This document shows positions 1-64,000 of a stretch of 64,000 bases of DNA, one piece after another (position 1 is the stretch's first letter; every line of letters begins with the position of its first letter). The position numbers were made by a program, and so were the translations under genes. The notes under the pieces were generated by a model that did no database searches, was not told where the DNA came from, and was given only the letters and a program-made list of their open reading frames with translations. The stretch is from a virus, in the IMG/VR virus record IMGVR_UViG_3300008954_000020, positions 38,579-102,578 of that record. The stretch is one strand, 5' to 3'.

Positions 1-593
1 GGAAAGTGTTTCATGATTAATTCTGCAAGAACCTTGTCGTTGTATTCGATATTTTCAGTTTCTAAAATTAACTTACATCTATCAAAAACCTGTTCTGCAA
101 GAACCTTTTTCTCTTTGCCGGGAATACGAAATTCTACAGTTGTACATCGTGAATGTAAAGGTTCGATGATTCTATTTTTAAAATTGCATGTTAGAATAAA
201 TCGACAGTTCGATGAGAACTCTTCAATAAATCCACGAAGTGCGGGTTGGGTTGACTGTGCATTTGAATAATCAAATTCATCAAGGATGACTACTTTTTGT
301 CCACCAGCAATTGAAACCGTACTTGCAAAGTTTCGAATCTTTGTTCGAAGGGTATCAATATTACCATCCTCGGAACAGTTAATTAGAATATAATCTAACT
401 CAAGTTCATGACACAGTGCTCGAGCCACTGTTGTCTTTCCACATCCTGCACCGCCCGACAAGAGAAGATTTTGCATCTCTCCTGAATTAATAATTTCTTG
501 AAATGTTTCTTTAATAGAATAAGATAGAATGCAATCTTTGACTCTTTGAGGACGATATTTTTCGACCCACAAAGTGTTTTCAATAGTTTTCAT
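1..593 (-). CDS. gp44: Clamp loader large subunit (AAA+), 3'-truncated by window edge; missing from ORF track
   Basis: Manual translation from ATG at 593: MKTIENTLWVEKYRPQ...LLLSGGAGCGKTT...VVILDEFD...QPALRGFIEEFSSNCRFILTCN...PLHSRC (WVEKYRP, Walker A/B, SRC motifs); directly follows gp45. Confidence 0.95.
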   Translation of the reverse strand, partial: MKTIENTLWVEKYRPQRVKDCILSYSIKETFQEIINSGEMQNLLLSGGAGCGKTTVARALCHELELDYILINCSEDGNIDTLRTKIRNFASTVSIAGGQKVVILDEFDYSNAQSTQPALRGFIEEFSSNCRFILTCNFKNRIIEPLHSRCTTVEFRIPGKEKKVLAEQVFDRCKLILETENIEYNDKVLAELIMKHF

Positions 594-594
594 A

Positions 595-1287
595 TTATTC
601 TCCGTAGTGAGAATCAGATTCCATAGCAATATAATACTTCAAATCGATTGATTTGTGATTAAATTGTGATACAATCTTTTCTGTGATACTTACATCATAA
701 TCGCCGGGAAGGATTTTAAGATTTTCTACCTTGAAGTAAAATTCGAAATCCTCACTTGTTCCAAGTTCGCCCAAATCAATAGAGTAACTATTACTGCCAC
801 GGTCAGCCTTATCCAGAGCAACAAGTTGTAAAACCTCGCCGTCATTTCGGACACAGATATCAGGAACCTGAAGAACTGCAGCCGCCTTTTGGATTTCATT
901 GAATTGTTTTTGAGTTAATTCAAAAGAAACAACAGGTTCCGGCATATTAAGTTCTTTTGTTGCTGACAACAAAAGCGATGGGTCAGAATAATGATATCGA
1001 ACAGATGCACCACCGCTTTCACTGATGGTCACATACTTTTCTTCAAACATCAATTCGGGATTATTAAATAATGAAATAGTTCCAAGGAACTTGTTCAAAT
1101 CCCAAACGCCAAACGGAATATCAAAATCTTCAGACACAGTTGCTTCTGCCATGATATTTTTCATGGGAGATAATGTCTTGATTGTATTTCCTGTTTCGAC
1201 CAGAAGGTTCGTATTAATTGTTGCAAAGTTTTTGAGAATGTCGAATGTATTTCGACTCAATTTCACTGTATTCATAGTTGTAGTCAT
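595..1287 (-). CDS. gp45: DNA polymerase sliding clamp
   Basis: KLSRNTFDILKNFATIN, FGVWDLNKFL, FKVENLKILPGDY, YYIAME; upstream of gp44. Confidence 0.95.
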   Translation of the reverse strand: MTTTMNTVKLSRNTFDILKNFATINTNLLVETGNTIKTLSPMKNIMAEATVSEDFDIPFGVWDLNKFLGTISLFNNPELMFEEKYVTISESGGASVRYHYSDPSLLLSATKELNMPEPVVSFELTQKQFNEIQKAAAVLQVPDICVRNDGEVLQLVALDKADRGSNSYSIDLGELGTSEDFEFYFKVENLKILPGDYDVSITEKIVSQFNHKSIDLKYYIAMESDSHYGE

Positions 1288-1506
1288 TCACCAATCCTTA
1301 TCTAAGGTGTCTCCATACCAATCGTTTATATCATCGAGGTCTTTGGAACTACGCAAGTTGTTTCCATAGTCCTTAAAATCTCGAAGTATATGTTTAGTGT
1401 CCTTCCGCTTTCTTCGGGACTTACTTTTCTTTTGACTACGAGCCGAACTAATATCATAATAATCTTCGTACTCGTTGTGTGTTTCTTTTTTGTTTTTCTT
1501 ACTCAT
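1288..1506 (-). CDS. Small basic hypothetical protein
   Basis: Lys/Arg-rich ORF; likely ATG at 1506 downstream of a sigma70-type promoter; abuts gp45. Confidence 0.6.
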   Translation of the reverse strand: MSKKNKKETHNEYEDYYDISSARSQKKSKSRRKRKDTKHILRDFKDYGNNLRSSKDLDDINDWYGDTLDKDW

Positions 1507-1524
1507 CTCAAATATCACGCATGT

Positions 1525-1552
1525 ATTTTACCACAAATACACAAGATGTCAA
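1525..1552 (-). promoter_or_regulatory. Sigma70-type promoter for the gp45/gp44 unit
   Basis: TTGACA-N16-TAAAAT with TGn extended -10. Confidence 0.75.
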
Positions 1553-1579
1553 GTGTATTATTTTGTATTTGTGTGGGCA

Positions 1580-2413
1580 TCAAACAAACTCCTGAATGTT
1601 TTCCATAAGGTTCCGCAATCGTTTTTCAATAAAGTAAGAAAGGATTTTACTTCCATCAGTTTCGGTAGTTTTATTGAACTGAGAGAGTACTTCTTCTTCT
1701 ATGTAGGAGGGAATCATATTAAGATTAATCATCCTATTATTTCTATCATAGTTTCTATTTTCTGTCCACTTATGTAATTCTTCTCGAATCATTTCTGCCT
1801 TTTTATTTCCACATCCCGTTTGTCGTTTTCCTTCTGTCACGAACACATCATCATCTGAAAGGATGTTGGGTATACCATCTGATGCATCACCCTTTATGAT
1901 ATGGTCTACAAGAAATCGTTCGGGGTCACTACAAACCAAAAACGATTTCTTCAACGGACTGTATTGTTTAACATTAGGATATCGCTGTAATTGTTGAAAA
2001 TCTTTGTCGTTTGAAACGATAACAATATTTTCTTGCAGATGATATTGTTTTGCAAGGATACCAATAATGTCATCTGCTTCTGCTCTGTCCACTGTGATGT
2101 TTTTGAATGGAAATATTTCTTCTACTTCTTCACGAATCGTATTCAAACATTTATAAATTACATTCCAGTCAAACTTAGATTCTTTTTGGTCTTTCCTGCG
2201 ACTAGCTTTATAGTGTGGGAATATATCTCTTCGCCAACAATGCGGAGAGTCGTTTGCAATTACAAGTTCGCCATACTTATTCTTGAATTTATTTCGATAC
2301 ATTCGATATGTGTTCAATACTAAATGCCTAAGAATATCTTCATCAACTTCTCCATTACGAATGGTTGTAAAAATAGCTGCTAAAATAATTTGGTTGTTAT
2401 CAATAATAATCAT
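1580..2413 (-). CDS. rnh: RNase H / 5'-3' flap exonuclease (T4 Rnh family)
   Basis: MIIIDNNQI, WRRDIFPHYKASR, EADDIIG, SNDKDFQQL, GDASDGIPNILS motifs. Confidence 0.95.
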   Translation of the reverse strand: MIIIDNNQIILAAIFTTIRNGEVDEDILRHLVLNTYRMYRNKFKNKYGELVIANDSPHCWRRDIFPHYKASRRKDQKESKFDWNVIYKCLNTIREEVEEIFPFKNITVDRAEADDIIGILAKQYHLQENIVIVSNDKDFQQLQRYPNVKQYSPLKKSFLVCSDPERFLVDHIIKGDASDGIPNILSDDDVFVTEGKRQTGCGNKKAEMIREELHKWTENRNYDRNNRMINLNMIPSYIEEEVLSQFNKTTETDGSKILSYFIEKRLRNLMENIQEFV

Positions 2414-2814
2414 TTCTTTTTCTTCTTTAGTTTTTTCTTGCCTCGTTGAACAGCATCATGAAAACATTTTAGTTTTTGGTCTGCGTGGCTTCGCATCCAA
2501 TTGCGGTCTTCTTTGTTGCCATTCGATTGCATCCAAAAAGCCAGTTCTATTAGAAATTCACTTCCTTCAACATATTTTCCATTAAAGAAAACTCGTACCC
2601 GAAGGTCTTTCCCCCGTTCAAAAAATGGATAGTCTTCTTTGGGTGCTAGTTTATATGTACGAATTGAAAATTTCGAAGAGATAATTTCCAGACCGGCTTT
2701 CATATACTTCTCGTAAGATAATGATGTCTTAGGAGAAACTCCACTCGTCCACTCTCGTTCAACCTTTTTTGATTGAACTTTCTTTTTGGTCTTTTTCTTG
2801 GTTTTGTTTTTCAT
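2410..2814 (-). CDS. Basic hypothetical protein
   Basis: 134-aa ORF with 4-nt overlaps to both gp46 and rnh; Lys-rich termini. Confidence 0.65.
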   Translation of the reverse strand: MKNKTKKKTKKKVQSKKVEREWTSGVSPKTSLSYEKYMKAGLEIISSKFSIRTYKLAPKEDYPFFERGKDLRVRVFFNGKYVEGSEFLIELAFWMQSNGNKEDRNWMRSHADQKLKCFHDAVQRGKKKLKKKKK

Positions 2815-4532
2815 AACATTTTGCTGAAATTATTTTGTTTTTCAAAGGTCATTTGGTTTGGAAATTTATCAGCCAATTGATCTGATTTGTGGCTGATTAC
2901 GAATATATTACATCTTTGACTTAAAGAATGTATCAATTTTAAAAATTCTTCTGTACCAAAAGCATCGAGCGACGAATCAAATACTTCATCAAGAATTAAA
3001 AGATTTGTATTTGCACTATTCTTTAATCTAGCAATTTCTCGCCATGACAAAAGAAGTGATAAATCAATTCTCATTTTTTCTCCTTCGCTAAATGACATGT
3101 AACTAAAATCGTCACGGTGTCTGCTCTTGATGGTTTCATTGAATTCTTCGTCTAATGTAAATTGAGCAAAGAAGTCCATTGAAGCCAAATATTTGTTGAT
3201 GAGTTTATTCATCATAGGAAGATAGTGTTTAATGATTTTTGATTTGATACCGCCATCCTTTAACAACGAAGTGGCAATATCATAATAATACAAATCTTCA
3301 ATTCGTTCTTTCTTTTCTTCCTGTTGTATATTCATATTTTGTTTGTAGGTTGTGAGTTTTTCAGTTTCACTTTTGATTTGGTCTTGGTCTTTTTTAATCA
3401 GTTCAGTTTGTTCTACTAATTTTTCCATATACCCAACGGCTGCACTAACCCACCCATTCTTAGAAGAAATGTCATCTTCCAATGCAGTAATTTCAGAAAG
3501 TTTGTTGTCTACTGTAATGGAATGTTCTTGTATTTCTTCGTAATGAACAGCAAGTTCTTCCATTGCATTTTCAATTTCAACCAACTTATCTTTCTTCCGT
3601 TCAACAGTTTTAATTACATTGGTATTTGATTCATCAATATCTTGTGTACAGGTGGGACAAACTTCATTCATTTCAAAGAATAAAATGCCCTCTTCGGCTT
3701 TTCTTTTATTTGATCCTAGTTGTTTCTTTAGAACTTCAACCCTTCGAATCTTTGATTGTAAATCACCATACGATTTTATTTCTTTTCGTTTGTGGTCTGA
3801 TGTTAATCTCAAGTCTTCGATTTTGGTTTGATGGTTTTTAATTTTCTTCTTGGTTTCTAATATTTCTTTTTCGTTTTCTGCGGAACTTTGTTCTGATTTC
3901 TTAGATACATTTTCGATATGAGATTCTAGTATTTCGATTTTTTCTTTTAGAACTTCGATGTTAAATATAATCTCTCTGTGTTCTTCTCGACAAGTTGATA
4001 TGTGGGTTTTAAGAATCGTATTCATATCAGAAAAGATATTGATATCCAGAATATCTTCAATAACTCCACGCCGGTCTGATGTACTTAATTGCATAAAAGG
4101 AACAAAGGACGAACTACCTAAAATCACAACTTGTGTAAAAGACTTATAATTCATTTTTAGAATTTGGTCTTCCAACATTCGCTGATAATCTTTTGTCTTG
4201 GCATTTTGGTCGAATAATTCCCCGTTTCGATAAATTTCAAATTTCTTGGGTTTTATACCTCTGATAATTTTATATGAATCATCACCAATTTCAAACTCTA
4301 CTTCCACCCACAAGTTTTTCTTGTTTATACTGTTAACCAATTGCGGAATATTAATTTTTCGAAATGGTTTTCCAAATAACCCAAAGGTGATAGAATCTAA
4401 TAATGCAAAAGATTTTCCATGACCGTTATTCCCTGATACAAGAGTCATAGAATGTCGGTCTAATTGTATTTCTGTAACAGCGTTTCCGAATGAACCAAAG
4501 TTTCGGAAACGAACTTTCTTAAAATTTATCAC
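2811..4532 (-). CDS. gp46: Recombination endonuclease ATPase subunit (Rad50/SbcC-like)
   Basis: Walker A GNNGHGKS, CPTC zinc hook in coiled coil, FSEGEKMRIDL signature, LILDEVFD Walker B. Confidence 0.97.
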   Translation of the reverse strand: MINFKKVRFRNFGSFGNAVTEIQLDRHSMTLVSGNNGHGKSFALLDSITFGLFGKPFRKINIPQLVNSINKKNLWVEVEFEIGDDSYKIIRGIKPKKFEIYRNGELFDQNAKTKDYQRMLEDQILKMNYKSFTQVVILGSSSFVPFMQLSTSDRRGVIEDILDINIFSDMNTILKTHISTCREEHREIIFNIEVLKEKIEILESHIENVSKKSEQSSAENEKEILETKKKIKNHQTKIEDLRLTSDHKRKEIKSYGDLQSKIRRVEVLKKQLGSNKRKAEEGILFFEMNEVCPTCTQDIDESNTNVIKTVERKKDKLVEIENAMEELAVHYEEIQEHSITVDNKLSEITALEDDISSKNGWVSAAVGYMEKLVEQTELIKKDQDQIKSETEKLTTYKQNMNIQQEEKKERIEDLYYYDIATSLLKDGGIKSKIIKHYLPMMNKLINKYLASMDFFAQFTLDEEFNETIKSRHRDDFSYMSFSEGEKMRIDLSLLLSWREIARLKNSANTNLLILDEVFDSSLDAFGTEEFLKLIHSLSQRCNIFVISHKSDQLADKFPNQMTFEKQNNFSKML

Positions 4533-5593
4533 TGTGAAAGACTCTCCGTGTACAGGTCTTTAATTATCTTCTTCAACTTTCCTGTGTTTTCAATTTCTTC
4601 CATTGTATCAATCTCATTCAGAATAAGTGTCAGTGTATCCTTGGACATGTCAATAACATCCTCATCATCAATTTCTTGTTGAATTATGTCTTCAATAATT
4701 GTGAGATTGCCTACTTGTGCATTATACAGTTTATCTAAGAACCTGTCAAACAAATAAGGACTTCTTTTATATCTTACAAAAACTTTAACTTGCCCATTTT
4801 TATATTTTTTGAAATCGCCGGACTTAATCCAATCTTCGATTTTTTCTGATTCACTATCATCATAATCGATAGCATGAAACATCCGTAATGGGTTTTCAAT
4901 AAATTCAAGAGTTCTAGTTTCTGTATCAAAAACATGAAATCCCTTTCGGACATTTAAATCCGTAAAAGTAATTTGATACTGGGCTCCCAAATAATAAATG
5001 TTATCTTTATTGCTCTTTTGATGAAAGTGTCCAGACCAAACTTGTTCAAATCGTTTTAACGGTTTATCATCCATCCCACCATCATGTCTAATGCCGGGCA
5101 CAATTTCATAACCATTTAATTCAAAATGACCCACAGCAATAGGACATGCCGTAGAGTCCAATAACTTTAAACACTTGTCTTTGTTTGATTTATTTATCCA
5201 CGGAACCATAACAAAACCTTCTTTATCTAACCACAGTTCTTGTGGTGTTTCGATGATATTAAAGTTTTTGTAACGGTTACCTAACAATTCACGAACAGAA
5301 TTTAGTTCGTTAGTATTTTTGTAATAGGTATCGTGATTACCAAGAATAATATGAGTTTCTATACCGATATCTTCTAACGGTTCTAGAAATCTTTTTCTGG
5401 TATTATTAAGTGTATTGAAATTTACAAATTTCCTTCTGTCCATCAAATCGCCCAAGTGAAAAATAGCGTCTATTTTATTCTCTTGGATGTAGGGAAAGAA
5501 GGTTTCTTCAAAAAACTGAAAGAAGTAATCTGCAAATATTTGGGAGTCCGCTCGAGCCCCAAAGTGCGTGTCATTAATCAGTGCTATCTTCAT
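4529..5593 (-). CDS. gp47: Recombination endonuclease nuclease subunit (Mre11/SbcD-like)
   Basis: DTHFG, GDLMDRR, GNHD, GHFE, SGHFH phosphoesterase motifs. Confidence 0.97.
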   Translation of the reverse strand: MKIALINDTHFGARADSQIFADYFFQFFEETFFPYIQENKIDAIFHLGDLMDRRKFVNFNTLNNTRKRFLEPLEDIGIETHIILGNHDTYYKNTNELNSVRELLGNRYKNFNIIETPQELWLDKEGFVMVPWINKSNKDKCLKLLDSTACPIAVGHFELNGYEIVPGIRHDGGMDDKPLKRFEQVWSGHFHQKSNKDNIYYLGAQYQITFTDLNVRKGFHVFDTETRTLEFIENPLRMFHAIDYDDSESEKIEDWIKSGDFKKYKNGQVKVFVRYKRSPYLFDRFLDKLYNAQVGNLTIIEDIIQQEIDDEDVIDMSKDTLTLILNEIDTMEEIENTGKLKKIIKDLYTESLSQ

Positions 5594-6128
5594 TATCTAA
5601 AAACTCGTCTAGGCTTCCTTGCTTTTTTTTAGTTTTCTTTTTCTTTGGTTCGAACTTTTCAATATCTGTTGGAGACAATCTCATCATGTCTGCAATTGGA
5701 TTATCGCTATTTGTTCTGACCTTTAAATTTTCTTTAATTGAACCGTCAATATCGGTTATTTCCATCATTTTGTATTTGATGTAATTTTGTTTCTTTTCTT
5801 TTTGAATTCTACGCAGGAATGCATAATAAATTATTTGAGTAAAATATGAAAATGGATTTTTAGATTTATCAGGGTCGAAATTACTGCAATACATTAAACA
5901 GTTTTCGATTCCATCCCCTATCATTTCTTCTCGATAGGGATAATTTATAAAGTTTGGTCGCCAAGCCAAATTTGTTGCAATGTCAACAAAACATTTTCCA
6001 ATATATTCGGTAACAGGAGGTTTATCTTCCCCTTGTGCCTCAGCATTTTTTACTTGTTCTTTCCATTGTTTCATTGCCGCATAAAATTCTTTATTATCAA
6101 TATAATGATTTACTTTCTTTTTAGCCAT
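5574..6128 (-). CDS. gp55: Late-transcription sigma factor
   Basis: HYIDNKEF, PNFINY, MIGDGIENC, KSKNPFSYFTQIIYYAFLRRIQKEKKQ. Confidence 0.97.
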   Translation of the reverse strand: MAKKKVNHYIDNKEFYAAMKQWKEQVKNAEAQGEDKPPVTEYIGKCFVDIATNLAWRPNFINYPYREEMIGDGIENCLMYCSNFDPDKSKNPFSYFTQIIYYAFLRRIQKEKKQNYIKYKMMEITDIDGSIKENLKVRTNSDNPIADMMRLSPTDIEKFEPKKKKTKKKQGSLDEFLDNEDSTD

Positions 6129-6160
6129 GATTCATTCTAGAACCTCCTTCCATATCACAT

Positions 6161-6188
6161 AGTATACACCAAAAATGTACTATGTCAA
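6161..6188 (-). promoter_or_regulatory. Sigma70-type promoter for gp55-47-46
   Basis: TTGACA-N16-TATACT, followed by a purine-rich GGAAGGAGG Shine-Dalgarno-like run. Confidence 0.75.
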
Positions 6189-6217
6189 GTTTTTTTATTT
6201 AATTTTGAATTTTGTTC

Positions 6218-6245
6218 TTGCTTTGTGGCTTGCCAATGGTATTAT
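6218..6245 (+). promoter_or_regulatory. Candidate divergent (antisense) sigma70-type promoter
   Basis: TTGCTT-N16-TATTAT with TGn extension; same spacing as the other promoters; no + strand gene downstream. Confidence 0.4.
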
Positions 6246-6291
6246 CTCATTGTAGCCGTTTGTAGATTTAAATAGGTTGCCAGCCTTAAGG

Positions 6292-6924
6292 CTAGAGATA
6301 ATCTTTGGGGTCGATTGGCCAATGTCCATAATGATTTCCGAATTCATCGGGGTCATCAAATTTTTCTGGGCAATCGTCATCAAAGTCCCAATCATCTTGA
6401 GTGATTGTTTGTGTTTCATCGGTGTGTGCATCAATCAATGTCATTAAATCATTTAAAAAATCTTCAGTAATTGGCAATTGTAATTTATTCAATTTTTCCA
6501 TGATTGAAGCTTCATCCATTATGTCTCCCTCTTGATTTTTTATATCTTCTAAAAGTTCTGATAAATCTGCTTCTGAGAAGTTATTCATGGCATCTTCAAC
6601 CATTTTTGAGATTTCATTTTCTTTGAAAAGGCCGGGAGCATCGTCATGATTCATTCTGCGTTCATACATTTCTGTAATTTTTGGATCGGCAGTACTGGTG
6701 TGTAAAACACGGTTCTTTTCTATAGTTGTAGATAAATCTATTGAAAATTTCAACCAATCTCGAAGGAATATAAATTCCTTTGAATTCATGGGGTTTTCAC
6801 CCATCATAAATGCATTAATTGAATATGGTCTATTTACAGTATATTCTTTATCGTTTTCGGAAACTAGATTTCCGATTACGCTTTCTCCTGATAATAGTCG
6901 AAATATTACTGGGCCCTTTTTCAT
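6292..6924 (-). CDS. Conserved hypothetical protein (Sm-like N-terminus, acidic C-terminus)
   Basis: IFRLLSGESVIG start resembles the Sm-like protein found between uvsW and gp55 in T4-like phages. Confidence 0.7.
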   Translation of the reverse strand: MKKGPVIFRLLSGESVIGNLVSENDKEYTVNRPYSINAFMMGENPMNSKEFIFLRDWLKFSIDLSTTIEKNRVLHTSTADPKITEMYERRMNHDDAPGLFKENEISKMVEDAMNNFSEADLSELLEDIKNQEGDIMDEASIMEKLNKLQLPITEDFLNDLMTLIDAHTDETQTITQDDWDFDDDCPEKFDDPDEFGNHYGHWPIDPKDYL

Positions 6925-6927
6925 GTC

Positions 6928-8427
6928 TTATCCTTCCGAATAAAGATTTATTGGTACTACACGGTATTCAAATTTTTCAGATTTGTATATCTTAAGTCGT
7001 TCATATGCGTGTCGCAATGTATGATTATTCCATTTTTTCCAATGAAGATCATCTGCGATATCATATAGTTTTGCTTTATCTTTGTGTTCTGACTTTCTTA
7101 GTTGCCTTCCTATACTTTGTAAGACTCTAATCCTACTTTTTGATGGTGAAGAAAACACGATATTGTGTAGTCTTTTTATCGAAATTCCTGTACTAAAAGT
7201 TCCGTATGAAGCAATTATAATTGCGTTAGATTCTTTCTCTGTAATTTGACGAATCTTTTCTCTAACTTCAATATCAGTCCCTCCGTACACGAAAAATATA
7301 TTTCGATTTTTACACTTGTGTTCCATTGTTTTACATAATGGTTTACCGTGTTTTGAAACAAACTGAAATAATACTAATGTATTCCCCTTTAACTTATTAC
7401 AGAGATTACAAATAAAATCATTTCTCTTAGTATTTGAAAGAAGATAATCTATCTCCCCTTGATATGTAGACCTTTTAATTTCGTTGCGTATGTATTCTGG
7501 ATATTTTAACAGGATACAATCTATAGAAAAGTCACTAAGAAGGTCTTTTTCAATTAATTTTTTAGTAGTTGTTACTTTAAATATCGGCCCGAATAGACCT
7601 TCGATTACGAGTTTGTGGGTTTGAGTTCCGTCCAGTGTTCCTGTTGTGCCGAATCGGTACGGGCACTCTTCTAGTTTGGACATAATGTTTGTCAAAGATT
7701 TGGCTTTGAACAGATGGCATTCGTCCCCGACAACCATTGAAAATTCGTTGAAATAAGTTTTTGGTAATTTGTAAATACTTTGCCATGTTGAGATAACCAC
7801 CCTTTTCTTTTTAATAAGTTTCTCTCTGCCAGCAAATACTTTGTGACAGTTTTTCTCTACATCCCAATCTGATTGGGAACTATAATCTGCAAAGTCATTA
7901 TACATTTGGGTTACAAGTGATGTTGTTGGTACGACTATCAATACCTTTTTGTTCGATTCAATATGTTCAAGGTAATATCTCATCAACATGTAAATTATTA
8001 AAGACTTTCCTGATCCAGTGGGTGAAAGTAATAAACATCTTTCGCTGTTTACTGCATACTCAAAAGCCATAGATTGGTGTTTATGTGGTGAAACTGGTTT
8101 ATCAGATATACGGATATCAAGTGAATCAATAAATTCACCGAAGTCGTTTTGTCTATCATTTAGTTGTAGGTCTGGGTCTACTTCGCAAGAGTAGTTTCTG
8201 TCTTTAGCAAACTTAACAACATAGTCCAGAAGTCCTGCGTATATTCTTTGACTGTGTACATTATAGAGTTTAATCTGGCCGTCCCACATCTTATTTCTAA
8301 ATGCGGGCATATATTCATGGCCAGGAACTTTAAATGTGAAGAAATCCGAAAGCTCTTTTGCAAGCCCTCGTTCACAGTTAACTCTTATGTTGACTGAATC
8401 AACGGGTTGTATTACCAAATCATTCAT
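6928..8427 (-). CDS. uvsW: UvsW SF2 RNA-DNA/DNA helicase
   Basis: WDGQIKL, SPTGSGKS, VPTTSLV, STWQS, GDECH, QSIGRQLR; probable start ATG 8427 (MNDLV) behind a CATAAATA late promoter. Confidence 0.96.
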   Translation of the reverse strand: MNDLVIQPVDSVNIRVNCERGLAKELSDFFTFKVPGHEYMPAFRNKMWDGQIKLYNVHSQRIYAGLLDYVVKFAKDRNYSCEVDPDLQLNDRQNDFGEFIDSLDIRISDKPVSPHKHQSMAFEYAVNSERCLLLSPTGSGKSLIIYMLMRYYLEHIESNKKVLIVVPTTSLVTQMYNDFADYSSQSDWDVEKNCHKVFAGREKLIKKKRVVISTWQSIYKLPKTYFNEFSMVVGDECHLFKAKSLTNIMSKLEECPYRFGTTGTLDGTQTHKLVIEGLFGPIFKVTTTKKLIEKDLLSDFSIDCILLKYPEYIRNEIKRSTYQGEIDYLLSNTKRNDFICNLCNKLKGNTLVLFQFVSKHGKPLCKTMEHKCKNRNIFFVYGGTDIEVREKIRQITEKESNAIIIASYGTFSTGISIKRLHNIVFSSPSKSRIRVLQSIGRQLRKSEHKDKAKLYDIADDLHWKKWNNHTLRHAYERLKIYKSEKFEYRVVPINLYSEG

Positions 8428-8435
8428 TCCATTAG

Positions 8436-8443
8436 TATTTATG
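8436..8443 (-). promoter_or_regulatory. Late (gp55) promoter for uvsW
   Basis: CATAAATA just upstream of the uvsW start. Confidence 0.6.
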
Positions 8444-8956
8444 CTATGGAATGATGGATTCTCCGTCAAAAAGAACTTTAATGTCTTTTCTCTCAATTCG
8501 ACCATCCCAATTTACTACATCAATTCCAGCAGCATTCATTAATTCTAGGCCTCTATCGATACTTTCTTTCCATCTATTTGTGGCAAGTTCGTACATTAAA
8601 TGATGGCCTACAAATTTAGAAATACCGCTTTGAACAATTCCCCTAGCACATTCAGCGCAACACCACCAAGGACAATACATGATTAACCCAGAAGTTGAAA
8701 ACCCCTTTAATGCACATCTATAAATAGCATTTCTTTCTGCATGTTCAAAGTACTCATACTTTTCGGGTCGTTCAAACATAGATTTTGTTGGATTAATACC
8801 ATGTGTAAAGGTATTTGTTGCATATGTAACCACACCCTCTGCGGGTGAAACTAATACACAACCAACTTGCGTTACGGGGTCTTGACTTTTATCTCTTGCA
8901 TATTTGTATGCTTCGGTGAGATATACCCTATCCATAGGATCGAAAGATTCACTCAT
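8444..8956 (-). CDS. cd: dCMP deaminase
   Basis: SQDPVTQVGC, EHAERNAI, YCPWWCCAECARGIVQSGI zinc motifs; probable start 8956 (ATGA overlap with uvsY stop). Confidence 0.9.
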   Translation of the reverse strand: MSESFDPMDRVYLTEAYKYARDKSQDPVTQVGCVLVSPAEGVVTYATNTFTHGINPTKSMFERPEKYEYFEHAERNAIYRCALKGFSTSGLIMYCPWWCCAECARGIVQSGISKFVGHHLMYELATNRWKESIDRGLELMNAAGIDVVNWDGRIERKDIKVLFDGESIIP

Positions 8957-9387
8957 TGGCCACTCACAAACTTTTTCCATTCAATTGCATTTTTGATATT
9001 CCATTGGAGATTGTTAATATTTTTAAGAATTTCTTCGAGATGTTTAATCTTCTCTTCACAATAGTCCATTTTAGAACTAGAAGTAATTAAATCATCATCC
9101 GAATCTAAATATTTGTCTATATCTTGTTTGAGGATGTGTAATTGAAACGGTTCCCAGCCCAATTCTTTCAGGGTTTCTTCGTCTAACTTGCCGGTGTAGT
9201 ACTCCCATTTGACCCTGTATAAGCGCTTGTAGTCCGCCCTAAGGCGTTTGTATACCATAGTTTCATTGCGTAGGTAATTGAGGTACTTATTATGTAATTG
9301 TGGGATATTTAACGATGCAATATCCAGTTCGGTTGGGTCTACTTGCAAGTCCCGTTCAGCCTGATTCATTATTTCTTTTAAATCCAT
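8953..9387 (-). CDS. uvsY: Recombination mediator UvsY
   Basis: SLNIPQLHNKY, KWEYYTGK, YLDSD, IKNAIEWKKF; probable start ATG 9387. Confidence 0.93.
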   Translation of the reverse strand: MDLKEIMNQAERDLQVDPTELDIASLNIPQLHNKYLNYLRNETMVYKRLRADYKRLYRVKWEYYTGKLDEETLKELGWEPFQLHILKQDIDKYLDSDDDLITSSSKMDYCEEKIKHLEEILKNINNLQWNIKNAIEWKKFVSGQ

Positions 9388-9393
9388 AAACAA

Positions 9394-9421
9394 ATTATAC
9401 CACAAAAAAGTGGAATGTCAA
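9394..9421 (-). promoter_or_regulatory. Sigma70-type promoter for uvsY (probably leaderless mRNA)
   Basis: TTGACA-N16-TATAAT; ATG lies 6 nt after the -10 box. Confidence 0.8.
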
Positions 9422-10078
9422 TCAATATCCTGAAAGAGTTGTTACAGAATATGTATCGTACTGAAACGAAACATTGGATGTAACGGGGTCTGATGTAGTA
9501 TCAACACTACTAAATTCTATTTCACCCAGACTTATGGGGAATGCATTTTTAAAATCGATAACAATCTGTCCGTTTGATTGATTTGTTGTCACTACAACAG
9601 ACAAATCAGAAAATCTATCGGCCGTTCGTACCATACCTGTTTTCTTACTTTCGTTTCTAACCGATAGTTGGTCGGTAGGAGTTATAGATGTCATCCAATG
9701 ATATATTTCCAACCAGTTTGCCATCTTTTCATCTACAACAAAATTTAATGTCAAGTTTTCAAATGATGCTTTGCCGCCAGGCATATGAATATCACTAAAT
9801 GGGGAATCTTGTGTGATAGAATCAATTGATATTGTGGGAAGACTTAATGATTGACAGAAAAAGGTTAAATGAGGGGCTCTCCCTAGAACAAATTTATAAG
9901 ATGTAGGAAGAAGTTGATTTGTTGTTTTTGGTTGACGAGACTGGGCATTGAGTTCGAGTCCACCTTGACCAGAAATATTATATTCAATTGCTCCAGAATA
10001 TGTTACACCTGTAGCGGTATCTGTAATAACATTTCCCTGATTTTCACCAGTTCCACCTTGGGTTACTGTTTGTACCAT
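9422..10078 (-). CDS. gp3: Tail tube terminator / tail completion protein
   Basis: FFCQSLSLP, LNFVVDEKMANWLEIYHWM, FKNAFPISL; position after gp23. Confidence 0.88.
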   Translation of the reverse strand: MVQTVTQGGTGENQGNVITDTATGVTYSGAIEYNISGQGGLELNAQSRQPKTTNQLLPTSYKFVLGRAPHLTFFCQSLSLPTISIDSITQDSPFSDIHMPGGKASFENLTLNFVVDEKMANWLEIYHWMTSITPTDQLSVRNESKKTGMVRTADRFSDLSVVVTTNQSNGQIVIDFKNAFPISLGEIEFSSVDTTSDPVTSNVSFQYDTYSVTTLSGY

Positions 10079-10101
10079 AGTGATATCTCCATGTTCATTA
10101 G

Positions 10102-10109
10102 TATGTATG
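10102..10109 (-). promoter_or_regulatory. Late promoter variant for gp3
   Basis: CATACATA upstream of GGAG RBS. Confidence 0.55.
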
Positions 10110-10117
10110 TCCCAAAT

Positions 10118-10148
10118 AAAACAGGGGTTCCCGAAGGAACCCCTGTTT
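10118..10148 (-). terminator. Rho-independent terminator after gp23
   Basis: 13-bp stem AAACAGGGGTTCC/GGAACCCCTGTTT, UUCG loop, U-rich tail. Confidence 0.9.
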
Positions 10149-10173
10149 GTTAAGGTTTAATTAACTACTGGAA

Positions 10174-11649
10174 TCAGGAATCAGTACCATGAAGGTTATT
10201 GATTTTGAATACTCTGTAGTATTGGTTGATACGAGCAGCAGCTGAAGCCTGTGGGTCGGAAGTAATCGCACCAGCGGCAGTAACCACGAATGGGTTATTT
10301 ACCAGACCGTAACGAGTCTTGAATCCGATTTTCGGCTGGAAGGTGTTCTCACCAACGGCACGAACCATTTGCAACGGAACATACGGGCAGTAGAACATAC
10401 CAGCATCGTAAGGGGAACTTCCCTTATAACCGACACAACAGAAGTTCACTGAGGTAGCATATGGGTCAACATAGACCTTCATGTTACCAAGAGTACCGAC
10501 CATAGTGTTGCCAGTGTCATCGACATTCATGCCTGGGTCGAAACTAGGCGAGAAGTCAAGAACACCACTCATCGAAAGAGCAGAAGCGACATCTGCGGAA
10601 CAGATGACGAAGTTACCCTTACCACGGCGAGTGTCTTTAGCAATCTGGTTTGCTTCACGCTCGATTTGGAAGACCAAACCACGGAAGCGTTCTGCACTCC
10701 AACGGCCGTCAGAGTCAGCATCCACATCGTAGATACCACCATTACCACCAGATGAACCACCGATACCAGTTGCGGAACCAGCAGCAACAAGCATCGAAGC
10801 AAGGTCACTGTGTTGAGCACCGAGTTTTGCACCAGCATAGATGGTACGAACGACTTCACGGTTGATTTCAGCGAGAATTTCAGTGCTAAGAATATTAGCA
10901 AGTTCAGTCTCAGCGTCAAGTCCATGAACAGCCTTGAGGTCTTGTGCGAGTTCAGTAGTGTACTCAGCTTTGAGGGCACGACTCTTCGCAGTAACGGCTG
11001 TCTTCTCGATTGAGAATGTCATTTCTTGGAATTGCGTAGTTGCAGAACCAAGAGTTTCAGCAGTAGCAGTGGTCATTCGTGTACCAACAGCATCCGCACT
11101 CATATCAGAACCATCTGCATGGAAGATTGAGTCAACAGCGGAACCGAAGATGTCTGCGTTAGAAGCAGTTACACCTGCGGAACTTGAAGTTGCGGCTTGA
11201 CCTGCATATCCGATACGAGCTTCGTTGAACATTGCTTCGTTGTCAGAAGTGCCGCCACCAGCGACTGAGTAGTTACTCTTGAGAGCAAAGATAAGACCAG
11301 TAGGGCCTGTCATTGGTTGGACACCGCAAACATCGTATGCCATAAGATTGGGCATTGCTCGGCGAACGAGCGAGATGAGAACAGGGTCAAAACCCTTACG
11401 GGTGCTATTGTCTGCTGAACTTGATACTGCAGCGAGTTGTCCACCGAGGTCACCTGATGTTACAGTTGTTTCGTGAAGGGGTTGAAGAGATTCGCCAGCT
11501 TCTTCACGAAGAGCACGCTCTTCGTTTTCAAGAAGAATGGCAGTTACATTCTTACGATAAGTATCCTTGATCGCCGGTAATTCGGGGTGTTCAAGAATCG
11601 GCTGCCACTTATTTTTGACAGCTTCTGATAATGCTTGTACATTGTCCAT
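10174..11649 (-). CDS. gp23: Major capsid protein
   Basis: FDPVLISLVRRAMPNL, GVQPMTGPTGLIFA, SRALKAEYT, FYCPYVPLQM, FQPKIGFKTRYG. Confidence 0.99.
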   Translation of the reverse strand: MDNVQALSEAVKNKWQPILEHPELPAIKDTYRKNVTAILLENEERALREEAGESLQPLHETTVTSGDLGGQLAAVSSSADNSTRKGFDPVLISLVRRAMPNLMAYDVCGVQPMTGPTGLIFALKSNYSVAGGGTSDNEAMFNEARIGYAGQAATSSSAGVTASNADIFGSAVDSIFHADGSDMSADAVGTRMTTATAETLGSATTQFQEMTFSIEKTAVTAKSRALKAEYTTELAQDLKAVHGLDAETELANILSTEILAEINREVVRTIYAGAKLGAQHSDLASMLVAAGSATGIGGSSGGNGGIYDVDADSDGRWSAERFRGLVFQIEREANQIAKDTRRGKGNFVICSADVASALSMSGVLDFSPSFDPGMNVDDTGNTMVGTLGNMKVYVDPYATSVNFCCVGYKGSSPYDAGMFYCPYVPLQMVRAVGENTFQPKIGFKTRYGLVNNPFVVTAAGAITSDPQASAAARINQYYRVFKINNLHGTDS

Positions 11650-11674
11650 TAATAGACTCCTTTTTAATCTAATC

Positions 11675-11682
11675 TATGTATA
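11675..11682 (-). promoter_or_regulatory. Late promoter for gp23
   Basis: TATACATA then AAGGAG RBS. Confidence 0.65.
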
Positions 11683-11684
11683 AA

Positions 11685-12839
11685 TTAGAGTTTCTTGATT
11701 TGATCTGAGATGGCAGTTGCATACCTGTCCATCACACTATTCCCCGAAGGTGTAGCAGATACAGCAGTATTTTCTTCTACTTCTGAATCTTCCGTAACAA
11801 CAGAAACAGCATCACTGAAGTAACTTTCACGGAGAACCGTTAACTTCTCTTTATACTGTTCCTCTGTTTCAAATTCAATACCTTCGGAGAGGGCATTGAA
11901 CTTTTCAATTTCTGTATCAACAAGTCCCTTTGAAACTTCAGCAAAGATTTCAACACATCGTGCTTCAATCAATCCTTTTCGGAGTTCCACATTCTTTTCT
12001 AGGGAATCGTTTAAATGTCCTTCTAATTCTGAAACTTTACCAACGAGTTCTTCGAGAAGATCAGTCTTCTCATCAGGAACGCTGATATAATGAGACTCAA
12101 AGAGTCCATGAAGTCCAGTAAGGAAACTTTCTGCGAGTTCACTCTTAATGCCAAGTTCGAGAGCGAGTTCATTTTCTTTCATCCACTCTTCTACGACATA
12201 ACCGAGATAATCATCGAGTTTCTTAGAGAGCTCTTCTTTGGTAGTTTCGATGGCCTCATCGAGCTTCTCTGCGTACTCTGTATGTAATTCTTCATTGATT
12301 GCGTTGACTCGTTCTGAAACGGCTGCTTCAAAGATAGTAGTTGCCTTGGTTCTAAACTCTTCAGAAAGTTCTTCACCACCGAAGATAGCATCAACATGCT
12401 CCTTCATCTTGGGAGTATCAATTTTTCCTGAAGCATCAGATGCAGACATCTTAGGTTCTTTCATTTTCTTCTTGCCTTTTGGAGGTTCGGTTGCTTTGGC
12501 GCCGGGCACTTCAGCATCGTCAACATCGATAATAGTTTCAGCCTCTTCGAGTTCGTCCTCGTTTTTGGGTTGTCCACTATGAACATCAATTTCATCAATT
12601 TTTGCTTCGTTTGCGAGGCCAGATTCTTTCTTAAGAAGTTCTTTGATTTCCTCTTCGGTCATCTTTGCCATCTTTTCAAGAGTTTCTTTAATATCAGACT
12701 CCTCGGCTTCCCGAGCGGTCATCATTTCACGCACTTTTTCCATTTCTTTAGTCATAGTTTTACTTTCCTCGACATTTTTTGTCTTAACCCGCTCAAGGAT
12801 GTCTTTTGCGGTTTGGATTGGATCGTTTGTATTGGCCAT
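11685..12839 (-). CDS. gp22: Prohead core scaffolding protein
   Basis: LSEEFRTKATTIFEAAV, DDYLGYVVEEWMKENELA, LRESYF; acidic coiled coil. Confidence 0.95.
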   Translation of the reverse strand: MANTNDPIQTAKDILERVKTKNVEESKTMTKEMEKVREMMTAREAEESDIKETLEKMAKMTEEEIKELLKKESGLANEAKIDEIDVHSGQPKNEDELEEAETIIDVDDAEVPGAKATEPPKGKKKMKEPKMSASDASGKIDTPKMKEHVDAIFGGEELSEEFRTKATTIFEAAVSERVNAINEELHTEYAEKLDEAIETTKEELSKKLDDYLGYVVEEWMKENELALELGIKSELAESFLTGLHGLFESHYISVPDEKTDLLEELVGKVSELEGHLNDSLEKNVELRKGLIEARCVEIFAEVSKGLVDTEIEKFNALSEGIEFETEEQYKEKLTVLRESYFSDAVSVVTEDSEVEENTAVSATPSGNSVMDRYATAISDQIKKL

Positions 12840-12873
12840 CGATTGAGCTCCTTTTAGTGTCCTATCTAGTACT

Positions 12874-12881
12874 TATTTATA
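12874..12881 (-). promoter_or_regulatory. Late promoter for gp22
   Basis: Canonical TATAAATA. Confidence 0.75.
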
Positions 12882-12884
12882 ATT

Positions 12885-13535
12885 TCAAATATTTCGAAGT
12901 CTATTTAAGAAATTCTCAAAAGCATTTATCTTCGCTTCTTGTAGTTCTCGGGCAGATGCCGATTCAATAGACCTTTTATATTCTTCAATTTCAACTGCTT
13001 TAATGATACCATTTTCCCAAATCCATTCTCGTCCCTCCATAACACCTTCTACAAAAGCGTCAGGAGCAGACGGGTCAGAAACGATATCTACAGCCGCAAG
13101 CATGAAATCTTTTTGGACTTCATTAATTCCATTCTTATTTTTTAGTGATCCCATTCCACGGGATGAAACACCTAAATTAGTACCTTCGTCAATTAAATTC
13201 TTGACGATTTTTCCATATGGTGTGTCCATGATTTTTGCTTTACCAAGGACATCAGTTCCTTCAACACGAAGTTCTTTAATAAGGTGAGATACTCGTTCTA
13301 AATTTACCGTTGGGCCTTCGGGATGACCAAGTTCACCCATTGCTCTATTTTTATCCACATATTCTTTAACATACCGACCAACTTCTTTCATTAATGTGTC
13401 TTTTGGATATACACGACCATTTTTGTTCTTCTTTTCGGCCTGCATAAAAACACCCTCGATGAAGTATTCTTTCTTTCCGTTAGAATCTTCACAGATGAGT
13501 TGAACATTTTCAATTGTTTCGGTTATAAGTTTCAT
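12885..13535 (-). CDS. gp21: Prohead protease
   Basis: IEGVFMQAE, NGRVYP, GELGHP, GVSSRGMGS, DIVSDPSAPDAFV. Confidence 0.97.
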   Translation of the reverse strand: MKLITETIENVQLICEDSNGKKEYFIEGVFMQAEKKNKNGRVYPKDTLMKEVGRYVKEYVDKNRAMGELGHPEGPTVNLERVSHLIKELRVEGTDVLGKAKIMDTPYGKIVKNLIDEGTNLGVSSRGMGSLKNKNGINEVQKDFMLAAVDIVSDPSAPDAFVEGVMEGREWIWENGIIKAVEIEEYKRSIESASARELQEAKINAFENFLNRLRNI

Positions 13536-13840
13536 CAGTCTTCTTCGTTATCGCCTTTCCATTCTTTATCGACATAATTGAAGAATTCTTTCTTCTTTTC
13601 TTCGTCTTCGAATTCATCAGGAGATGAAACACCAAACTTATCTAAAGCCTTTTTAAAGAACTTTTGATATTCGGTTTCTTCTTCTACTTCTTCGTCCTTC
13701 TTTTCTAAAAGACGGAAACTTTCTTTCAGGTCATTGATTCTTACATCAACTTTTTCAAGAAGACATTGGTTGATCATCTCACGGGCTTCAGAGAGTTCAT
13801 CAAGACTGACGGCATTAATGATTGCTTTTTGTTTAAACAT
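13535..13840 (-). CDS. Putative prohead core protein (gp68 position)
   Basis: Acidic ORF between gp20 and gp21; likely start ATG 13840; TATAAATA at 13868-13875. Confidence 0.6.
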   Translation of the reverse strand: MFKQKAIINAVSLDELSEAREMINQCLLEKVDVRINDLKESFRLLEKKDEEVEEETEYQKFFKKALDKFGVSSPDEFEDEEKKKEFFNYVDKEWKGDNEED

Positions 13841-13853
13841 GTGTAGTTCCCTT

Positions 13854-14327
13854 TTAGGTTTCATCCTTATTTATATTTTTCTCGTCTTCGGACGATTTTT
13901 CTTCATCTTTTTTCACGGGTTCTTTTTCCTTCAGAGTAGAAACATATTGTTTTGCTTGTTTTTCAGCAACTTTGGGGCCAGGGAATAGTTCCCACCTTTT
14001 TCCATCAACATGAACTACAATAGGTTTTGTTGGGCCTAATCCCAATTTCTTTAATGTAATTTCATGTCCTTCATGTTCAATTGTTTTAAGAAAATATTCT
14101 TTTGACATTGCGGGGTCAGCAAGGAGAGAATCATCTGCTCCACCGTCAATTTGAGGGCCTGCCTCTGCTTCTTCCTCTTGTTCGTGAACACTTTGCATAA
14201 TAGAAGATTTCTTTTCTTCTACTTTGTCAACAATTAATTCACAGATTCTCTGCTCAAAGTCTTGTTTAAACCGAGTGATATCTCCAGATTCCAGTGAATC
14301 AACCATGTTAGATGAGTGAATAGTCAT
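13854..14327 (-). CDS. Putative prohead core protein (gp67 position)
   Basis: Acidic 157-aa ORF translationally coupled to gp20. Confidence 0.6.
   Translation of the reverse strand: MTIHSSNMVDSLESGDITRFKQDFEQRICELIVDKVEEKKSSIMQSVHEQEEEAEAGPQIDGGADDSLLADPAMSKEYFLKTIEHEGHEITLKKLGLGPTKPIVVHVDGKRWELFPGPKVAEKQAKQYVSTLKEKEPVKKDEEKSSEDEKNINKDET
13868..13875 (-). promoter_or_regulatory. Late promoter
   Basis: Canonical TATAAATA inside the 3' end of the upstream ORF. Confidence 0.6.
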
Positions 14328-15856
14328 TAATACATCTCCGATGCGGCGTCGTTATACATTCCTTCTTCACGCTCACGAGCAATTTGCCTGTCCATTTCTT
14401 TAACTTCTTCGTCAGTTTGTCGGAGAAGATTTTTACGAACAAATTCCAATGAATAGTACTTACCTATGTATTCAGATGCGGTTTCTAAAATGTCAAAACG
14501 ATCTCTTAAAATTTCAGTTTCTTTGGATTCTGCAAAATAAGAGTCTTTTAAATATTTAAATTGAATGTCTTGTCGGATAGCAGTAAAATCTTCTTCCTTC
14601 ATTACACCCTTTAAAAGAAGTTGTGATCGTAAAGTTTCAATGAAGAGTAGTGAAAATCTATTTCTCAGTCTATCAATAAACTTAGAAAATTTAAGTTCAT
14701 CACGACTAATTTCAGAAGCACGGCCCATATTGAATCCGTTATCTGCTTCTAATCTTGTGGATGGAACATCTAATGCTCTATAAAGTTTCTTTTGGAAGTA
14801 TTCAACATCTTCCATTTCACCAAGGTTTTGACCACCATCAAGTGTAGAAATTTCTGTACCTTTACCACCTTCTCTTCGTGGTAACCAGAAATCTTCAAGC
14901 ATGGACATGTGATTAGCATCATCTGCAATTTCACCAGTGTTTGCATTATACACCAGTTTATTACGATAACGATTCATAATATCACGAAGATATTGTTCTG
15001 CCTTCATCTTTGGAAGTGAACCAACATCGATATAGAATATTCGTCTTTCGGGAGCACGAGCAATTCTGTAGATAACAACAGAATCTTCAATCATTCTTAA
15101 TTGATTAAGTGGTTTGATTGCTTTGTGTAGGTATCCAACAATTCTTTTATTCGGATAGTCATAAAGTCCTGAGTGGGTGTATATGATACTGTCGGGATAA
15201 ATCTTAAGATTTGTTCCAAACCCTTCATATGGATTACCTTTATCATTAAAAATGTAATATTCAGAATGTCCTGTTATAAGCGATGTTTCACCTGAGGCAC
15301 CACCTGGCCCTTTAAGAGACATTTTATCTTTTTTAATCTCTTTAACTTTTCGAATTTTAGTTGGGTCGATAGGACGAAGTTCTTGAATACCTTTTTTTGG
15401 ATGTTTTTCATCGATAATAGTGTGATAATATAGCCGACTATCAATATACCATTTTCGGAAAATCTCATCACCTCTCCGATTAAAATCTAAAAGGTGAAGA
15501 ATTTTATCAAACTCTTCTGTCATAGTCTCTTTGATATTATCAGAAAGTTCAACATCGTCTAAAACTAGTTGAACAGGTGGTTTTGATTCGGTTGTAATTA
15601 CGGCTTCGTTAACAATATCGGCAACTGCAGCATCGACTTCGTGATGTAAAATCATCGAACGATATTTGATAATCATATCAATATCGTTTTTAATCGTTCC
15701 GTCTAGGTCAACATATTGACCATAAAGACCGCCGGCTTCAATAAGAGCCGCACCATCATCTGCTTCTGGTGGAGCAAACGATTTAATAGGAGCAGTTGGG
15801 GCTTCTGGTTGTGTTTTATTTCTACTTACAGAAAAACCGAAAAAGTTAATTGCCAT
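14327..15856 (-). CDS. gp20: Portal protein
   Basis: WYIDSR, YLHKAIKPLNQLRMIED, YRIARAPERRIFYIDVG, EDFWLPRREGGKGTEI. Confidence 0.99.
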   Translation of the reverse strand: MAINFFGFSVSRNKTQPEAPTAPIKSFAPPEADDGAALIEAGGLYGQYVDLDGTIKNDIDMIIKYRSMILHHEVDAAVADIVNEAVITTESKPPVQLVLDDVELSDNIKETMTEEFDKILHLLDFNRRGDEIFRKWYIDSRLYYHTIIDEKHPKKGIQELRPIDPTKIRKVKEIKKDKMSLKGPGGASGETSLITGHSEYYIFNDKGNPYEGFGTNLKIYPDSIIYTHSGLYDYPNKRIVGYLHKAIKPLNQLRMIEDSVVIYRIARAPERRIFYIDVGSLPKMKAEQYLRDIMNRYRNKLVYNANTGEIADDANHMSMLEDFWLPRREGGKGTEISTLDGGQNLGEMEDVEYFQKKLYRALDVPSTRLEADNGFNMGRASEISRDELKFSKFIDRLRNRFSLLFIETLRSQLLLKGVMKEEDFTAIRQDIQFKYLKDSYFAESKETEILRDRFDILETASEYIGKYYSLEFVRKNLLRQTDEEVKEMDRQIAREREEGMYNDAASEMY

Positions 15857-15880
15857 AATATAATATCCTTGATTTTACAA

Positions 15881-15895
15881 GACGGGGAATCCGTC
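15881..15895 (-). terminator. Possible weak terminator/processing hairpin after gp19
   Basis: GACGG/CCGTC 5-bp stem with short U tail. Confidence 0.3.
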
Positions 15896-16433
15896 AGTTA
15901 GTCGTATCAGACTCCCAATGGGAATACTCTAATGTCACTTCAAATTGTTCAATTTCTGCTGTAGCGTCATAACTTAATTCAATTGAACCGACCGATGAAG
16001 GCCAAACATTTTCGAAAGTATAACTTTTGATTACATTTCCTTGTCCATCCAACTGGTCAACTGACGCTCTTTGGAAGAGGTCTGAGAAGACATTGTTGCC
16101 GGGAACTCGTTGAACATTACCAACATGTGTGTTGATTGCATCCGACCAGTTTTCAAATGTATTACGAATATTAAAATCCGTGTCATTATAGACAGTTAAA
16201 GTCCATGCTTCAAAAGTTCTGTTGCCGGGAATTTTTAATGTTCTTCCACGGAAAGGAATTTCTCCCACTTCAATAGTCGAACCTGGCAAAGATGCCGACC
16301 GTGCTAAGAATTGAATCTCCTCGGCAGCATCTCCCTGTTGGTTAACTACGGCAGGAAAGAATACATTACAGCGGAAGAGGTTAGCACGAGCGCCTCCACC
16401 ACGGAGTCTTCCTTTAAATTCATCAATACGCAT
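15894..16433 (-). CDS. gp19: Tail tube protein
   Basis: GGGARANLF, PFRGRTLKIPGNRTF, WTLTVYND, IEQFEVT. Confidence 0.96.
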   Translation of the reverse strand: MRIDEFKGRLRGGGARANLFRCNVFFPAVVNQQGDAAEEIQFLARSASLPGSTIEVGEIPFRGRTLKIPGNRTFEAWTLTVYNDTDFNIRNTFENWSDAINTHVGNVQRVPGNNVFSDLFQRASVDQLDGQGNVIKSYTFENVWPSSVGSIELSYDATAEIEQFEVTLEYSHWESDTTN

Positions 16434-16450
16434 AATTTCTCTCCTTTAAT

Positions 16451-18391
16451 TTAGCCTGTTAACTCTGAGAAGTCCACGCCAGTACGGGTTGCAATGAAGT
16501 TAAGTTGAATGAAGTTAATTGAACGAGCAGGTTTCACATAAATGTCTGCAACAAACTCATTTCTATCTATAACCTCTCCAGTGTTGTTTGATTCGTCACA
16601 CACAACTTTGAAGTCGGTGATACCTCTTCGTCCTTGAATATCACGGAGGAAGGGTTCAACCATATTTCGGAATTGTGCTCGAGTGAATGAATCATTAAGT
16701 TCAAAGAGTTGGAATTTAGCAGCAGTTGCGATTGCCTTCTCAAGAACAATGAACAATCTACGAACATTAATTCGGTCGAATGCACTTGGTTTTACCTGAA
16801 GTGTTTTATCACCGAAGAGTACAACACCTTGGCCGGGGAAGGAAACAACTGGGTTGACTCCTTCTTTATAAAGTGCATCACGATGTGCTTTTCTTGGATT
16901 GAATGAAAGTCGTGTGATTCTCTTGATTTGTCCTCTGTTGAATCCAGCAGGGGAGAACCAAGGGTCAGCAACTTCATCAGTCCTTACACAAAGTCCTGCA
17001 ACATCACCATTAAGGGGAACATTGCGGAAAACATCGTTGTAACGGTCGAATTGATATTTGTAACCACTATCAAGAACAGCATACGAAGAACTTCTGTTCA
17101 GTGTCGTGTTTCGATATGTGATAACATTATCTTTTTGTGTGGTAGTGTTCAGAACATCAACAACATCTGATGACTGTGGTGAAAGGAATGCAACGCAATC
17201 TTTTCTCTTGTCGCAAACTTCGTCAATTAAGAATTGACCATTTGCGGCATTACCAGGCCCACCGAGTAGAAGTGAAACATCGACTGTTTCTGCATCTTTG
17301 AATAGGTCGTAACCTTGGTCAACATCAAGAATATCATTGTTAATTGCAGCTGCGCCGTTGTCATCCACACCACCAGCAAGTGCTGAATAGTCTGCTGTGT
17401 CATTCGTTCCGAACACACTTCCACCTGTCAGAGCAGAACCCCATGCGGTGTTGGTACTACCAACATGTCCACCCCAGTAGATGTACTTAGAAGCCTTGTT
17501 AAGTTTTTCTTTGTAGTAGTTGACTCCACCTTGGTCTGTTCGTGCATTTGATGCCTTAGACATAAATGGCCACGCTTCAAGAACGGTTCCTTCTGTACCA
17601 GACCACTTACCATCTGCATCATAGACAACTACATGAAGTTCATCGAGTGAAGTTGCATTGTTGTTCTTTGTTGACCAATCGGATGTGCCGGGAGCAGAGT
17701 CTACATTATTGTAGAATCCCCACTTGCGAGTTACAGTTGCGCCAGCAGTTAGTGCTTTTGTTAGTGCAGGAGTGATAGTTGCGGTCGCTCCATGTGCAGC
17801 AGACGAAAGAGCAGTAACTTTTACGGCATCATGTTCGCCTGTTGTAGCATCAACAATTACTAGAGCATCTCCAACCGACAGCGAGCCGGTCGAACCCAAC
17901 CCAAGGTGGAGTGATGTTGCACCGACTGATGCAGCTGCACATAAACCTTGAACACCCGAAAGTGAACTTGAGAATGCAGCAGAACTGTCACAGGTTGAAA
18001 CCTTTAGACTGTTTCCTAGAACGCCGGGATATTTAGCAACCCAATTGTTCGAAGTAAAGTTACTGATACTATCGTAGTGTTCATCGTTGTTGATTAATAG
18101 TCCTGCGGCATCACCAGCATTCTTTGCTGCTGCACCACATACACGGACTACTTGTAGATTATTTCCATAGGCAAGGAAATTTGCAGCGGTGAAGAAATAT
18201 TCGTATGTGTCATCATTTGGATCACCAAAGAGATCACGGAGATTTGCTTCACTATCCACAAGTATTCGTTGTTTGGCTGGCCCCCATTGGAATGCACCAG
18301 CAATACCGCCACTTGTAGTGGCCACTGCTGGGATTATGGTGGTCAGGTCAATTTCTTTTACATTTACGCCTGGGCTGACTTGGAATCCCAT
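16451..18391 (-). CDS. gp18: Tail sheath protein
   Basis: SPGVNVKEIDLT, WFSPAGFNRG, LFGDKT, FDRINVRRLF, KPARSINFI. Confidence 0.98.
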   Translation of the reverse strand: MGFQVSPGVNVKEIDLTTIIPAVATTSGGIAGAFQWGPAKQRILVDSEANLRDLFGDPNDDTYEYFFTAANFLAYGNNLQVVRVCGAAAKNAGDAAGLLINNDEHYDSISNFTSNNWVAKYPGVLGNSLKVSTCDSSAAFSSSLSGVQGLCAAASVGATSLHLGLGSTGSLSVGDALVIVDATTGEHDAVKVTALSSAAHGATATITPALTKALTAGATVTRKWGFYNNVDSAPGTSDWSTKNNNATSLDELHVVVYDADGKWSGTEGTVLEAWPFMSKASNARTDQGGVNYYKEKLNKASKYIYWGGHVGSTNTAWGSALTGGSVFGTNDTADYSALAGGVDDNGAAAINNDILDVDQGYDLFKDAETVDVSLLLGGPGNAANGQFLIDEVCDKRKDCVAFLSPQSSDVVDVLNTTTQKDNVITYRNTTLNRSSSYAVLDSGYKYQFDRYNDVFRNVPLNGDVAGLCVRTDEVADPWFSPAGFNRGQIKRITRLSFNPRKAHRDALYKEGVNPVVSFPGQGVVLFGDKTLQVKPSAFDRINVRRLFIVLEKAIATAAKFQLFELNDSFTRAQFRNMVEPFLRDIQGRRGITDFKVVCDESNNTGEVIDRNEFVADIYVKPARSINFIQLNFIATRTGVDFSELTG

Positions 18392-18436
18392 ATTATCTCT
18401 CCTTAAAGTTAACTCGTCTGAGCGGGTGTTCAGAGA

Positions 18437-18444
18437 TATTTATA
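18437..18444 (-). promoter_or_regulatory. Late promoter for gp18
   Basis: Canonical TATAAATA then AAGGAG RBS. Confidence 0.75.
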
Positions 18445-18463
18445 ATTTGCAACAATTCGACAT

Positions 18464-20128
18464 TTACCATTTAAAGTCATGGTCACGATCATCATCTTTG
18501 CTGATACCATACCATGCATCTCCATCAATATCTATGGTCGGCCCATTTTCCATATTAATGCCATCATCTATAAACCCGAATGGAGTTAACTCATCTTCTA
18601 ATTTTTGTATTTTCTCTTGGAATAGATTCTTTCTTAAATCAAAGTTAGTTAAATCTTTAAAGTATGATTGGGTTGTTAACCACCCAAAAAGAACCAATGT
18701 CATCATTAAATCGTCATGATGTCCTTTTTCTGCCTCATATGAATTGGCTTTTGCTACAAAGGAAACCATTTCTTCGATTGTATCAAAATCTTCAATAATT
18801 ATTTTGTTTTCTTCTACCATAGATTTTATGATAGAACATCCCAGTCTCTTGACTGCTTTTGTGGTTCTGACGCCCAATTGACTTTGTGCAGAGCCAAATC
18901 CGCCGTCAAGAGTTTGACCTTTTCTTCCACGAACAGATGTAACAAGAATATTATCATATTCTAGGTCGTGATGTAAGATATCTGCAACTTGGGCTCCAAT
19001 ATCATTAATTTCAATAAGTGCATGTGCTGTATTGTATTTGTTTCCTACCATAAAGACAGCATTAGGCAAAACCATAGGAGACATTTTATTATTTTTGAAG
19101 GTACACACCACTCTATATGGAGTTTCGGTGATATCAACAACAACTATTGCATGATAATCAATTTCTTGTCCTCTTGAAACATCAACGCACATTACATATT
19201 GGTGGTCTTCTTTGGACTTTTCGTATATTTTAAGACCATCATCTGTTTTTTCAATTGGTGTCTTCCATGTTAGACACTTGAGTTTTTTGGGGTCAATAAG
19301 TGTTTGAGTACTACCAATGAAGTCACATTCAAATTCACATCGGAATTGTTCTTCGCTTGTATTGGCAATAGTTTGTTTCTTCCACTTTTCGTCCCGGCCG
19401 GGAACTTGATTCCAATGAACTTCTATCGGAATATATTCACTTCGTCCTTCTTCTGCATCAATCCACATCTTATAGAACATATTAAGTCCTTTAGGTGTTG
19501 ATACGATTAGAACTTTGGTGTCTTTACCAGATGAAATTGTAGGATAAACCGAACTGAAGAATTCTTCAGCAACACCTGGCGGAACATATGCAAATTCGTC
19601 AAGGAAAATCATATTGAACGAACCACCACGAACTGCACTAGATGAAGTCGCAGCAGCAATAACCTTGGAATGATTTTCTAATTCGATATTAGTTTTATTC
19701 CATTCTTCAATGCCCTGTTGCAACCATTTGGGTAGATGTTCATATGCAAGTTTGAGTCGGGTTAAAAGTTCCCGTGCAGTTGCAAGTTTATTAGCAAGAA
19801 TAGCAACATTCACTTCGGGATTAAATAAGATATAATGTAAAATGTATGCAACAACCGTTGTAGATTTGCCTGTTTGTCGGGGAAACTTGCAAATTACAAA
19901 TCTATTATCATGAACTTTTGATAATAAGTCTTCTTGGAAATCCCACGGTTCAAATTTTTGAAGCCCTTCATCAAGAGTAATAATTTTTACATATCTTTTA
20001 ATGAAGTATAATGGGTCGGCCGCACATTTTAAATATTCCTCAACCTGTTTTTTAGTGAATTCTTGAGGAACATTTGAAGCCTTTAAATTGTGGTTACCAA
20101 GATAAAGATTACTCTTGTTTGCCATCAA
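18464..20128 (-). CDS. gp17: Terminase large subunit
   Basis: YLGNHNLK, PRQTGKST, FLDEFA, STPKG, DVSRG, HDDLMM; no intein. Confidence 0.98.
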   Translation of the reverse strand: MMANKSNLYLGNHNLKASNVPQEFTKKQVEEYLKCAADPLYFIKRYVKIITLDEGLQKFEPWDFQEDLLSKVHDNRFVICKFPRQTGKSTTVVAYILHYILFNPEVNVAILANKLATARELLTRLKLAYEHLPKWLQQGIEEWNKTNIELENHSKVIAAATSSSAVRGGSFNMIFLDEFAYVPPGVAEEFFSSVYPTISSGKDTKVLIVSTPKGLNMFYKMWIDAEEGRSEYIPIEVHWNQVPGRDEKWKKQTIANTSEEQFRCEFECDFIGSTQTLIDPKKLKCLTWKTPIEKTDDGLKIYEKSKEDHQYVMCVDVSRGQEIDYHAIVVVDITETPYRVVCTFKNNKMSPMVLPNAVFMVGNKYNTAHALIEINDIGAQVADILHHDLEYDNILVTSVRGRKGQTLDGGFGSAQSQLGVRTTKAVKRLGCSIIKSMVEENKIIIEDFDTIEEMVSFVAKANSYEAEKGHHDDLMMTLVLFGWLTTQSYFKDLTNFDLRKNLFQEKIQKLEDELTPFGFIDDGINMENGPTIDIDGDAWYGISKDDDRDHDFKW

Positions 20129-20573
20129 CTACCTCTGCATCAATCATGTTGTGTTCTATTTGTTTAACATTTTGTTTTACCATATCTTGCAATTCTTTTG
20201 TCGAACCAACAAATAAGGTATTATTTGTGATGGTTCCTGCAAGTGGTGAATCGGGGTCTTGTTTTTTAATATCCTTCATCTTTTTATGAAGGTCAATTAA
20301 ATCTTTGTTTGCATCGGAAACACTTTTGATGAGTTGGGAAACAACTTCATATGCTCGTGGGGATTCTCCCTCCGATGCCACCCGAAGAATGCCATCGATT
20401 GCAACTTGTCCAGAGTCAATAATGTGATGAAGATTATCTCGAACATCGGTGTAATCCTTATTAAGTTCAGGTTCATAGGCTTTAATTGCCTTTGGTTCTG
20501 ACTGTTGGATTTCTTTTTCTTTATGTTCGATATTTAATGCTTCTGAAAGTTTTTCGTCTACGCTTTTACTCAT
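20109..20573 (-). CDS. gp16: Terminase small subunit
   Basis: DYTDVRDNL, PRAYEVVSQLIK, NNTLFVGSTKELQ. Confidence 0.93.
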   Translation of the reverse strand: MSKSVDEKLSEALNIEHKEKEIQQSEPKAIKAYEPELNKDYTDVRDNLHHIIDSGQVAIDGILRVASEGESPRAYEVVSQLIKSVSDANKDLIDLHKKMKDIKKQDPDSPLAGTITNNTLFVGSTKELQDMVKQNVKQIEHNMIDAEVVDGKQE

Positions 20574-21403
20574 GCTAATGTGTTACCTGCTGAATCAATT
20601 CCGTCTGTTCCCGTCATACCATGTACACGGGTTGTTATTGTATAATCATAATCACTACCATATGTAGCGCCTGCTGGATTGGGTGTAATATCAATTCGTG
20701 ATAGAGCACCCGTAAGTCCACTGAAAGTAGAATCTAGAGTATTGTCATATTGAACAGTGATAGCCGTCTTGATAACACCAGATGTCTTGACTGGACTGTA
20801 CATGTAAGACCTTGCAACAAATTCAAGATTCCACATAACAGACCGAATATCATCAAATGCTCCCTCATAATCGGATTCTACACTTGTACTTTGTAAAACA
20901 ATTGGAACATCTACTTTTTGATGAAGGTCATCTACGAGATTTAAATTAACTGTAAATTCTGGTGTAAAGTATGGTGCAATCTGTTCTAATATCTGTAGTC
21001 CATCATCCACAGTTTCAGTCATAATATACAGACCAAAGTTTAAATTGTATGGAACAGAAGAATAATTTGATTTTACTTGGGCAGTAGTGAGTGATGAATT
21101 ATAGGACTTGAGCCGATTAAGTGTATTAATTTTTCTAGCAGTATCATACTCAACTGATGATAATTCAAATCCGATTCGAGGAAGCGTCATACTCACATCT
21201 GTTTTATCTGGATTGGATAAACGGTAGTCTTCCCTTAATCTACGAATGAACTTTGCTTGGTTTCCATAGGATATTGGAACCTTAATTTGTTTGATTTCAA
21301 CTCCGGCTGAATTTTTACGAGATACCTTGATGTTGTTGAATAATGATCCAAAAGCAATTACAGTATTACGAATACTCTTGTTGTAAAAATGGTCGCCAAA
21401 CAT
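20570..21403 (-). CDS. gp15: Tail sheath stabiliser / terminator
   Basis: FYNKSIR...FGSLFNNI, VPISYG, LPRIGFE, QILEQIAPYFTPEF. Confidence 0.95.
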   Translation of the reverse strand: MFGDHFYNKSIRNTVIAFGSLFNNIKVSRKNSAGVEIKQIKVPISYGNQAKFIRRLREDYRLSNPDKTDVSMTLPRIGFELSSVEYDTARKINTLNRLKSYNSSLTTAQVKSNYSSVPYNLNFGLYIMTETVDDGLQILEQIAPYFTPEFTVNLNLVDDLHQKVDVPIVLQSTSVESDYEGAFDDIRSVMWNLEFVARSYMYSPVKTSGVIKTAITVQYDNTLDSTFSGLTGALSRIDITPNPAGATYGSDYDYTITTRVHGMTGTDGIDSAGNTLA

Positions 21404-22053
21404 TACTTATAATCACCTTCTGAGAATGGGTCGTTTTCTGTGAAGTCAAATATACCATCACCGAGTGTTTCAATAGTAGTATTATCTGCAAACGGGTCGG
21501 ATGGAATTGTTATACCACCTGTGACAGAATCAACTTGGTCAGTTGTTAATGAGTCAACACGGTCATCTCCCGTGTCAAAGTCTTCGTGGGAGTATCGGAA
21601 GAGGTCACATGTAAGTTCATAGGTGTATAGTTTGCCGGCTTGATAGAATGGATTTTCTGTTTCGACATATTTTATTTCGAATAATCCATTGGTTAATGGG
21701 AAATGAATCAAATCACCCTCCCTTGGATATGTTATATCAGAAAGGTGTGCAAACTCCTCTGTGAATCGTTTCTTTGATACAACAACACTCATTGAATCGT
21801 TGATTTGAAAACCCAGTTTGGTGATTATATCACCCTCACCCTCGAATCCGTCTACATTAGATACATACATTTCAATTTCGACAGCATGTTCGAATTTCGA
21901 GATAGTGTCTTCACCGAAAAGAGTATCTTCGTTGACTAGAGTTCTTGGGATATAAAGAAAATCGAAACCATGTACCTTTATTGATTCTATTACAAGGTCT
22001 TCAATAAGATTTTGGTCAACCGATTCTCTCTTGAAGTGTGGATTTGTTGACAT
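21403..22053 (-). CDS. gp14: Neck protein
   Basis: EDLVIESIK, YIPR, PREGDLI, FEIKYVE, PFYQ, DFTENDPF. Confidence 0.95.
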   Translation of the reverse strand: MSTNPHFKRESVDQNLIEDLVIESIKVHGFDFLYIPRTLVNEDTLFGEDTISKFEHAVEIEMYVSNVDGFEGEGDIITKLGFQINDSMSVVVSKKRFTEEFAHLSDITYPREGDLIHFPLTNGLFEIKYVETENPFYQAGKLYTYELTCDLFRYSHEDFDTGDDRVDSLTTDQVDSVTGGITIPSDPFADNTTIETLGDGIFDFTENDPFSEGDYK

Positions 22054-22060
22054 TATTAAT

Positions 22061-25000
22061 CTACCTCAATACTTGAGCAGTGATATATCCACCCTTGTTG
22101 AACTTTGCTGAATGATTCGTTGATCTCAGTCTGAAACGCTTTGGTTGAGTAGTATTTCGGCGGTATATGCCTTCGAATTTACATTGTTGCATATTTGCTT
22201 CAGTTGTATCCTTGAACCATCTATTCGACATCTCGATAGGCCTGCCCAGTTTTACAGTAAGCTCATCAGACCATCTGTTTCCTGCCGATTCATGAGCGTA
22301 TTGCAGTTGACGAATAGTGAAATGTCCAACAGCGCCCATGTAATCGTTTTGTGTATCGTGATCTTTCTGGTAGTTGACGTCCCCAACACCACCGAAGCCA
22401 CCGTTCACATAGATCCCATTGTATGTGGCCATGCAAGGAATTCCGTAATTACTCATATTGCTGAAATCAACCACTCTCAATTGCCTACTGCCATGTGCAT
22501 AGTCATGATTGTTGCACCAGAAGAGTCCAGAATATCGATTGGCGCCAAAGTCTGATGTATGGACACCGTTGTCGTAGTAAGTGAAACCAGCATACCACCC
22601 CTTAGTGGTGTTCAGGCCAAGACCGTTCCAATCAATTCGTATATCATTTGCGCCGAGATCGATTACATCTTCCAAATCGACATCAAGCGTTGTGCCACTC
22701 CTGCTGACTCGTTCTTCCACATAAAAGACATCCGCACCAGCACGCCAATTTCCACCCTTACCACATTTAATTCCTTTGAAAGTGCCTACGGTTTGGCCAT
22801 TGTAATTTGTAGCGCTGGAACCAAGGTCGAGATACCTGATATTATCCAAACGGACATCAACATCACCAAGGCCACTATCGGGATAACCGTCAAGGAGAAT
22901 TAGATTGTCCTTGATCTCGCAATAGGGGCCCCAGCCACTCGCAACCCCACTGGCATATCGCAAGACCAGGCCGCTGCCGGAAAAATATATTGCGCCGGGA
23001 TTGGTGGCAGGGTCTTTCGAACGAATTGTGTCATTTGATCCTTGCCCAATTGTAAGGGCTTCACAAGTTACCATTTGCGTTGCCCATAAATTCTCTGCGG
23101 CTAAGTTTCCGTAACAATTTACTTTATACCCAGCATCTGGATTTCCGCCGATACCAACATTACCGATGCCGTCAATGATCATTCTGGTTTTTGCGCCCGC
23201 ATCATAACTATTTGTAGTAGCAAAGGCCATTTTACTGCCGTATCCAACATCCGTAGCTACATAAATCCCCGCACTAGCCCTATTGTCCGAATCTTGAGCA
23301 CCGAATGTAATTGCACCGCCTCGGCCCGCAAGGTCGGTTGAACCTCTTACATCCAAGTGCAACATGCCTTTGATGTTGCCGATGTTTGTGACGAAATGGT
23401 TCGAACCATCAGTCCAACTATTCGCACCGTCATCGGGGTCTTCTGACCAGAGGTGAAGAAGACATCCGGCCGCATTGTGAGTCGTTCCGTGTCCCGGCCC
23501 CATTGCAATCTGTCCATCAGCTCCGACAGACATATGAACGACATCTTCGTTTTCACTTGCGACTCTGAAATATCCATCAGTTCGCACTGCAATTTTGTCT
23601 TCACTCGCTAGAATTAGCGATCTATTAGTACCATCAGTGAACTCCACAAAACCATAATCATATATTCCTGCGCCATCAAAGTTCATTGATATGTGGGGAG
23701 CCGTGCCAGAGGGCTTTATCATAAGTGGCGCATCAGGAGCATCAGTTGTACCAATGGATACACCTTGATTTTCTTCTGTACAAAGAAAAGTATCCCCCGA
23801 AATTCGACATTCACCATTAACATCTAATAGATAATCAGCATATCGTTTATTGATTCCTACATAACCAGTTAATTTCTGAATAGAGATGTCACTAGTCGCA
23901 TGAGGATTCTCACCACTTCGTGCAGTGATATACATATACTCCATATTTTCACTGCCAGACCCATAGGCACCCAACACTCCCAACGAATCCAATACGCCTT
24001 GATCCCCCACAAATACACCATTACTATTCGTCCCTGCAATAGCAAATCCACGGGCCCACCCGCCAGTCGTGTAAGATGGTGCAGTTACAATACCATAATC
24101 ACTTATCATGGATATAGAAGAGAAGCCCTCGACTCTAATGGGCCCTTGAAAGGTTTGGGCGGATGTTTCTGTCAGATATGCAATTCCAGACGGTAAGAGA
24201 TCACTGTCCCAATCGGTTGATCCATCAGCATTAATTATGGCAATAAGTTGATTTGCTGTTAATTGAGCCGGAGCAGAAGAAGAACCAGCACCAAGACCGA
24301 GAATTCGGTTGGGGAAAATATCTGCCATCATTTCATGAGTAAATGCTTGGGCAGTAAATGCACCACCACCACTAGGAACCATCAAAACATCATTACCAGC
24401 AGTTGTGCCTGTGGTAACATCTGTAATATCGTTTAATACGAGAGATGCAGTAACCGATGACTGTGGAATGAATCCAAATTCTTGGTTTGTGCCATCACCA
24501 AATCGAATCATAACATGACCCGATGCACCGTGTTGTCCCGACATGAGGTTCATTGCAGAAAGTCCTACTGCACCATCGGCAAGTTCATATGATCGAACCG
24601 AACCATCTTCAATTTCTGTATAACCAATACCGCCTGTTTTGATTGAAACTGCACCAGAGGAAGTACTAAACATATTGGAATTAAAACTAGCAATACCCTT
24701 ATTGGAAGTCGTAGCTTCTTCACCCGAAAAGCTAACTTTATTGGACGAAACTGTTGTGCTAATCCCATCGGCACCTTCGAATGTTATTGTTTGACCAAGT
24801 GATACTGCATCGGTCGTACTGCCGTCGTATATATTAATTCCATCGTTTGCTATTTTTGCGTTTGTAACTGCATCATCTGGAATTTTTACAGTTGTAACTG
24901 CATCGTCTTGAATTTTTGCAGTTATTACGGAATCTGTTGCAAGTTTAGCAGCAACAACACCAACATCTTTGAGTCGAAGAGCATTACCACTAATTTCAAG

Positions 25001-26302
25001 TCCTGTACCATCTACATTAACTTGAAGGGTGTGGTCACCACCAAGTGTAACACCTGCACCATCCATTAATGCGCCGCCACCAGAAGAATATGTTAGTCCC
25101 GAACCCACAGGGGTTGCAAGTGTGATTCCACCAGCATTGGCCAACATGGCGTTTGTTACTTTTCCAGCGCCAATTGCCACAACACCTGTGTTATTGATAG
25201 TAATATCACCACTAATCACTCGGTTTGTAAAGGAATCATCACCACCATGGCCAATAAACATATGGCCATCGAGAATTGGTAAATTCAAACTCATTTCTTC
25301 GAGTCCGGCAATACCAGTTGCACCTGTACCAATTTCTGTGACATTCAGCCACGCCCATGTCTTGTTATCTCCAACACCTGTTCCCGTAATGCCAAGAATA
25401 TTACTAGTACCAACACCCGGCGAACCGAGAATCTCGCCGCCGATGAGTACACCACCACAAGCGCCTCGCTGTCCGAAAGACAAGCTTGGAATATTTAATC
25501 CTTCCATGAAGAATGCTGTCGATCCATCATGGAACATAATTCCTGTGTGTCCAGCAGGTGTGCCGGCAATATCAGCAATATTGATAACTCTATTAAGGAA
25601 TTTTAATGTACCATCGCCTTTTGGGCCAATCACCCAATTTTCGACTCCTGTTGTAAGTCCTTTAAGTTCAGCAGTTCCTATTTTATCGTCACTGATGGTG
25701 AGCGCACCAGTCTTAGAAATAGTTGCATCACCACTTATGGCAACATTTTCGAATCTACTATCAGAATTATCATAAACTAAAATATTTGCATCAGCCGCTG
25801 AAGATATAGTAACATCTCCAAGGTGTGATAACACTGGTTCAATAAAGTTTAATCCGCCATCATTGTTGAATAGAATATGACCAGACGAACCATGTGTTGC
25901 AACATTTAGATTTGTAATACCGACTACATCAACGGACAGAGTAACAACACCACCTGTTCCTACTGTTGCGTGTCCTGTGATTGGTTGTGAGTGATATTTG
26001 TCAGTTGCATCATTGTAGACCATCATGTGGCCTGCTGCGGCCCCCACTCTTGTAACATCTTCTAAATCTTCAAGATTGGCATTGAACTGCAATTGAAGAT
26101 TAGTACGATCATTTCCACTCTCATCAGTTGCAACAAAAGTAATTGAATCCCCTGAGGCACCATCAGCATGTTTGAAGTTAATACCACCACGAAGTGTTGC
26201 ACCTGCAATGGTAGTTCCTTCTAATTCTAGGAATTGGATAATGTTCGGAATAATCATTGCTTCCGAAACACGGTTGAGATAGTTGATATTGGGATCGCTC
26301 AT
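22061..26302 (-). CDS. Large fibre-like virion protein (putative neck/collar or tail fibre)
   Basis: 1413 aa, Gly/Thr-rich; LxDLxDV and ISGDxTI fibre repeats, VTxAKI repeats, GNVGIG beta-repeats. Confidence 0.75.
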   Translation of the reverse strand: MSDPNINYLNRVSEAMIIPNIIQFLELEGTTIAGATLRGGINFKHADGASGDSITFVATDESGNDRTNLQLQFNANLEDLEDVTRVGAAAGHMMVYNDATDKYHSQPITGHATVGTGGVVTLSVDVVGITNLNVATHGSSGHILFNNDGGLNFIEPVLSHLGDVTISSAADANILVYDNSDSRFENVAISGDATISKTGALTISDDKIGTAELKGLTTGVENWVIGPKGDGTLKFLNRVINIADIAGTPAGHTGIMFHDGSTAFFMEGLNIPSLSFGQRGACGGVLIGGEILGSPGVGTSNILGITGTGVGDNKTWAWLNVTEIGTGATGIAGLEEMSLNLPILDGHMFIGHGGDDSFTNRVISGDITINNTGVVAIGAGKVTNAMLANAGGITLATPVGSGLTYSSGGGALMDGAGVTLGGDHTLQVNVDGTGLEISGNALRLKDVGVVAAKLATDSVITAKIQDDAVTTVKIPDDAVTNAKIANDGINIYDGSTTDAVSLGQTITFEGADGISTTVSSNKVSFSGEEATTSNKGIASFNSNMFSTSSGAVSIKTGGIGYTEIEDGSVRSYELADGAVGLSAMNLMSGQHGASGHVMIRFGDGTNQEFGFIPQSSVTASLVLNDITDVTTGTTAGNDVLMVPSGGGAFTAQAFTHEMMADIFPNRILGLGAGSSSAPAQLTANQLIAIINADGSTDWDSDLLPSGIAYLTETSAQTFQGPIRVEGFSSISMISDYGIVTAPSYTTGGWARGFAIAGTNSNGVFVGDQGVLDSLGVLGAYGSGSENMEYMYITARSGENPHATSDISIQKLTGYVGINKRYADYLLDVNGECRISGDTFLCTEENQGVSIGTTDAPDAPLMIKPSGTAPHISMNFDGAGIYDYGFVEFTDGTNRSLILASEDKIAVRTDGYFRVASENEDVVHMSVGADGQIAMGPGHGTTHNAAGCLLHLWSEDPDDGANSWTDGSNHFVTNIGNIKGMLHLDVRGSTDLAGRGGAITFGAQDSDNRASAGIYVATDVGYGSKMAFATTNSYDAGAKTRMIIDGIGNVGIGGNPDAGYKVNCYGNLAAENLWATQMVTCEALTIGQGSNDTIRSKDPATNPGAIYFSGSGLVLRYASGVASGWGPYCEIKDNLILLDGYPDSGLGDVDVRLDNIRYLDLGSSATNYNGQTVGTFKGIKCGKGGNWRAGADVFYVEERVSRSGTTLDVDLEDVIDLGANDIRIDWNGLGLNTTKGWYAGFTYYDNGVHTSDFGANRYSGLFWCNNHDYAHGSRQLRVVDFSNMSNYGIPCMATYNGIYVNGGFGGVGDVNYQKDHDTQNDYMGAVGHFTIRQLQYAHESAGNRWSDELTVKLGRPIEMSNRWFKDTTEANMQQCKFEGIYRRNTTQPKRFRLRSTNHSAKFNKGGYITAQVLR
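24840..24960 (-). repeat. Tandem 10-aa (30-bp) VTxxKIxDDA repeats
   Basis: VVAAKLATDS-VITAKIQDDA-VTTVKIPDDA-VTNAKIAND; recurring gtaactgcatc at the DNA level. Confidence 0.8.
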
Positions 26303-26314
26303 TGTAGTTCCTTA

Positions 26315-27052
26315 TTATCCTGTCATGAAGGCTGGGGGTTCTTCATATTTATCAAGAATTTCTTCTTCAATTCGATTTATTTCTTCAGTTCCATCATCAT
26401 AAAGTTGTCTACCATTAAATTCAACGCCGCCGGGCAATTGAACACCTGTAAACTTCAACAGGTTTTGTCCCCATTGCTGTTTAAATTGTGCTACCACATA
26501 TTTCTTTAATAAAATACTATCGTATATTTCCGTCCAAGTTTCGGGGTCTAAAACTGTGTACGCTTCTGCAACAAGATATTCATCTACAGAAATTTCTTCA
26601 CTCCAGTTCATATCAACATGAAGACGATTTGTTACTCGATTGAAACGAATTTGTCGTTCACCCTGCAACATTTGAGAAACCATATTCATGTGTCTTTTGT
26701 AAATATCATATTCGATAAATGTTGATGAACTGAATGAATAAAAATCGTTTAATGCCGATTGATATCTAACATCAAACATATTTATTGTTCCTTGATTAAA
26801 ATGGAACAATTTAACAATAGCGGCTATGCTATCTGATACAGTAATATACTGGTTATCGATATCATCTTGAGTAACTTTGTGGTTAAGATATGTTTTTTCA
26901 ATTCCATCAAAGTGATATTCACCGAAGAATTGAAGTGCTTCATCCAAACGATCTTCTAGTTGAGAATCTTCGACATTGATATCGACAACAGGAGCACCTA
27001 GTTTCCTAAGTGCATATTGTTTTAAATTCTCTCTTGATGAAGGTCTGGCCAT
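26315..27052 (-). CDS. gp13: Neck protein
   Basis: LKQYALRKLGAPVVDINV, EYHFDG, KQQWGQNLLKF, LPGGV. Confidence 0.96.
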   Translation of the reverse strand: MARPSSRENLKQYALRKLGAPVVDINVEDSQLEDRLDEALQFFGEYHFDGIEKTYLNHKVTQDDIDNQYITVSDSIAAIVKLFHFNQGTINMFDVRYQSALNDFYSFSSSTFIEYDIYKRHMNMVSQMLQGERQIRFNRVTNRLHVDMNWSEEISVDEYLVAEAYTVLDPETWTEIYDSILLKKYVVAQFKQQWGQNLLKFTGVQLPGGVEFNGRQLYDDGTEEINRIEEEILDKYEEPPAFMTG

Positions 27053-27077
27053 GTTTTAGACTCCTAAGTTTCTATCT

Positions 27078-27085
27078 TATGTATA
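27078..27085 (-). promoter_or_regulatory. Late promoter for gp13
   Basis: TATACATA then AGGAG RBS. Confidence 0.65.
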
Positions 27086-27088
27086 AAC

Positions 27089-27352
27089 CTAAGAGTCTGT
27101 TGTCTCTTCTATATTCTTTTTCATCATTAACAAATCGTTAAATCTCAAAAGAATTTCATCTCCAAGTTTCAAATCTCCGCCCCATTGATTTATACCATCA
27201 TTAAATATGGCTGTCTTTCCGTCATACGAAACATGAGTTGCGGGAGAAATGTCAAATTTTGGAAAAAGAGTATGAAAAGTTTTTAACTCAAAAGTTACAT
27301 GATTTATTCGTGCATATCTGTCTTTTACATAATAAAAAGTATTTTCATTCAT
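27089..27352 (-). CDS. Hypothetical protein (possible fibre accessory)
   Basis: 87-aa ORF, last gene of the fibre cluster. Confidence 0.55.
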   Translation of the reverse strand: MNENTFYYVKDRYARINHVTFELKTFHTLFPKFDISPATHVSYDGKTAIFNDGINQWGGDLKLGDEILLRFNDLLMMKKNIEETTDS

Positions 27353-27360
27353 TTATCTTA

Positions 27361-28266
27361 TTACTTGCCAGCCGCTTGCTGGGTGAAGGGACTAGCCTTA
27401 GATGTAGTAAACGAAACATTAGTGGGGTCTAGAAGATAACTTATCTTTTGTACATCTGTTGACCCAACAGGATTCTCGATAATGTTTTTCATATCCGTTC
27501 GACTAAGGTAGTTTTCATAGAAACTTGCCAATAGTGCATGTATACATTTATCATATTCTGTTGGTGAAAGTGATGTAATAGTCCCCTCAGTATCAATAAT
27601 TTTAATTCCTGTAACATTCACGGATGTTTGCGATCCTGTATTAACAATAGATAAATTTAAATCGCTGAAGTGTTTAATCATCAGGAGGTCAAGGATGGTG
27701 TCTCTTCGATTATCGAAGACCAGTGATTGAGATGACCCATCATCTTTTTCGAAAGAGATGGCTTGTGTTGCACCAAGGCCTTCTTCCAAGAAGTTATTTT
27801 CAGATTCAATGCCCTTGACGGTTTGAACTTGAACTAGTGAAATGTCTGGGTGTGTTCTGGGGTCAATTTCGGTTTTACCAGCAAAGTCTTGATGGGAGTC
27901 ATACACCCCAATCTCAATCGAAGTAGATGCATAATCGGAAGGTAACTGTCCATGAGTTAGGGCAATATCAGTAGATATCTCTTGCATGTTTAGAGATGAG
28001 AGGTCATTATACAAAGCTGATCCTGTTGCCGCACCCATAGGAGCGGTTATTCCACCTAGACCTCCAGTTGTACCATCTATAGATAATAATCCACCTGTTG
28101 CCCCTTGCAAGTCATTATAAACATCGGCAGGGATTTCGAAATATTCATATGTTCCATAAGCCGATGCGCCGGCCGGAAACATTAGTTTAAATTGGGCTAA
28201 AGTAGTAGCATCGCCTTTGGCGACCACTTCGGATATATCATTATTTGTTTTAGTTAAAAAGTACAT
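27361..28266 (-). CDS. Hypothetical virion-associated protein (possible fibre chaperone/accessory)
   Basis: 301 aa directly after the beta-helix gene; carries GATG/GTTG/GITA motifs. Confidence 0.6.
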   Translation of the reverse strand: MYFLTKTNNDISEVVAKGDATTLAQFKLMFPAGASAYGTYEYFEIPADVYNDLQGATGGLLSIDGTTGGLGGITAPMGAATGSALYNDLSSLNMQEISTDIALTHGQLPSDYASTSIEIGVYDSHQDFAGKTEIDPRTHPDISLVQVQTVKGIESENNFLEEGLGATQAISFEKDDGSSQSLVFDNRRDTILDLLMIKHFSDLNLSIVNTGSQTSVNVTGIKIIDTEGTITSLSPTEYDKCIHALLASFYENYLSRTDMKNIIENPVGSTDVQKISYLLDPTNVSFTTSKASPFTQQAAGK

Positions 28267-28274
28267 ATAGACCC

Positions 28275-31200
28275 CTATTCGTTATAACCACCATATGCAA
28301 CGCCGGCATTTCCAGCACTCCAGACCCAATAGTATTGCCCCACACTCGACCCACCTCTATCCTCCCAAGAGCTATCGGTGCGAGTTGCTTGTAACCCGTT
28401 TGTCCCAATACTGTCATTCATCCAATTGTGTTGACATGTGGACACGGAGTCCACCCAAGGGAGGGCCTCTTGGAAGTAATAGTTTCTAATCCCAGCTGCA
28501 TTACTGCCAAATGCGACGGCTCCAGTTCTATCGAGGTACATATAATACCAATGGGAATTAATCGAACCTACATTGCCACCACCCAAATCCCATCGTTTTT
28601 GTTGAGTTAGGTGGTCGTGTGCAGTACCGATTCCAGTTTCCCAATCGAAATCACCATTGGCTCGGGCTCCGACAGCTGTTTCAAACGCAATCCACCTTAT
28701 CCGAGATTCCCCAGTGACGAGCATATCCCAAAGGTGTTTGCATCTTTTTGAAATTAAACGGTCTTGTGTTGAATTGGTATCCAATAGTCTTGCGGGACTA
28801 CTCATTCCATCGATTGCCCCTATGGTTGGTTCCAGTCCCCAATAGGTGGAAGCATCATGGATTACTCTCTTCAAATGCAACTGACCACCATAAGTCTGAA
28901 TTCCGTAGTGGGCTCCAGAATGGCCCAATGTATATGTCGTTCTACGACCAAATCCGAGAAGAGAACAATCCTCCAATTCCACAGTCCCCGAATTTCTTTC
29001 TTGAACATAGACTGCCTGACACCCAGAATTGAACAAGAACGACTTATACATGGTAACGGAACCATTTACAACATGCAGCGCATTTCTAGATGAATTCATG
29101 ATGGTAGAATTTCTTATATTCAAATTCGATCCCATCAGTAAACGGACACCAATACCATGATTGGAAATTGCACTTTGGTATATGTTAACAGTACTGCCAT
29201 GAGTGACAAAAATTGAAGCACCAATGCCGTTTGGCGATATGTTTGCAGTTACACAACGGCCATCAGTAGGTGTTGCACCTATATTATTATAGGCTTTATA
29301 GTTTTTATTGTCGGATGTTATGGTGGAGGAGTCGGTGTAGTTGGCAACACCCGGCAGTAATGTTTTAATTGTATCAATTTTATCGGGGAACGGATATTGG
29401 TTTGCCCACATAATCAAAGATTCTTTAAATTCAAAATAACTATTTTCTATCAAGGCTGCAGATGATCTACATCCTGTGATTGAAGAATAATTCATTTCCA
29501 AGGAACCTGCACCACTACGAACACAATTCCCTCCCCAATTAGAAGTGAAGGAACAGTCAGTACAAATAACATCAGACTTTTCGGCATCCAACGCAGATTC
29601 GTGATTGCCGGTTGTAACTTTGTTGAGTGATATAGAACTCATATCAGATTTAAATGGTCGAGCAATATCTTTTACACCAACATTGGTACAATTTAAATTG
29701 GCTTTTTGTGACACATAGAATGCATAATTCTTTGCATGTACTCCATATGCACCGTCCGTATAGTCATAACTACCAACGATTGCCAAATCACGAATAGTTA
29801 TATCACAGTTTCTAATCAGGAACAGTGCTTTTGTGGAAGCATTGTTTGCAAGTTTTAGAACTGCACCATATTTCGTACCGATGATTTTATCATCTTTACG
29901 ATATTCACCAGCAGAGCCACTTATTCCAATATTTGTTTCGGGGTTAGATGGGTCAAGAGTGAATTTAAGATTGTTGCCCCAACTTCCTCCTGCGGAAATT
30001 CCTTGTGCATATCCCTCAGCACCAAATACTCCGTATGCAGTACATCCATCATATCCAGTATTGTCTTCGTTAAATTGTGAGTGTGCCTTTTTGGCAAAAT
30101 ATGTGGCACCTGTAGATGCATCATTAGCAATTCCTTGAACAGCAACATCTACCGCTGCTTCGTGCCCCGTCATCAACCCACGCAGCCTGTGATACGGAGT
30201 ATCATAACAATCGAAGTTATCTGCATAGAAATTCAAGTTATATGAGGCTTTTTGATTGTTCAAGAAGTTGAAGTTCTTGTCATCAATAATATAGTTTCTA
30301 TGAACTGTATTTACGGCATGGTTTGAACCGATATTCCCCGGCCCTGTGCCTGTATTTGCCGAACCACTGACTCCAGAAATTTCATGTGAACCAAGAACGG
30401 CATATCGGGTTAATTGCCTTGGAGTATCGGGAGCTCCCGTTCCACCAAAACCTGAACCGTCTGCATTTGTATATGAGAATTGTTTTGCTACATCTAATAC
30501 TCTTTTGTTGCCAACAACTTGATGTGCGGGTAGGGAGTGCCAGGATGTGTGTCCGTGCATACCAGTAGTGATTGGCATCCCATCTCGAATTTGGTTCAGA
30601 GAATGAAAATCTTCGTATCCAGTTGTACTTCCATGAAAGTAAAGATAATCAAAATTACTATCCCAATTTGTTCCACCGATTCTAGAAAGTCTAGTACTAC
30701 CTTTACTCATTCGTGTGAAGAGATAGTCACCGCCGGTGATGCCCATATCAGTTAGAGAATCGCCAGCACCAGAGATGCCAAGACTCAATGAAAACTCAAA
30801 GTTATCTTCAGCAGAACTTACACCAGCAGCAGTAGTGATACCAACTGTGTGGAGATAAGAAGAACCGCCTGTTAGTGATTGTCCGTTGACATCATTGATG
30901 GGTCGTGAAACATATGTTTCACCACGAATAACAATTCTGTCCATGTCGGGGTGTGTTTGTGGACAGAGTGATGCAATTGCACTTCCTGTTCCACCATATG
31001 AATCAACTGTTTCGGGAAGAGATGAATCAAATTCATTTGATTCACGAACAAGTGCTGGGCCCCATTCGTCATCGATTGTATACTCACCATCTTTGAGAAT
31101 GATGTGAAGTTCTTTGCCGGGATCAACCTGATAATTTTGAATCGACAAGAATGCCTGTCGTAGAGTTGCATATGGAAGTGCAGAAGTTCCATCACCCGTG

Positions 31201-31331
31201 GCATCATCGCCAGTGGGAGATAGATAAATGTCTTTATCACTTTTAATTCTACGAACAACCTCACCCGTCAACTCAGCGTTGATTGAGATGATTTCGTGGG
31301 AAGAACCTAGATTTATTGCACTACTACTCAT
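28275..31331 (-). CDS. Putative tailspike / right-handed beta-helix protein
   Basis: IYLSPTGDDATGDGTSALPYATLRQA start of a pectin-lyase-like fold; Asn/Ser/Cys ladder repeats in the C-terminal half. Confidence 0.7.
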   Translation of the reverse strand: MSSSAINLGSSHEIISINAELTGEVVRRIKSDKDIYLSPTGDDATGDGTSALPYATLRQAFLSIQNYQVDPGKELHIILKDGEYTIDDEWGPALVRESNEFDSSLPETVDSYGGTGSAIASLCPQTHPDMDRIVIRGETYVSRPINDVNGQSLTGGSSYLHTVGITTAAGVSSAEDNFEFSLSLGISGAGDSLTDMGITGGDYLFTRMSKGSTRLSRIGGTNWDSNFDYLYFHGSTTGYEDFHSLNQIRDGMPITTGMHGHTSWHSLPAHQVVGNKRVLDVAKQFSYTNADGSGFGGTGAPDTPRQLTRYAVLGSHEISGVSGSANTGTGPGNIGSNHAVNTVHRNYIIDDKNFNFLNNQKASYNLNFYADNFDCYDTPYHRLRGLMTGHEAAVDVAVQGIANDASTGATYFAKKAHSQFNEDNTGYDGCTAYGVFGAEGYAQGISAGGSWGNNLKFTLDPSNPETNIGISGSAGEYRKDDKIIGTKYGAVLKLANNASTKALFLIRNCDITIRDLAIVGSYDYTDGAYGVHAKNYAFYVSQKANLNCTNVGVKDIARPFKSDMSSISLNKVTTGNHESALDAEKSDVICTDCSFTSNWGGNCVRSGAGSLEMNYSSITGCRSSAALIENSYFEFKESLIMWANQYPFPDKIDTIKTLLPGVANYTDSSTITSDNKNYKAYNNIGATPTDGRCVTANISPNGIGASIFVTHGSTVNIYQSAISNHGIGVRLLMGSNLNIRNSTIMNSSRNALHVVNGSVTMYKSFLFNSGCQAVYVQERNSGTVELEDCSLLGFGRRTTYTLGHSGAHYGIQTYGGQLHLKRVIHDASTYWGLEPTIGAIDGMSSPARLLDTNSTQDRLISKRCKHLWDMLVTGESRIRWIAFETAVGARANGDFDWETGIGTAHDHLTQQKRWDLGGGNVGSINSHWYYMYLDRTGAVAFGSNAAGIRNYYFQEALPWVDSVSTCQHNWMNDSIGTNGLQATRTDSSWEDRGGSSVGQYYWVWSAGNAGVAYGGYNE

Positions 31332-31349
31332 TTGTTATTATCCTCTTGA

Positions 31350-31357
31350 TATGTATC
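31350..31357 (-). promoter_or_regulatory. Late promoter variant
   Basis: GATACATA then GAGGA RBS. Confidence 0.45.
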
Positions 31358-33035
31358 AACTAAACTTCATTGCGAAACCGTGGGCAACGCTCGGAGTGGT
31401 AAATCCGCCAGCTTGTTCGTGGCCGAACAAGGCCCCACCACTTACTCCACTGGTGGGATATAAGTTTCCGCTCGTGTCCGAACCCATTTGGTGAACTACA
31501 TTTAACCCACCTGCTGCATCATTTAGTTTAATCCAAGTTCCAGTATTTCCATATCCTCTAGTAGTGATTGAAAGTTCAACACCAGCAGATACACCCGGCA
31601 CGCCAACACCAGTTGAATTACCCATCGTTCTAAATCTTAAGTAATTGTTGGCAGGAACATCGAAAACTCTTGCGATTACAAATGATGCATCTTCATCGAC
31701 ACTTGCACCATTTTCATTAGCAGTGAGATGTACAAACCACGATGCTCCAGCCGCACCACCAGGCAAACTGTTCTCGTTGGTACGGCTGGTAGTTATAAGC
31801 AATGGAACGACTTGGCCAAACCCCCCTATAGTATTCGATGGATTAGGTGAAACATTACCACTAGTAAAATCTGTTGCTGTAATATTTCCTGTGATTCCAA
31901 GTGTATTGTCGCCAGCAGAAATTCCGTGTTGGTCAATTATGACTCCACCCGCAACACTACCAACTGTTGTAGTTCCACTGACAGTCAGATTACCACTGTT
32001 CATTGTCATATTACCAGTGAAACCAATCGGTGCATCTTTGGTTAGTGCTTCTGAAACTGTAGCAGGTTCCCATACTCCAGTTGTGCCACTACTTTCATAT
32101 TGTAAAATGTTCCCTACGGTTGCACCAGTTGTTCCTGCATCTGCTAAATCGTTAAGTAATAATCCACTAATTGATGCTCTTGAATTTTGTTCATAACGAA
32201 TAAGATAATTCGTGACTGTGAATGGTTGCATGATGCTGACTTTGGATTCGTTATCCGTTCCAGTGGCCAGAGTGTCAAGAAGTCCACCTTGATTAACGAT
32301 TGCATCTGATGCTTCAGCACCACCAGTGACACCAAGAACTCTTTGTGTGAGTCCAGACCCAGAACCCGCACCAACAGGAACTCGTCCCATCATATTAGGA
32401 ACATGGAAATAATCGTTTACACCATTTGTACCACTACCACCGAATGATGTTCCAATCACACTATAAAGATTGGCATATGTTGTTCCTGCCCCAGTGTAAC
32501 CACCATAATATGTCGCACCATCGCAGACCAACCAACCAAGGGGTTCAGAACCAGTTGCTCCAGCCCAAGGAATTACAGCACCGACAGGTTGTAGTTGTGA
32601 AACTTCAACCGAAGATTCGCCACCAATAACAGAACCGATGTAATTTAATACCAGACCTTCGTTTGTATCGTTCATAACAACAATGGGCTTGATGACTTGG
32701 CCAGGCAAAGTTGGAGGTGTGGTTGTTAATTTTCCTGCTATATCAGCAGACAAGAATAAAACATCTGATGTAACAAAATCACTAAGTCCAGAAGTAACAC
32801 ATTCGCCTTGATAGACAACAGTGAACGAGTGAACACTTCCAGCATCACTCACAACACCAATTGCTTCGGCATTTGATGCCGAATCGGCTTGCGCTTTTAG
32901 GAAGGCTCCAGTTACGCCGGGATTTGGTCGAATAACATCGCCCACGACAAATCCATGAGTGGCTTGATTGATAGTTTCCACCAATTTTGTTGTTGATGTT
33001 TGCGTTGCGCCAAGTCTAAATGCACTAGTTCCCAT
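31356..33035 (-). CDS. Tail fibre protein with phage tail collar domain
   Basis: PVGAVIPWAG...GWLVCDG...YANLYSVIGTSFG...FHVPNMMGRVPVG...MQPFTVTNYLIRY collar motif. Confidence 0.85.
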   Translation of the reverse strand: MGTSAFRLGATQTSTTKLVETINQATHGFVVGDVIRPNPGVTGAFLKAQADSASNAEAIGVVSDAGSVHSFTVVYQGECVTSGLSDFVTSDVLFLSADIAGKLTTTPPTLPGQVIKPIVVMNDTNEGLVLNYIGSVIGGESSVEVSQLQPVGAVIPWAGATGSEPLGWLVCDGATYYGGYTGAGTTYANLYSVIGTSFGGSGTNGVNDYFHVPNMMGRVPVGAGSGSGLTQRVLGVTGGAEASDAIVNQGGLLDTLATGTDNESKVSIMQPFTVTNYLIRYEQNSRASISGLLLNDLADAGTTGATVGNILQYESSGTTGVWEPATVSEALTKDAPIGFTGNMTMNSGNLTVSGTTTVGSVAGGVIIDQHGISAGDNTLGITGNITATDFTSGNVSPNPSNTIGGFGQVVPLLITTSRTNENSLPGGAAGASWFVHLTANENGASVDEDASFVIARVFDVPANNYLRFRTMGNSTGVGVPGVSAGVELSITTRGYGNTGTWIKLNDAAGGLNVVHQMGSDTSGNLYPTSGVSGGALFGHEQAGGFTTPSVAHGFAMKFS

Positions 33036-33045
33036 TGTATTTCCT

Positions 33046-35874
33046 TTAGATTATCGTCACTGATATGTATTCAGGATCGCAAAGCCCGTATGTAACATGG
33101 TGTGCATGAATTCTCATCAATGATTCACTCTGGTCAGTGGCACGATTCGCACCATATATAAATCCAGCAGTGCCACCAACAAATCCTTGAATACTATAGT
33201 TATCTGTTTGTAAATTTGTTGTGAAGTCTATGGTGTAATCACCAGTTCCGTTGCGTGTGACTTTATCAATATTGTAGTTTGTTCCAGTTGCACCCGAACC
33301 AGTGCCACCAATTAAAGCTCCGTCACTACCAGCAAAGAGTGCAACCACTTTTGGAATGTTCACACCTTGGACAGAACCGTTTTCGATTGCAACACGATTC
33401 TGGAATGCATCGTTACTGAAGAAGGCCGCACCTGTGTTTCCGTATAGAGAACCTGTATTTCCGATTGTTACAAGATTTGTTGTTTGTCCGTCTGCGGTGA
33501 TACCACCGTAGCAAGATGTGCCAGTTTCGACATAACCAAGACCGCCAAAATTATTTTGACTAAGTAAGATATTATTATTATTTCCTTGAATACCAATGCC
33601 AAAATCACAGTCTAAGAAAGAACAATTTTGAACTGTAATATTTTCACATCCTGTTGATCCTGTACCAGCACCAGAACCAATGATTCCACCATCAACGAAA
33701 ACACCATATGTGTATGGGGAGTCCAGATTGCCCGATACACTCTCTCCCGAATTGCATACGCATGATTCTATTAAAATATTTTGGGTTCTTCGGTATGCAC
33801 TACTATTTTCAATTGAAATGAATTTTGTAAAATCTGCGCCAGCACAATCTATAATCCGATGAGTATTGTTTCCTGTTATTTTAAAACCTATATTGTTTAG
33901 GCCTTGTCCATCACTTGTTGAACTATATGGAAGGCCTTCTAATTTCATATTTTCGAATGAAGAATTTTCAAAACCCGAAAGGTCGAACATAACGGTATTA
34001 GCAGCAGTTCCACCCTGAACATCCATTGTTAAACGCATATCCGACATCTTGAATTTATATCTTAGTGAGTACGAGCTCCCAAATATATCATCAGCATTGG
34101 ATTTAAATACAGGCCCTGTTGTACCTCTAAAGACAATATCGGTGCCCTCGCCACTCATAAAGCCAACACTTCCGTTTGATTCACCAATAAGATGATTTCC
34201 GCTGTTTTTTATCAGAAGTGGTGATGTTACGATATAAGTTCCAGAAGGAAAGAAAATTCTTTTCTTGTTCTGATCTGCATTTGTTACAGATTGGTCGATT
34301 GCAGTTTGAATCGCAACAGTATCGTCTGCAACACCATCACCCAATGCACCATAGTCTTTAACGGAAACATAATCGCCGAGTCTATCAAGAATATTTCTAG
34401 CTTCGGTTGCACCAGTAGATTTTAAGTTTGTTTCTTTGATTGCTTCAAATGGTTTGGTGAGTGCATGATTCATAACAACAATTTCAGCACCAGCAAGAGG
34501 CGGTTCAATGAATTCAATTCTATTACCCACAGTCGCAGTACCAGTACCCGCAACAATTCGGAAACTTGCGGGCCCCGTTCCTCCGCCCGTACCGAAAGTG
34601 ATGCCTGTTCCTGCACCAAGCGTTCCTCCATCATTTTCTGGAATTTGCATAACACCATTTATAGAAACAATGTGTGAACCTGCTATAGTACTTGCACTTC
34701 CAGAAAGTCCGTATGTGGAGTTTGAACCGTCAGCAACAATTCTCCAAGTTTGGGGAACGGAGTTCGCAATAATATCTTGGTCAGGAACAATACCGCCGAT
34801 GTAGTTTAAAACAAACCCAGTAGTTTCGGATAGTCCAAACAATACTGGTTTGACAATTGAACCTTTTGCATATGTCCGTTGAATAGTCAACGCACCTGCA
34901 ACATCGGGGTCGAGGAAGTGAATTTCGCCGGATGTTAATTGCACACCTTCATTGTTACCACCAGCACCACCACCAGAGAATCCTTGAATCTCACCATGTG
35001 TTACTACAACAAATTGATTTGAGTTGTTGGATGAATGTCTATCAATAACACCGAAAATTTCTGCGTTTGATTCGCTGTTTGCTTGTGCTTTGACCCAATC
35101 TGTACCATTCCATCGAACCACATCACCATGTACAAAACCATGATTAGGTTTGTCAATAATTTTTCTATTGACTCCCCGAAGGATTTCTACTGTACCATCT
35201 TGTCGGAAACGAATACCGCCGGTTCCTGTATTGTTTCCAAACATACTAGCAGTATTGCCAGTTGCGTATGAAATATCAGCAACAGGTGAAGAATCACCTG
35301 TTCCATCATCTCCAAATTCTACATGAAGACCATTTGTGTTTGAGTCTGCGGCTCCAAAAAGCCGGATAACATCATCTTCACCCACCAAAGCCTTGCCGGC
35401 AGATATACCAATGTGTTGATTAGAAACCCACGCTTGATGATTGCCCGCCCCGAACTGATGTCTCCATGTCCATCTTTTATTACTACCAGTAGATAGAACA
35501 ACAATACCACCATCATCTATACCAGCGTCATCTGCACCAGCGGTATTGTTTGCACCAGAAGCACCAAGTTCAATTTGGTGATCATCGACTGTTATTGTTT
35601 CCATATCAAAGGAAGCAGCAGTTCCCGTGAATGTTATATTACCACCAACAACCAAGTCGCCAGCGATTGTAAGACCTTTGGTGATGTTTGGTGCAACTTC
35701 AAATGTAACGGAACCGCCAACACGACTATAAGTAATACCATCACCATGAACAACATCATACACTTTGACAGCATTTAAGATGTCAGCATGTTGATTAGTC
35801 TTCTCACGCCACTCATTAAGTGTATCAGAAAGAACGGTCTGGTCTTGTTGACTATGTGGGCCTGTGTATGGCAT
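33046..35874 (-). CDS. Tailspike with pectate-lyase-3-like beta-helix
   Basis: SVKDYGALGDGVADDTVAIQTAID...IFFPSGTYIV; N-terminal DTLNEWREKTN virion anchor. Confidence 0.85.
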   Translation of the reverse strand: MPYTGPHSQQDQTVLSDTLNEWREKTNQHADILNAVKVYDVVHGDGITYSRVGGSVTFEVAPNITKGLTIAGDLVVGGNITFTGTAASFDMETITVDDHQIELGASGANNTAGADDAGIDDGGIVVLSTGSNKRWTWRHQFGAGNHQAWVSNQHIGISAGKALVGEDDVIRLFGAADSNTNGLHVEFGDDGTGDSSPVADISYATGNTASMFGNNTGTGGIRFRQDGTVEILRGVNRKIIDKPNHGFVHGDVVRWNGTDWVKAQANSESNAEIFGVIDRHSSNNSNQFVVVTHGEIQGFSGGGAGGNNEGVQLTSGEIHFLDPDVAGALTIQRTYAKGSIVKPVLFGLSETTGFVLNYIGGIVPDQDIIANSVPQTWRIVADGSNSTYGLSGSASTIAGSHIVSINGVMQIPENDGGTLGAGTGITFGTGGGTGPASFRIVAGTGTATVGNRIEFIEPPLAGAEIVVMNHALTKPFEAIKETNLKSTGATEARNILDRLGDYVSVKDYGALGDGVADDTVAIQTAIDQSVTNADQNKKRIFFPSGTYIVTSPLLIKNSGNHLIGESNGSVGFMSGEGTDIVFRGTTGPVFKSNADDIFGSSYSLRYKFKMSDMRLTMDVQGGTAANTVMFDLSGFENSSFENMKLEGLPYSSTSDGQGLNNIGFKITGNNTHRIIDCAGADFTKFISIENSSAYRRTQNILIESCVCNSGESVSGNLDSPYTYGVFVDGGIIGSGAGTGSTGCENITVQNCSFLDCDFGIGIQGNNNNILLSQNNFGGLGYVETGTSCYGGITADGQTTNLVTIGNTGSLYGNTGAAFFSNDAFQNRVAIENGSVQGVNIPKVVALFAGSDGALIGGTGSGATGTNYNIDKVTRNGTGDYTIDFTTNLQTDNYSIQGFVGGTAGFIYGANRATDQSESLMRIHAHHVTYGLCDPEYISVTII

Positions 35875-36083
35875 TATGCATTACCCTTTTCGAGAAGTTG
35901 TTTCATTATTGACTTAAGTTCAGCAACTTCGTCCTCAAGATTATGTATCTTGTTTTGTTCTGCCTCTTTTTGCTTCATTAATCTTTTTCTTGTTTCATAT
36001 GCACCGACATTTTTAGAAATGATAGCCTGAGATTCTGTATCTCGGTAAATATCTGGTCTATCTTGTACTTCTATTTTTTTCAT
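35874..36083 (-). CDS. Small coiled-coil virion protein
   Basis: RDTESQAII...LEDEVAELKSIMKQLL; typical small gene after VrlC-like genes. Confidence 0.65.
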   Translation of the reverse strand: MKKIEVQDRPDIYRDTESQAIISKNVGAYETRKRLMKQKEAEQNKIHNLEDEVAELKSIMKQLLEKGNA

Positions 36084-39000
36084 GTTACTGCTATTGCTCT
36101 CAAGTCCTTGACCATAGGATATTGGTTTCCCAGACCCGCTTTAGTTTGATACATCACAAACTTAACTTGGAATTGTCCAAATTCAGATTCTTGTGCAAGT
36201 TTATATTCAATCTCTCTAAATCCAGTTCCTTTTGGCGGTGTTGCGGTTGGAAGTATTCGTACCCACTTCTCTCTTCGGATACTAGTTTCTGATTGTTCTT
36301 CTAGTGTTCGTGCAAACACATGAATGTCTGTTCCAACAGGAACATCTTGTGTTAAAAATACACTTAGTCCCAGTGCATTAATGCCTTCTTCAAGAACAAC
36401 AGGGGATGTGATATACCTTACAAGTGGTGCATTATCGCCCCATGAGTTCGGTTCATATTCCCCGTTGTAGTTGCCGGAAGCGGCTGCAGATACTCCAGCA
36501 TTTGCCGTAACACCATTAATAAGTTGCTGGTCATAAACAACATCAAGATTTTTGTTATTATCAATGAGGTATTCCGTAACGCTTATACCCATTCGTTCAG
36601 CATCAATAACAGGACTTAAGAATTGTGACCCAGTAAATTTAATTTTATGAATTAATGATTGTTGACCTGATGAGGAGTCAGCTCCTTGTCCTGTTCCACT
36701 GCCGGATGAAAGAATTACAGATTTTCTTTCGTCCATGAGGGAAATCCCACCCTCTCTAGACGGTATGGTTTGATGAACATTAGAACCAAACTGAGCCACT
36801 GTTTGTACTAAAGTACTGTGTGATATACTTGTATCGCCCGGCGACATTTGTGTAAAGTTAGGTTGAAGTTCATGGAATCGTTGATGTCTATATGTGCCAC
36901 TTCCTTCACCACCTTCGATGGTGTGGAAATGATTTGTAGCGACTTCTTCAAGAGTTCCAAGGTCAGCAGATAAATCTAATGAACCTTCCAATCCAGATGG
37001 TGTGAAATCACAGATGGAAAATCGGAAACACATGTCTGAATTTTGGTCGGCAGTCCAAGTACTTGCATTTTGTGACTTAAAGAATGAACCCGTATATGGT
37101 TGTGCTGTAATTTTAGTACTGCCCAAGGTTCCATCACTATTCAGTTTATATTCGCCCATTGTCGAATACCAAACTTCATATTTGTCACTATTGGAAATAA
37201 CTACAATGCAATATTCTCCAGGCGTTAGATATACTGGAGTTGAGAAATTGAATCTGGTCTTGTCGGTGCCCGATGCAGTCCAATCTGTTTTCGCAACACA
37301 ATCAACGGGGTCAAGAACAACCTTCGACATAGGAATATGTTCGCCCGAACTCGGATAACCATTTACCATAGGACGAATTTCTACCGAAACTGGTAAACTT
37401 TCGTCTATCTGTGCAAAGAACAAATCGACACTCTTTGCAAAGACACCATTTGGATATTCGTCTGCACTAATCATAATAGATTGTGCGACCGGATCAATCC
37501 ACCTTCTTGTCGTGTTGCCAACTTCTTGCCATCCAGCATCTGTTCGCTGTACCCGAGATCGTCGGACTGATGTAGTAACACTTGTTGCTTGAACAACCTG
37601 TAATAATCCTGTTGCCGTATATTCGGCATCAGCAAAAGTTGATTCAAGTTGTGCAGAATTGCCTTCGTGGTCAGTTAATTTGAATTGTCTTCCACCCGTT
37701 CGGAAATCTCCAGCAGGCAAGTCAAAATGAAGTCCAATCTTGCCGTTTCCGTCTGTTGTTAGAGCACCACCTAAATCACCAGTGATATCTCCGCCGAGTG
37801 CTTCTGTAAGAATACTAGCCCGACCACTACCATAACTAGCAAGAGTACAATATTCGGTCACGGCTTGTCCATCGAAGAATGGATATACTCTTGTATTTGG
37901 CCTTAGTCCAGTTGCTGTGATTCGAATATTCTTTGCTCGCATGAAAGGAATATTTGAAGTTTCAACAACTCTGTCGCCCAAATTCATTGTAGTGTTCGTT
38001 GTACTTTCAGTGGTCTGAAATCGTTGGGTTCGGACAGAAGCCATTCCATCCATTGTTCGGTTGCTTGTTCGTCTTTCTTGCACTTGTACAGACCCAGAAG
38101 GTAGATTGAATTCGTTGAGAGCTGCCTGTCTTGCTGCAATCTCAGCAGTAGTGGTTTGTTGCTCAGTCCACCAATTCCTGCCCCACCAGTTGCCTCGGTT
38201 GTTATTCAAGACGGCTGCTCGGGCAGCTCGGGCAGCTCCGGCCGCCTGATTGAGGGAACCGGCAACACCAGCGACCGTGAGATTTGTGCCTGCAACAACA
38301 GTTCCCAATTGGTCAGTAATGTTTGCAAGGCCCTGTACTCTAGCATCAATAGTTTGGGATAAAGCTTGGGCAGGTAATCGTGTTGTGTCAGTCCATGTAT
38401 CTGTTTCTGGTCGGAGTTTAATATCACCTGTGAAACTAACAACATTATAGGGATTAACACTAATTTTTGCAGACCTAACCACTTGCTCGATGAGGTGTAC
38501 TCTGCTAGAACTTAATACATAACAATCATCATCCGTTAATACTAATCCTTCAATAGAACCTTTTTGTACTAGATCAACATTATCAGAAGCCTGGGGGCAA
38601 TATGCAGCATTCATCATATCATCAATCAGAATATTATAGTCAGGATTGGTTGCATCACCAATATTATGACCTGTAAATGGGTCTACCAAAATACCATTTT
38701 TAAATCGTGGAAGACCGTTTGCATCTACTATCATAGAATTTTCGGCACTTTGTTCCATCAAAGACAAAGCAGTATAATATTCCATCCTATCGACTTTAGA
38801 TTTAATCTTACCAATGTCTCTCATAGTATATCGTTTGTTGTCTTCGATGTTTACACGAATATCATTGATGTGGTAAACATAAGGAGGAATACTAATAGTT
38901 GCTAACAACATTCCATCTGTAACTGATTCGGGCCTCCGTCTTCGTACAGAAGGCGTTCCTTGTACCAATTTTAATACCTTGTCATTTCGAAGATACAGGA

Positions 39001-41665
39001 AATCTATACGACCCATGTAATGTTGATAATCTACTTCAATGGCATTTAAGTCATCACTTGTGCTGTGATAGGGAACAAAGACTGTATTGAAGTTTGTCGA
39101 ATCAGCAACATTTTCTCTTGCAGGTCGGAAGTCTAAACAATCTCGTAAAGAAACCATACCAAGTGCTCTTGTCCAAACTGCGGGTATGGTTTCGTAATCA
39201 GGATATGAATCGGCCGTAAATGGCCCAAATCCTCCACCACTGTTGTTGCCGGAACTGTGGGAGTAATAATCAAAATTCACTGTAACCTGTCCACCTGATG
39301 TCAATCCAGCAGAATTCATTGCAACCAAAGTAGCATGGTCGTAGAAACTTGGTTTGTTTCCCAAGTCGATGAAGAATTTATCTGTTATGTCTGTATCGTT
39401 AGGCCCTGAGATACCATTAATTTTGTAGATATCACTGTATGGTATTTTGCCTTCTACTAGTCCGTTTGAATTTACTGTGGCCATCGTGACAGTTGCTGAG
39501 GCGCCTTCAACCTTTGTCTTCGTTCTTCGAATGATATGACTATCAGAACCAGAATCATTAATCACCACATTTGCAAATACCTTAACATTTTTGTTTTGCC
39601 ATGCCGACCCCACCTTAAATTTTAAGTTTGTTCGGCCTACTCCAGTGTCATCAGTATTGTCATAGAAGTAAACTTCATTTGTGCCCGGCGAAGCAGATTC
39701 GGTAGGAGTTAAGAACATGCCATCGGCGGCATTTATACCATAAACTTGAACAGAGTTCACAGAAATCGCTTCACTTCCTGAAGTGAGTGGAAATTGTACT
39801 CTGGTACTGTTAGGTGCTATCGACTCGTTTATATCACTTGTAGATATTTCACCAATGTATGAAGAGTTAGTAGTAGCATTAATACAGACCCGTGCAGTAT
39901 AGTCCAATCCTGTAACAGTTTTTAAACCATTGTTAGCTATCTCAAATACATTTCCCGTAAATCTGGATTCGAAACCAGTGGTTTGATATGAATTGGTTGC
40001 ATCTTTACCATGTGTGGGGGAAATTGTCATATATTTGTCACCCGCAACATTATCGTGAACAAAACCATCGATTCGTGTATTTGCAGAGGCACCATGAATA
40101 GTGTTTGTAAGATAGAATGGGTATCGAACACCACCACAAACGCCCATTTCAATATCGGCAAGGAATACCGAAGCATAGTCCGTTCCACTAGAAATTAGAG
40201 TTTGAATTCGTCCTTTACCAATAACACCACCAGAGTTTCCTACAGCACCAGCCGTTGTTCCGTCAAGAGCCAACCCAGTTGGGCCGACAAAATAGACTTC
40301 ATCCATATTGTCAAAATCAGTTGTGGTTGTTCCTAATGTAATTCCGCCAGCACTGTTCGTAACTTTAACATGAAGACCCAAGTTAGTAATAACATTTTCA
40401 CCAGATACAGTGCCAGTGGCAGTAGAACCTCTGGTTTTATCTGCGGAAATTAAAGTTTCGCCGAATGTATTGTATTCAAATCCTTCAACATATGCTTTAC
40501 CTCGACCAAGTTTCAGAACAAACTTTCCTGTTTCACCACCCTGATCGGCCGTGAACATACCATCCCTATGATTATCATCGGCCGAATTTCTTAAATGTTC
40601 TCGTAGTTCCAAATTAAATCCAGATACAACATAGTTTCCAGATTCATCATAAGTTCGTTGTGCAAGATAATCATCAACTCCAGAATATCCTGTTCGAATT
40701 AATTTGTTTTGAATATTTCCATTATGTAATCGTACAAGTTCGAAATAATTTGCTTCCGAAACAAGGGAATTATCAACTTCTGTAGAGTCGCCCGTACCAT
40801 ATACTGTAAAATCTCGTTGTCCGAGAGTCAGAGACATCTTATATCGGTCAGCGCCAGGAGCTGTAAAGTTTGATGTGCCTTCCGAACCATCTAATAATGA
40901 ACTATCGCTAGTATAATCAACAACACTATGACCTATTTCAAATCCAACACTTTTTGTAGATTCGTCTTCGTATAATCTAACCGTTCTTGTTACTGGCCCA
41001 ACAACGATATCGTGTGTATCATATGGAATATAATTTTGTTTGTCAGTCTTTACAAAGAACTTATCAACATAGAAAAGGCCTTCATCAACCGTTACTACAT
41101 TTCCCTTACCTGTGAGACTATATCCTGTGATGCCAGTTTCTTCGGTTGATAAAGCGGTAGGAATTGTTAGGTTTGTTGAATTAGCAACATCGCTTTCCGC
41201 ACTTAAAGATCGGAATACATCACCTACTCCAAATGTAGCCCCCGACATTTCATTGAGGAAGAAGATATCATAGGGATCATCGGCCGTGGAAGGAACAACA
41301 GCAACAACTCTTGCTTTTTTATATCCATCACTGTTACCATTGGTAATTAAATCTGCATAATCTGTTCCTGTCGAACCATAAATATTTTCACCAAGAAATA
41401 CAGTTGGGTCAACTCCTTCAATGGGGGTTGTTCGAACAAAAGAATTAAGAGATACACCAATATCTCCACCTAAGATGACAGTCTTTTCTTCAAACATATG
41501 GTTTCCGAATTTACCAATTTGGTCTTGAAGAAGTGTTTGTAATTGTGTTAATTCTCTACCCTGAACAGCACGGCCCGGCCTAAAAAGAAGACGAAGAAAA
41601 CCTTTAGCGTCATCGAAGTCATCATAATATGGGGAAATATTTGTTGTAGGATTATTATATGTCAT
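36080..41665 (-). CDS. VrlC-like (DUF4815) large baseplate-associated structural protein
   Basis: SPYYDDFD, LFRPGRAVQGRELTQLQ, APGADR, RTYDESGNY, NKRYTMRDIG, FKNGILVD, DPVAQS, FFKSQNASTW. Confidence 0.9.
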   Translation of the reverse strand: MTYNNPTTNISPYYDDFDDAKGFLRLLFRPGRAVQGRELTQLQTLLQDQIGKFGNHMFEEKTVILGGDIGVSLNSFVRTTPIEGVDPTVFLGENIYGSTGTDYADLITNGNSDGYKKARVVAVVPSTADDPYDIFFLNEMSGATFGVGDVFRSLSAESDVANSTNLTIPTALSTEETGITGYSLTGKGNVVTVDEGLFYVDKFFVKTDKQNYIPYDTHDIVVGPVTRTVRLYEDESTKSVGFEIGHSVVDYTSDSSLLDGSEGTSNFTAPGADRYKMSLTLGQRDFTVYGTGDSTEVDNSLVSEANYFELVRLHNGNIQNKLIRTGYSGVDDYLAQRTYDESGNYVVSGFNLELREHLRNSADDNHRDGMFTADQGGETGKFVLKLGRGKAYVEGFEYNTFGETLISADKTRGSTATGTVSGENVITNLGLHVKVTNSAGGITLGTTTTDFDNMDEVYFVGPTGLALDGTTAGAVGNSGGVIGKGRIQTLISSGTDYASVFLADIEMGVCGGVRYPFYLTNTIHGASANTRIDGFVHDNVAGDKYMTISPTHGKDATNSYQTTGFESRFTGNVFEIANNGLKTVTGLDYTARVCINATTNSSYIGEISTSDINESIAPNSTRVQFPLTSGSEAISVNSVQVYGINAADGMFLTPTESASPGTNEVYFYDNTDDTGVGRTNLKFKVGSAWQNKNVKVFANVVINDSGSDSHIIRRTKTKVEGASATVTMATVNSNGLVEGKIPYSDIYKINGISGPNDTDITDKFFIDLGNKPSFYDHATLVAMNSAGLTSGGQVTVNFDYYSHSSGNNSGGGFGPFTADSYPDYETIPAVWTRALGMVSLRDCLDFRPARENVADSTNFNTVFVPYHSTSDDLNAIEVDYQHYMGRIDFLYLRNDKVLKLVQGTPSVRRRRPESVTDGMLLATISIPPYVYHINDIRVNIEDNKRYTMRDIGKIKSKVDRMEYYTALSLMEQSAENSMIVDANGLPRFKNGILVDPFTGHNIGDATNPDYNILIDDMMNAAYCPQASDNVDLVQKGSIEGLVLTDDDCYVLSSSRVHLIEQVVRSAKISVNPYNVVSFTGDIKLRPETDTWTDTTRLPAQALSQTIDARVQGLANITDQLGTVVAGTNLTVAGVAGSLNQAAGAARAARAAVLNNNRGNWWGRNWWTEQQTTTAEIAARQAALNEFNLPSGSVQVQERRTSNRTMDGMASVRTQRFQTTESTTNTTMNLGDRVVETSNIPFMRAKNIRITATGLRPNTRVYPFFDGQAVTEYCTLASYGSGRASILTEALGGDITGDLGGALTTDGNGKIGLHFDLPAGDFRTGGRQFKLTDHEGNSAQLESTFADAEYTATGLLQVVQATSVTTSVRRSRVQRTDAGWQEVGNTTRRWIDPVAQSIMISADEYPNGVFAKSVDLFFAQIDESLPVSVEIRPMVNGYPSSGEHIPMSKVVLDPVDCVAKTDWTASGTDKTRFNFSTPVYLTPGEYCIVVISNSDKYEVWYSTMGEYKLNSDGTLGSTKITAQPYTGSFFKSQNASTWTADQNSDMCFRFSICDFTPSGLEGSLDLSADLGTLEEVATNHFHTIEGGEGSGTYRHQRFHELQPNFTQMSPGDTSISHSTLVQTVAQFGSNVHQTIPSREGGISLMDERKSVILSSGSGTGQGADSSSGQQSLIHKIKFTGSQFLSPVIDAERMGISVTEYLIDNNKNLDVVYDQQLINGVTANAGVSAAASGNYNGEYEPNSWGDNAPLVRYITSPVVLEEGINALGLSVFLTQDVPVGTDIHVFARTLEEQSETSIRREKWVRILPTATPPKGTGFREIEYKLAQESEFGQFQVKFVMYQTKAGLGNQYPMVKDLRAIAVT

Positions 41666-41675
41666 TTAATTCCTC

Positions 41676-43751
41676 TCAAAAACCTATTTGGATTTTGATT
41701 TCTTCTTCTTGTTGAGCAGTCCGTGAAACGGGTTGCATATTCTGTATATATAACACTTCGCCCGAGTCATAATTTAAATCTGGGCCAGTAATTCCAGTAA
41801 CATATCCCATTGTTGAACCCGCTGAACTGTAAATATAATCACCAGCGGTTAATACCCCAAGATAGTCAATTCCGTTCACCAATCCTGTTCCTGCAATTCC
41901 CGTAGTACCCAACGACCAATTCAATGTACGGAAACTTGCACCACTTATTCCGCTGGTGTAATTAGAGTACACATCATCTGGTGTAAAACTAGAACTATCA
42001 TATTCTATACCGCCTGTGGCCGTAACATAAACCCTTGCAGTTTGATTGAAAAATGAAATTGCAGACGATGATTGTGTTATAGAATCAAATCTTCCTTCGT
42101 TTGCACCACTAGCACCAAAGGTTAATGTTTGTTCGGCCGAAGATGCTGTGTTGCCTGTTATGATTTCAATCCAAGATAACTTTTCATTAAGCAAAAAATC
42201 ACCAGAAGGTTGTTCTACCGTGAGTGTCCCAGTAACAACCGTTGATGGTGACCAAGAGACAACTTTGGCCAAAGTTTGGGATACAGCACCCATTATGTGT
42301 GTGTTGACATAATCATTGGGTTGATTGAATTCGGTTCCATCAAAATCAGTTCCAGTTATTTGATTAACTTTGATTTCATATTGGTCGGAAATATGTTTAC
42401 CAGCAACTAAATTAGAATATAGTGCATTGTTATAATCCGCACTCAGTGTTGGATTTTTAATAATTCCAAATTGTCTAAACTCATTTCCTGCTGATAATCC
42501 CAATGCATCAAATTCCGATGTTTTAAGACTAGTTAAAATTATGATGGTGTTTGCACCAAGTTCTGTTCTTGGGTCTGCACCATGGCCACCGGCCGGCGAA
42601 GAAACAAAATTAAAAGTTGCTTCACCGAGTAACAATTCTTCAGCATTTCCTCGGTGTTGATCTACCGTGCTGGTTCCATCACTATATGGGCCAGTTACGC
42701 CGGGATATACAGAATAATTAACGGTTGTATATCCCGAACCGGCATTAATAACCTCAGCTCCATCTATTCGTTTGTTTGCATCTAGTGTAGGAACGACAAG
42801 TAATCCAGTTCCGTCACCAAATGTAGTAATACTTGGAACGATTTGTGCTTCGCTGATTGCATTGACATCGTTATCTGTTGTTGAGTCTGGTTGAAGTGTC
42901 CAAGCAGTATCAACAAAAAAAGTTGCACCCGTATTTCCTGTAATCTTTCGAACTTGACCCTCACCATAACCTTCTACAATTTTTACGGTATAATCTGTAT
43001 AAATATTTTCTTGTGAAGTTGGTAGGCCAGGAATTTGTATAGCAGTTATACCAGCAGCGCCCGAATATCCAGATGGAAGGGTTCCAACTGGCATTCCAGC
43101 ACCCGTTGATCCTAGTGGGAACGCTGCTCCGTTGTTTGACGCATTAACGACATCAAAAGACCCATTAACGGCAGCATCTTGAACAGCATATTGGTCAACC
43201 ATATTTTGTGTTACATCAGTTGATGCTGCAAATTTTACTGGAATTTTATATGGTGTTTCAAAACTCAAGTCAGATTCGGCAACAGAGAACATATATTTCC
43301 ATGAATATCCATCAGGAGTTGATATAGGAATGGTTTTTCTTCCTGTTGGCATATTGACAGAAGCGGTTGCTCCGTTGTTTGACAAACACTTATAGATGTT
43401 ATTTTCTGGAGTTGTGACAAAGAAGTTACTACTTCCTTGTGGAAGTGATTCATCCCACAAATCTACATTGTCTGTGTATTCGGTATATACTTGACCCGTT
43501 ATCCACGGGAATTTATTTACAACTAAATTTACATCTTGTTCGGTAATTCGCTTTAAAAAGAAAGAGTTTCTAAATGCGTACAATTCGTCTTCTACGGCAT
43601 CCACTGAGTTTGGTGGTTGAGATTCACTCGGCCAGGAATTTATTTTACCAACAAATAAATAGTAAGTATCTTCAGAGTTTAAACTATACTCTTTAAGAAT
43701 CTCTTGTGCAATATCTGCTTTATAATTTTGTTTGAAGATTGCTAATGCCAT
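41676..43751 (-). CDS. gp8: Baseplate wedge subunit
   Basis: YYLFVGK, YKCLSN, DGYSWKYMF, GHGADP, FRQFGIIKNP, SGEVLYIQN. Confidence 0.9.
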   Translation of the reverse strand: MALAIFKQNYKADIAQEILKEYSLNSEDTYYLFVGKINSWPSESQPPNSVDAVEDELYAFRNSFFLKRITEQDVNLVVNKFPWITGQVYTEYTDNVDLWDESLPQGSSNFFVTTPENNIYKCLSNNGATASVNMPTGRKTIPISTPDGYSWKYMFSVAESDLSFETPYKIPVKFAASTDVTQNMVDQYAVQDAAVNGSFDVVNASNNGAAFPLGSTGAGMPVGTLPSGYSGAAGITAIQIPGLPTSQENIYTDYTVKIVEGYGEGQVRKITGNTGATFFVDTAWTLQPDSTTDNDVNAISEAQIVPSITTFGDGTGLLVVPTLDANKRIDGAEVINAGSGYTTVNYSVYPGVTGPYSDGTSTVDQHRGNAEELLLGEATFNFVSSPAGGHGADPRTELGANTIIILTSLKTSEFDALGLSAGNEFRQFGIIKNPTLSADYNNALYSNLVAGKHISDQYEIKVNQITGTDFDGTEFNQPNDYVNTHIMGAVSQTLAKVVSWSPSTVVTGTLTVEQPSGDFLLNEKLSWIEIITGNTASSAEQTLTFGASGANEGRFDSITQSSSAISFFNQTARVYVTATGGIEYDSSSFTPDDVYSNYTSGISGASFRTLNWSLGTTGIAGTGLVNGIDYLGVLTAGDYIYSSAGSTMGYVTGITGPDLNYDSGEVLYIQNMQPVSRTAQQEEEIKIQIGF

Positions 43752-45743
43752 TTAGTTACCTGTGTTCCCTGCTGTACTGCCTGATAGTGCGACATATGGG
43801 TGATTCAAAGAAACAGCAACAGAAACGCTGCCTCCGAGTGTGAATTCCCTGACCCCGCCTGCTTCAGAGTTCATCGTTAATATATCTATGCTTCCAAAAG
43901 TCGCACCGTCTGGAATTTCACCACCAATTCGTAGATTTGGATGATTGTAAATAACCCAATGGTTTCGACCATACTCTGACCCCAGTATTTCGGGGGTGTG
44001 TTCATAGGGAGAATCGTTTGTACTACTAGAACCACCCAACGAAGAAGCCGAAGCACCCGAATTGCTATGAATTAAACTACCACTTTCTGATACAGTTCCA
44101 TTTCCTCGTCTTGTTCTATAAATCGATGCCGTATATCCTTCGGCAGAACCGTGTATGGTATCACCATCTGAAAAAGTTAATCCGCCCGAAAAGTTCATCA
44201 GTCGGAGATAACCTGTCATCCCTGTTCCACCAAATTCTCTTGGAGCTCCAAATGTTCCACCAAGGATGTTTGGAATGACAGACCAATTAAACACCTCTGC
44301 GGTTTTTCCTCCTGATGATGTTACGCCTTCTTCATATGAAAATTCAGTTCCATTAAATCCAGCAGCAGTGTTGCTTGTTACTACAATTAATCCGCCAGTA
44401 TCTCCCATGCAATGATCGGTTAATTCTGACCTTGGGTTATATCCATAGGGGTATAATCCATCGACAGACCCACCCTCAAAGTCAGGTAAAGCATTAAATC
44501 CCAAATTGGCAGATGTTAAAAAGGTATATGGCGTATAGTGTCCAATAAAAGGAATAACCTTGCCTGTCATCCTTGCAGAGAACGGCAAATCAGATTGTAA
44601 TTCTCTGCGAATCTGAACTTGTGCAAACAAATTCATTCCTGATGGGTGAATTGTCTTCTTTACTAATTCTTTAAATCTATCAAGAACCAAATCGGATTTT
44701 ATAACATATGAATAGTTTTGATAATACCAAGAGTCTTGAATCTTTTTTCCAGAACTTAACCAACCACCCTCGTTTAACCATCGACCATCACTTTGGTAGT
44801 ATGGGCCAGTTATAGCAGTTATTTCGGCACCACCAGATACACCCAATCCTCGCCGAGTAATAGTAACATCTGGTGTGCTTGTATAATTGGTTCCGTTATC
44901 GGTTATATTGAAGCTCAACAATGATCCATTTGCATCAACTCCCGACACATATCCCTTTGCGCCTGCACCAAGACCACCTCCAGAAAAATTCAATTGATCA
45001 CCAAGAACATAACCCGAACCAGCGTCTTGTATAGTCACACCAGTAACCGTACTCAACACTCTTTCAGTTATTATTTCGCCCGTAGGTAACAAAATGTTTA
45101 TCTTACCACCAACTACAAATTTATTTGAATCGTAAACATTTTCTAATTTAAATTCTGTAACAGTGAGAGATAGCCCCTCACCAGAATATTGCACTATATC
45201 AGATATAATGCCGTGGGCCTCAATCACACCTGTCGTGGGATGTACCTGCGAAAATTTCAACCCCATTGTATTGGATAGTTTGCTTTTGTTTTTACTTGTA
45301 ACTTTTATTACGAAATCTTTTTGCCATGTACCTCCTGAAACAATCAACATATCTTCCTTTGGCATATACAATTCAGCAGATGTATTGTAAAACAGTTGGA
45401 ACAATAAATTGAAACTCTTTTCACTACCTCTTGCGGCATAAAAGTCTTTTATGTTTTTTATTAGATTATCTTCACTTACCTTTTTTCCTGTGTCTGGATT
45501 AACAGCCAGTTCAAGTGGAAAATTCTTTAAATACATGTCTTTAAAATTAGAAACAAAAGATTCTAGTGTGTCATCAATATCAGCATAATCCATGAGTTTT
45601 GCTGAACCATATGTGGCATTAGGGTCTTGTTCCATAAATTCATAATACGCTTCTAGAAACGATCTAAACATAGGATGGTCAGCCCTGACAAAATCAGGTA
45701 ACTGAGAATCTATATGTGAAGAAATGTATCTTTGGTCAACCAT
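43752..45743 (-). CDS. gp7: Baseplate wedge initiator
   Basis: QLPDFVR, FLEAYYEF, LIKNIKDFYAARGSEKS, IQDSWYYQNYSYVIKS, HPSGM. Confidence 0.85.
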   Translation of the reverse strand: MVDQRYISSHIDSQLPDFVRADHPMFRSFLEAYYEFMEQDPNATYGSAKLMDYADIDDTLESFVSNFKDMYLKNFPLELAVNPDTGKKVSEDNLIKNIKDFYAARGSEKSFNLLFQLFYNTSAELYMPKEDMLIVSGGTWQKDFVIKVTSKNKSKLSNTMGLKFSQVHPTTGVIEAHGIISDIVQYSGEGLSLTVTEFKLENVYDSNKFVVGGKINILLPTGEIITERVLSTVTGVTIQDAGSGYVLGDQLNFSGGGLGAGAKGYVSGVDANGSLLSFNITDNGTNYTSTPDVTITRRGLGVSGGAEITAITGPYYQSDGRWLNEGGWLSSGKKIQDSWYYQNYSYVIKSDLVLDRFKELVKKTIHPSGMNLFAQVQIRRELQSDLPFSARMTGKVIPFIGHYTPYTFLTSANLGFNALPDFEGGSVDGLYPYGYNPRSELTDHCMGDTGGLIVVTSNTAAGFNGTEFSYEEGVTSSGGKTAEVFNWSVIPNILGGTFGAPREFGGTGMTGYLRLMNFSGGLTFSDGDTIHGSAEGYTASIYRTRRGNGTVSESGSLIHSNSGASASSLGGSSSTNDSPYEHTPEILGSEYGRNHWVIYNHPNLRIGGEIPDGATFGSIDILTMNSEAGGVREFTLGGSVSVAVSLNHPYVALSGSTAGNTGN

Positions 45744-45747
45744 TTAT

Positions 45748-47673
45748 TCAATACCCACTGGAACTGCTACTACTAGATGAGCTACTGCTACTAGTAGATG
45801 AAGTAGAAGTATATGATTGTGGAGTTGAACCCACCACACCACCAACAGAACCTTCATATGATGTTTCTTGTGTGACTGTTACACTGACTGATGTTGTATA
45901 TTTGTCGATTAAAAGGATTTGATTTCTATCACCACGAATATTATTAGATTGGGGTATTGAATAAATCTTAATATAGGTTTCAAGGTTTGAAGAGCCGGGC
46001 GTGAAGGCACTCAATACTAATTCACCAGTTTCATAATTGATTGTTCCTTGTTTGTCAACAATTGTTTTAACTACATCAGATGTGTTTAGATAAACAGTAG
46101 AGACTTTCCCACGACCATCATCCACTAAATATGCATTTGAATGAATAGTCCCGGCCGAATCGGTATATGAAAAGTTAGAACTGGAAATAATTGATTGATA
46201 CCCATCATAGGGATGTAGTAATGCATTTCCAAATTTTACGGTGTATGGATTTGTTGAACCCATAATAGGAGTTAATCGTTTCTCTAGTTTAATAGTTGTA
46301 TCAGATTTTGTAATAGAAACATTAGATTCTTCGATAAGTTCTAATAATGTTTTAAATCTTAGGTGGCGTTCGAACTTTTCTAATTGAGTGTCTCCGTAAT
46401 CCAAAACCAAAGAAACAACAGATTGTGCCATACTTTCTGGTGAAGATTCAGTCTGGTCTGGGTCATACTTTATATCCGAAGTAATGTTCAAGTAAACATA
46501 ATCGGGGTCAACCAATTCGGGCAGAATTCCTGCCATTGCTTGATTTCTTTTAAGTTCGTTCTGAATAGAAAGTTTTTGTCCGCTAGTCAATAGAGTGCCA
46601 GAAAGGGGTTTTACGGATATAAACACTTTACCATATACAGGTGGGTCGTTATCTTCCCCTCCCCAAACATAAACAGATTCAATATCTGAAAACTGAGAAG
46701 TCATAATAGTTTTATAATCTTCAATCGTTACTGCTCTGTTTTGTGATTGGAAGAATCTGGGAGCCATAAATTTAATAGAATCTATAGATTCTGGTGTATC
46801 TCCTCCCATTGATGCCATATCAACGGCAGTATCATAACTGGGTTGGTTTACATAAGTAAAAGAACGGGATGAGGCACTGTCTGCGTTCCCAATTCCATTT
46901 GCAATAGAACCATTGGTTGAGATATATGAAACGGTAATAAGATTTCCATCGACAACATCTTTACCAAGAATACCATCTCCAAAGTATACTTCAAATTGAC
47001 CATTTTCTACTTCTTGTAGAAAATAAACTCTTGAATTGGAAGACAGTACATTAAAATCTGTGGACAACAACCACGGTTTATTGACACCAGTTTGGTCTGT
47101 TGTAGAAGTTTGAACACGAACTACAATTGTACTTGTGTCAACCGTATTACTTGGAATTATAAATTTCTGGTCGAGGTCAGAAGTATTAACAATAAACGAA
47201 GAACTGGATTGTAACCCTTCTTTAATAGTTACACCCTTTGCTATCCAACCGCCCAGCCCGTCTTCGATATACTTTACATTGTTTGTTGAAGTAAAGTAAT
47301 AAGGGATACTGTCTTTTTTTGTACTGAATACGGTTCCATCTTCTAATGTGCCGGGATCATTCGCACCAGCAGGGGTCGAAACATTAACAGTTGCTGTTGC
47401 TGCTCGAATAGAACGGGGTGTATAGGATAAATGTTTTGCAAGAGATACAACCGAATCTCGTAGAACAGCGCTATCGAGGAACATCTCGTTTGAAACCATA
47501 TTTGCATAGAATGATTGATAGTGTGTATTATATGCAAGAATGTCTAACAGCATGTTAATGCCAGCACCCTCAAAATCATAGTCGGTGAACTGACTTTGAC
47601 TAGAAAGATAATTCTTTATGTTGTTCTTGATTTGGTCAAAATCGAGTTCGGTTATTCTTTTTGGTGTTGCCAT
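45748..47673 (-). CDS. gp6: Baseplate wedge subunit
   Basis: LDFDQIK, FTDYDFEG, LLDILAYNTHY, QNRAVT, WGGEDN, YGKVFISVKP; poly-Ser C-tail ending GY. Confidence 0.95.
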   Translation of the reverse strand: MATPKRITELDFDQIKNNIKNYLSSQSQFTDYDFEGAGINMLLDILAYNTHYQSFYANMVSNEMFLDSAVLRDSVVSLAKHLSYTPRSIRAATATVNVSTPAGANDPGTLEDGTVFSTKKDSIPYYFTSTNNVKYIEDGLGGWIAKGVTIKEGLQSSSSFIVNTSDLDQKFIIPSNTVDTSTIVVRVQTSTTDQTGVNKPWLLSTDFNVLSSNSRVYFLQEVENGQFEVYFGDGILGKDVVDGNLITVSYISTNGSIANGIGNADSASSRSFTYVNQPSYDTAVDMASMGGDTPESIDSIKFMAPRFFQSQNRAVTIEDYKTIMTSQFSDIESVYVWGGEDNDPPVYGKVFISVKPLSGTLLTSGQKLSIQNELKRNQAMAGILPELVDPDYVYLNITSDIKYDPDQTESSPESMAQSVVSLVLDYGDTQLEKFERHLRFKTLLELIEESNVSITKSDTTIKLEKRLTPIMGSTNPYTVKFGNALLHPYDGYQSIISSSNFSYTDSAGTIHSNAYLVDDGRGKVSTVYLNTSDVVKTIVDKQGTINYETGELVLSAFTPGSSNLETYIKIYSIPQSNNIRGDRNQILLIDKYTTSVSVTVTQETSYEGSVGGVVGSTPQSYTSTSSTSSSSSSSSSSSSGY

Positions 47674-47675
47674 GT

Positions 47676-48062
47676 TTATCTCAACCTTTCAAGACTGAAC
47701 GAAAGTTCTTCTACTCTGTCTTCATTTATTACTCGGAAAACTATAGTAACAGCGAAGGCATTATTATCTATATCGTTTGAAACAGATATATCCAATAGTT
47801 GTGCTCGTGATTCAAAGTTTTCTATTACTTCTTTTATAGCATGTTTTAATCGAATGGCCGTCAACGGTGTGGCCAATTCAAACAACAAATCTCTAACATC
47901 GGAACCAATTTCAGGATGAAATGGTTTTTCGTATGTGTTCAACAAAACAAGATTTCTAACCGATCGTTTTACTGCTCCATCATTTGTTGTTGTGACAATA
48001 TCTTTTGTGACGGGGTGTGGTTTAAAATCTAAATCTAAGTCTCTATATCTTGGGTTAGCCAT
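47676..48062 (-). CDS. gp25: Baseplate wedge / sheath initiator
   Basis: YRDLDLDF, AVKRSVRNLV, EKPFHPEIGS, LLFE. Confidence 0.93.
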   Translation of the reverse strand: MANPRYRDLDLDFKPHPVTKDIVTTTNDGAVKRSVRNLVLLNTYEKPFHPEIGSDVRDLLFELATPLTAIRLKHAIKEVIENFESRAQLLDISVSNDIDNNAFAVTIVFRVINEDRVEELSFSLERLR

Positions 48063-48762
48063 TATACAGTTTCCCCTTATTTTCTTGATCTAGTTGTACT
48101 TCTATTAATTGTCTGGCCTTTTCTAAATCCAATGACATATCTTCTTCATCTATATTATCAACTTTAGATAAACTACACCATTGACACATCACATAACCAA
48201 TAATATCATTGTGTTTTCTGAGAGGGAGAAACGAAAAGGATATTACATTGCTGTTCTGTAATAATTGTTTACACCAAGAATCGTCTAATGTATCTGTAAT
48301 GTACAAAGCGGGTGTATCTTTTGTTAATAGGGTCAGTCCATCAATACACATAGAAAGTAGTAGGTCTTTCTTTATACTCATTTCTGAGGATATACCATTT
48401 CTTAGAGATTCGTGTGTAAGAGATAATTTCTTCATAGAAATTCCGTCTAAGAATTCTCCGCTATTATGAAATTGAACTAATTGTACTCTTGCACAATCAC
48501 TCTTTACTCGTAATTCGGTGAGAGTTTCATTTATTCTGGTGTGAGAATTCCAAAAAACTGATTCGGGGCCCAACCATCCTTTGTATTTTTTTCTACCAAA
48601 TTTTTTCTTTACCGACATGAATACAAACGCCGCTCCTACTGCTACAGCAGCCGCAACCATTCCGAATTCAACCCACGAACCAAAAATGTCCATGTACCAA
48701 ACTCGGTTGTCCATATCGGTCAACTGTTCTATGATAATTGGATCATCCACCTGCATAGACAT
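48055..48762 (-). CDS. Membrane-anchored GAF-like protein, possible T4 holin T analogue
   Basis: One hydrophobic helix (FGMVAAAVAVGAAFVFM) followed by basic residues, then LRVKSDCARVQLVQFHN...FLPL...IIGYVMCQW GAF-like pattern; true start may be downstream. Confidence 0.55.
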   Translation of the reverse strand: MSMQVDDPIIIEQLTDMDNRVWYMDIFGSWVEFGMVAAAVAVGAAFVFMSVKKKFGRKKYKGWLGPESVFWNSHTRINETLTELRVKSDCARVQLVQFHNSGEFLDGISMKKLSLTHESLRNGISSEMSIKKDLLLSMCIDGLTLLTKDTPALYITDTLDDSWCKQLLQNSNVISFSFLPLRKHNDIIGYVMCQWCSLSKVDNIDEEDMSLDLEKARQLIEVQLDQENKGKLYNG

Positions 48763-49030
48763 TTTTACTCCCCTGCGCTGCAGCAGACCCGCAAGAAACT
48801 GGGTCGCCTATTCTTCCTGCTTGTTTTCCATTTACATAAACTGTGCTCGAACCCGCACTCAAACTGCCTGCATGACATGGTGGAGGACAACAATGAGTTG
48901 CCCATCCATCACCCTGTCTGTGCCAACCAAGACCATTAACAATAACATCTCCCGACCAAGATGTATTGGGCCTTGGGGGCCAACATCCGTGTCCTGAACA
49001 TTTATCACCTTGTCTGTTTACTGCTGGCAT
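48743..49030 (-). CDS. gp5.4: PAAR spike tip protein
   Basis: RQGDKCSGH, VIVNG, GSSTVYVNGKQAGRIGD, CGS. Confidence 0.93.
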   Translation of the reverse strand: MPAVNRQGDKCSGHGCWPPRPNTSWSGDVIVNGLGWHRQGDGWATHCCPPPCHAGSLSAGSSTVYVNGKQAGRIGDPVSCGSAAAQGSKNVYAGG

Positions 49031-49051
49031 ATTTACTCCGATTTATACTTT

Positions 49052-49059
49052 TATGTATG
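49052..49059 (-). promoter_or_regulatory. Late promoter variant for the PAAR-gp25-wedge unit
   Basis: CATACATA upstream of GGAG RBS. Confidence 0.5.
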
Positions 49060-49060
49060 C

Positions 49061-49576
49061 CTATGTGGCAGGAAAATACCCTCTAGATTTCATTGTTGTT
49101 AGATACTCTTCGTTTGTCACTTTAACACCATCAATAAAAAAATCATTATCAATTTCTCGTATAAGTTCATCTCTATCAGATGACCAATTATTTTTAACTG
49201 TTATACTATGAATTTGCGTTGCAGTTCCTCCACTGTCAGGGACTAGCCCGTCATCTGCCACCGCATCTATTGAAAAATTAAATAGTTTCGTTCCGTGTTT
49301 TGCTGACCCATAACTTGCATAGTTTTGTTCATCGAATTTAAATCCTGCGGGTTTTGCAAATTCTGGAACAAACAAATCCATATCAAGAACTGTTCCAGAA
49401 AGAATTCCACCAGTTCCTAAACTAAGTCCCGATGGAAGAGTACTTCCATCAGTGAGAAAATAATCAGGAGTCCCAGCACCTTCACCAAATACAGCAATAC
49501 ATTGGTGATTAACAAATGTTATTAATTCGGTTGCGCCGCCTGGTATTGTTGTAGGTGAAGTCCAAGTACCTGCCAC
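49061..49576 (-). CDS. Hypothetical protein with putative Ig-like (He_PIG-type) motif
   Basis: GSTLPSGLSLGTGGILSGT motif. Confidence 0.6.
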   Translation of the reverse strand: MAGTWTSPTTIPGGATELITFVNHQCIAVFGEGAGTPDYFLTDGSTLPSGLSLGTGGILSGTVLDMDLFVPEFAKPAGFKFDEQNYASYGSAKHGTKLFNFSIDAVADDGLVPDSGGTATQIHSITVKNNWSSDRDELIREIDNDFFIDGVKVTNEEYLTTMKSRGYFPAT

Positions 49577-50193
49577 TATAATTCTCCACCATCTATTGCA
49601 ATATCATTGACATCAATTAGAGGTTCCCAAAAATCTGTTTCTGTTTCTGGAGATTTTCCTCTGTTCGAAGAACTACCCAACTGAAAACCACTTGCCGGTT
49701 TAGCAATAAAAACTTTTCCATCTTTCTTTACAATAGCATTTTCTGCATAAGATATTCCAGCCGACCAACTAGACCCAAAAGATAATCCTGAGCCCGTTTC
49801 TCCTTTATCTCCTACAACATCTCCAAGGTCAAAAGCAGTTCCATCATCGAATTCAATTCTTAAATTTTCTCCAGATAACCCAGCGGTTAAAACGCCTCTA
49901 CCTGTATCACCCTTTACATTTCCAAGAGTCGAAACAGTTCCATCAGTGTATGTAAAAGTTAAAACATCATTTACCAAAGCAGCCGTTGCAACACCTAAAC
50001 CTTGATTCGTTAGTCGTTCATCATCTTCAAGTGATTGGATATATGTTAACAGCGAAGCCTTATTGGCCCGAAGTTTTGCCAGATAGGTTTCATCTGTAAG
50101 AATAGAATCTGGCCCTGTAACTTTTAAATCATTGAGGACTCGAACAAGAGAGACACCAAGTGCTGTAAATTCATTGTATATTGTTTGACTCAT
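49576..50193 (-). CDS. Hypothetical structural protein with short collagen-like linkers and a CBM5/12-like C-terminus
   Basis: Two repeats ending KGDTG/KGETG; WSAGISYAENAIVKKDGKVFIA...FWE. Confidence 0.55.
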   Translation of the reverse strand: MSQTIYNEFTALGVSLVRVLNDLKVTGPDSILTDETYLAKLRANKASLLTYIQSLEDDERLTNQGLGVATAALVNDVLTFTYTDGTVSTLGNVKGDTGRGVLTAGLSGENLRIEFDDGTAFDLGDVVGDKGETGSGLSFGSSWSAGISYAENAIVKKDGKVFIAKPASGFQLGSSSNRGKSPETETDFWEPLIDVNDIAIDGGEL

Positions 50194-51266
50194 ATAGTTA
50201 CCTCAATTATTGAAGACCCGGCCCCGCCTGGTGGGTTAAGGTCAATCCTTGGTGCTTGGAGTGTCATATTACCTGTTGAATTTATAATCGAAGTTCCTTC
50301 TACATCGTGTCTGTAATTTCCCAAAGTTCTCATATTCAAATTTCCCTTTGTCACAATTGTTGTATTTTTATCAACTTGAATATCGGCATTTCCTCGGACA
50401 AGAATTGTATACCGAGATTCATTCTCGCCGGGTTCTATACTACCAATCAAAACATCTGTATCGCCGTGTACATGAGTTTGTTGATTTCCCTTGACAATAT
50501 TTTGATTGTCTTTGACTACTTTATCAACCTTCGAACCATCAGGATGATATTCTTGGAATGATCCAGTTCGGTGGTAAACATGAATGCGTTCGCTGTCGGG
50601 AGTATCATCTATTTCAATAGTGTGTCCCGATTCAGATTCGTGAACATGATTGTACGGATACTTAGCATTGAATGGTGGATATATTTCTCTCCATGTTTCA
50701 ACATCATCTGAAATGTCATCAGGAACAGGATGACCTAAGTGTGCTGATGCACCTTCGATGCGTGACTCTACAATAGTGCCTGTGGTTATTCCTCTTGCAA
50801 GTCTGTTGGTATCAGATTCCGCATCGGGATATATTACATTACCATCATCATCTTTTGAGGATTCACCTAAATATGTTGTAAGCGGATATGGGCCGTTTGG
50901 TCGTGTTCCTTTTGCAGAATTGGGATCATTAAAACCAACATTAGATGTGTTGGGTTCTTGTGGTATACCACCAAGTGTGCCAATGATAACGGGGTGTTGT
51001 GCCTCATCACCATCTCGGAAAAATCCTACAACCCAAGTTCCTTCAACAGGCCCAACGGGAGATTGTCCTACACCACTAACAGCAGCAGAAGTAATAGGTT
51101 GTACTGGGTGCGCCCATGGCAAATCTTTAGTTGCGACAGACACCTTATCGGCAGTGTGCCACCCATAACACCGAACACGACAACGGCCCAGTTGTAGAGG
51201 ATCATTTCTATCTTCAACAACACCGACCCACCAGACAAAATTATCTTTTCCTGCAAACTTTTCCAC
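50190..51266 (-). CDS. gp5: Baseplate central spike without lysozyme domain
   Basis: WWVGVVEDRNDPLQLGRCRVR, LPWA, GTWVVGFFRDG, YPYNHV...ESGH...EIDDTP...ERIH. Confidence 0.93.
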   Translation of the reverse strand: MEKFAGKDNFVWWVGVVEDRNDPLQLGRCRVRCYGWHTADKVSVATKDLPWAHPVQPITSAAVSGVGQSPVGPVEGTWVVGFFRDGDEAQHPVIIGTLGGIPQEPNTSNVGFNDPNSAKGTRPNGPYPLTTYLGESSKDDDGNVIYPDAESDTNRLARGITTGTIVESRIEGASAHLGHPVPDDISDDVETWREIYPPFNAKYPYNHVHESESGHTIEIDDTPDSERIHVYHRTGSFQEYHPDGSKVDKVVKDNQNIVKGNQQTHVHGDTDVLIGSIEPGENESRYTILVRGNADIQVDKNTTIVTKGNLNMRTLGNYRHDVEGTSIINSTGNMTLQAPRIDLNPPGGAGSSIIEVTI

Positions 51267-52546
51267 TAGTTAAACTCCTTAATATCTGGGATGGATTCGG
51301 GTAAGGAATCCCGAATCAATTCAAGAGTTGTAGTATACTTGCCCTGCTCGTTGATAATGATTTCATGTTTAAGATTAGCAATGAGATATTTGCCACTTAA
51401 ATATGGGTCTTTCCAATCTTTATCTTTTTTGGGTTCTAACGCAGGTATTTCGATATTTATAACTTGACCTGCTCGCAACATACTATTGCCTGGGACTTCA
51501 ATCATAATCTTGTTTGAACCATATTGATTCATAATCGATTGTCGTTGAAGTGTCCACCCCTCATATAAGTCTCCATCAAAAACATTGTCGTGTTTGAAAG
51601 CACTTTTGGGGGCATACATTCTTTTGTACGGGTATCCAGTGAAGTCTTCGTTTGCATCGGCAATGATTTTTTTTGTTTCTATATGAGTTTCGTCTTTAAA
51701 TCTATCAGAATAGTTATAAGTCGCATCTTCAATTTTCTTATGCGTGATATCGTGCGTTGATAATTGACTAGTAAACACACCACTTTCCATTTGCACCAAT
51801 CTGTCGAATGATTCACCAATTGATAAATTTTCAATTGAATAAAATCTCGCACCATCCTTTAGATTAGAACCGCCACCTTGGTAGTAAGTATATGTTGCAA
51901 ATGGTTCTTGCGTAACAAGGTCTGCTATGTTTGTAAAAAAGAATCCATCTGCTGTTTGGAAAAACAAGTAGGACGGAGCACTGGTGGGTGGTGCATTCAG
52001 ACATCTCTTAGATACCCAATCAATAACTTTCAGTGGCCGCCAATATGGAGAAATGAATTTTATATTATTGAATACAGGAGCACCCACGAAGAATTTTGCA
52101 TTCGCATCTCCCTTGTTGAGATAACGATTAAAAACAATGTCAACAATCTTTGCACCATTTTCATCAAATGATTCAACAACTCTAGACTTTTTGTTGTGGT
52201 AGGTAATGGGCGAATCTAGGAATATTGAATATACTGAAGTTGTATCATTTAGTGCCGAAAGTTTTGAGTTTTTATAAGATTGTAAAAGGACATCAACACC
52301 TTCTCCATCAAATCCAGCGGTTTCAAAATTAACCCGAACATGTTCGTCACCATTCAAACCAAAATGTCTTTTAAGATTTAACGATTCAATCAAACCAATT
52401 CTGCCCGACATTGTTTTTTCAAATATACTTTCATATATGACAAGGGATGCCGTAAATCTAGTGACATCTATAACAGCACCGCTTCTTGATTCTAGAATCA
52501 GTTCTTTTATATCATACTTGCCGGGTATTACTGGTGTACTACTCAT
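51266..52546 (-). CDS. Baseplate hub protein (gp27-like)
   Basis: IYESIF...SGRI, YLFFQT, VPGNSMLRAG, LSGKYLI; between gp53 and gp5. Confidence 0.7.
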   Translation of the reverse strand: MSSTPVIPGKYDIKELILESRSGAVIDVTRFTASLVIYESIFEKTMSGRIGLIESLNLKRHFGLNGDEHVRVNFETAGFDGEGVDVLLQSYKNSKLSALNDTTSVYSIFLDSPITYHNKKSRVVESFDENGAKIVDIVFNRYLNKGDANAKFFVGAPVFNNIKFISPYWRPLKVIDWVSKRCLNAPPTSAPSYLFFQTADGFFFTNIADLVTQEPFATYTYYQGGGSNLKDGARFYSIENLSIGESFDRLVQMESGVFTSQLSTHDITHKKIEDATYNYSDRFKDETHIETKKIIADANEDFTGYPYKRMYAPKSAFKHDNVFDGDLYEGWTLQRQSIMNQYGSNKIMIEVPGNSMLRAGQVINIEIPALEPKKDKDWKDPYLSGKYLIANLKHEIIINEQGKYTTTLELIRDSLPESIPDIKEFN

Positions 52547-53487
52547 GTATTAAAAACTTTTTTGAAATCTGACAGAATATCTTCAACAAACTCTGGTTTG
52601 ATTATTTTGATTTTTCTTTTTTCATCATTCTTGGCAACTTCATACAAGTCGTTGGTAATTACTTTTAGATTTTTTGTAATTGGTGGGGAAGATAGAGTAA
52701 ACGAAAGAGAAGTCTGCCCTTCGATATATGCATCTCTGTACCTTCTTGTTGCATCCTCTTCTGGAACATCGGCATTGTTTGATGTGGTTCTGTCTAAGTC
52801 CATAGGATTCACCATATTTTTTACAACCGTGGTTGTGCCGGGCAAAGTGTATGATTCTTCCCAGTGATGAATTGCTTGGCTAGACTTCGCAACAGTTTTT
52901 AAATTATAAGCAACCATCGGAATGCCTTGTGTGTTGTTGCTGATATACTTTGATGTTGGCCAATCGGGCATATCTGAAATGATTAACCTCATATATTGAG
53001 CATCCCATTTCAAAACAGTTGCCTTAACACCCGATTTAGTAATAGTAGTAATGGTTTCATCACCAGTATCGTCAATATCAACATCCACCCATTCTATCTC
53101 ATCTCCCACTTTAAATTGAGACATGTGAGGTTCTTTATATGGGCCTGCGGGCCAATCAGATTCGGCATTCCACAAGAATAAACTTGTGCCGGGATATTTC
53201 TTTTCTACCATTTGTTCTAGTGCGTGTTGGTCAATCGGCCAATCAATATATGGATCACGAATATTATTGGTCATCATAATTAACCAATGCAAATCTGATT
53301 TGCCATAAAATTTGTATGCTAAAACTTCGGGCCGTTCGTTGTCTTGTAATTCATAATTGTAATAGAAAGAACGATTGTCAACAACCGACCGCCTAATACG
53401 AAATCGTTTCATAATATTTGTTGCTAGGACATATTCTTCTGTTGCATTAATATCATAATCGATTAACGGGAAGTTATTAAAAAACAT
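52543..53487 (-). CDS. gp53: Baseplate wedge protein
   Basis: FFNNFP, ERPEVLAYKFYG...HWLIMMTNNI.DP...WP, NDEKRKIKI. Confidence 0.9.
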   Translation of the reverse strand: MFFNNFPLIDYDINATEEYVLATNIMKRFRIRRSVVDNRSFYYNYELQDNERPEVLAYKFYGKSDLHWLIMMTNNIRDPYIDWPIDQHALEQMVEKKYPGTSLFLWNAESDWPAGPYKEPHMSQFKVGDEIEWVDVDIDDTGDETITTITKSGVKATVLKWDAQYMRLIISDMPDWPTSKYISNNTQGIPMVAYNLKTVAKSSQAIHHWEESYTLPGTTTVVKNMVNPMDLDRTTSNNADVPEEDATRRYRDAYIEGQTSLSFTLSSPPITKNLKVITNDLYEVAKNDEKRKIKIIKPEFVEDILSDFKKVFNT

Positions 53488-54689
53488 CAGAATCCTCCTT
53501 CGACAACATCTTCTCGTACCAATGTTGACATTTCTGCGAATGTCATCTCTAGTGACATCGATGAAGGAACGGCACCATCAACAGTAAATCCAGTAATATC
53601 ATTAAACGATTCTTCTGTGTGACTTTGGGGCAGTTCGTTGGGTGTATAGTTAACCTTGATAGATTGTAATGCACATCTAGAGATTTTTGGAATCCATGTG
53701 TTCTCAGTTCCGCCTCTGAAATATTGGATGTCAAATTCAGCAGGAAAGTCAAGCATAACTCCACCCCCCGACCTAGACGGAAGTGCAGATGCACGGAAGA
53801 TTCTGATTATATCATGAACCATTTTTGCTTCATCTATATTACGAGGAACGAATTTGAAATTGAATGAATAAGTTCTTTGTGCCACAGACTGGAAAAGGAA
53901 TTCCATGTGGGGATTCGTTACTGACCTTCTCATTGCCTTGACAGCATTAGCAGCGTTTAAATTCACCCCGCCAACATTTGCAATTGCATCAACAGATTCA
54001 AGTCCAACTTTAATTCCAGCATTTTTGAGGGTTGCCAACATTGCACCTTCCATTGCATCTTTACCACCTTCTTTGCTTGTGAATTCCTCTTGACTATCAA
54101 AGACTCCTTTAATCTTGTTCACAAGTTCAGCGCCGGCCGCACCAAGACCCTGAAGCATACCAAAATCTTCCATGTTATATGATGCTTCTAGGCTCGACTC
54201 AATTCCGCCTGGCATATACAACGCAATACTATACATTGTTTTGTCTATACTGTTGGAGAATCTAGTTTTGGATGTAACGCTTTGTGTTTGGGTAGTATCT
54301 TGTTTTAATCTTGCCTGTTGTATGGGGTCTGACAATTGATTCTTGTAAAAGTTAGAAACACCTTGCATCTGGGTCATGCTGGGTAACTTGAAATTCATTA
54401 ACGAACTTAATGCACCAGCAGCGTTACTTGCGGTCTGTTTCATGGCATTTGAATCAAATGATCCAGTACTTTGTCTCTGGTTCGAGGATTCGGCCGATTT
54501 AAACGATTGGGGGTTTGCATCATATACAGTAAACAACAAAAAGTTTTGTTGGTCTTTTAATCCTAAATCAATAGGATATTGCAAACCTTTTCGGTTTGCT
54601 TGACTGTTTAAAGAATCACGAAGAGACTCAAACTTTGAAGCCGAGTTCTTAGATTTTTCAAATGGATTTCGGAAAATTTCGAAAGGCAT
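53487..54689 (-). CDS. gp48: Baseplate tail tube cap
   Basis: LQYPIDL, IALYMP, NPHMEFLFQ, RTYSFNFKFVPRN, LEMTFAE. Confidence 0.88.
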   Translation of the reverse strand: MPFEIFRNPFEKSKNSASKFESLRDSLNSQANRKGLQYPIDLGLKDQQNFLLFTVYDANPQSFKSAESSNQRQSTGSFDSNAMKQTASNAAGALSSLMNFKLPSMTQMQGVSNFYKNQLSDPIQQARLKQDTTQTQSVTSKTRFSNSIDKTMYSIALYMPGGIESSLEASYNMEDFGMLQGLGAAGAELVNKIKGVFDSQEEFTSKEGGKDAMEGAMLATLKNAGIKVGLESVDAIANVGGVNLNAANAVKAMRRSVTNPHMEFLFQSVAQRTYSFNFKFVPRNIDEAKMVHDIIRIFRASALPSRSGGGVMLDFPAEFDIQYFRGGTENTWIPKISRCALQSIKVNYTPNELPQSHTEESFNDITGFTVDGAVPSSMSLEMTFAEMSTLVREDVVEGGF

Positions 54690-54699
54690 GGTTACTCCT

Positions 54700-54707
54700 T
54701 ATAGATA
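54700..54707 (+). promoter_or_regulatory. Late promoter variant for gp4 (probably leaderless)
   Basis: TATAGATA 6 nt before ATG 54714. Confidence 0.5.
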
Positions 54708-54713
54708 TTGTAT

Positions 54714-55163
54714 ATGGCATACAGAGGCAGATATAAAGTGAAGGATACCTCAAAGTATATTGGTAATCCCACTAAGGTTATTTATAGAAGCCTGTGGGAA
54801 CGCCGATTTATGGTTTATTGTGATACAACCGAAAGTATACTTAGTTGGTCATCTGAAACCATAGTAGTACCATATATTTCTCCTGTTGACAATAAACCTC
54901 ATAAATATTTTGTAGACTTCATTATAAAGTATCTAGGCAAAAATGGAGAGGAAATTACCACTCTGATAGAAATAAAACCAAAGAAGCAATGTAAAGCGCC
55001 ACCCAATAGAAAAAAAATTACTCGATCTTATTTAAAAGAAATGAGAACTTGGGAAATCAATAAGGCAAAATGGAAAACTGCAAACGAATTTGCCCAAGAA
55101 AGAGGATGGAATTTTAAAATCTTAACCGAAAACGATATCCTATTAGGAAAGAATAAAAAATAA
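54714..55163 (+). CDS. gp4: Head completion nuclease
   Basis: KYIGNP, YRSLWE, WSSE, YFVDF, EIKP, NKAKW, LTE. Confidence 0.93.
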   Translation: MAYRGRYKVKDTSKYIGNPTKVIYRSLWERRFMVYCDTTESILSWSSETIVVPYISPVDNKPHKYFVDFIIKYLGKNGEEITTLIEIKPKKQCKAPPNRKKITRSYLKEMRTWEINKAKWKTANEFAQERGWNFKILTENDILLGKNKK

Positions 55164-55843
55164 TGCCATTTGATCCATTTGACAAAATTCTTTCCGATTT
55201 TCAATCAAGTAGATTTGATTATTTTACCCAACAATCTATCCGTTGGTGGAGAAATACCATACGAGATTTGTATGGTTCCGAGGGTTCGCCGAAACCGCCA
55301 TATAAAATGGCAGGCAGATGGATTCAAGCATATAGAGACAGATATGGCAAAGGAAGAACTGCACCCATTGGTGGAAAGATGTACACTTTTCGTTATAATC
55401 CAGAAACAAAAGAAACTCTTGATTATTGGGATGGGATGCCACTGATAATGGCACTCGAAAGAAAACCAAGAGGATTTTTGGGAATTAATCTACATTACCT
55501 ACCAAAGAAGCGAAGAGGAATTTTATTAAACCACCTAGCCAGTAGACTCAAGAATGCAACCGATGATGATATTGAACAAGATTTTGCTGGCGAGAAATTG
55601 CGGAACATTAAGTCCGCCTATAAAAAATATAAAACAATTAAATCTAAAAATGCTATATTCAAATGGGTATATCCATGTATACGAAGATATAATTTTTCAG
55701 GACTGTCATCTAGGATGATAGAAATACCTGTCACTGATTGGGAACTTGCAGCATATTTGCCATCAGATTATTTCTTTCAAGGCGAAAGTATGAAATCCAT
55801 ACACAGAGAGAGTATAAATAAAAAGAAGAAGAAATTTGGTTAA
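55163..55843 (+). CDS. gp2: DNA end protector protein
   Basis: GKMYTFRYNP, LDYWD..PL, GFLGINLHYLP. Confidence 0.9.
   Translation: MPFDPFDKILSDFQSSRFDYFTQQSIRWWRNTIRDLYGSEGSPKPPYKMAGRWIQAYRDRYGKGRTAPIGGKMYTFRYNPETKETLDYWDGMPLIMALERKPRGFLGINLHYLPKKRRGILLNHLASRLKNATDDDIEQDFAGEKLRNIKSAYKKYKTIKSKNAIFKWVYPCIRRYNFSGLSSRMIEIPVTDWELAAYLPSDYFFQGESMKSIHRESINKKKKKFG
55813..55820 (+). promoter_or_regulatory. Late promoter for gp54-26-51-29
   Basis: Canonical TATAAATA then AAGGAG RBS. Confidence 0.7.
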
Positions 55844-55852
55844 GGAGAATAC

Positions 55853-56743
55853 ATGTCAAACCCACTTTTAAATGCAGTTTCCGGCGCAACCGATTTTGTT
55901 AACAATATTCCTTTTGAAGATTTTCAATTAGGCGGTGATAACAAAGTCAGTATGACCAAAATGGCAGCAAACATTAAAAAGTTTGGTACTGTCCCCGACA
56001 ATGCATTTTCGTTAGAAATTTATGCAGCGCCCCTCAGCGGTGACCCCAATCCAAGAATATTTTATACTTGTGAGTCTTTTAGTTTCCCAGGCCGGAGATT
56101 TACTACCGAAGAATTAAATACAGGTGGTATCGCTCGTAAATTGCCATACAAACAAGAATATAGTGGAGAGTTTTCTGCTACATTTAGACTGGGCAAAGAT
56201 TTCTACGAAAGAAAACTATTCGAAGATTGGCAGTCACTTATTTATGATGAGGAAAATGATGTTTGGGGATATCCAGCAGATTATATGGCTACGATGGTTG
56301 TTCGGTGTTTTGATCAAAACAATCAAAACATCTACGGCGACCAGTTCTTTGAAGTGTTTCCCCTTGCCATTGAAGAAATTGCTGTAGACCAATCAAATAG
56401 TGGAATGCCCCTTAAACAAAGTATTACATTTGCGTATCGCAAATGGAACAAACTAAAAGATTCCGATTTGTTACAGGCCCCTGGCGGTCTTGGTGGATTT
56501 GGAATACCTCTGGTAAATCAGTTTATTGGAAAAGATTTATCAAACCTGATTACTGGAGGAATGAACCTTGCATCTGCCGTTAACACCAAGATGGGTGAAC
56601 TGGACAGAGCAGTACAGGATAATGTTGGATTCATGCGTAGGGCAGTAAATGGACAAGTGATTCAAGCCCCGTTTGAGAATGTTGGAAGAAACCTCAGTCA
56701 AACACTGAGTAAATATAGTGGAAGTAGTTTCCTTCCGTTTTAA
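55853..56743 (+). CDS. gp54: Baseplate tail tube initiator (gp19 paralogue)
   Basis: CESFSFPGR, FEDWQ..I, EVFP, FAYRKW; position between gp2 and gp26. Confidence 0.8.
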   Translation: MSNPLLNAVSGATDFVNNIPFEDFQLGGDNKVSMTKMAANIKKFGTVPDNAFSLEIYAAPLSGDPNPRIFYTCESFSFPGRRFTTEELNTGGIARKLPYKQEYSGEFSATFRLGKDFYERKLFEDWQSLIYDEENDVWGYPADYMATMVVRCFDQNNQNIYGDQFFEVFPLAIEEIAVDQSNSGMPLKQSITFAYRKWNKLKDSDLLQAPGGLGGFGIPLVNQFIGKDLSNLITGGMNLASAVNTKMGELDRAVQDNVGFMRRAVNGQVIQAPFENVGRNLSQTLSKYSGSSFLPF

Positions 56744-56759
56744 TTATTAGGAGATAATT

Positions 56760-57515
56760 ATGAGTTTACCTATTGTAAGAGCCCCGAAGTATGAGTTGAC
56801 TATACCATCAACCAAACAGAAGGTTAAATTTAGACCGTTCGTTGTTAAAGAAGAAAAAATTCTTCTTATGGCGGCCGAAAGTAAAAACCAAAAACAAATC
56901 GTAAATGCTTTGCGAGATGTCCTTGGTGCCTGTATAGACAGTGGAAAAGACAAACTGGATGTCATGGCTTTACCTACCTTTGACCTTCAGTACATCTTTT
57001 TGAAGTTGCGAGCAAAATCAGTTGGAGAACAAGTGGACTTAACAGTAATGTGTCCCAGTTGTGAAGCAGTAAATCCGGCCCAAGTTGACCTAACCGAAGT
57101 CGAAATTAACTATCCCGAAGGACATGTTACTGAACTTCAAATTACAGATGATGTTGGAATCACTATGAGATATCCAACATTCGAAATGTTGGAAAATAAT
57201 AAAAACATAGACACCGAAAATATAGATAATATAATTGAAATTTTGAGTATGTGTATCGAACAAATTTATGACAAAGAAAATGTTTACGGACGAAAAGATT
57301 ATACGGATAAAGATTTCCAAGAGTTTGTTTATTCGTTAACACAGAATGATTTAGTAAAGATGCAGGGATTTTTTGATACTATGCCAACTATGCAACACGA
57401 ACTTAATTTTACATGCGTCAAGTGTGAGGCAAAGGAACAGGTTATATTGCGGAGTTTGGATGATTTTTTTACATCGGACTCGCCCATGAGTCCCTCGCAA
57501 ACCTCTACAAATTAA
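56760..57515 (+). CDS. gp26: Baseplate hub assembly protein
   Basis: MSLP, YELTIPS, FRPFVVKEEKILLMA, FDLQYIFLKLRAKSVGE, CxxC pairs, FFDTMP. Confidence 0.93.
   Translation: MSLPIVRAPKYELTIPSTKQKVKFRPFVVKEEKILLMAAESKNQKQIVNALRDVLGACIDSGKDKLDVMALPTFDLQYIFLKLRAKSVGEQVDLTVMCPSCEAVNPAQVDLTEVEINYPEGHVTELQITDDVGITMRYPTFEMLENNKNIDTENIDNIIEILSMCIEQIYDKENVYGRKDYTDKDFQEFVYSLTQNDLVKMQGFFDTMPTMQHELNFTCVKCEAKEQVILRSLDDFFTSDSPMSPSQTSTN
57464..57493 (+). promoter_or_regulatory. Candidate -1 programmed ribosomal frameshift signal
   Basis: T-TTT-TTT heptamer (57464-57470) in the gp26 frame; GGACTC-gcccat-GAGTCC hairpin (57476-57493) 5 nt downstream. Confidence 0.65.
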
Positions 57516-57667
57516 ATTTTGAAATGATGCAACGATTCTATTATAGTTTAACAGAATTAGAAGAGATGATGCCGTGGGAGAGAGACATATATGTTAGTTT
57601 ATTGGAAACACATATTAAGGAAGAGAATGATAGGCAAAAGTCAGAGATGTCAAAGATGAAAAGGTAA
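57464..57667 (+). CDS. gp51: Baseplate hub assembly catalyst in the -1 frame of gp26; missing from ORF track
   Basis: FFYIGLAHESLANLYKLNFEMMQRFYYSLTELEEMMPWERDIYVSLL...KR*; first in-frame ATG only at 57524, with no RBS. Confidence 0.85.
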   Translation, partial: FFYIGLAHESLANLYKLNFEMMQRFYYSLTELEEMMPWERDIYVSLLETHIKEENDRQKSEMSKMKR

Positions 57668-57671
57668 TTAA

Positions 57672-59645
57672 ATGGCAGAAGAATCCAAAACCCTAATACA
57701 ACTCAGAGATGAGATGGTTAAGTCGAGAACCGACCAATCAAAAATTGGTGGGATGACTATCGCTGAACTTAAAGGTATGGGCGGCGGATTGAATAAATTG
57801 GTTGATTCTCTTAAAGATGGATTAAAGGCTGATAAGAAAGAATCCGCAGAGGATAAACGAAAAAATAAAGCAGAAAAAGAAGAACGAAGAGAAGGACGAA
57901 GTGAATTAAGAAATGCGCTTGCGGATTTGGGTGATGCATTCAAAAACGGATTTAAAAATATAGGAGATATTGCAAAACCGGCCGGCATTGGAAAGATGTT
58001 GGTTGGAATTGCTGGATTGCTTGCGGGAGCATTTATCGGATTCTTTGGTGAAATTAAAAACCGGCTGTTCTTGATATTGAAAATATTTGCATATCCATTT
58101 AAAGTATTGTTTCCTAAAAAGATAAAAGCCATATCTGAATTGTTTATGAAGGTTTTTGGAAAGAGTGGTTGGTTTGGTAAATTCTTCACAAAGATAGGAA
58201 CTATCTTTGCATGGATAGGAAACAAAATAAAACCTATTTGGAAGGTAATTAAGAGCGTCTTTGGATTTTTTGGAAGGATAGCAGGATTTCTATCACCAAC
58301 CCTAAAAGCACTCGGTGGTGGAGGTGGTGGACTTTTCAAAATGTTTAAACCATTAATGTCTACCTTTAAAGCTATGTTTAAAGTCGGAAAGGTTCTTGGT
58401 AAGGTTGTAGGAAAAATATTCCTCCCCATTCAAATAATTTGGGGAGTTGTAAAGGGATTACTGGGTGCCCTCGATAAATTCAAAAGCGGTGATATTCTTG
58501 GGGGTATAGGTGCCTTCTTTGGTGGTATACTGGATGTATTTACCTTTGGAATTATTGATATGGAGAAATTCGCCGATTGGTTCTCTAGTTTGTTCGGCAA
58601 TTTCATTGGATTCTTCGAAAAACTTTTCACTGGTGATATTCTCGGAGCAATAACCGACTTGGGTAATTTCCTTCTTGATTGGATGGTTGGATTGCCTGAA
58701 ATGGTATTCGATGGAATCTTAAATGCAATCGCTGGTGTCTTTAACTTCTTTGGATTAGATTCAATCGGAAAATGGTTCAGCGATTTTGCAGATGTAGATA
58801 TCCTTGGAACAATCAAAGGCTTCTTTGCTTCTATGATGGAATACATCGGCCCCGTAATAGATGGTATTTGGGATGTTGTGAAATCTGTCTTCGGTGCAAT
58901 ATACGATGGTTTCATGTGGATATGGGATAATGTTTATGTACCTTACATTATGTTTCTTAAAGATTTAATGATGAATATTTTTAGTGGAATCGGAACTGCA
59001 TTCACTTGGATTTATGACAATGTATTCGTTCCATACATTTCTACACTTGGTGACATTATGATGGCCGTATTTGGTGGAATTGGAGATGCATTGAAGTGGG
59101 TATACAATAATACAGTCAATCCTGTAATATCAGGAATCATGTATTTCTTCAACATGGTTGGGTGGGCCTTCGGTAAAGTAACAAATGCGGGAATGCATGT
59201 CCTGAATGGTCTTATTTCCCTTATTAATACAATTCCAGATTGGATAAAACCCGCATCATTGGAAGGATTAGAGAGTTTCCCAGTCGAAGATGCTGGCGAA
59301 TTCCCATCATTTGAAATGTTGCCGGGATTGAAGTCGGGTGGTATGGTAGAGGGTTTACAAGATGGACTTGGTAAACTTTTCCGTATGGGTGAGGGTGGTG
59401 ATGAAATGGTAACACCACTAGATAAATTGAAACCAAATATCATAGACCCCATCATGGCAAAAACTATGGCAATGATGCCAGCAATGGCAAACATGGGCGG
59501 TGGTGGTGTCGGTGGTGCTACAAGCCAAGTTACGGTTGTCAATGCACCTAACAACAGTCAAGCGGTTTCCCAGAGTTCCACATTTGCGAGTTCAATGACT
59601 TCAACAAATAGTGAAATCTCTCGTAAGTTGGATTTAAACCACTAA
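57672..59645 (+). CDS. gp29: Tape measure / baseplate hub protein
   Basis: 657 aa of amphipathic Phe/Trp/Gly-rich helical repeats, C-terminal GG/GEGG.E motif and VVNAP; follows gp26/gp51. Confidence 0.75.
   Translation: MAEESKTLIQLRDEMVKSRTDQSKIGGMTIAELKGMGGGLNKLVDSLKDGLKADKKESAEDKRKNKAEKEERREGRSELRNALADLGDAFKNGFKNIGDIAKPAGIGKMLVGIAGLLAGAFIGFFGEIKNRLFLILKIFAYPFKVLFPKKIKAISELFMKVFGKSGWFGKFFTKIGTIFAWIGNKIKPIWKVIKSVFGFFGRIAGFLSPTLKALGGGGGGLFKMFKPLMSTFKAMFKVGKVLGKVVGKIFLPIQIIWGVVKGLLGALDKFKSGDILGGIGAFFGGILDVFTFGIIDMEKFADWFSSLFGNFIGFFEKLFTGDILGAITDLGNFLLDWMVGLPEMVFDGILNAIAGVFNFFGLDSIGKWFSDFADVDILGTIKGFFASMMEYIGPVIDGIWDVVKSVFGAIYDGFMWIWDNVYVPYIMFLKDLMMNIFSGIGTAFTWIYDNVFVPYISTLGDIMMAVFGGIGDALKWVYNNTVNPVISGIMYFFNMVGWAFGKVTNAGMHVLNGLISLINTIPDWIKPASLEGLESFPVEDAGEFPSFEMLPGLKSGGMVEGLQDGLGKLFRMGEGGDEMVTPLDKLKPNIIDPIMAKTMAMMPAMANMGGGGVGGATSQVTVVNAPNNSQAVSQSSTFASSMTSTNSEISRKLDLNH
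58887..59156 (+). repeat. Three tandem 90-bp (30-aa) repeats in the tape measure gene
   Basis: VFGAIYDGFMWIWDNVYVPYI.../IFSGIGTAFTWIYDNVFVPYI.../VFGGIGDALKWVYNNTVNPVI... Confidence 0.8.
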
Positions 59646-59646
59646 T

Positions 59647-59681
59647 AAAAAACCCCCCGCCGAAGCAGGGGGTTCTTTTTT
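59647..59681. terminator. Bidirectional rho-independent terminator between gp29 and the porin gene
   Basis: A6-CCCCCCGC-CGAA-GCAGGGGG-TTC-T6 between convergent genes. Confidence 0.9.
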
Positions 59682-59698
59682 AAGTATTTAATTGTCTA

Positions 59699-60841
59699 TC
59701 AGAATTGAATCTGAAGTTGGGTACGAACGAGGTACTCGCCTTCGGCGGCACTTGCATTCCATCCCGTGCTGGCAACATCCCAACCCGCATCAATATCATT
59801 CATGGCATAACCGACATCGGTTGTCCACTTAACATTGGGGTTGACCATGTAGTTGACACCTACAGTTGCGACACTAAGGTCTGCTGTAGCGCCTTCCAAC
59901 CTGCCAAATTCATATGCAACGAAACCCTGAAGGTTATCCATGCACTGATAAGAAACAGTAAGGGTAGTTGCCCAGTCATCTCCCGCATCACGGTTTACAC
60001 CGACATATGCAGCAGTGAGGTCAAGAGCACCCCAATTGACGCCAGTATCTACAGTATAAGTTGTGTAGTTACTGTCTACAAGGTCATTCCACGAAACCGC
60101 AGCACCAAGATTCCACCAAGAGGTGACATCATAATCTGCTCGTGCAGTAAGGGCATATCCATTCTGGATGCCGGCACCGTTTGCGGTGTCGAATCCATCA
60201 GTGTATGCACCACGAAGCGTAAGTGCTCCGAAGTCCTTACCGAATTGGATACCTTGTGACCGGCCTTGGCCGAAGGTATACGAAACAATTGACCTATCAG
60301 CGGCAAGTGTATCAGTTCGTGATACAAGAACTTCCTTCATGAAGGGAGCCTTGAACTGACCAAACTGGAAGTCAAGACCACCAATTTCACCAGTACCATA
60401 AGCGTCCTTCAATTCGAAGTCACCACCATCGCTCCATTGACCACTTACTCTATAACCGAAGTCATAGACATCACCACTAAGGATGAGTCGTGAGCGAGGA
60501 ACACTGAAACCATGATTGGCATCGGTATCTCCACCACCACTGTAGTCGAAACGAGTCTGTACAAATCCGTGTACATTAACCGTTACAGGGCTTCCGTTGC
60601 CCTGAAAACTAGCACGATTGTCTGCATCAGCAAGAACATCGTGAACAAGTTGACGAGTCGCTTCGGCTCGTTCGTTGTTCAACCAGTTATCACTATCCGA
60701 TGCAGATAGTTCTGCAATCCGTGCTTCGGCTGCTTCAAGTCGTTCTTGAAGTTCCGCATTGGTGTCAGCACCAGCAACACCAGTGCAGATTCCTGCAAAT
60801 AGTGCTACGAGAGCCACCTTTGTAAGTTTTGAGATATTCAT
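59699..60841 (-). CDS. Outer-membrane porin (OprO/OprP-like), host-derived
   Basis: Signal peptide, N-terminal coiled coil, GFVQTRF, RSRLILSG, GQFKAPF, RSQGIQ, alternating beta-strands, C-terminal YLVRTQLQIQF beta-signal; AGGAG RBS. Confidence 0.85.
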   Translation of the reverse strand: MNISKLTKVALVALFAGICTGVAGADTNAELQERLEAAEARIAELSASDSDNWLNNERAEATRQLVHDVLADADNRASFQGNGSPVTVNVHGFVQTRFDYSGGGDTDANHGFSVPRSRLILSGDVYDFGYRVSGQWSDGGDFELKDAYGTGEIGGLDFQFGQFKAPFMKEVLVSRTDTLAADRSIVSYTFGQGRSQGIQFGKDFGALTLRGAYTDGFDTANGAGIQNGYALTARADYDVTSWWNLGAAVSWNDLVDSNYTTYTVDTGVNWGALDLTAAYVGVNRDAGDDWATTLTVSYQCMDNLQGFVAYEFGRLEGATADLSVATVGVNYMVNPNVKWTTDVGYAMNDIDAGWDVASTGWNASAAEGEYLVRTQLQIQF

Positions 60842-60869
60842 AGTGAATCTCCTTTACTTTGAAAGCGTA

Positions 60870-61043
60870 TCAAACGCTAGCGACAAGGTTCCAAAGTTCA
60901 CGAACTGCTCCACCGAGCCAAGTAACACCGTTCCACGCAAATGGAAGAAGTGCCAATGTGATTAGCATACTACGGCACACACCGACCTTACCTAACGCAT
61001 TTGTCACGACATCTGTGCCGCAACTATCTGTACATTTAGCCAT
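60870..61043 (-). CDS. 57-aa putative membrane peptide; missing from ORF track
   Basis: MAKCTDSCGTDVVTNALGKVGVCRSMLITLALLPFAWNGVTWLGGAVRELWNLVASV; strong AAGGAG RBS. Confidence 0.75.
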   Translation of the reverse strand: MAKCTDSCGTDVVTNALGKVGVCRSMLITLALLPFAWNGVTWLGGAVRELWNLVASV

Positions 61044-61069
61044 TGTATTTCTCCTTTTTTAGAAATAAT

Positions 61070-61150
61070 CCTCTGGCAAAAGAGGTTGGTGCGTTTTTGC
61101 ACCGTGAAGTCAACTCCGACTTCGTTAGTTTATGTCACTTATTTAGTGAC
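61070..61150 (-). promoter_or_regulatory. Structured 5' leader of the porin operon (four hairpins)
   Basis: Stems at 61134-61150, 61106-61123, 61088-61103 and 61070-61085; the first has a TAAATA late-promoter-like core over its loop. Confidence 0.6.
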
Positions 61151-61157
61151 TTTTAAA

Positions 61158-61201
61158 AATTGACACCCCACATTATACACCTAATATGCGGGGTGTCAAT
61201 T
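61158..61201 (-). terminator. Long inverted repeat: gp32 terminator that also contains a sigma70 promoter
   Basis: AATTGACACCCC/GGGGTGTCAATT arms plus U tail; contains TTGACA-N16-TATAAT (61172-61199). Confidence 0.75.
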
Positions 61202-61217
61202 AAAATTTTAATTATTT

Positions 61218-62117
61218 TCAATCTTCGGAAGCAAGCTTTTCGAAGTACGAAAGGGCGTCTTCACCCTCAGTAGTAGTAGTTTCGGTAGTAGTATCATCAC
61301 TCTTACCGAATGCTTCTTCTGCCATGGCTGCACCATCAGACACATCAGCATCTTCAGCAGTAGGAGCAATAGTAGTATCTACATCCTTACCAAGAACGGT
61401 TTGAAGTCTATCCTTCAATTCGTCATAAGTTTTGAACTGGTCATCAGCAATAAACTCATTAAGGTCAGTCTGTGTCTTCCACAATTCTTCCAACTTATCA
61501 TCATCACCATCAAGTAGTGCAGTAGACGAATCAAACTCACTCTTGTCGTAGTTGATAAATCCAGCAACCTTGCGAACCTTAAGACGGAAGTTTGCACCCT
61601 TCCAGAAATCGAATGGATTTACTGGGGACTCATCTTCAAACTCAGGATTCATAGATTCCATAATCTTATCAAAAATCTTCTTACCAAACTTATAGAGAAA
61701 AACCTTGCCCTCATTCTCAGGGTTCTTGGGGTCACTCAAAACCATAATATTTGCAATGTAAGTAAGACGGCGCTTTTGCTTACGGGCAACATCTTTGCCC
61801 TTTTCAGTACCAGAATTCCACAACCTACTGTTAAGTTCTGAAACTGGGTCTTTTTCGCCACGGGTAGTGAGAGAATTCTCAATATACCAGCCGCCTGGCC
61901 CTTGGAAACCGTGATTCCAAACACGAACCCACGGAAGTTCGGCACCTTCTGATGCAGGCAAGAAACGAATAATAGCAAATCCGTTTGATGCATTGTCAAG
62001 TTCTGGACGCCAGAATCGGTCATCCTTGTAAGACTTCTTTGTATCGTTCATTTCTTCTAACTTCGTCTTAAGAAAGTCAGTGTTACTTGAACGCTTTTTC
62101 ATATCGTTGAAACTCAT
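61218..62117 (-). CDS. gp32: Single-stranded DNA-binding protein
   Basis: DDRFW, AIIRFLP, HGFQGPGGWYIENSLTT, GKVFLYKFGKKIFDKI, FDFWKGANF, NYDKSEF, acidic tail; start ATG 62117 after AAGGAG. Confidence 0.97.
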   Translation of the reverse strand: MSFNDMKKRSSNTDFLKTKLEEMNDTKKSYKDDRFWRPELDNASNGFAIIRFLPASEGAELPWVRVWNHGFQGPGGWYIENSLTTRGEKDPVSELNSRLWNSGTEKGKDVARKQKRRLTYIANIMVLSDPKNPENEGKVFLYKFGKKIFDKIMESMNPEFEDESPVNPFDFWKGANFRLKVRKVAGFINYDKSEFDSSTALLDGDDDKLEELWKTQTDLNEFIADDQFKTYDELKDRLQTVLGKDVDTTIAPTAEDADVSDGAAMAEEAFGKSDDTTTETTTTEGEDALSYFEKLASED

Positions 62118-62167
62118 GCAGTATCTCCTTATATTTCTGAATATAGTTTTCGTATTACGATGTGTAT

Positions 62168-62195
62168 ATTTTAACATATATTTCATATATGTCAA
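62168..62195 (-). promoter_or_regulatory. Sigma70-type promoter for gp32
   Basis: TTGACA-N16-TAAAAT, followed by an A/U-rich unstructured leader. Confidence 0.75.
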
Positions 62196-62211
62196 GCATT
62201 ATTTTTGCGAT

Positions 62212-62430
62212 TTAAATTGGTAGTTTTGCGGTGTCTGGTAAGATATTCAAACCTAGACCTTCGTTGTGTAATTTATTAATAATTGATTTTGAAAGATATT
62301 TAGAAGCAAGTGCGGGTTCTATGCGATAATGTTCACATAGACTAAGAATCGCTTCAATATATCCATCTCCCATTGTCTCAACTTTATCTTCTACTTCTTT
62401 TGAAAATTCTTCGGGGGTTAATTCTAACAT
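62212..62430 (-). CDS. gp33: Late-transcription coactivator
   Basis: FSKEVE, YIEAIL..CE..IEP, LN.LP...KLPI. Confidence 0.85.
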   Translation of the reverse strand: MLELTPEEFSKEVEDKVETMGDGYIEAILSLCEHYRIEPALASKYLSKSIINKLHNEGLGLNILPDTAKLPI

Positions 62431-62446
62431 TGTATTTTTCTCCTGT

Positions 62447-62454
62447 TATAAATA
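62447..62454 (+). promoter_or_regulatory. Late promoter for the 72-aa + strand ORF
   Basis: Canonical TATAAATA. Confidence 0.6.
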
Positions 62455-62499
62455 AGGGTGGTATGATATGTAGGTCACTAAATTTAAGGGGAACCCAAT

Positions 62500-62718
62500 A
62501 TGAGTAATGCTAATCACGGAGTTGCGTTTAGCGCATCGGTCGATTTAAATAAGGCTGGTATGAAGGGATTTATCATGGCAGCGGATGGAACTATTCGACT
62601 TCAGTTTGCCGATGGCACAACAACTGATATTGTTGTGAATAAAGGCGTTCAATATAACATGAATTTTGATGCGATTCTTGCTGCCGGCACCACACAGGCC
62701 GGTACTGCTCTTTATTGA
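62500..62718 (+). CDS. Small hypothetical late protein
   Basis: 72 aa, own late promoter and AAGGGG RBS; beta-rich, Gly/Ala/Thr-rich. Confidence 0.6.
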   Translation: MSNANHGVAFSASVDLNKAGMKGFIMAADGTIRLQFADGTTTDIVVNKGVQYNMNFDAILAAGTTQAGTALY

Positions 62719-63374
62719 TTGTGTTTTCTGTAATTAACAATGGTTTTGTGTAGTTTATCTACATAATCCATTGGATTTGCAACAAACACTTGATTATCAC
62801 CAGTATCACAAGAAATTAAGATCACGATATTCTTTATCGGGGTCTTTGTTCTTTCTTGGAACATAATAGCGTATGCAGTTGCTTGTTCGTAGTAATTTTG
62901 TATATCTGACTTTCTTTTGGGTTTATTTGAACCCTTGAAGTCGATAATAGACAATTCACCATCAAATTCAGCAATACAATCCACTCGTCCTGCGAGTTTT
63001 AGGGTATGTGACCATAATGGTTTTTCTAAACCAACAATATTGTCAATTCGGTGTAAATCATCTGCTAATTGATAAAACAACTGTGAGTCTGTAGATTCTG
63101 CTTCTGCAAGATACGACTCATCGTTGCTTAAATAATTCTCTATGATTTTGTGTAACCGATTTCCCCGACTAAGAACTCGTTTAGATTCTTCGGGGTTTTT
63201 TCTACGCCATTCTGCAAAGAATGCTCGTTTCTCCCAACCAGTTACGGTAGTTACACTTGGGTAACTTTTACCTTCTGGTGTTTGATAGTATCGAGTACCA
63301 TCGGGATTTGTTTCGGCTTCTAATTCTGCCCATAAGGGACTTTCAACATGATTAAACATTTTATTCACTAACAT
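62712..63374 (-). CDS. PD-(D/E)XK exonuclease
   Basis: RYYQTP, YPSVTTV, RGNRLH..IENYL, AGRVDCIAEFDGELSIIDFK, YYEQATAYA. Confidence 0.9.
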   Translation of the reverse strand: MLVNKMFNHVESPLWAELEAETNPDGTRYYQTPEGKSYPSVTTVTGWEKRAFFAEWRRKNPEESKRVLSRGNRLHKIIENYLSNDESYLAEAESTDSQLFYQLADDLHRIDNIVGLEKPLWSHTLKLAGRVDCIAEFDGELSIIDFKGSNKPKRKSDIQNYYEQATAYAIMFQERTKTPIKNIVILISCDTGDNQVFVANPMDYVDKLHKTIVNYRKHNQ

Positions 63375-63393
63375 AATAAATCTTTCCTATATT

Positions 63394-64000
63394 CTACCAG
63401 TTCTTATTAATAAAGTCAAGCAATTTCTTTTCGTCATCAGAAATTGACATTCTCGCTCCTGTTCCTAAGTTATCTGCATGGGGAGTTTCATAAACAGATT
63501 CTTTGATACCAAAACTCTTCTCAAACTTCTTACGACTCTTCTCGTCCTTGAACTTGATATTCACGGTATACTTCTTGTAGTCACCACTAAGACCAAATTT
63601 AGCAATCATTCCCTTAGTCAACGCCGATGTACCTGCATCCATCAGTTTTTCATATTCTTTTTTATCTTTTGCTTGATAAAGTCGTTCGACATCCGAGGGA
63701 TGAGTATCTTTCTTATATGAACCTTGTCCTGTTCGAACTAGTGGAATTGATTCTGCTTCATCTACTTCATTGGATTCATCATATGGGCCATATCCCTTGG
63801 GTGTAACCTCAGAAGTTGAATGAGAAAATTCACCTTTGTTCTTGTGTGCATATTTCCCAATTGCTTTTTTGTGCATGTCCTTGGTCATACCAGTAATAAC
63901 GACTCTATACTTACCCTTGTATCTTTCGACACCTTTGTTTGCTAGTCCCACGGCAGAATTCTCAACATCCTTTGCAAATTGTTTTGCATCTCGTTCACTT
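63394..64000 (-). CDS. Hypothetical protein, 5'-truncated (possible internal head protein)
   Basis: Frame stays open from the annotated GTG (63951) to the window edge (SERDAKQFAKDVENSAV...); highly charged. Confidence 0.6.
   Translation of the reverse strand, partial: SERDAKQFAKDVENSAVGLANKGVERYKGKYRVVITGMTKDMHKKAIGKYAHKNKGEFSHSTSEVTPKGYGPYDESNEVDEAESIPLVRTGQGSYKKDTHPSDVERLYQAKDKKEYEKLMDAGTSALTKGMIAKFGLSGDYKKYTVNIKFKDEKSRKKFEKSFGIKESVYETPHADNLGTGARMSISDDEKKLLDFINKNW

Follow-up and report, generated by a model that had tools for sequence, protein, structure and literature searches.

Ordinary avoidance of restriction sites in phages was reportedly described by Sharp in 1986 and by Rusinov in 2018. 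Bacillus phages encode multispecific m5C methyltransferases, such as that of SPR, which act on GGCC, CCGG and CCWGG; these enzymes methylate whole sites, without flank dependence and without residual avoidance. Mom of phage Mu is a GNAT protein that modifies double-stranded DNA within a short motif, producing N6-carbamoylmethyl-adenine in SAS motifs with the use of Gly-tRNAGly (PMC13219725). In the 7-deazaguanine systems of CAjan and iggy, DpdA is responsible for dPreQ0 at GA and GGC (PMC7544227, PMC10484667), and the modification of GGC in CAjan blocks HaeIII, an enzyme cutting at GGCC (PMC7544227). The first-pass annotation of the DNA described here had invoked the CAjan precedent, and had cited it correctly.

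We analysed a 64-kb stretch (hereafter the window; positions 38,579 to 102,578) of the virus record IMGVR_UViG_3300008954_000020, from an uncultured T4-like phage of marine origin, along with the entire 102.6-kb contig, which is ∼57% complete. As in ordinary avoidance, ACGT, CGCG, CGWCG, RGATCY, GGWCC and many hexamers have been purged outright. Unlike in ordinary avoidance, some sites survive, set apart by a single flanking base, and these are enriched two-fold. This rule and its association with one phage gene suggest the existence of a new sequence-specific DNA modification. We assign a probability of roughly 55% to the whole reading, namely that the phage marks GCC/GGC, that gene g047 is the best candidate for the enzyme and that unprotected sites have been purged.

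A flanking base defines the surviving CCGG and CCNGG sites

Both in the window and on the whole contig, every CCGG and CCNGG but a single CCGG reads GCC(N)GG or CC(N)GGC. A G precedes or a C follows all 80 CCNGG sites of the contig and 111 of the 112 CCGG sites. In the window there are 59 CCNGG, none of them HCCNGGD, and 79 CCGG, one of which is unflanked; GGNCC is found there only as GGSCC (63 sites, against 0 for GGWCC), and GGCC is enriched. The context rule for GGNCC and CCNGG had been put forward in the first-pass annotation and proved exact, GGWCC and HCCNGGD both being absent from the whole contig. The lone CCGG exception that it reported near 37488 is indeed the only one, and its Gly-Pro examples at 6911, 11303, 13312, 18279 and 25623 all read GGGCC or GGCCC. 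The following sites, given in window coordinates, illustrate the rule.

37488..37493, + strand (genome position 76066): ACCGGA, the sole unflanked CCGG on the contig (flank table, contig count)
117..122, + strand: GCCGGG, an example of a tolerated site, in which CCGG and CCSGG are covered by the 5' G (window count)
6911..6916, + strand: GGGCCC, a Gly-Pro example in place of GGWCC, with GGGCC at 6911 and GGCCC at 6912 (window count)

Expected numbers for the whole contig were obtained by shuffling codons while preserving the amino acids (300 shuffles). GGWCC was observed 0 times against 74.0 expected (sd 5.7) and HCCNGGD 0 times against 85.0 (54 for HCCWGGD and 31 for HCCSGGD), while HCCGGD, with 96 expected, was found once among the 112 CCGG. 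GGSCC occurred 124 times against 52 expected, and flanked sites were enriched ∼2-fold over this null. A scan of different spacings confined the effect to CC-N0/1-GG and GG-N1-CC. The flanks of CCGG are one-sided at 55 + 34 sites and two-sided at 22; a single flank is thus sufficient, consistent with a site being protected once one of its strands is modified. The base 5' of GCC is unconstrained, ruling out GGCC-specific or RGCY-type methylation. In a script-generated list of palindromes, none of the seven containing GCC was depleted and most were enriched; among the other 4- and 6-mers, 25 of 70 were depleted at least 4-fold, many to zero, relative to a null preserving both the proteins and their codon usage. 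Depletion of short palindromes against such a null amounts to restriction-site avoidance in this phage.

Individual counts under the codon shuffle were 1 observed to 212 expected for ACGT, 0/54 for CGCG, 5/79 for CGWCG, 1/88 for RGATCY, 85/335 for GATC and 54/239 for AGCT, with several hexamers at 0 observed. Since GATC is avoided, GA is not protected in this phage, and a modification of all GpC is unlikely, as AGCT and CGCG contain GC yet are avoided. Surviving AGCT sites show no enrichment of S flanks. Counting against a mark in GCC, CGCG adjoining GCC or GGC is also missing (0 observed, ∼10 expected). The avoidance of GGWCC, which had initially been ascribed to the same modification, is a separate matter, because four related loci (L019, L021, L087 and L165) follow the flank rule yet retain GGWCC. 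It needs no modification, GGWCC being a common enzyme specificity in its own right.

Distribution of the rule and of g047 among relatives

Gene g047 lies just outside the window, close to a T4-like replication gene.

36834-37940 of the contig (= L002:17834-18940), - strand: g047, 368 aa, predicted GNAT-fold Mom-like protein of DUF4338, 0.6 kb before the window start, between gp44/Cpn10-like and gp62
3..629 of the window, - strand: gp44 clamp-loader gene, truncated by the window start; g047 is two genes downstream

We compared 30 complete genomes of cyanomyoviruses and pelagimyoviruses, 15 carrying g047 and 15 not, taking 60 kb per genome. With 60 kb each, kinship ignored and only isolation hosts considered, flank-only CCGG or CCWGG was seen in 9/15 carriers versus 0/15 non-carriers (p = 7e-4), CCGG was wholly absent from 1/15 versus 14/15 (p = 3e-6), and the GGCC count was 11–166 versus 3–12 (p = 4e-6). 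Pooled over eight carriers, 59 CCGG sites were flanked and 0 unflanked. Isolation hosts WH7803, WH8102 and WH8109 are common to carriers and non-carriers; among these cultured relatives, it is one phage gene and not the isolation host that goes along with tolerance of GGCC and G/C-flanked CCGG. Marine cyanomyoviruses are almost universally devoid of CCGG and GGCC, suggesting that host enzymes with these specificities are widespread.

Many T4-like contigs of marine origin also obey the flank rule, some just for CCWGG, some just for CCGG and some for all three sites. Cultured phage S-SSM7 has 65 flanked and 1 unflanked CCWGG; g047 is present and CCGG is at zero, so that at least one CCGG enzyme would ignore the mark. 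Six carriers do not display the rule (HTVC008M, S-SM2, S-B68, SynMITS9220M01, S-SRM01 and Sf-CH5), and Sf-CH5 tolerates all CCGG while still avoiding GGCC; specificity therefore varies within the family or other factors act. Many g047-bearing metagenomic loci are free of avoidance, which is expected if there is no restriction pressure and hence does not discriminate. A megablast search against cultured phages returned no match to the contig, and the phage porin, used in an attempt to infer the host, had no relative in genome_contigs.

The same distribution bears on the possibility that no modification is involved, and that host endonucleases of the CCGG family truly recognise HCCGGD and HCCNGGD (or HCCWGGD), in which the outer pair is not G:C, the phage merely avoiding those words. 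HCC(N)GGD is itself palindromic, and a homodimer requiring two good half-sites would make either flank protective. It is in the reading of the outer base that enzymes of the NgoMIV/Cfr10I/Ecl18kI/PspGI family diverge, and the confinement of the rule to CCWGG or to CCGG, depending on the lineage, is what separate enzymes would give. We nevertheless consider this explanation improbable: it requires two or three uncharacterised enzymes sharing one odd outer-base exclusion, we know of no enzyme with a specificity of the HCCGGD/HCCNGGD type, and it explains neither the higher tolerance of GGCC in the same genomes nor the tracking of a phage gene among phages from the same hosts.

Candidate modification enzymes

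The modification initially proposed had been linked to C5 methylases and to DpdA, and this part of the proposal found no support, neither enzyme being found in the contig, in 50 related contigs (searched for C5 methylase and TGT) or in 11 complete carrier genomes. In the 102-kb contig (57% complete) there was no match to PF00145 (C5), PF01555 (N6/N4) or PF01702 (TGT/DpdA), and a 94%-identical contig, L083, has no modification gene in the 5 kb by which it extends past the contig end. The 11 carrier genomes, nine of which show the flank rule, lack C5 (PF00145) and N4 (PF01555) methylases as well as TGT-fold DpdA. FolE, QueD, QueE and QueC were absent from the ∼58 proteins scanned with Pfam, and the N6/N4 methylase matches present in some related contigs do not track the rule. 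Given that the contig is just 57% complete, a conventional enzyme might be encoded in the remaining 43% of the genome, either a short-motif m5C/m4C methyltransferase or a DpdA placing 7-deazaguanine at GGC, for which the blockage of HaeIII in CAjan is a precedent. The negative searches in the contig, its extension and its relatives make this very unlikely, and an S-adenosylmethionine lyase-like gene of the phage would oppose an SAM-dependent methylase.

Two other genes of the phage were rejected as agents: g016, a true Mom-family gene, is missing from L004, which has the rule, and present in L012 and L031, which do not; g022, a 'methyltransferase' by its phrog, is found in relatives without the rule.

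g047 is the best correlate of the flank rule and the best candidate enzyme, although a different gene linked to it could be the true agent. Its only Pfam match is DruA/DUF4338 (PF14236), a marginal pass with 27.4 bits against a gathering cut-off of 27 (E 2.3e-6); it matches phrog_19197 over the full length (E 1e-141). The structure model (pLDDT 83.7) matches GNAT acetyltransferases in the PDB and, with a Foldseek E of 2.9e-3 and a target-normalised TM of 0.55, Mom of Salmonella phage FSL SP-031; as modelled, g047 thus has a GNAT fold resembling Mom. By sequence, g047 is not a member of the Mom family PF25680 (hhalign against the phage's own Mom family, probability 0.3%), and a sequence search of the PDB returned nothing. 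DUF4338 has been described as a GNAT domain, which is also found in bacterial defence systems, in DruA of Druantia and in DndF fusions (PMC10853773), and the homologue of g047 in S-SCSM2R has been described as structurally Mom-like (PMC12801897).

The usual substrates of GNAT enzymes are proteins or small molecules, and DUF4338 does occur in bacterial defence, but we give very little credence to g047 being a lineage marker whose targets are proteins, such as a host factor that it would acetylate, or to the mark coming from a host methyltransferase that is conserved, has GCC within its motif and leaves a mark that is carried between hosts: on the same strains of Synechococcus, non-carriers avoid CCGG and GGCC altogether, and the hosts therefore give no such protection, the hosts of S-SSM7, HTVC008M and the IMG/VR phage are unrelated, and inhibition of a nuclease through a protein would ease avoidance in all contexts, not just beside G/C.

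Proposed mechanism and its implications

What stands of the original proposal is GCC/GGC-directed protection of overlapping CCGG, CCNGG and GGCC, with unprotected sites purged. We infer that the phage modifies its own replicated DNA within GCC (GGC in the complement), with the central C:G pair as the most likely target. Marking a single strand would suffice to block host endonucleases at CCGG, CCNGG (CCWGG and CCSGG), GGCC and possibly GGNCC. Sites unable to overlap GCC would have been lost through selection, and where the protein leaves no choice but CC(N)GG or GGNCC, the codons picked among synonyms would have been those that create GCC or GGC. By analogy with Mom, g047 may transfer an acyl group to an exocyclic amine, either cytosine N4 or guanine N2.

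Like Mu Mom, the proposed agent would be a single phage GNAT-fold enzyme acting on double-stranded DNA after replication in a three-base context and protecting broadly against type II enzymes with sites that overlap the motif. Unlike Mu Mom, g047 has 368 residues with extra helical domains and belongs in Pfam to DruA/DUF4338; the phage has g016 as its true Mom-family gene besides, and that gene does not track the pattern. The motif inferred here also has no adenine, and the target base would therefore be C or G. The proposed modification would be motif-restricted and partial as in CAjan, where GGC is among the motifs; unlike in CAjan and iggy, GATC is avoided and TGT-fold DpdA was not found in the contig or the 11 complete carriers. 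As with the SPR-type enzymes, one phage enzyme would cover the same host-enzyme sites; the flank dependence and the residual avoidance set the present case apart, and no C5 methylase was found.

More tentatively, DUF4338 (T4-GC 1216, DruA-like) might constitute a second GNAT family of DNA-modifying enzymes, attaching a not yet described group, acyl- or aminoacyl-derived, to N4 of cytosine (or N2 of guanine) within GCC, with motifs differing between members, and DruA of Druantia might rely on the same chemistry for marking or sensing DNA. The analysis also shows that genome sequence by itself can reveal a modification motif and its gene, first through the surviving restriction sites and their context and then through the comparison of carriers with non-carriers of a gene. 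If the reading is true, it would provide a function for a conserved gene of marine cyanophages and pelagiphages, extend the known DNA modifications of phages by a new base or motif and offer a lead on the biochemistry of DruA in the Druantia defence system.

Flank dependence of CCGG and CCNGG sites

The contig, a linear IMG/VR viral sequence of 102,578 bp of which the window comprises bases 38579-102578, originates from a T4-like myovirus and is 57% complete according to CheckV. Gene calling yielded 105 genes (97% coverage), among them a family B polymerase gene and those for RegA, gp44/62, gp45, RNase H, gp46/47, gp32 and UvsX/UvsY. The polymerase shares 51% identity with its counterparts in marine Synechococcus cyanomyoviruses and 60-96% with those of many uncultured marine contigs. 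Two further genes were observed:

Contig 8522-9553, minus strand: glutamine synthetase-like (amidoligase-type) gene adjoining thyX and primase; homologues in a few related contigs (L036, L175, L176, L180)
Window 62712-63374, minus strand: PD-(D/E)XK nuclease gene immediately upstream of gp32

The first-pass annotation had described the avoidance of GGWCC and the retention of CCGG and CCNGG only with a 5' G or a 3' C, that is, overlapping GCC or GGC. A recount upheld all of its counts, both for the window and for the full contig. Expected numbers come from a null in which synonymous codons were shuffled inside each gene and all proteins preserved.

Sites on the contig against the codon-shuffle expectation
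GGWCC: seen 0; expected 74
GGSCC: seen 124; expected 52
Unflanked CCNGG (HCCNGGD): seen 0 of 80 CCNGG; expected 85
Unflanked CCGG (HCCGGD): seen 1 of 112 CCGG (ACCGGA, window 37488); expected 96

Flanked CCNGG and flanked CCGG are both enriched about two-fold over the same expectation; therefore, when the amino acids dictate CC(N)GG, the adjacent codon is picked to give a preceding G or a following C. In a spacing scan the effect was limited to CC-N0/1-GG and GG-N1-CC.

The two flanks are independent and a single one is sufficient: the 5' G stands by itself at 55 CCGG sites and the 3' C at 34, both occur at 22 and neither at one. Since, in addition, any of the four bases may precede GCC, the minimal protecting context is GCC on either strand, and GGCC and RGCY were rejected in that role. 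GC alone was likewise rejected, because AGCT and CGCG contain it and are avoided. None of the seven palindromes containing GCC or GGC is depleted (GGCC occurs at 1.65x, CGGCCG at 4.1x, GGGCCC at 3x and GCCGGC at 2.6x the expectation), as against depletion of at least four-fold in 25 of 70 others. CGCG does not occur even where it would overlap GCC or GGC by a single base (0 seen versus ~10 expected); this is weak evidence that the protected position would be the middle C:G pair. GGWCC is by itself a common enzyme specificity, and its avoidance is separate from the flank rule, because related contigs L019, L021, L087 and L165 follow the rule while retaining GGWCC.

In a survey of ~250 related marine contig pieces, the close relatives L003, L004, L083, L163 and L184 obeyed the flank rule at all three sites; others did so for CCWGG alone, for example L054, L071, L109 and L225 (19 flanked and 0 unflanked in L225), or for CCGG alone (L199 and L200). 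The rule extends beyond this phage and is also found in cultured ones; 60 kb of cultured S-SSM7 contain 65 flanked CCWGG and one unflanked.

Genes considered as the source of the rule

The protecting GGC/GCC mark proposed by the first-pass annotation is retained, while the enzymes suggested there (dpdA/queC/folE products or a C5-methyltransferase) have been replaced. No C5 methylase, N6/N4 methylase or TGT/DpdA gene was found on the contig (102,578 bp, rated 57% complete), no C5 methylase or TGT in 50 related contigs, and no C5 methylase, N6/N4 methylase or TGT in 11 complete genomes carrying g047, a DUF4338 gene. Three genes of the contig were considered:

Contig 36834-37940, minus strand: g047
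Contig 13536-14165, minus strand, outside the window, between DNA polymerase and UvsX: g016, a genuine member of the Mom family (PF25680, E 4e-22; annotated in phrog as 'Mom-like DNA modification protein')
Contig 18094-18603, minus strand: 169-aa protein with no Pfam match, matching phrog_15480 'methyltransferase' (E 2e-19)

Proteins of the phrog_15480 type occur in relatives both with and without the flank rule. The presence of g016 does not track the rule, and this gene was rejected as its agent. Mom is a GNAT protein whose substrate is double-stranded DNA, where it modifies the adenine of SAS motifs using Gly-tRNAGly (PMC13219725). The contig still lacks SAS-containing sites such as GTCGAC and GTGCAC, and any effect of g016 is therefore invisible in its sequence.

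Along its entire length the 368-aa product of g047 aligns with phrog_19197, and its match to Pfam DruA/DUF4338 is marginal. Its gene occupies the gp44-gp62 gap, which in Syn9 holds Dam, and homologues are present in 31 cultured phages. A confident AlphaFold model (26 homologues; pLDDT 83.7, pTM 0.80) has a predicted core that matches GNAT acetyltransferases in the PDB and, in a viral structure library, Mom of Salmonella phage FSL SP-031. The protein thus appears to share the GNAT fold with Mom, but lies outside the Mom family by sequence, as judged from Pfam and profile comparison. DUF4338 has been described as a GNAT domain (PMC10853773), and the S-SCSM2R homologue has been suggested to resemble Mom in structure (PMC12801897).

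Thirty complete cyanomyovirus and pelagimyovirus genomes were profile-searched for g047, and site counts were taken over 60 kb per genome.

Sites in 60 kb of carriers and non-carriers of g047 (p values ignore kinship)
No CCGG at all: carriers 1/15; non-carriers 14/15; p 3e-6
Flank-only CCGG or CCWGG: carriers 9/15; non-carriers 0/15; p 7e-4
GGCC count: carriers 11-166; non-carriers 3-12; p 4e-6

Carriers and non-carriers share the isolation strains WH7803, WH8102 and WH8109. CCGG is solely G/C-flanked in eight carriers (DSL-LC02, Sf-FS3, S-SCSM2R, S-8S53, S-PRM1, S-CAM9, S-T4 and S-CREM1; pooled, 59 flanked and 0 unflanked), and S-SSM7 follows the rule on CCWGG in place of CCGG; the remaining six carriers do not display such avoidance. 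A short form of the family, missing ~22 residues around position 300-322, is found in S-SM2, S-B68, SynMITS9220M01, S-CREM1 and S-SRM01, and four of these five carriers do not avoid CCGG. HTVC008M has a second, partial DUF4338 match at 86473-86970.

A proposed phage-made mark and its main rival

The simplest account of the flank rule would be a phage-made mark inside GCC/GGC that stops enzymes of the CCGG, CCNGG and GGCC types, with one marked strand being sufficient. Given its predicted fold and distribution, g047 is likely to encode the modifying enzyme, and the acceptor would likely be cytosine N4 or guanine N2. The weak points of this assignment include the 57% completeness of the phage genome, the six of 15 carriers without the flank-only pattern and S-SSM7, which still has zero CCGG. 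Moreover, Sf-CH5, a carrier, tolerates all CCGG but not GGCC, and therefore specificity would have to vary within the family. The main rival invokes several host enzymes whose true recognition sequence is HCC(N)GGD; it agrees with the symmetry of the rule, but leaves unexplained both the link to a phage gene and the parallel rise in GGCC.

Avoidance of other sites

The near-universal avoidance in cyanomyoviruses without g047, 14 of 15 having zero CCGG in 60 kb and just 3-12 GGCC, is one of which we found no published description. Dozens of T4-like marine contigs related to this one (L007-L039, L055-L066, L084-L104) contain no AGCT at all; some also lack GATC and ACGT, in combinations varying by lineage. 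A gene with a possible anti-restriction role is confined to the contig and its closest relatives, L003, L004 and L163:

Contig 6860-7546, minus strand: S-adenosylmethionine lyase-like gene (PF23780, E 6e-10)

On the whole contig ACGT (1 remaining), CGCG (0), CGWCG (5) and RGATCY (1) are nearly absent, as are about a dozen hexamers, including GGTACC, GGATCC, AGATCT, GTCGAC, GTGCAC, CGTACG, TGCGCA and GCATGC; GATC and AGCT are reduced to one quarter of the expectation. So many purged sites indicate that the phage is under very heavy restriction pressure, which implies a host population that would possess a very large repertoire of restriction enzymes.
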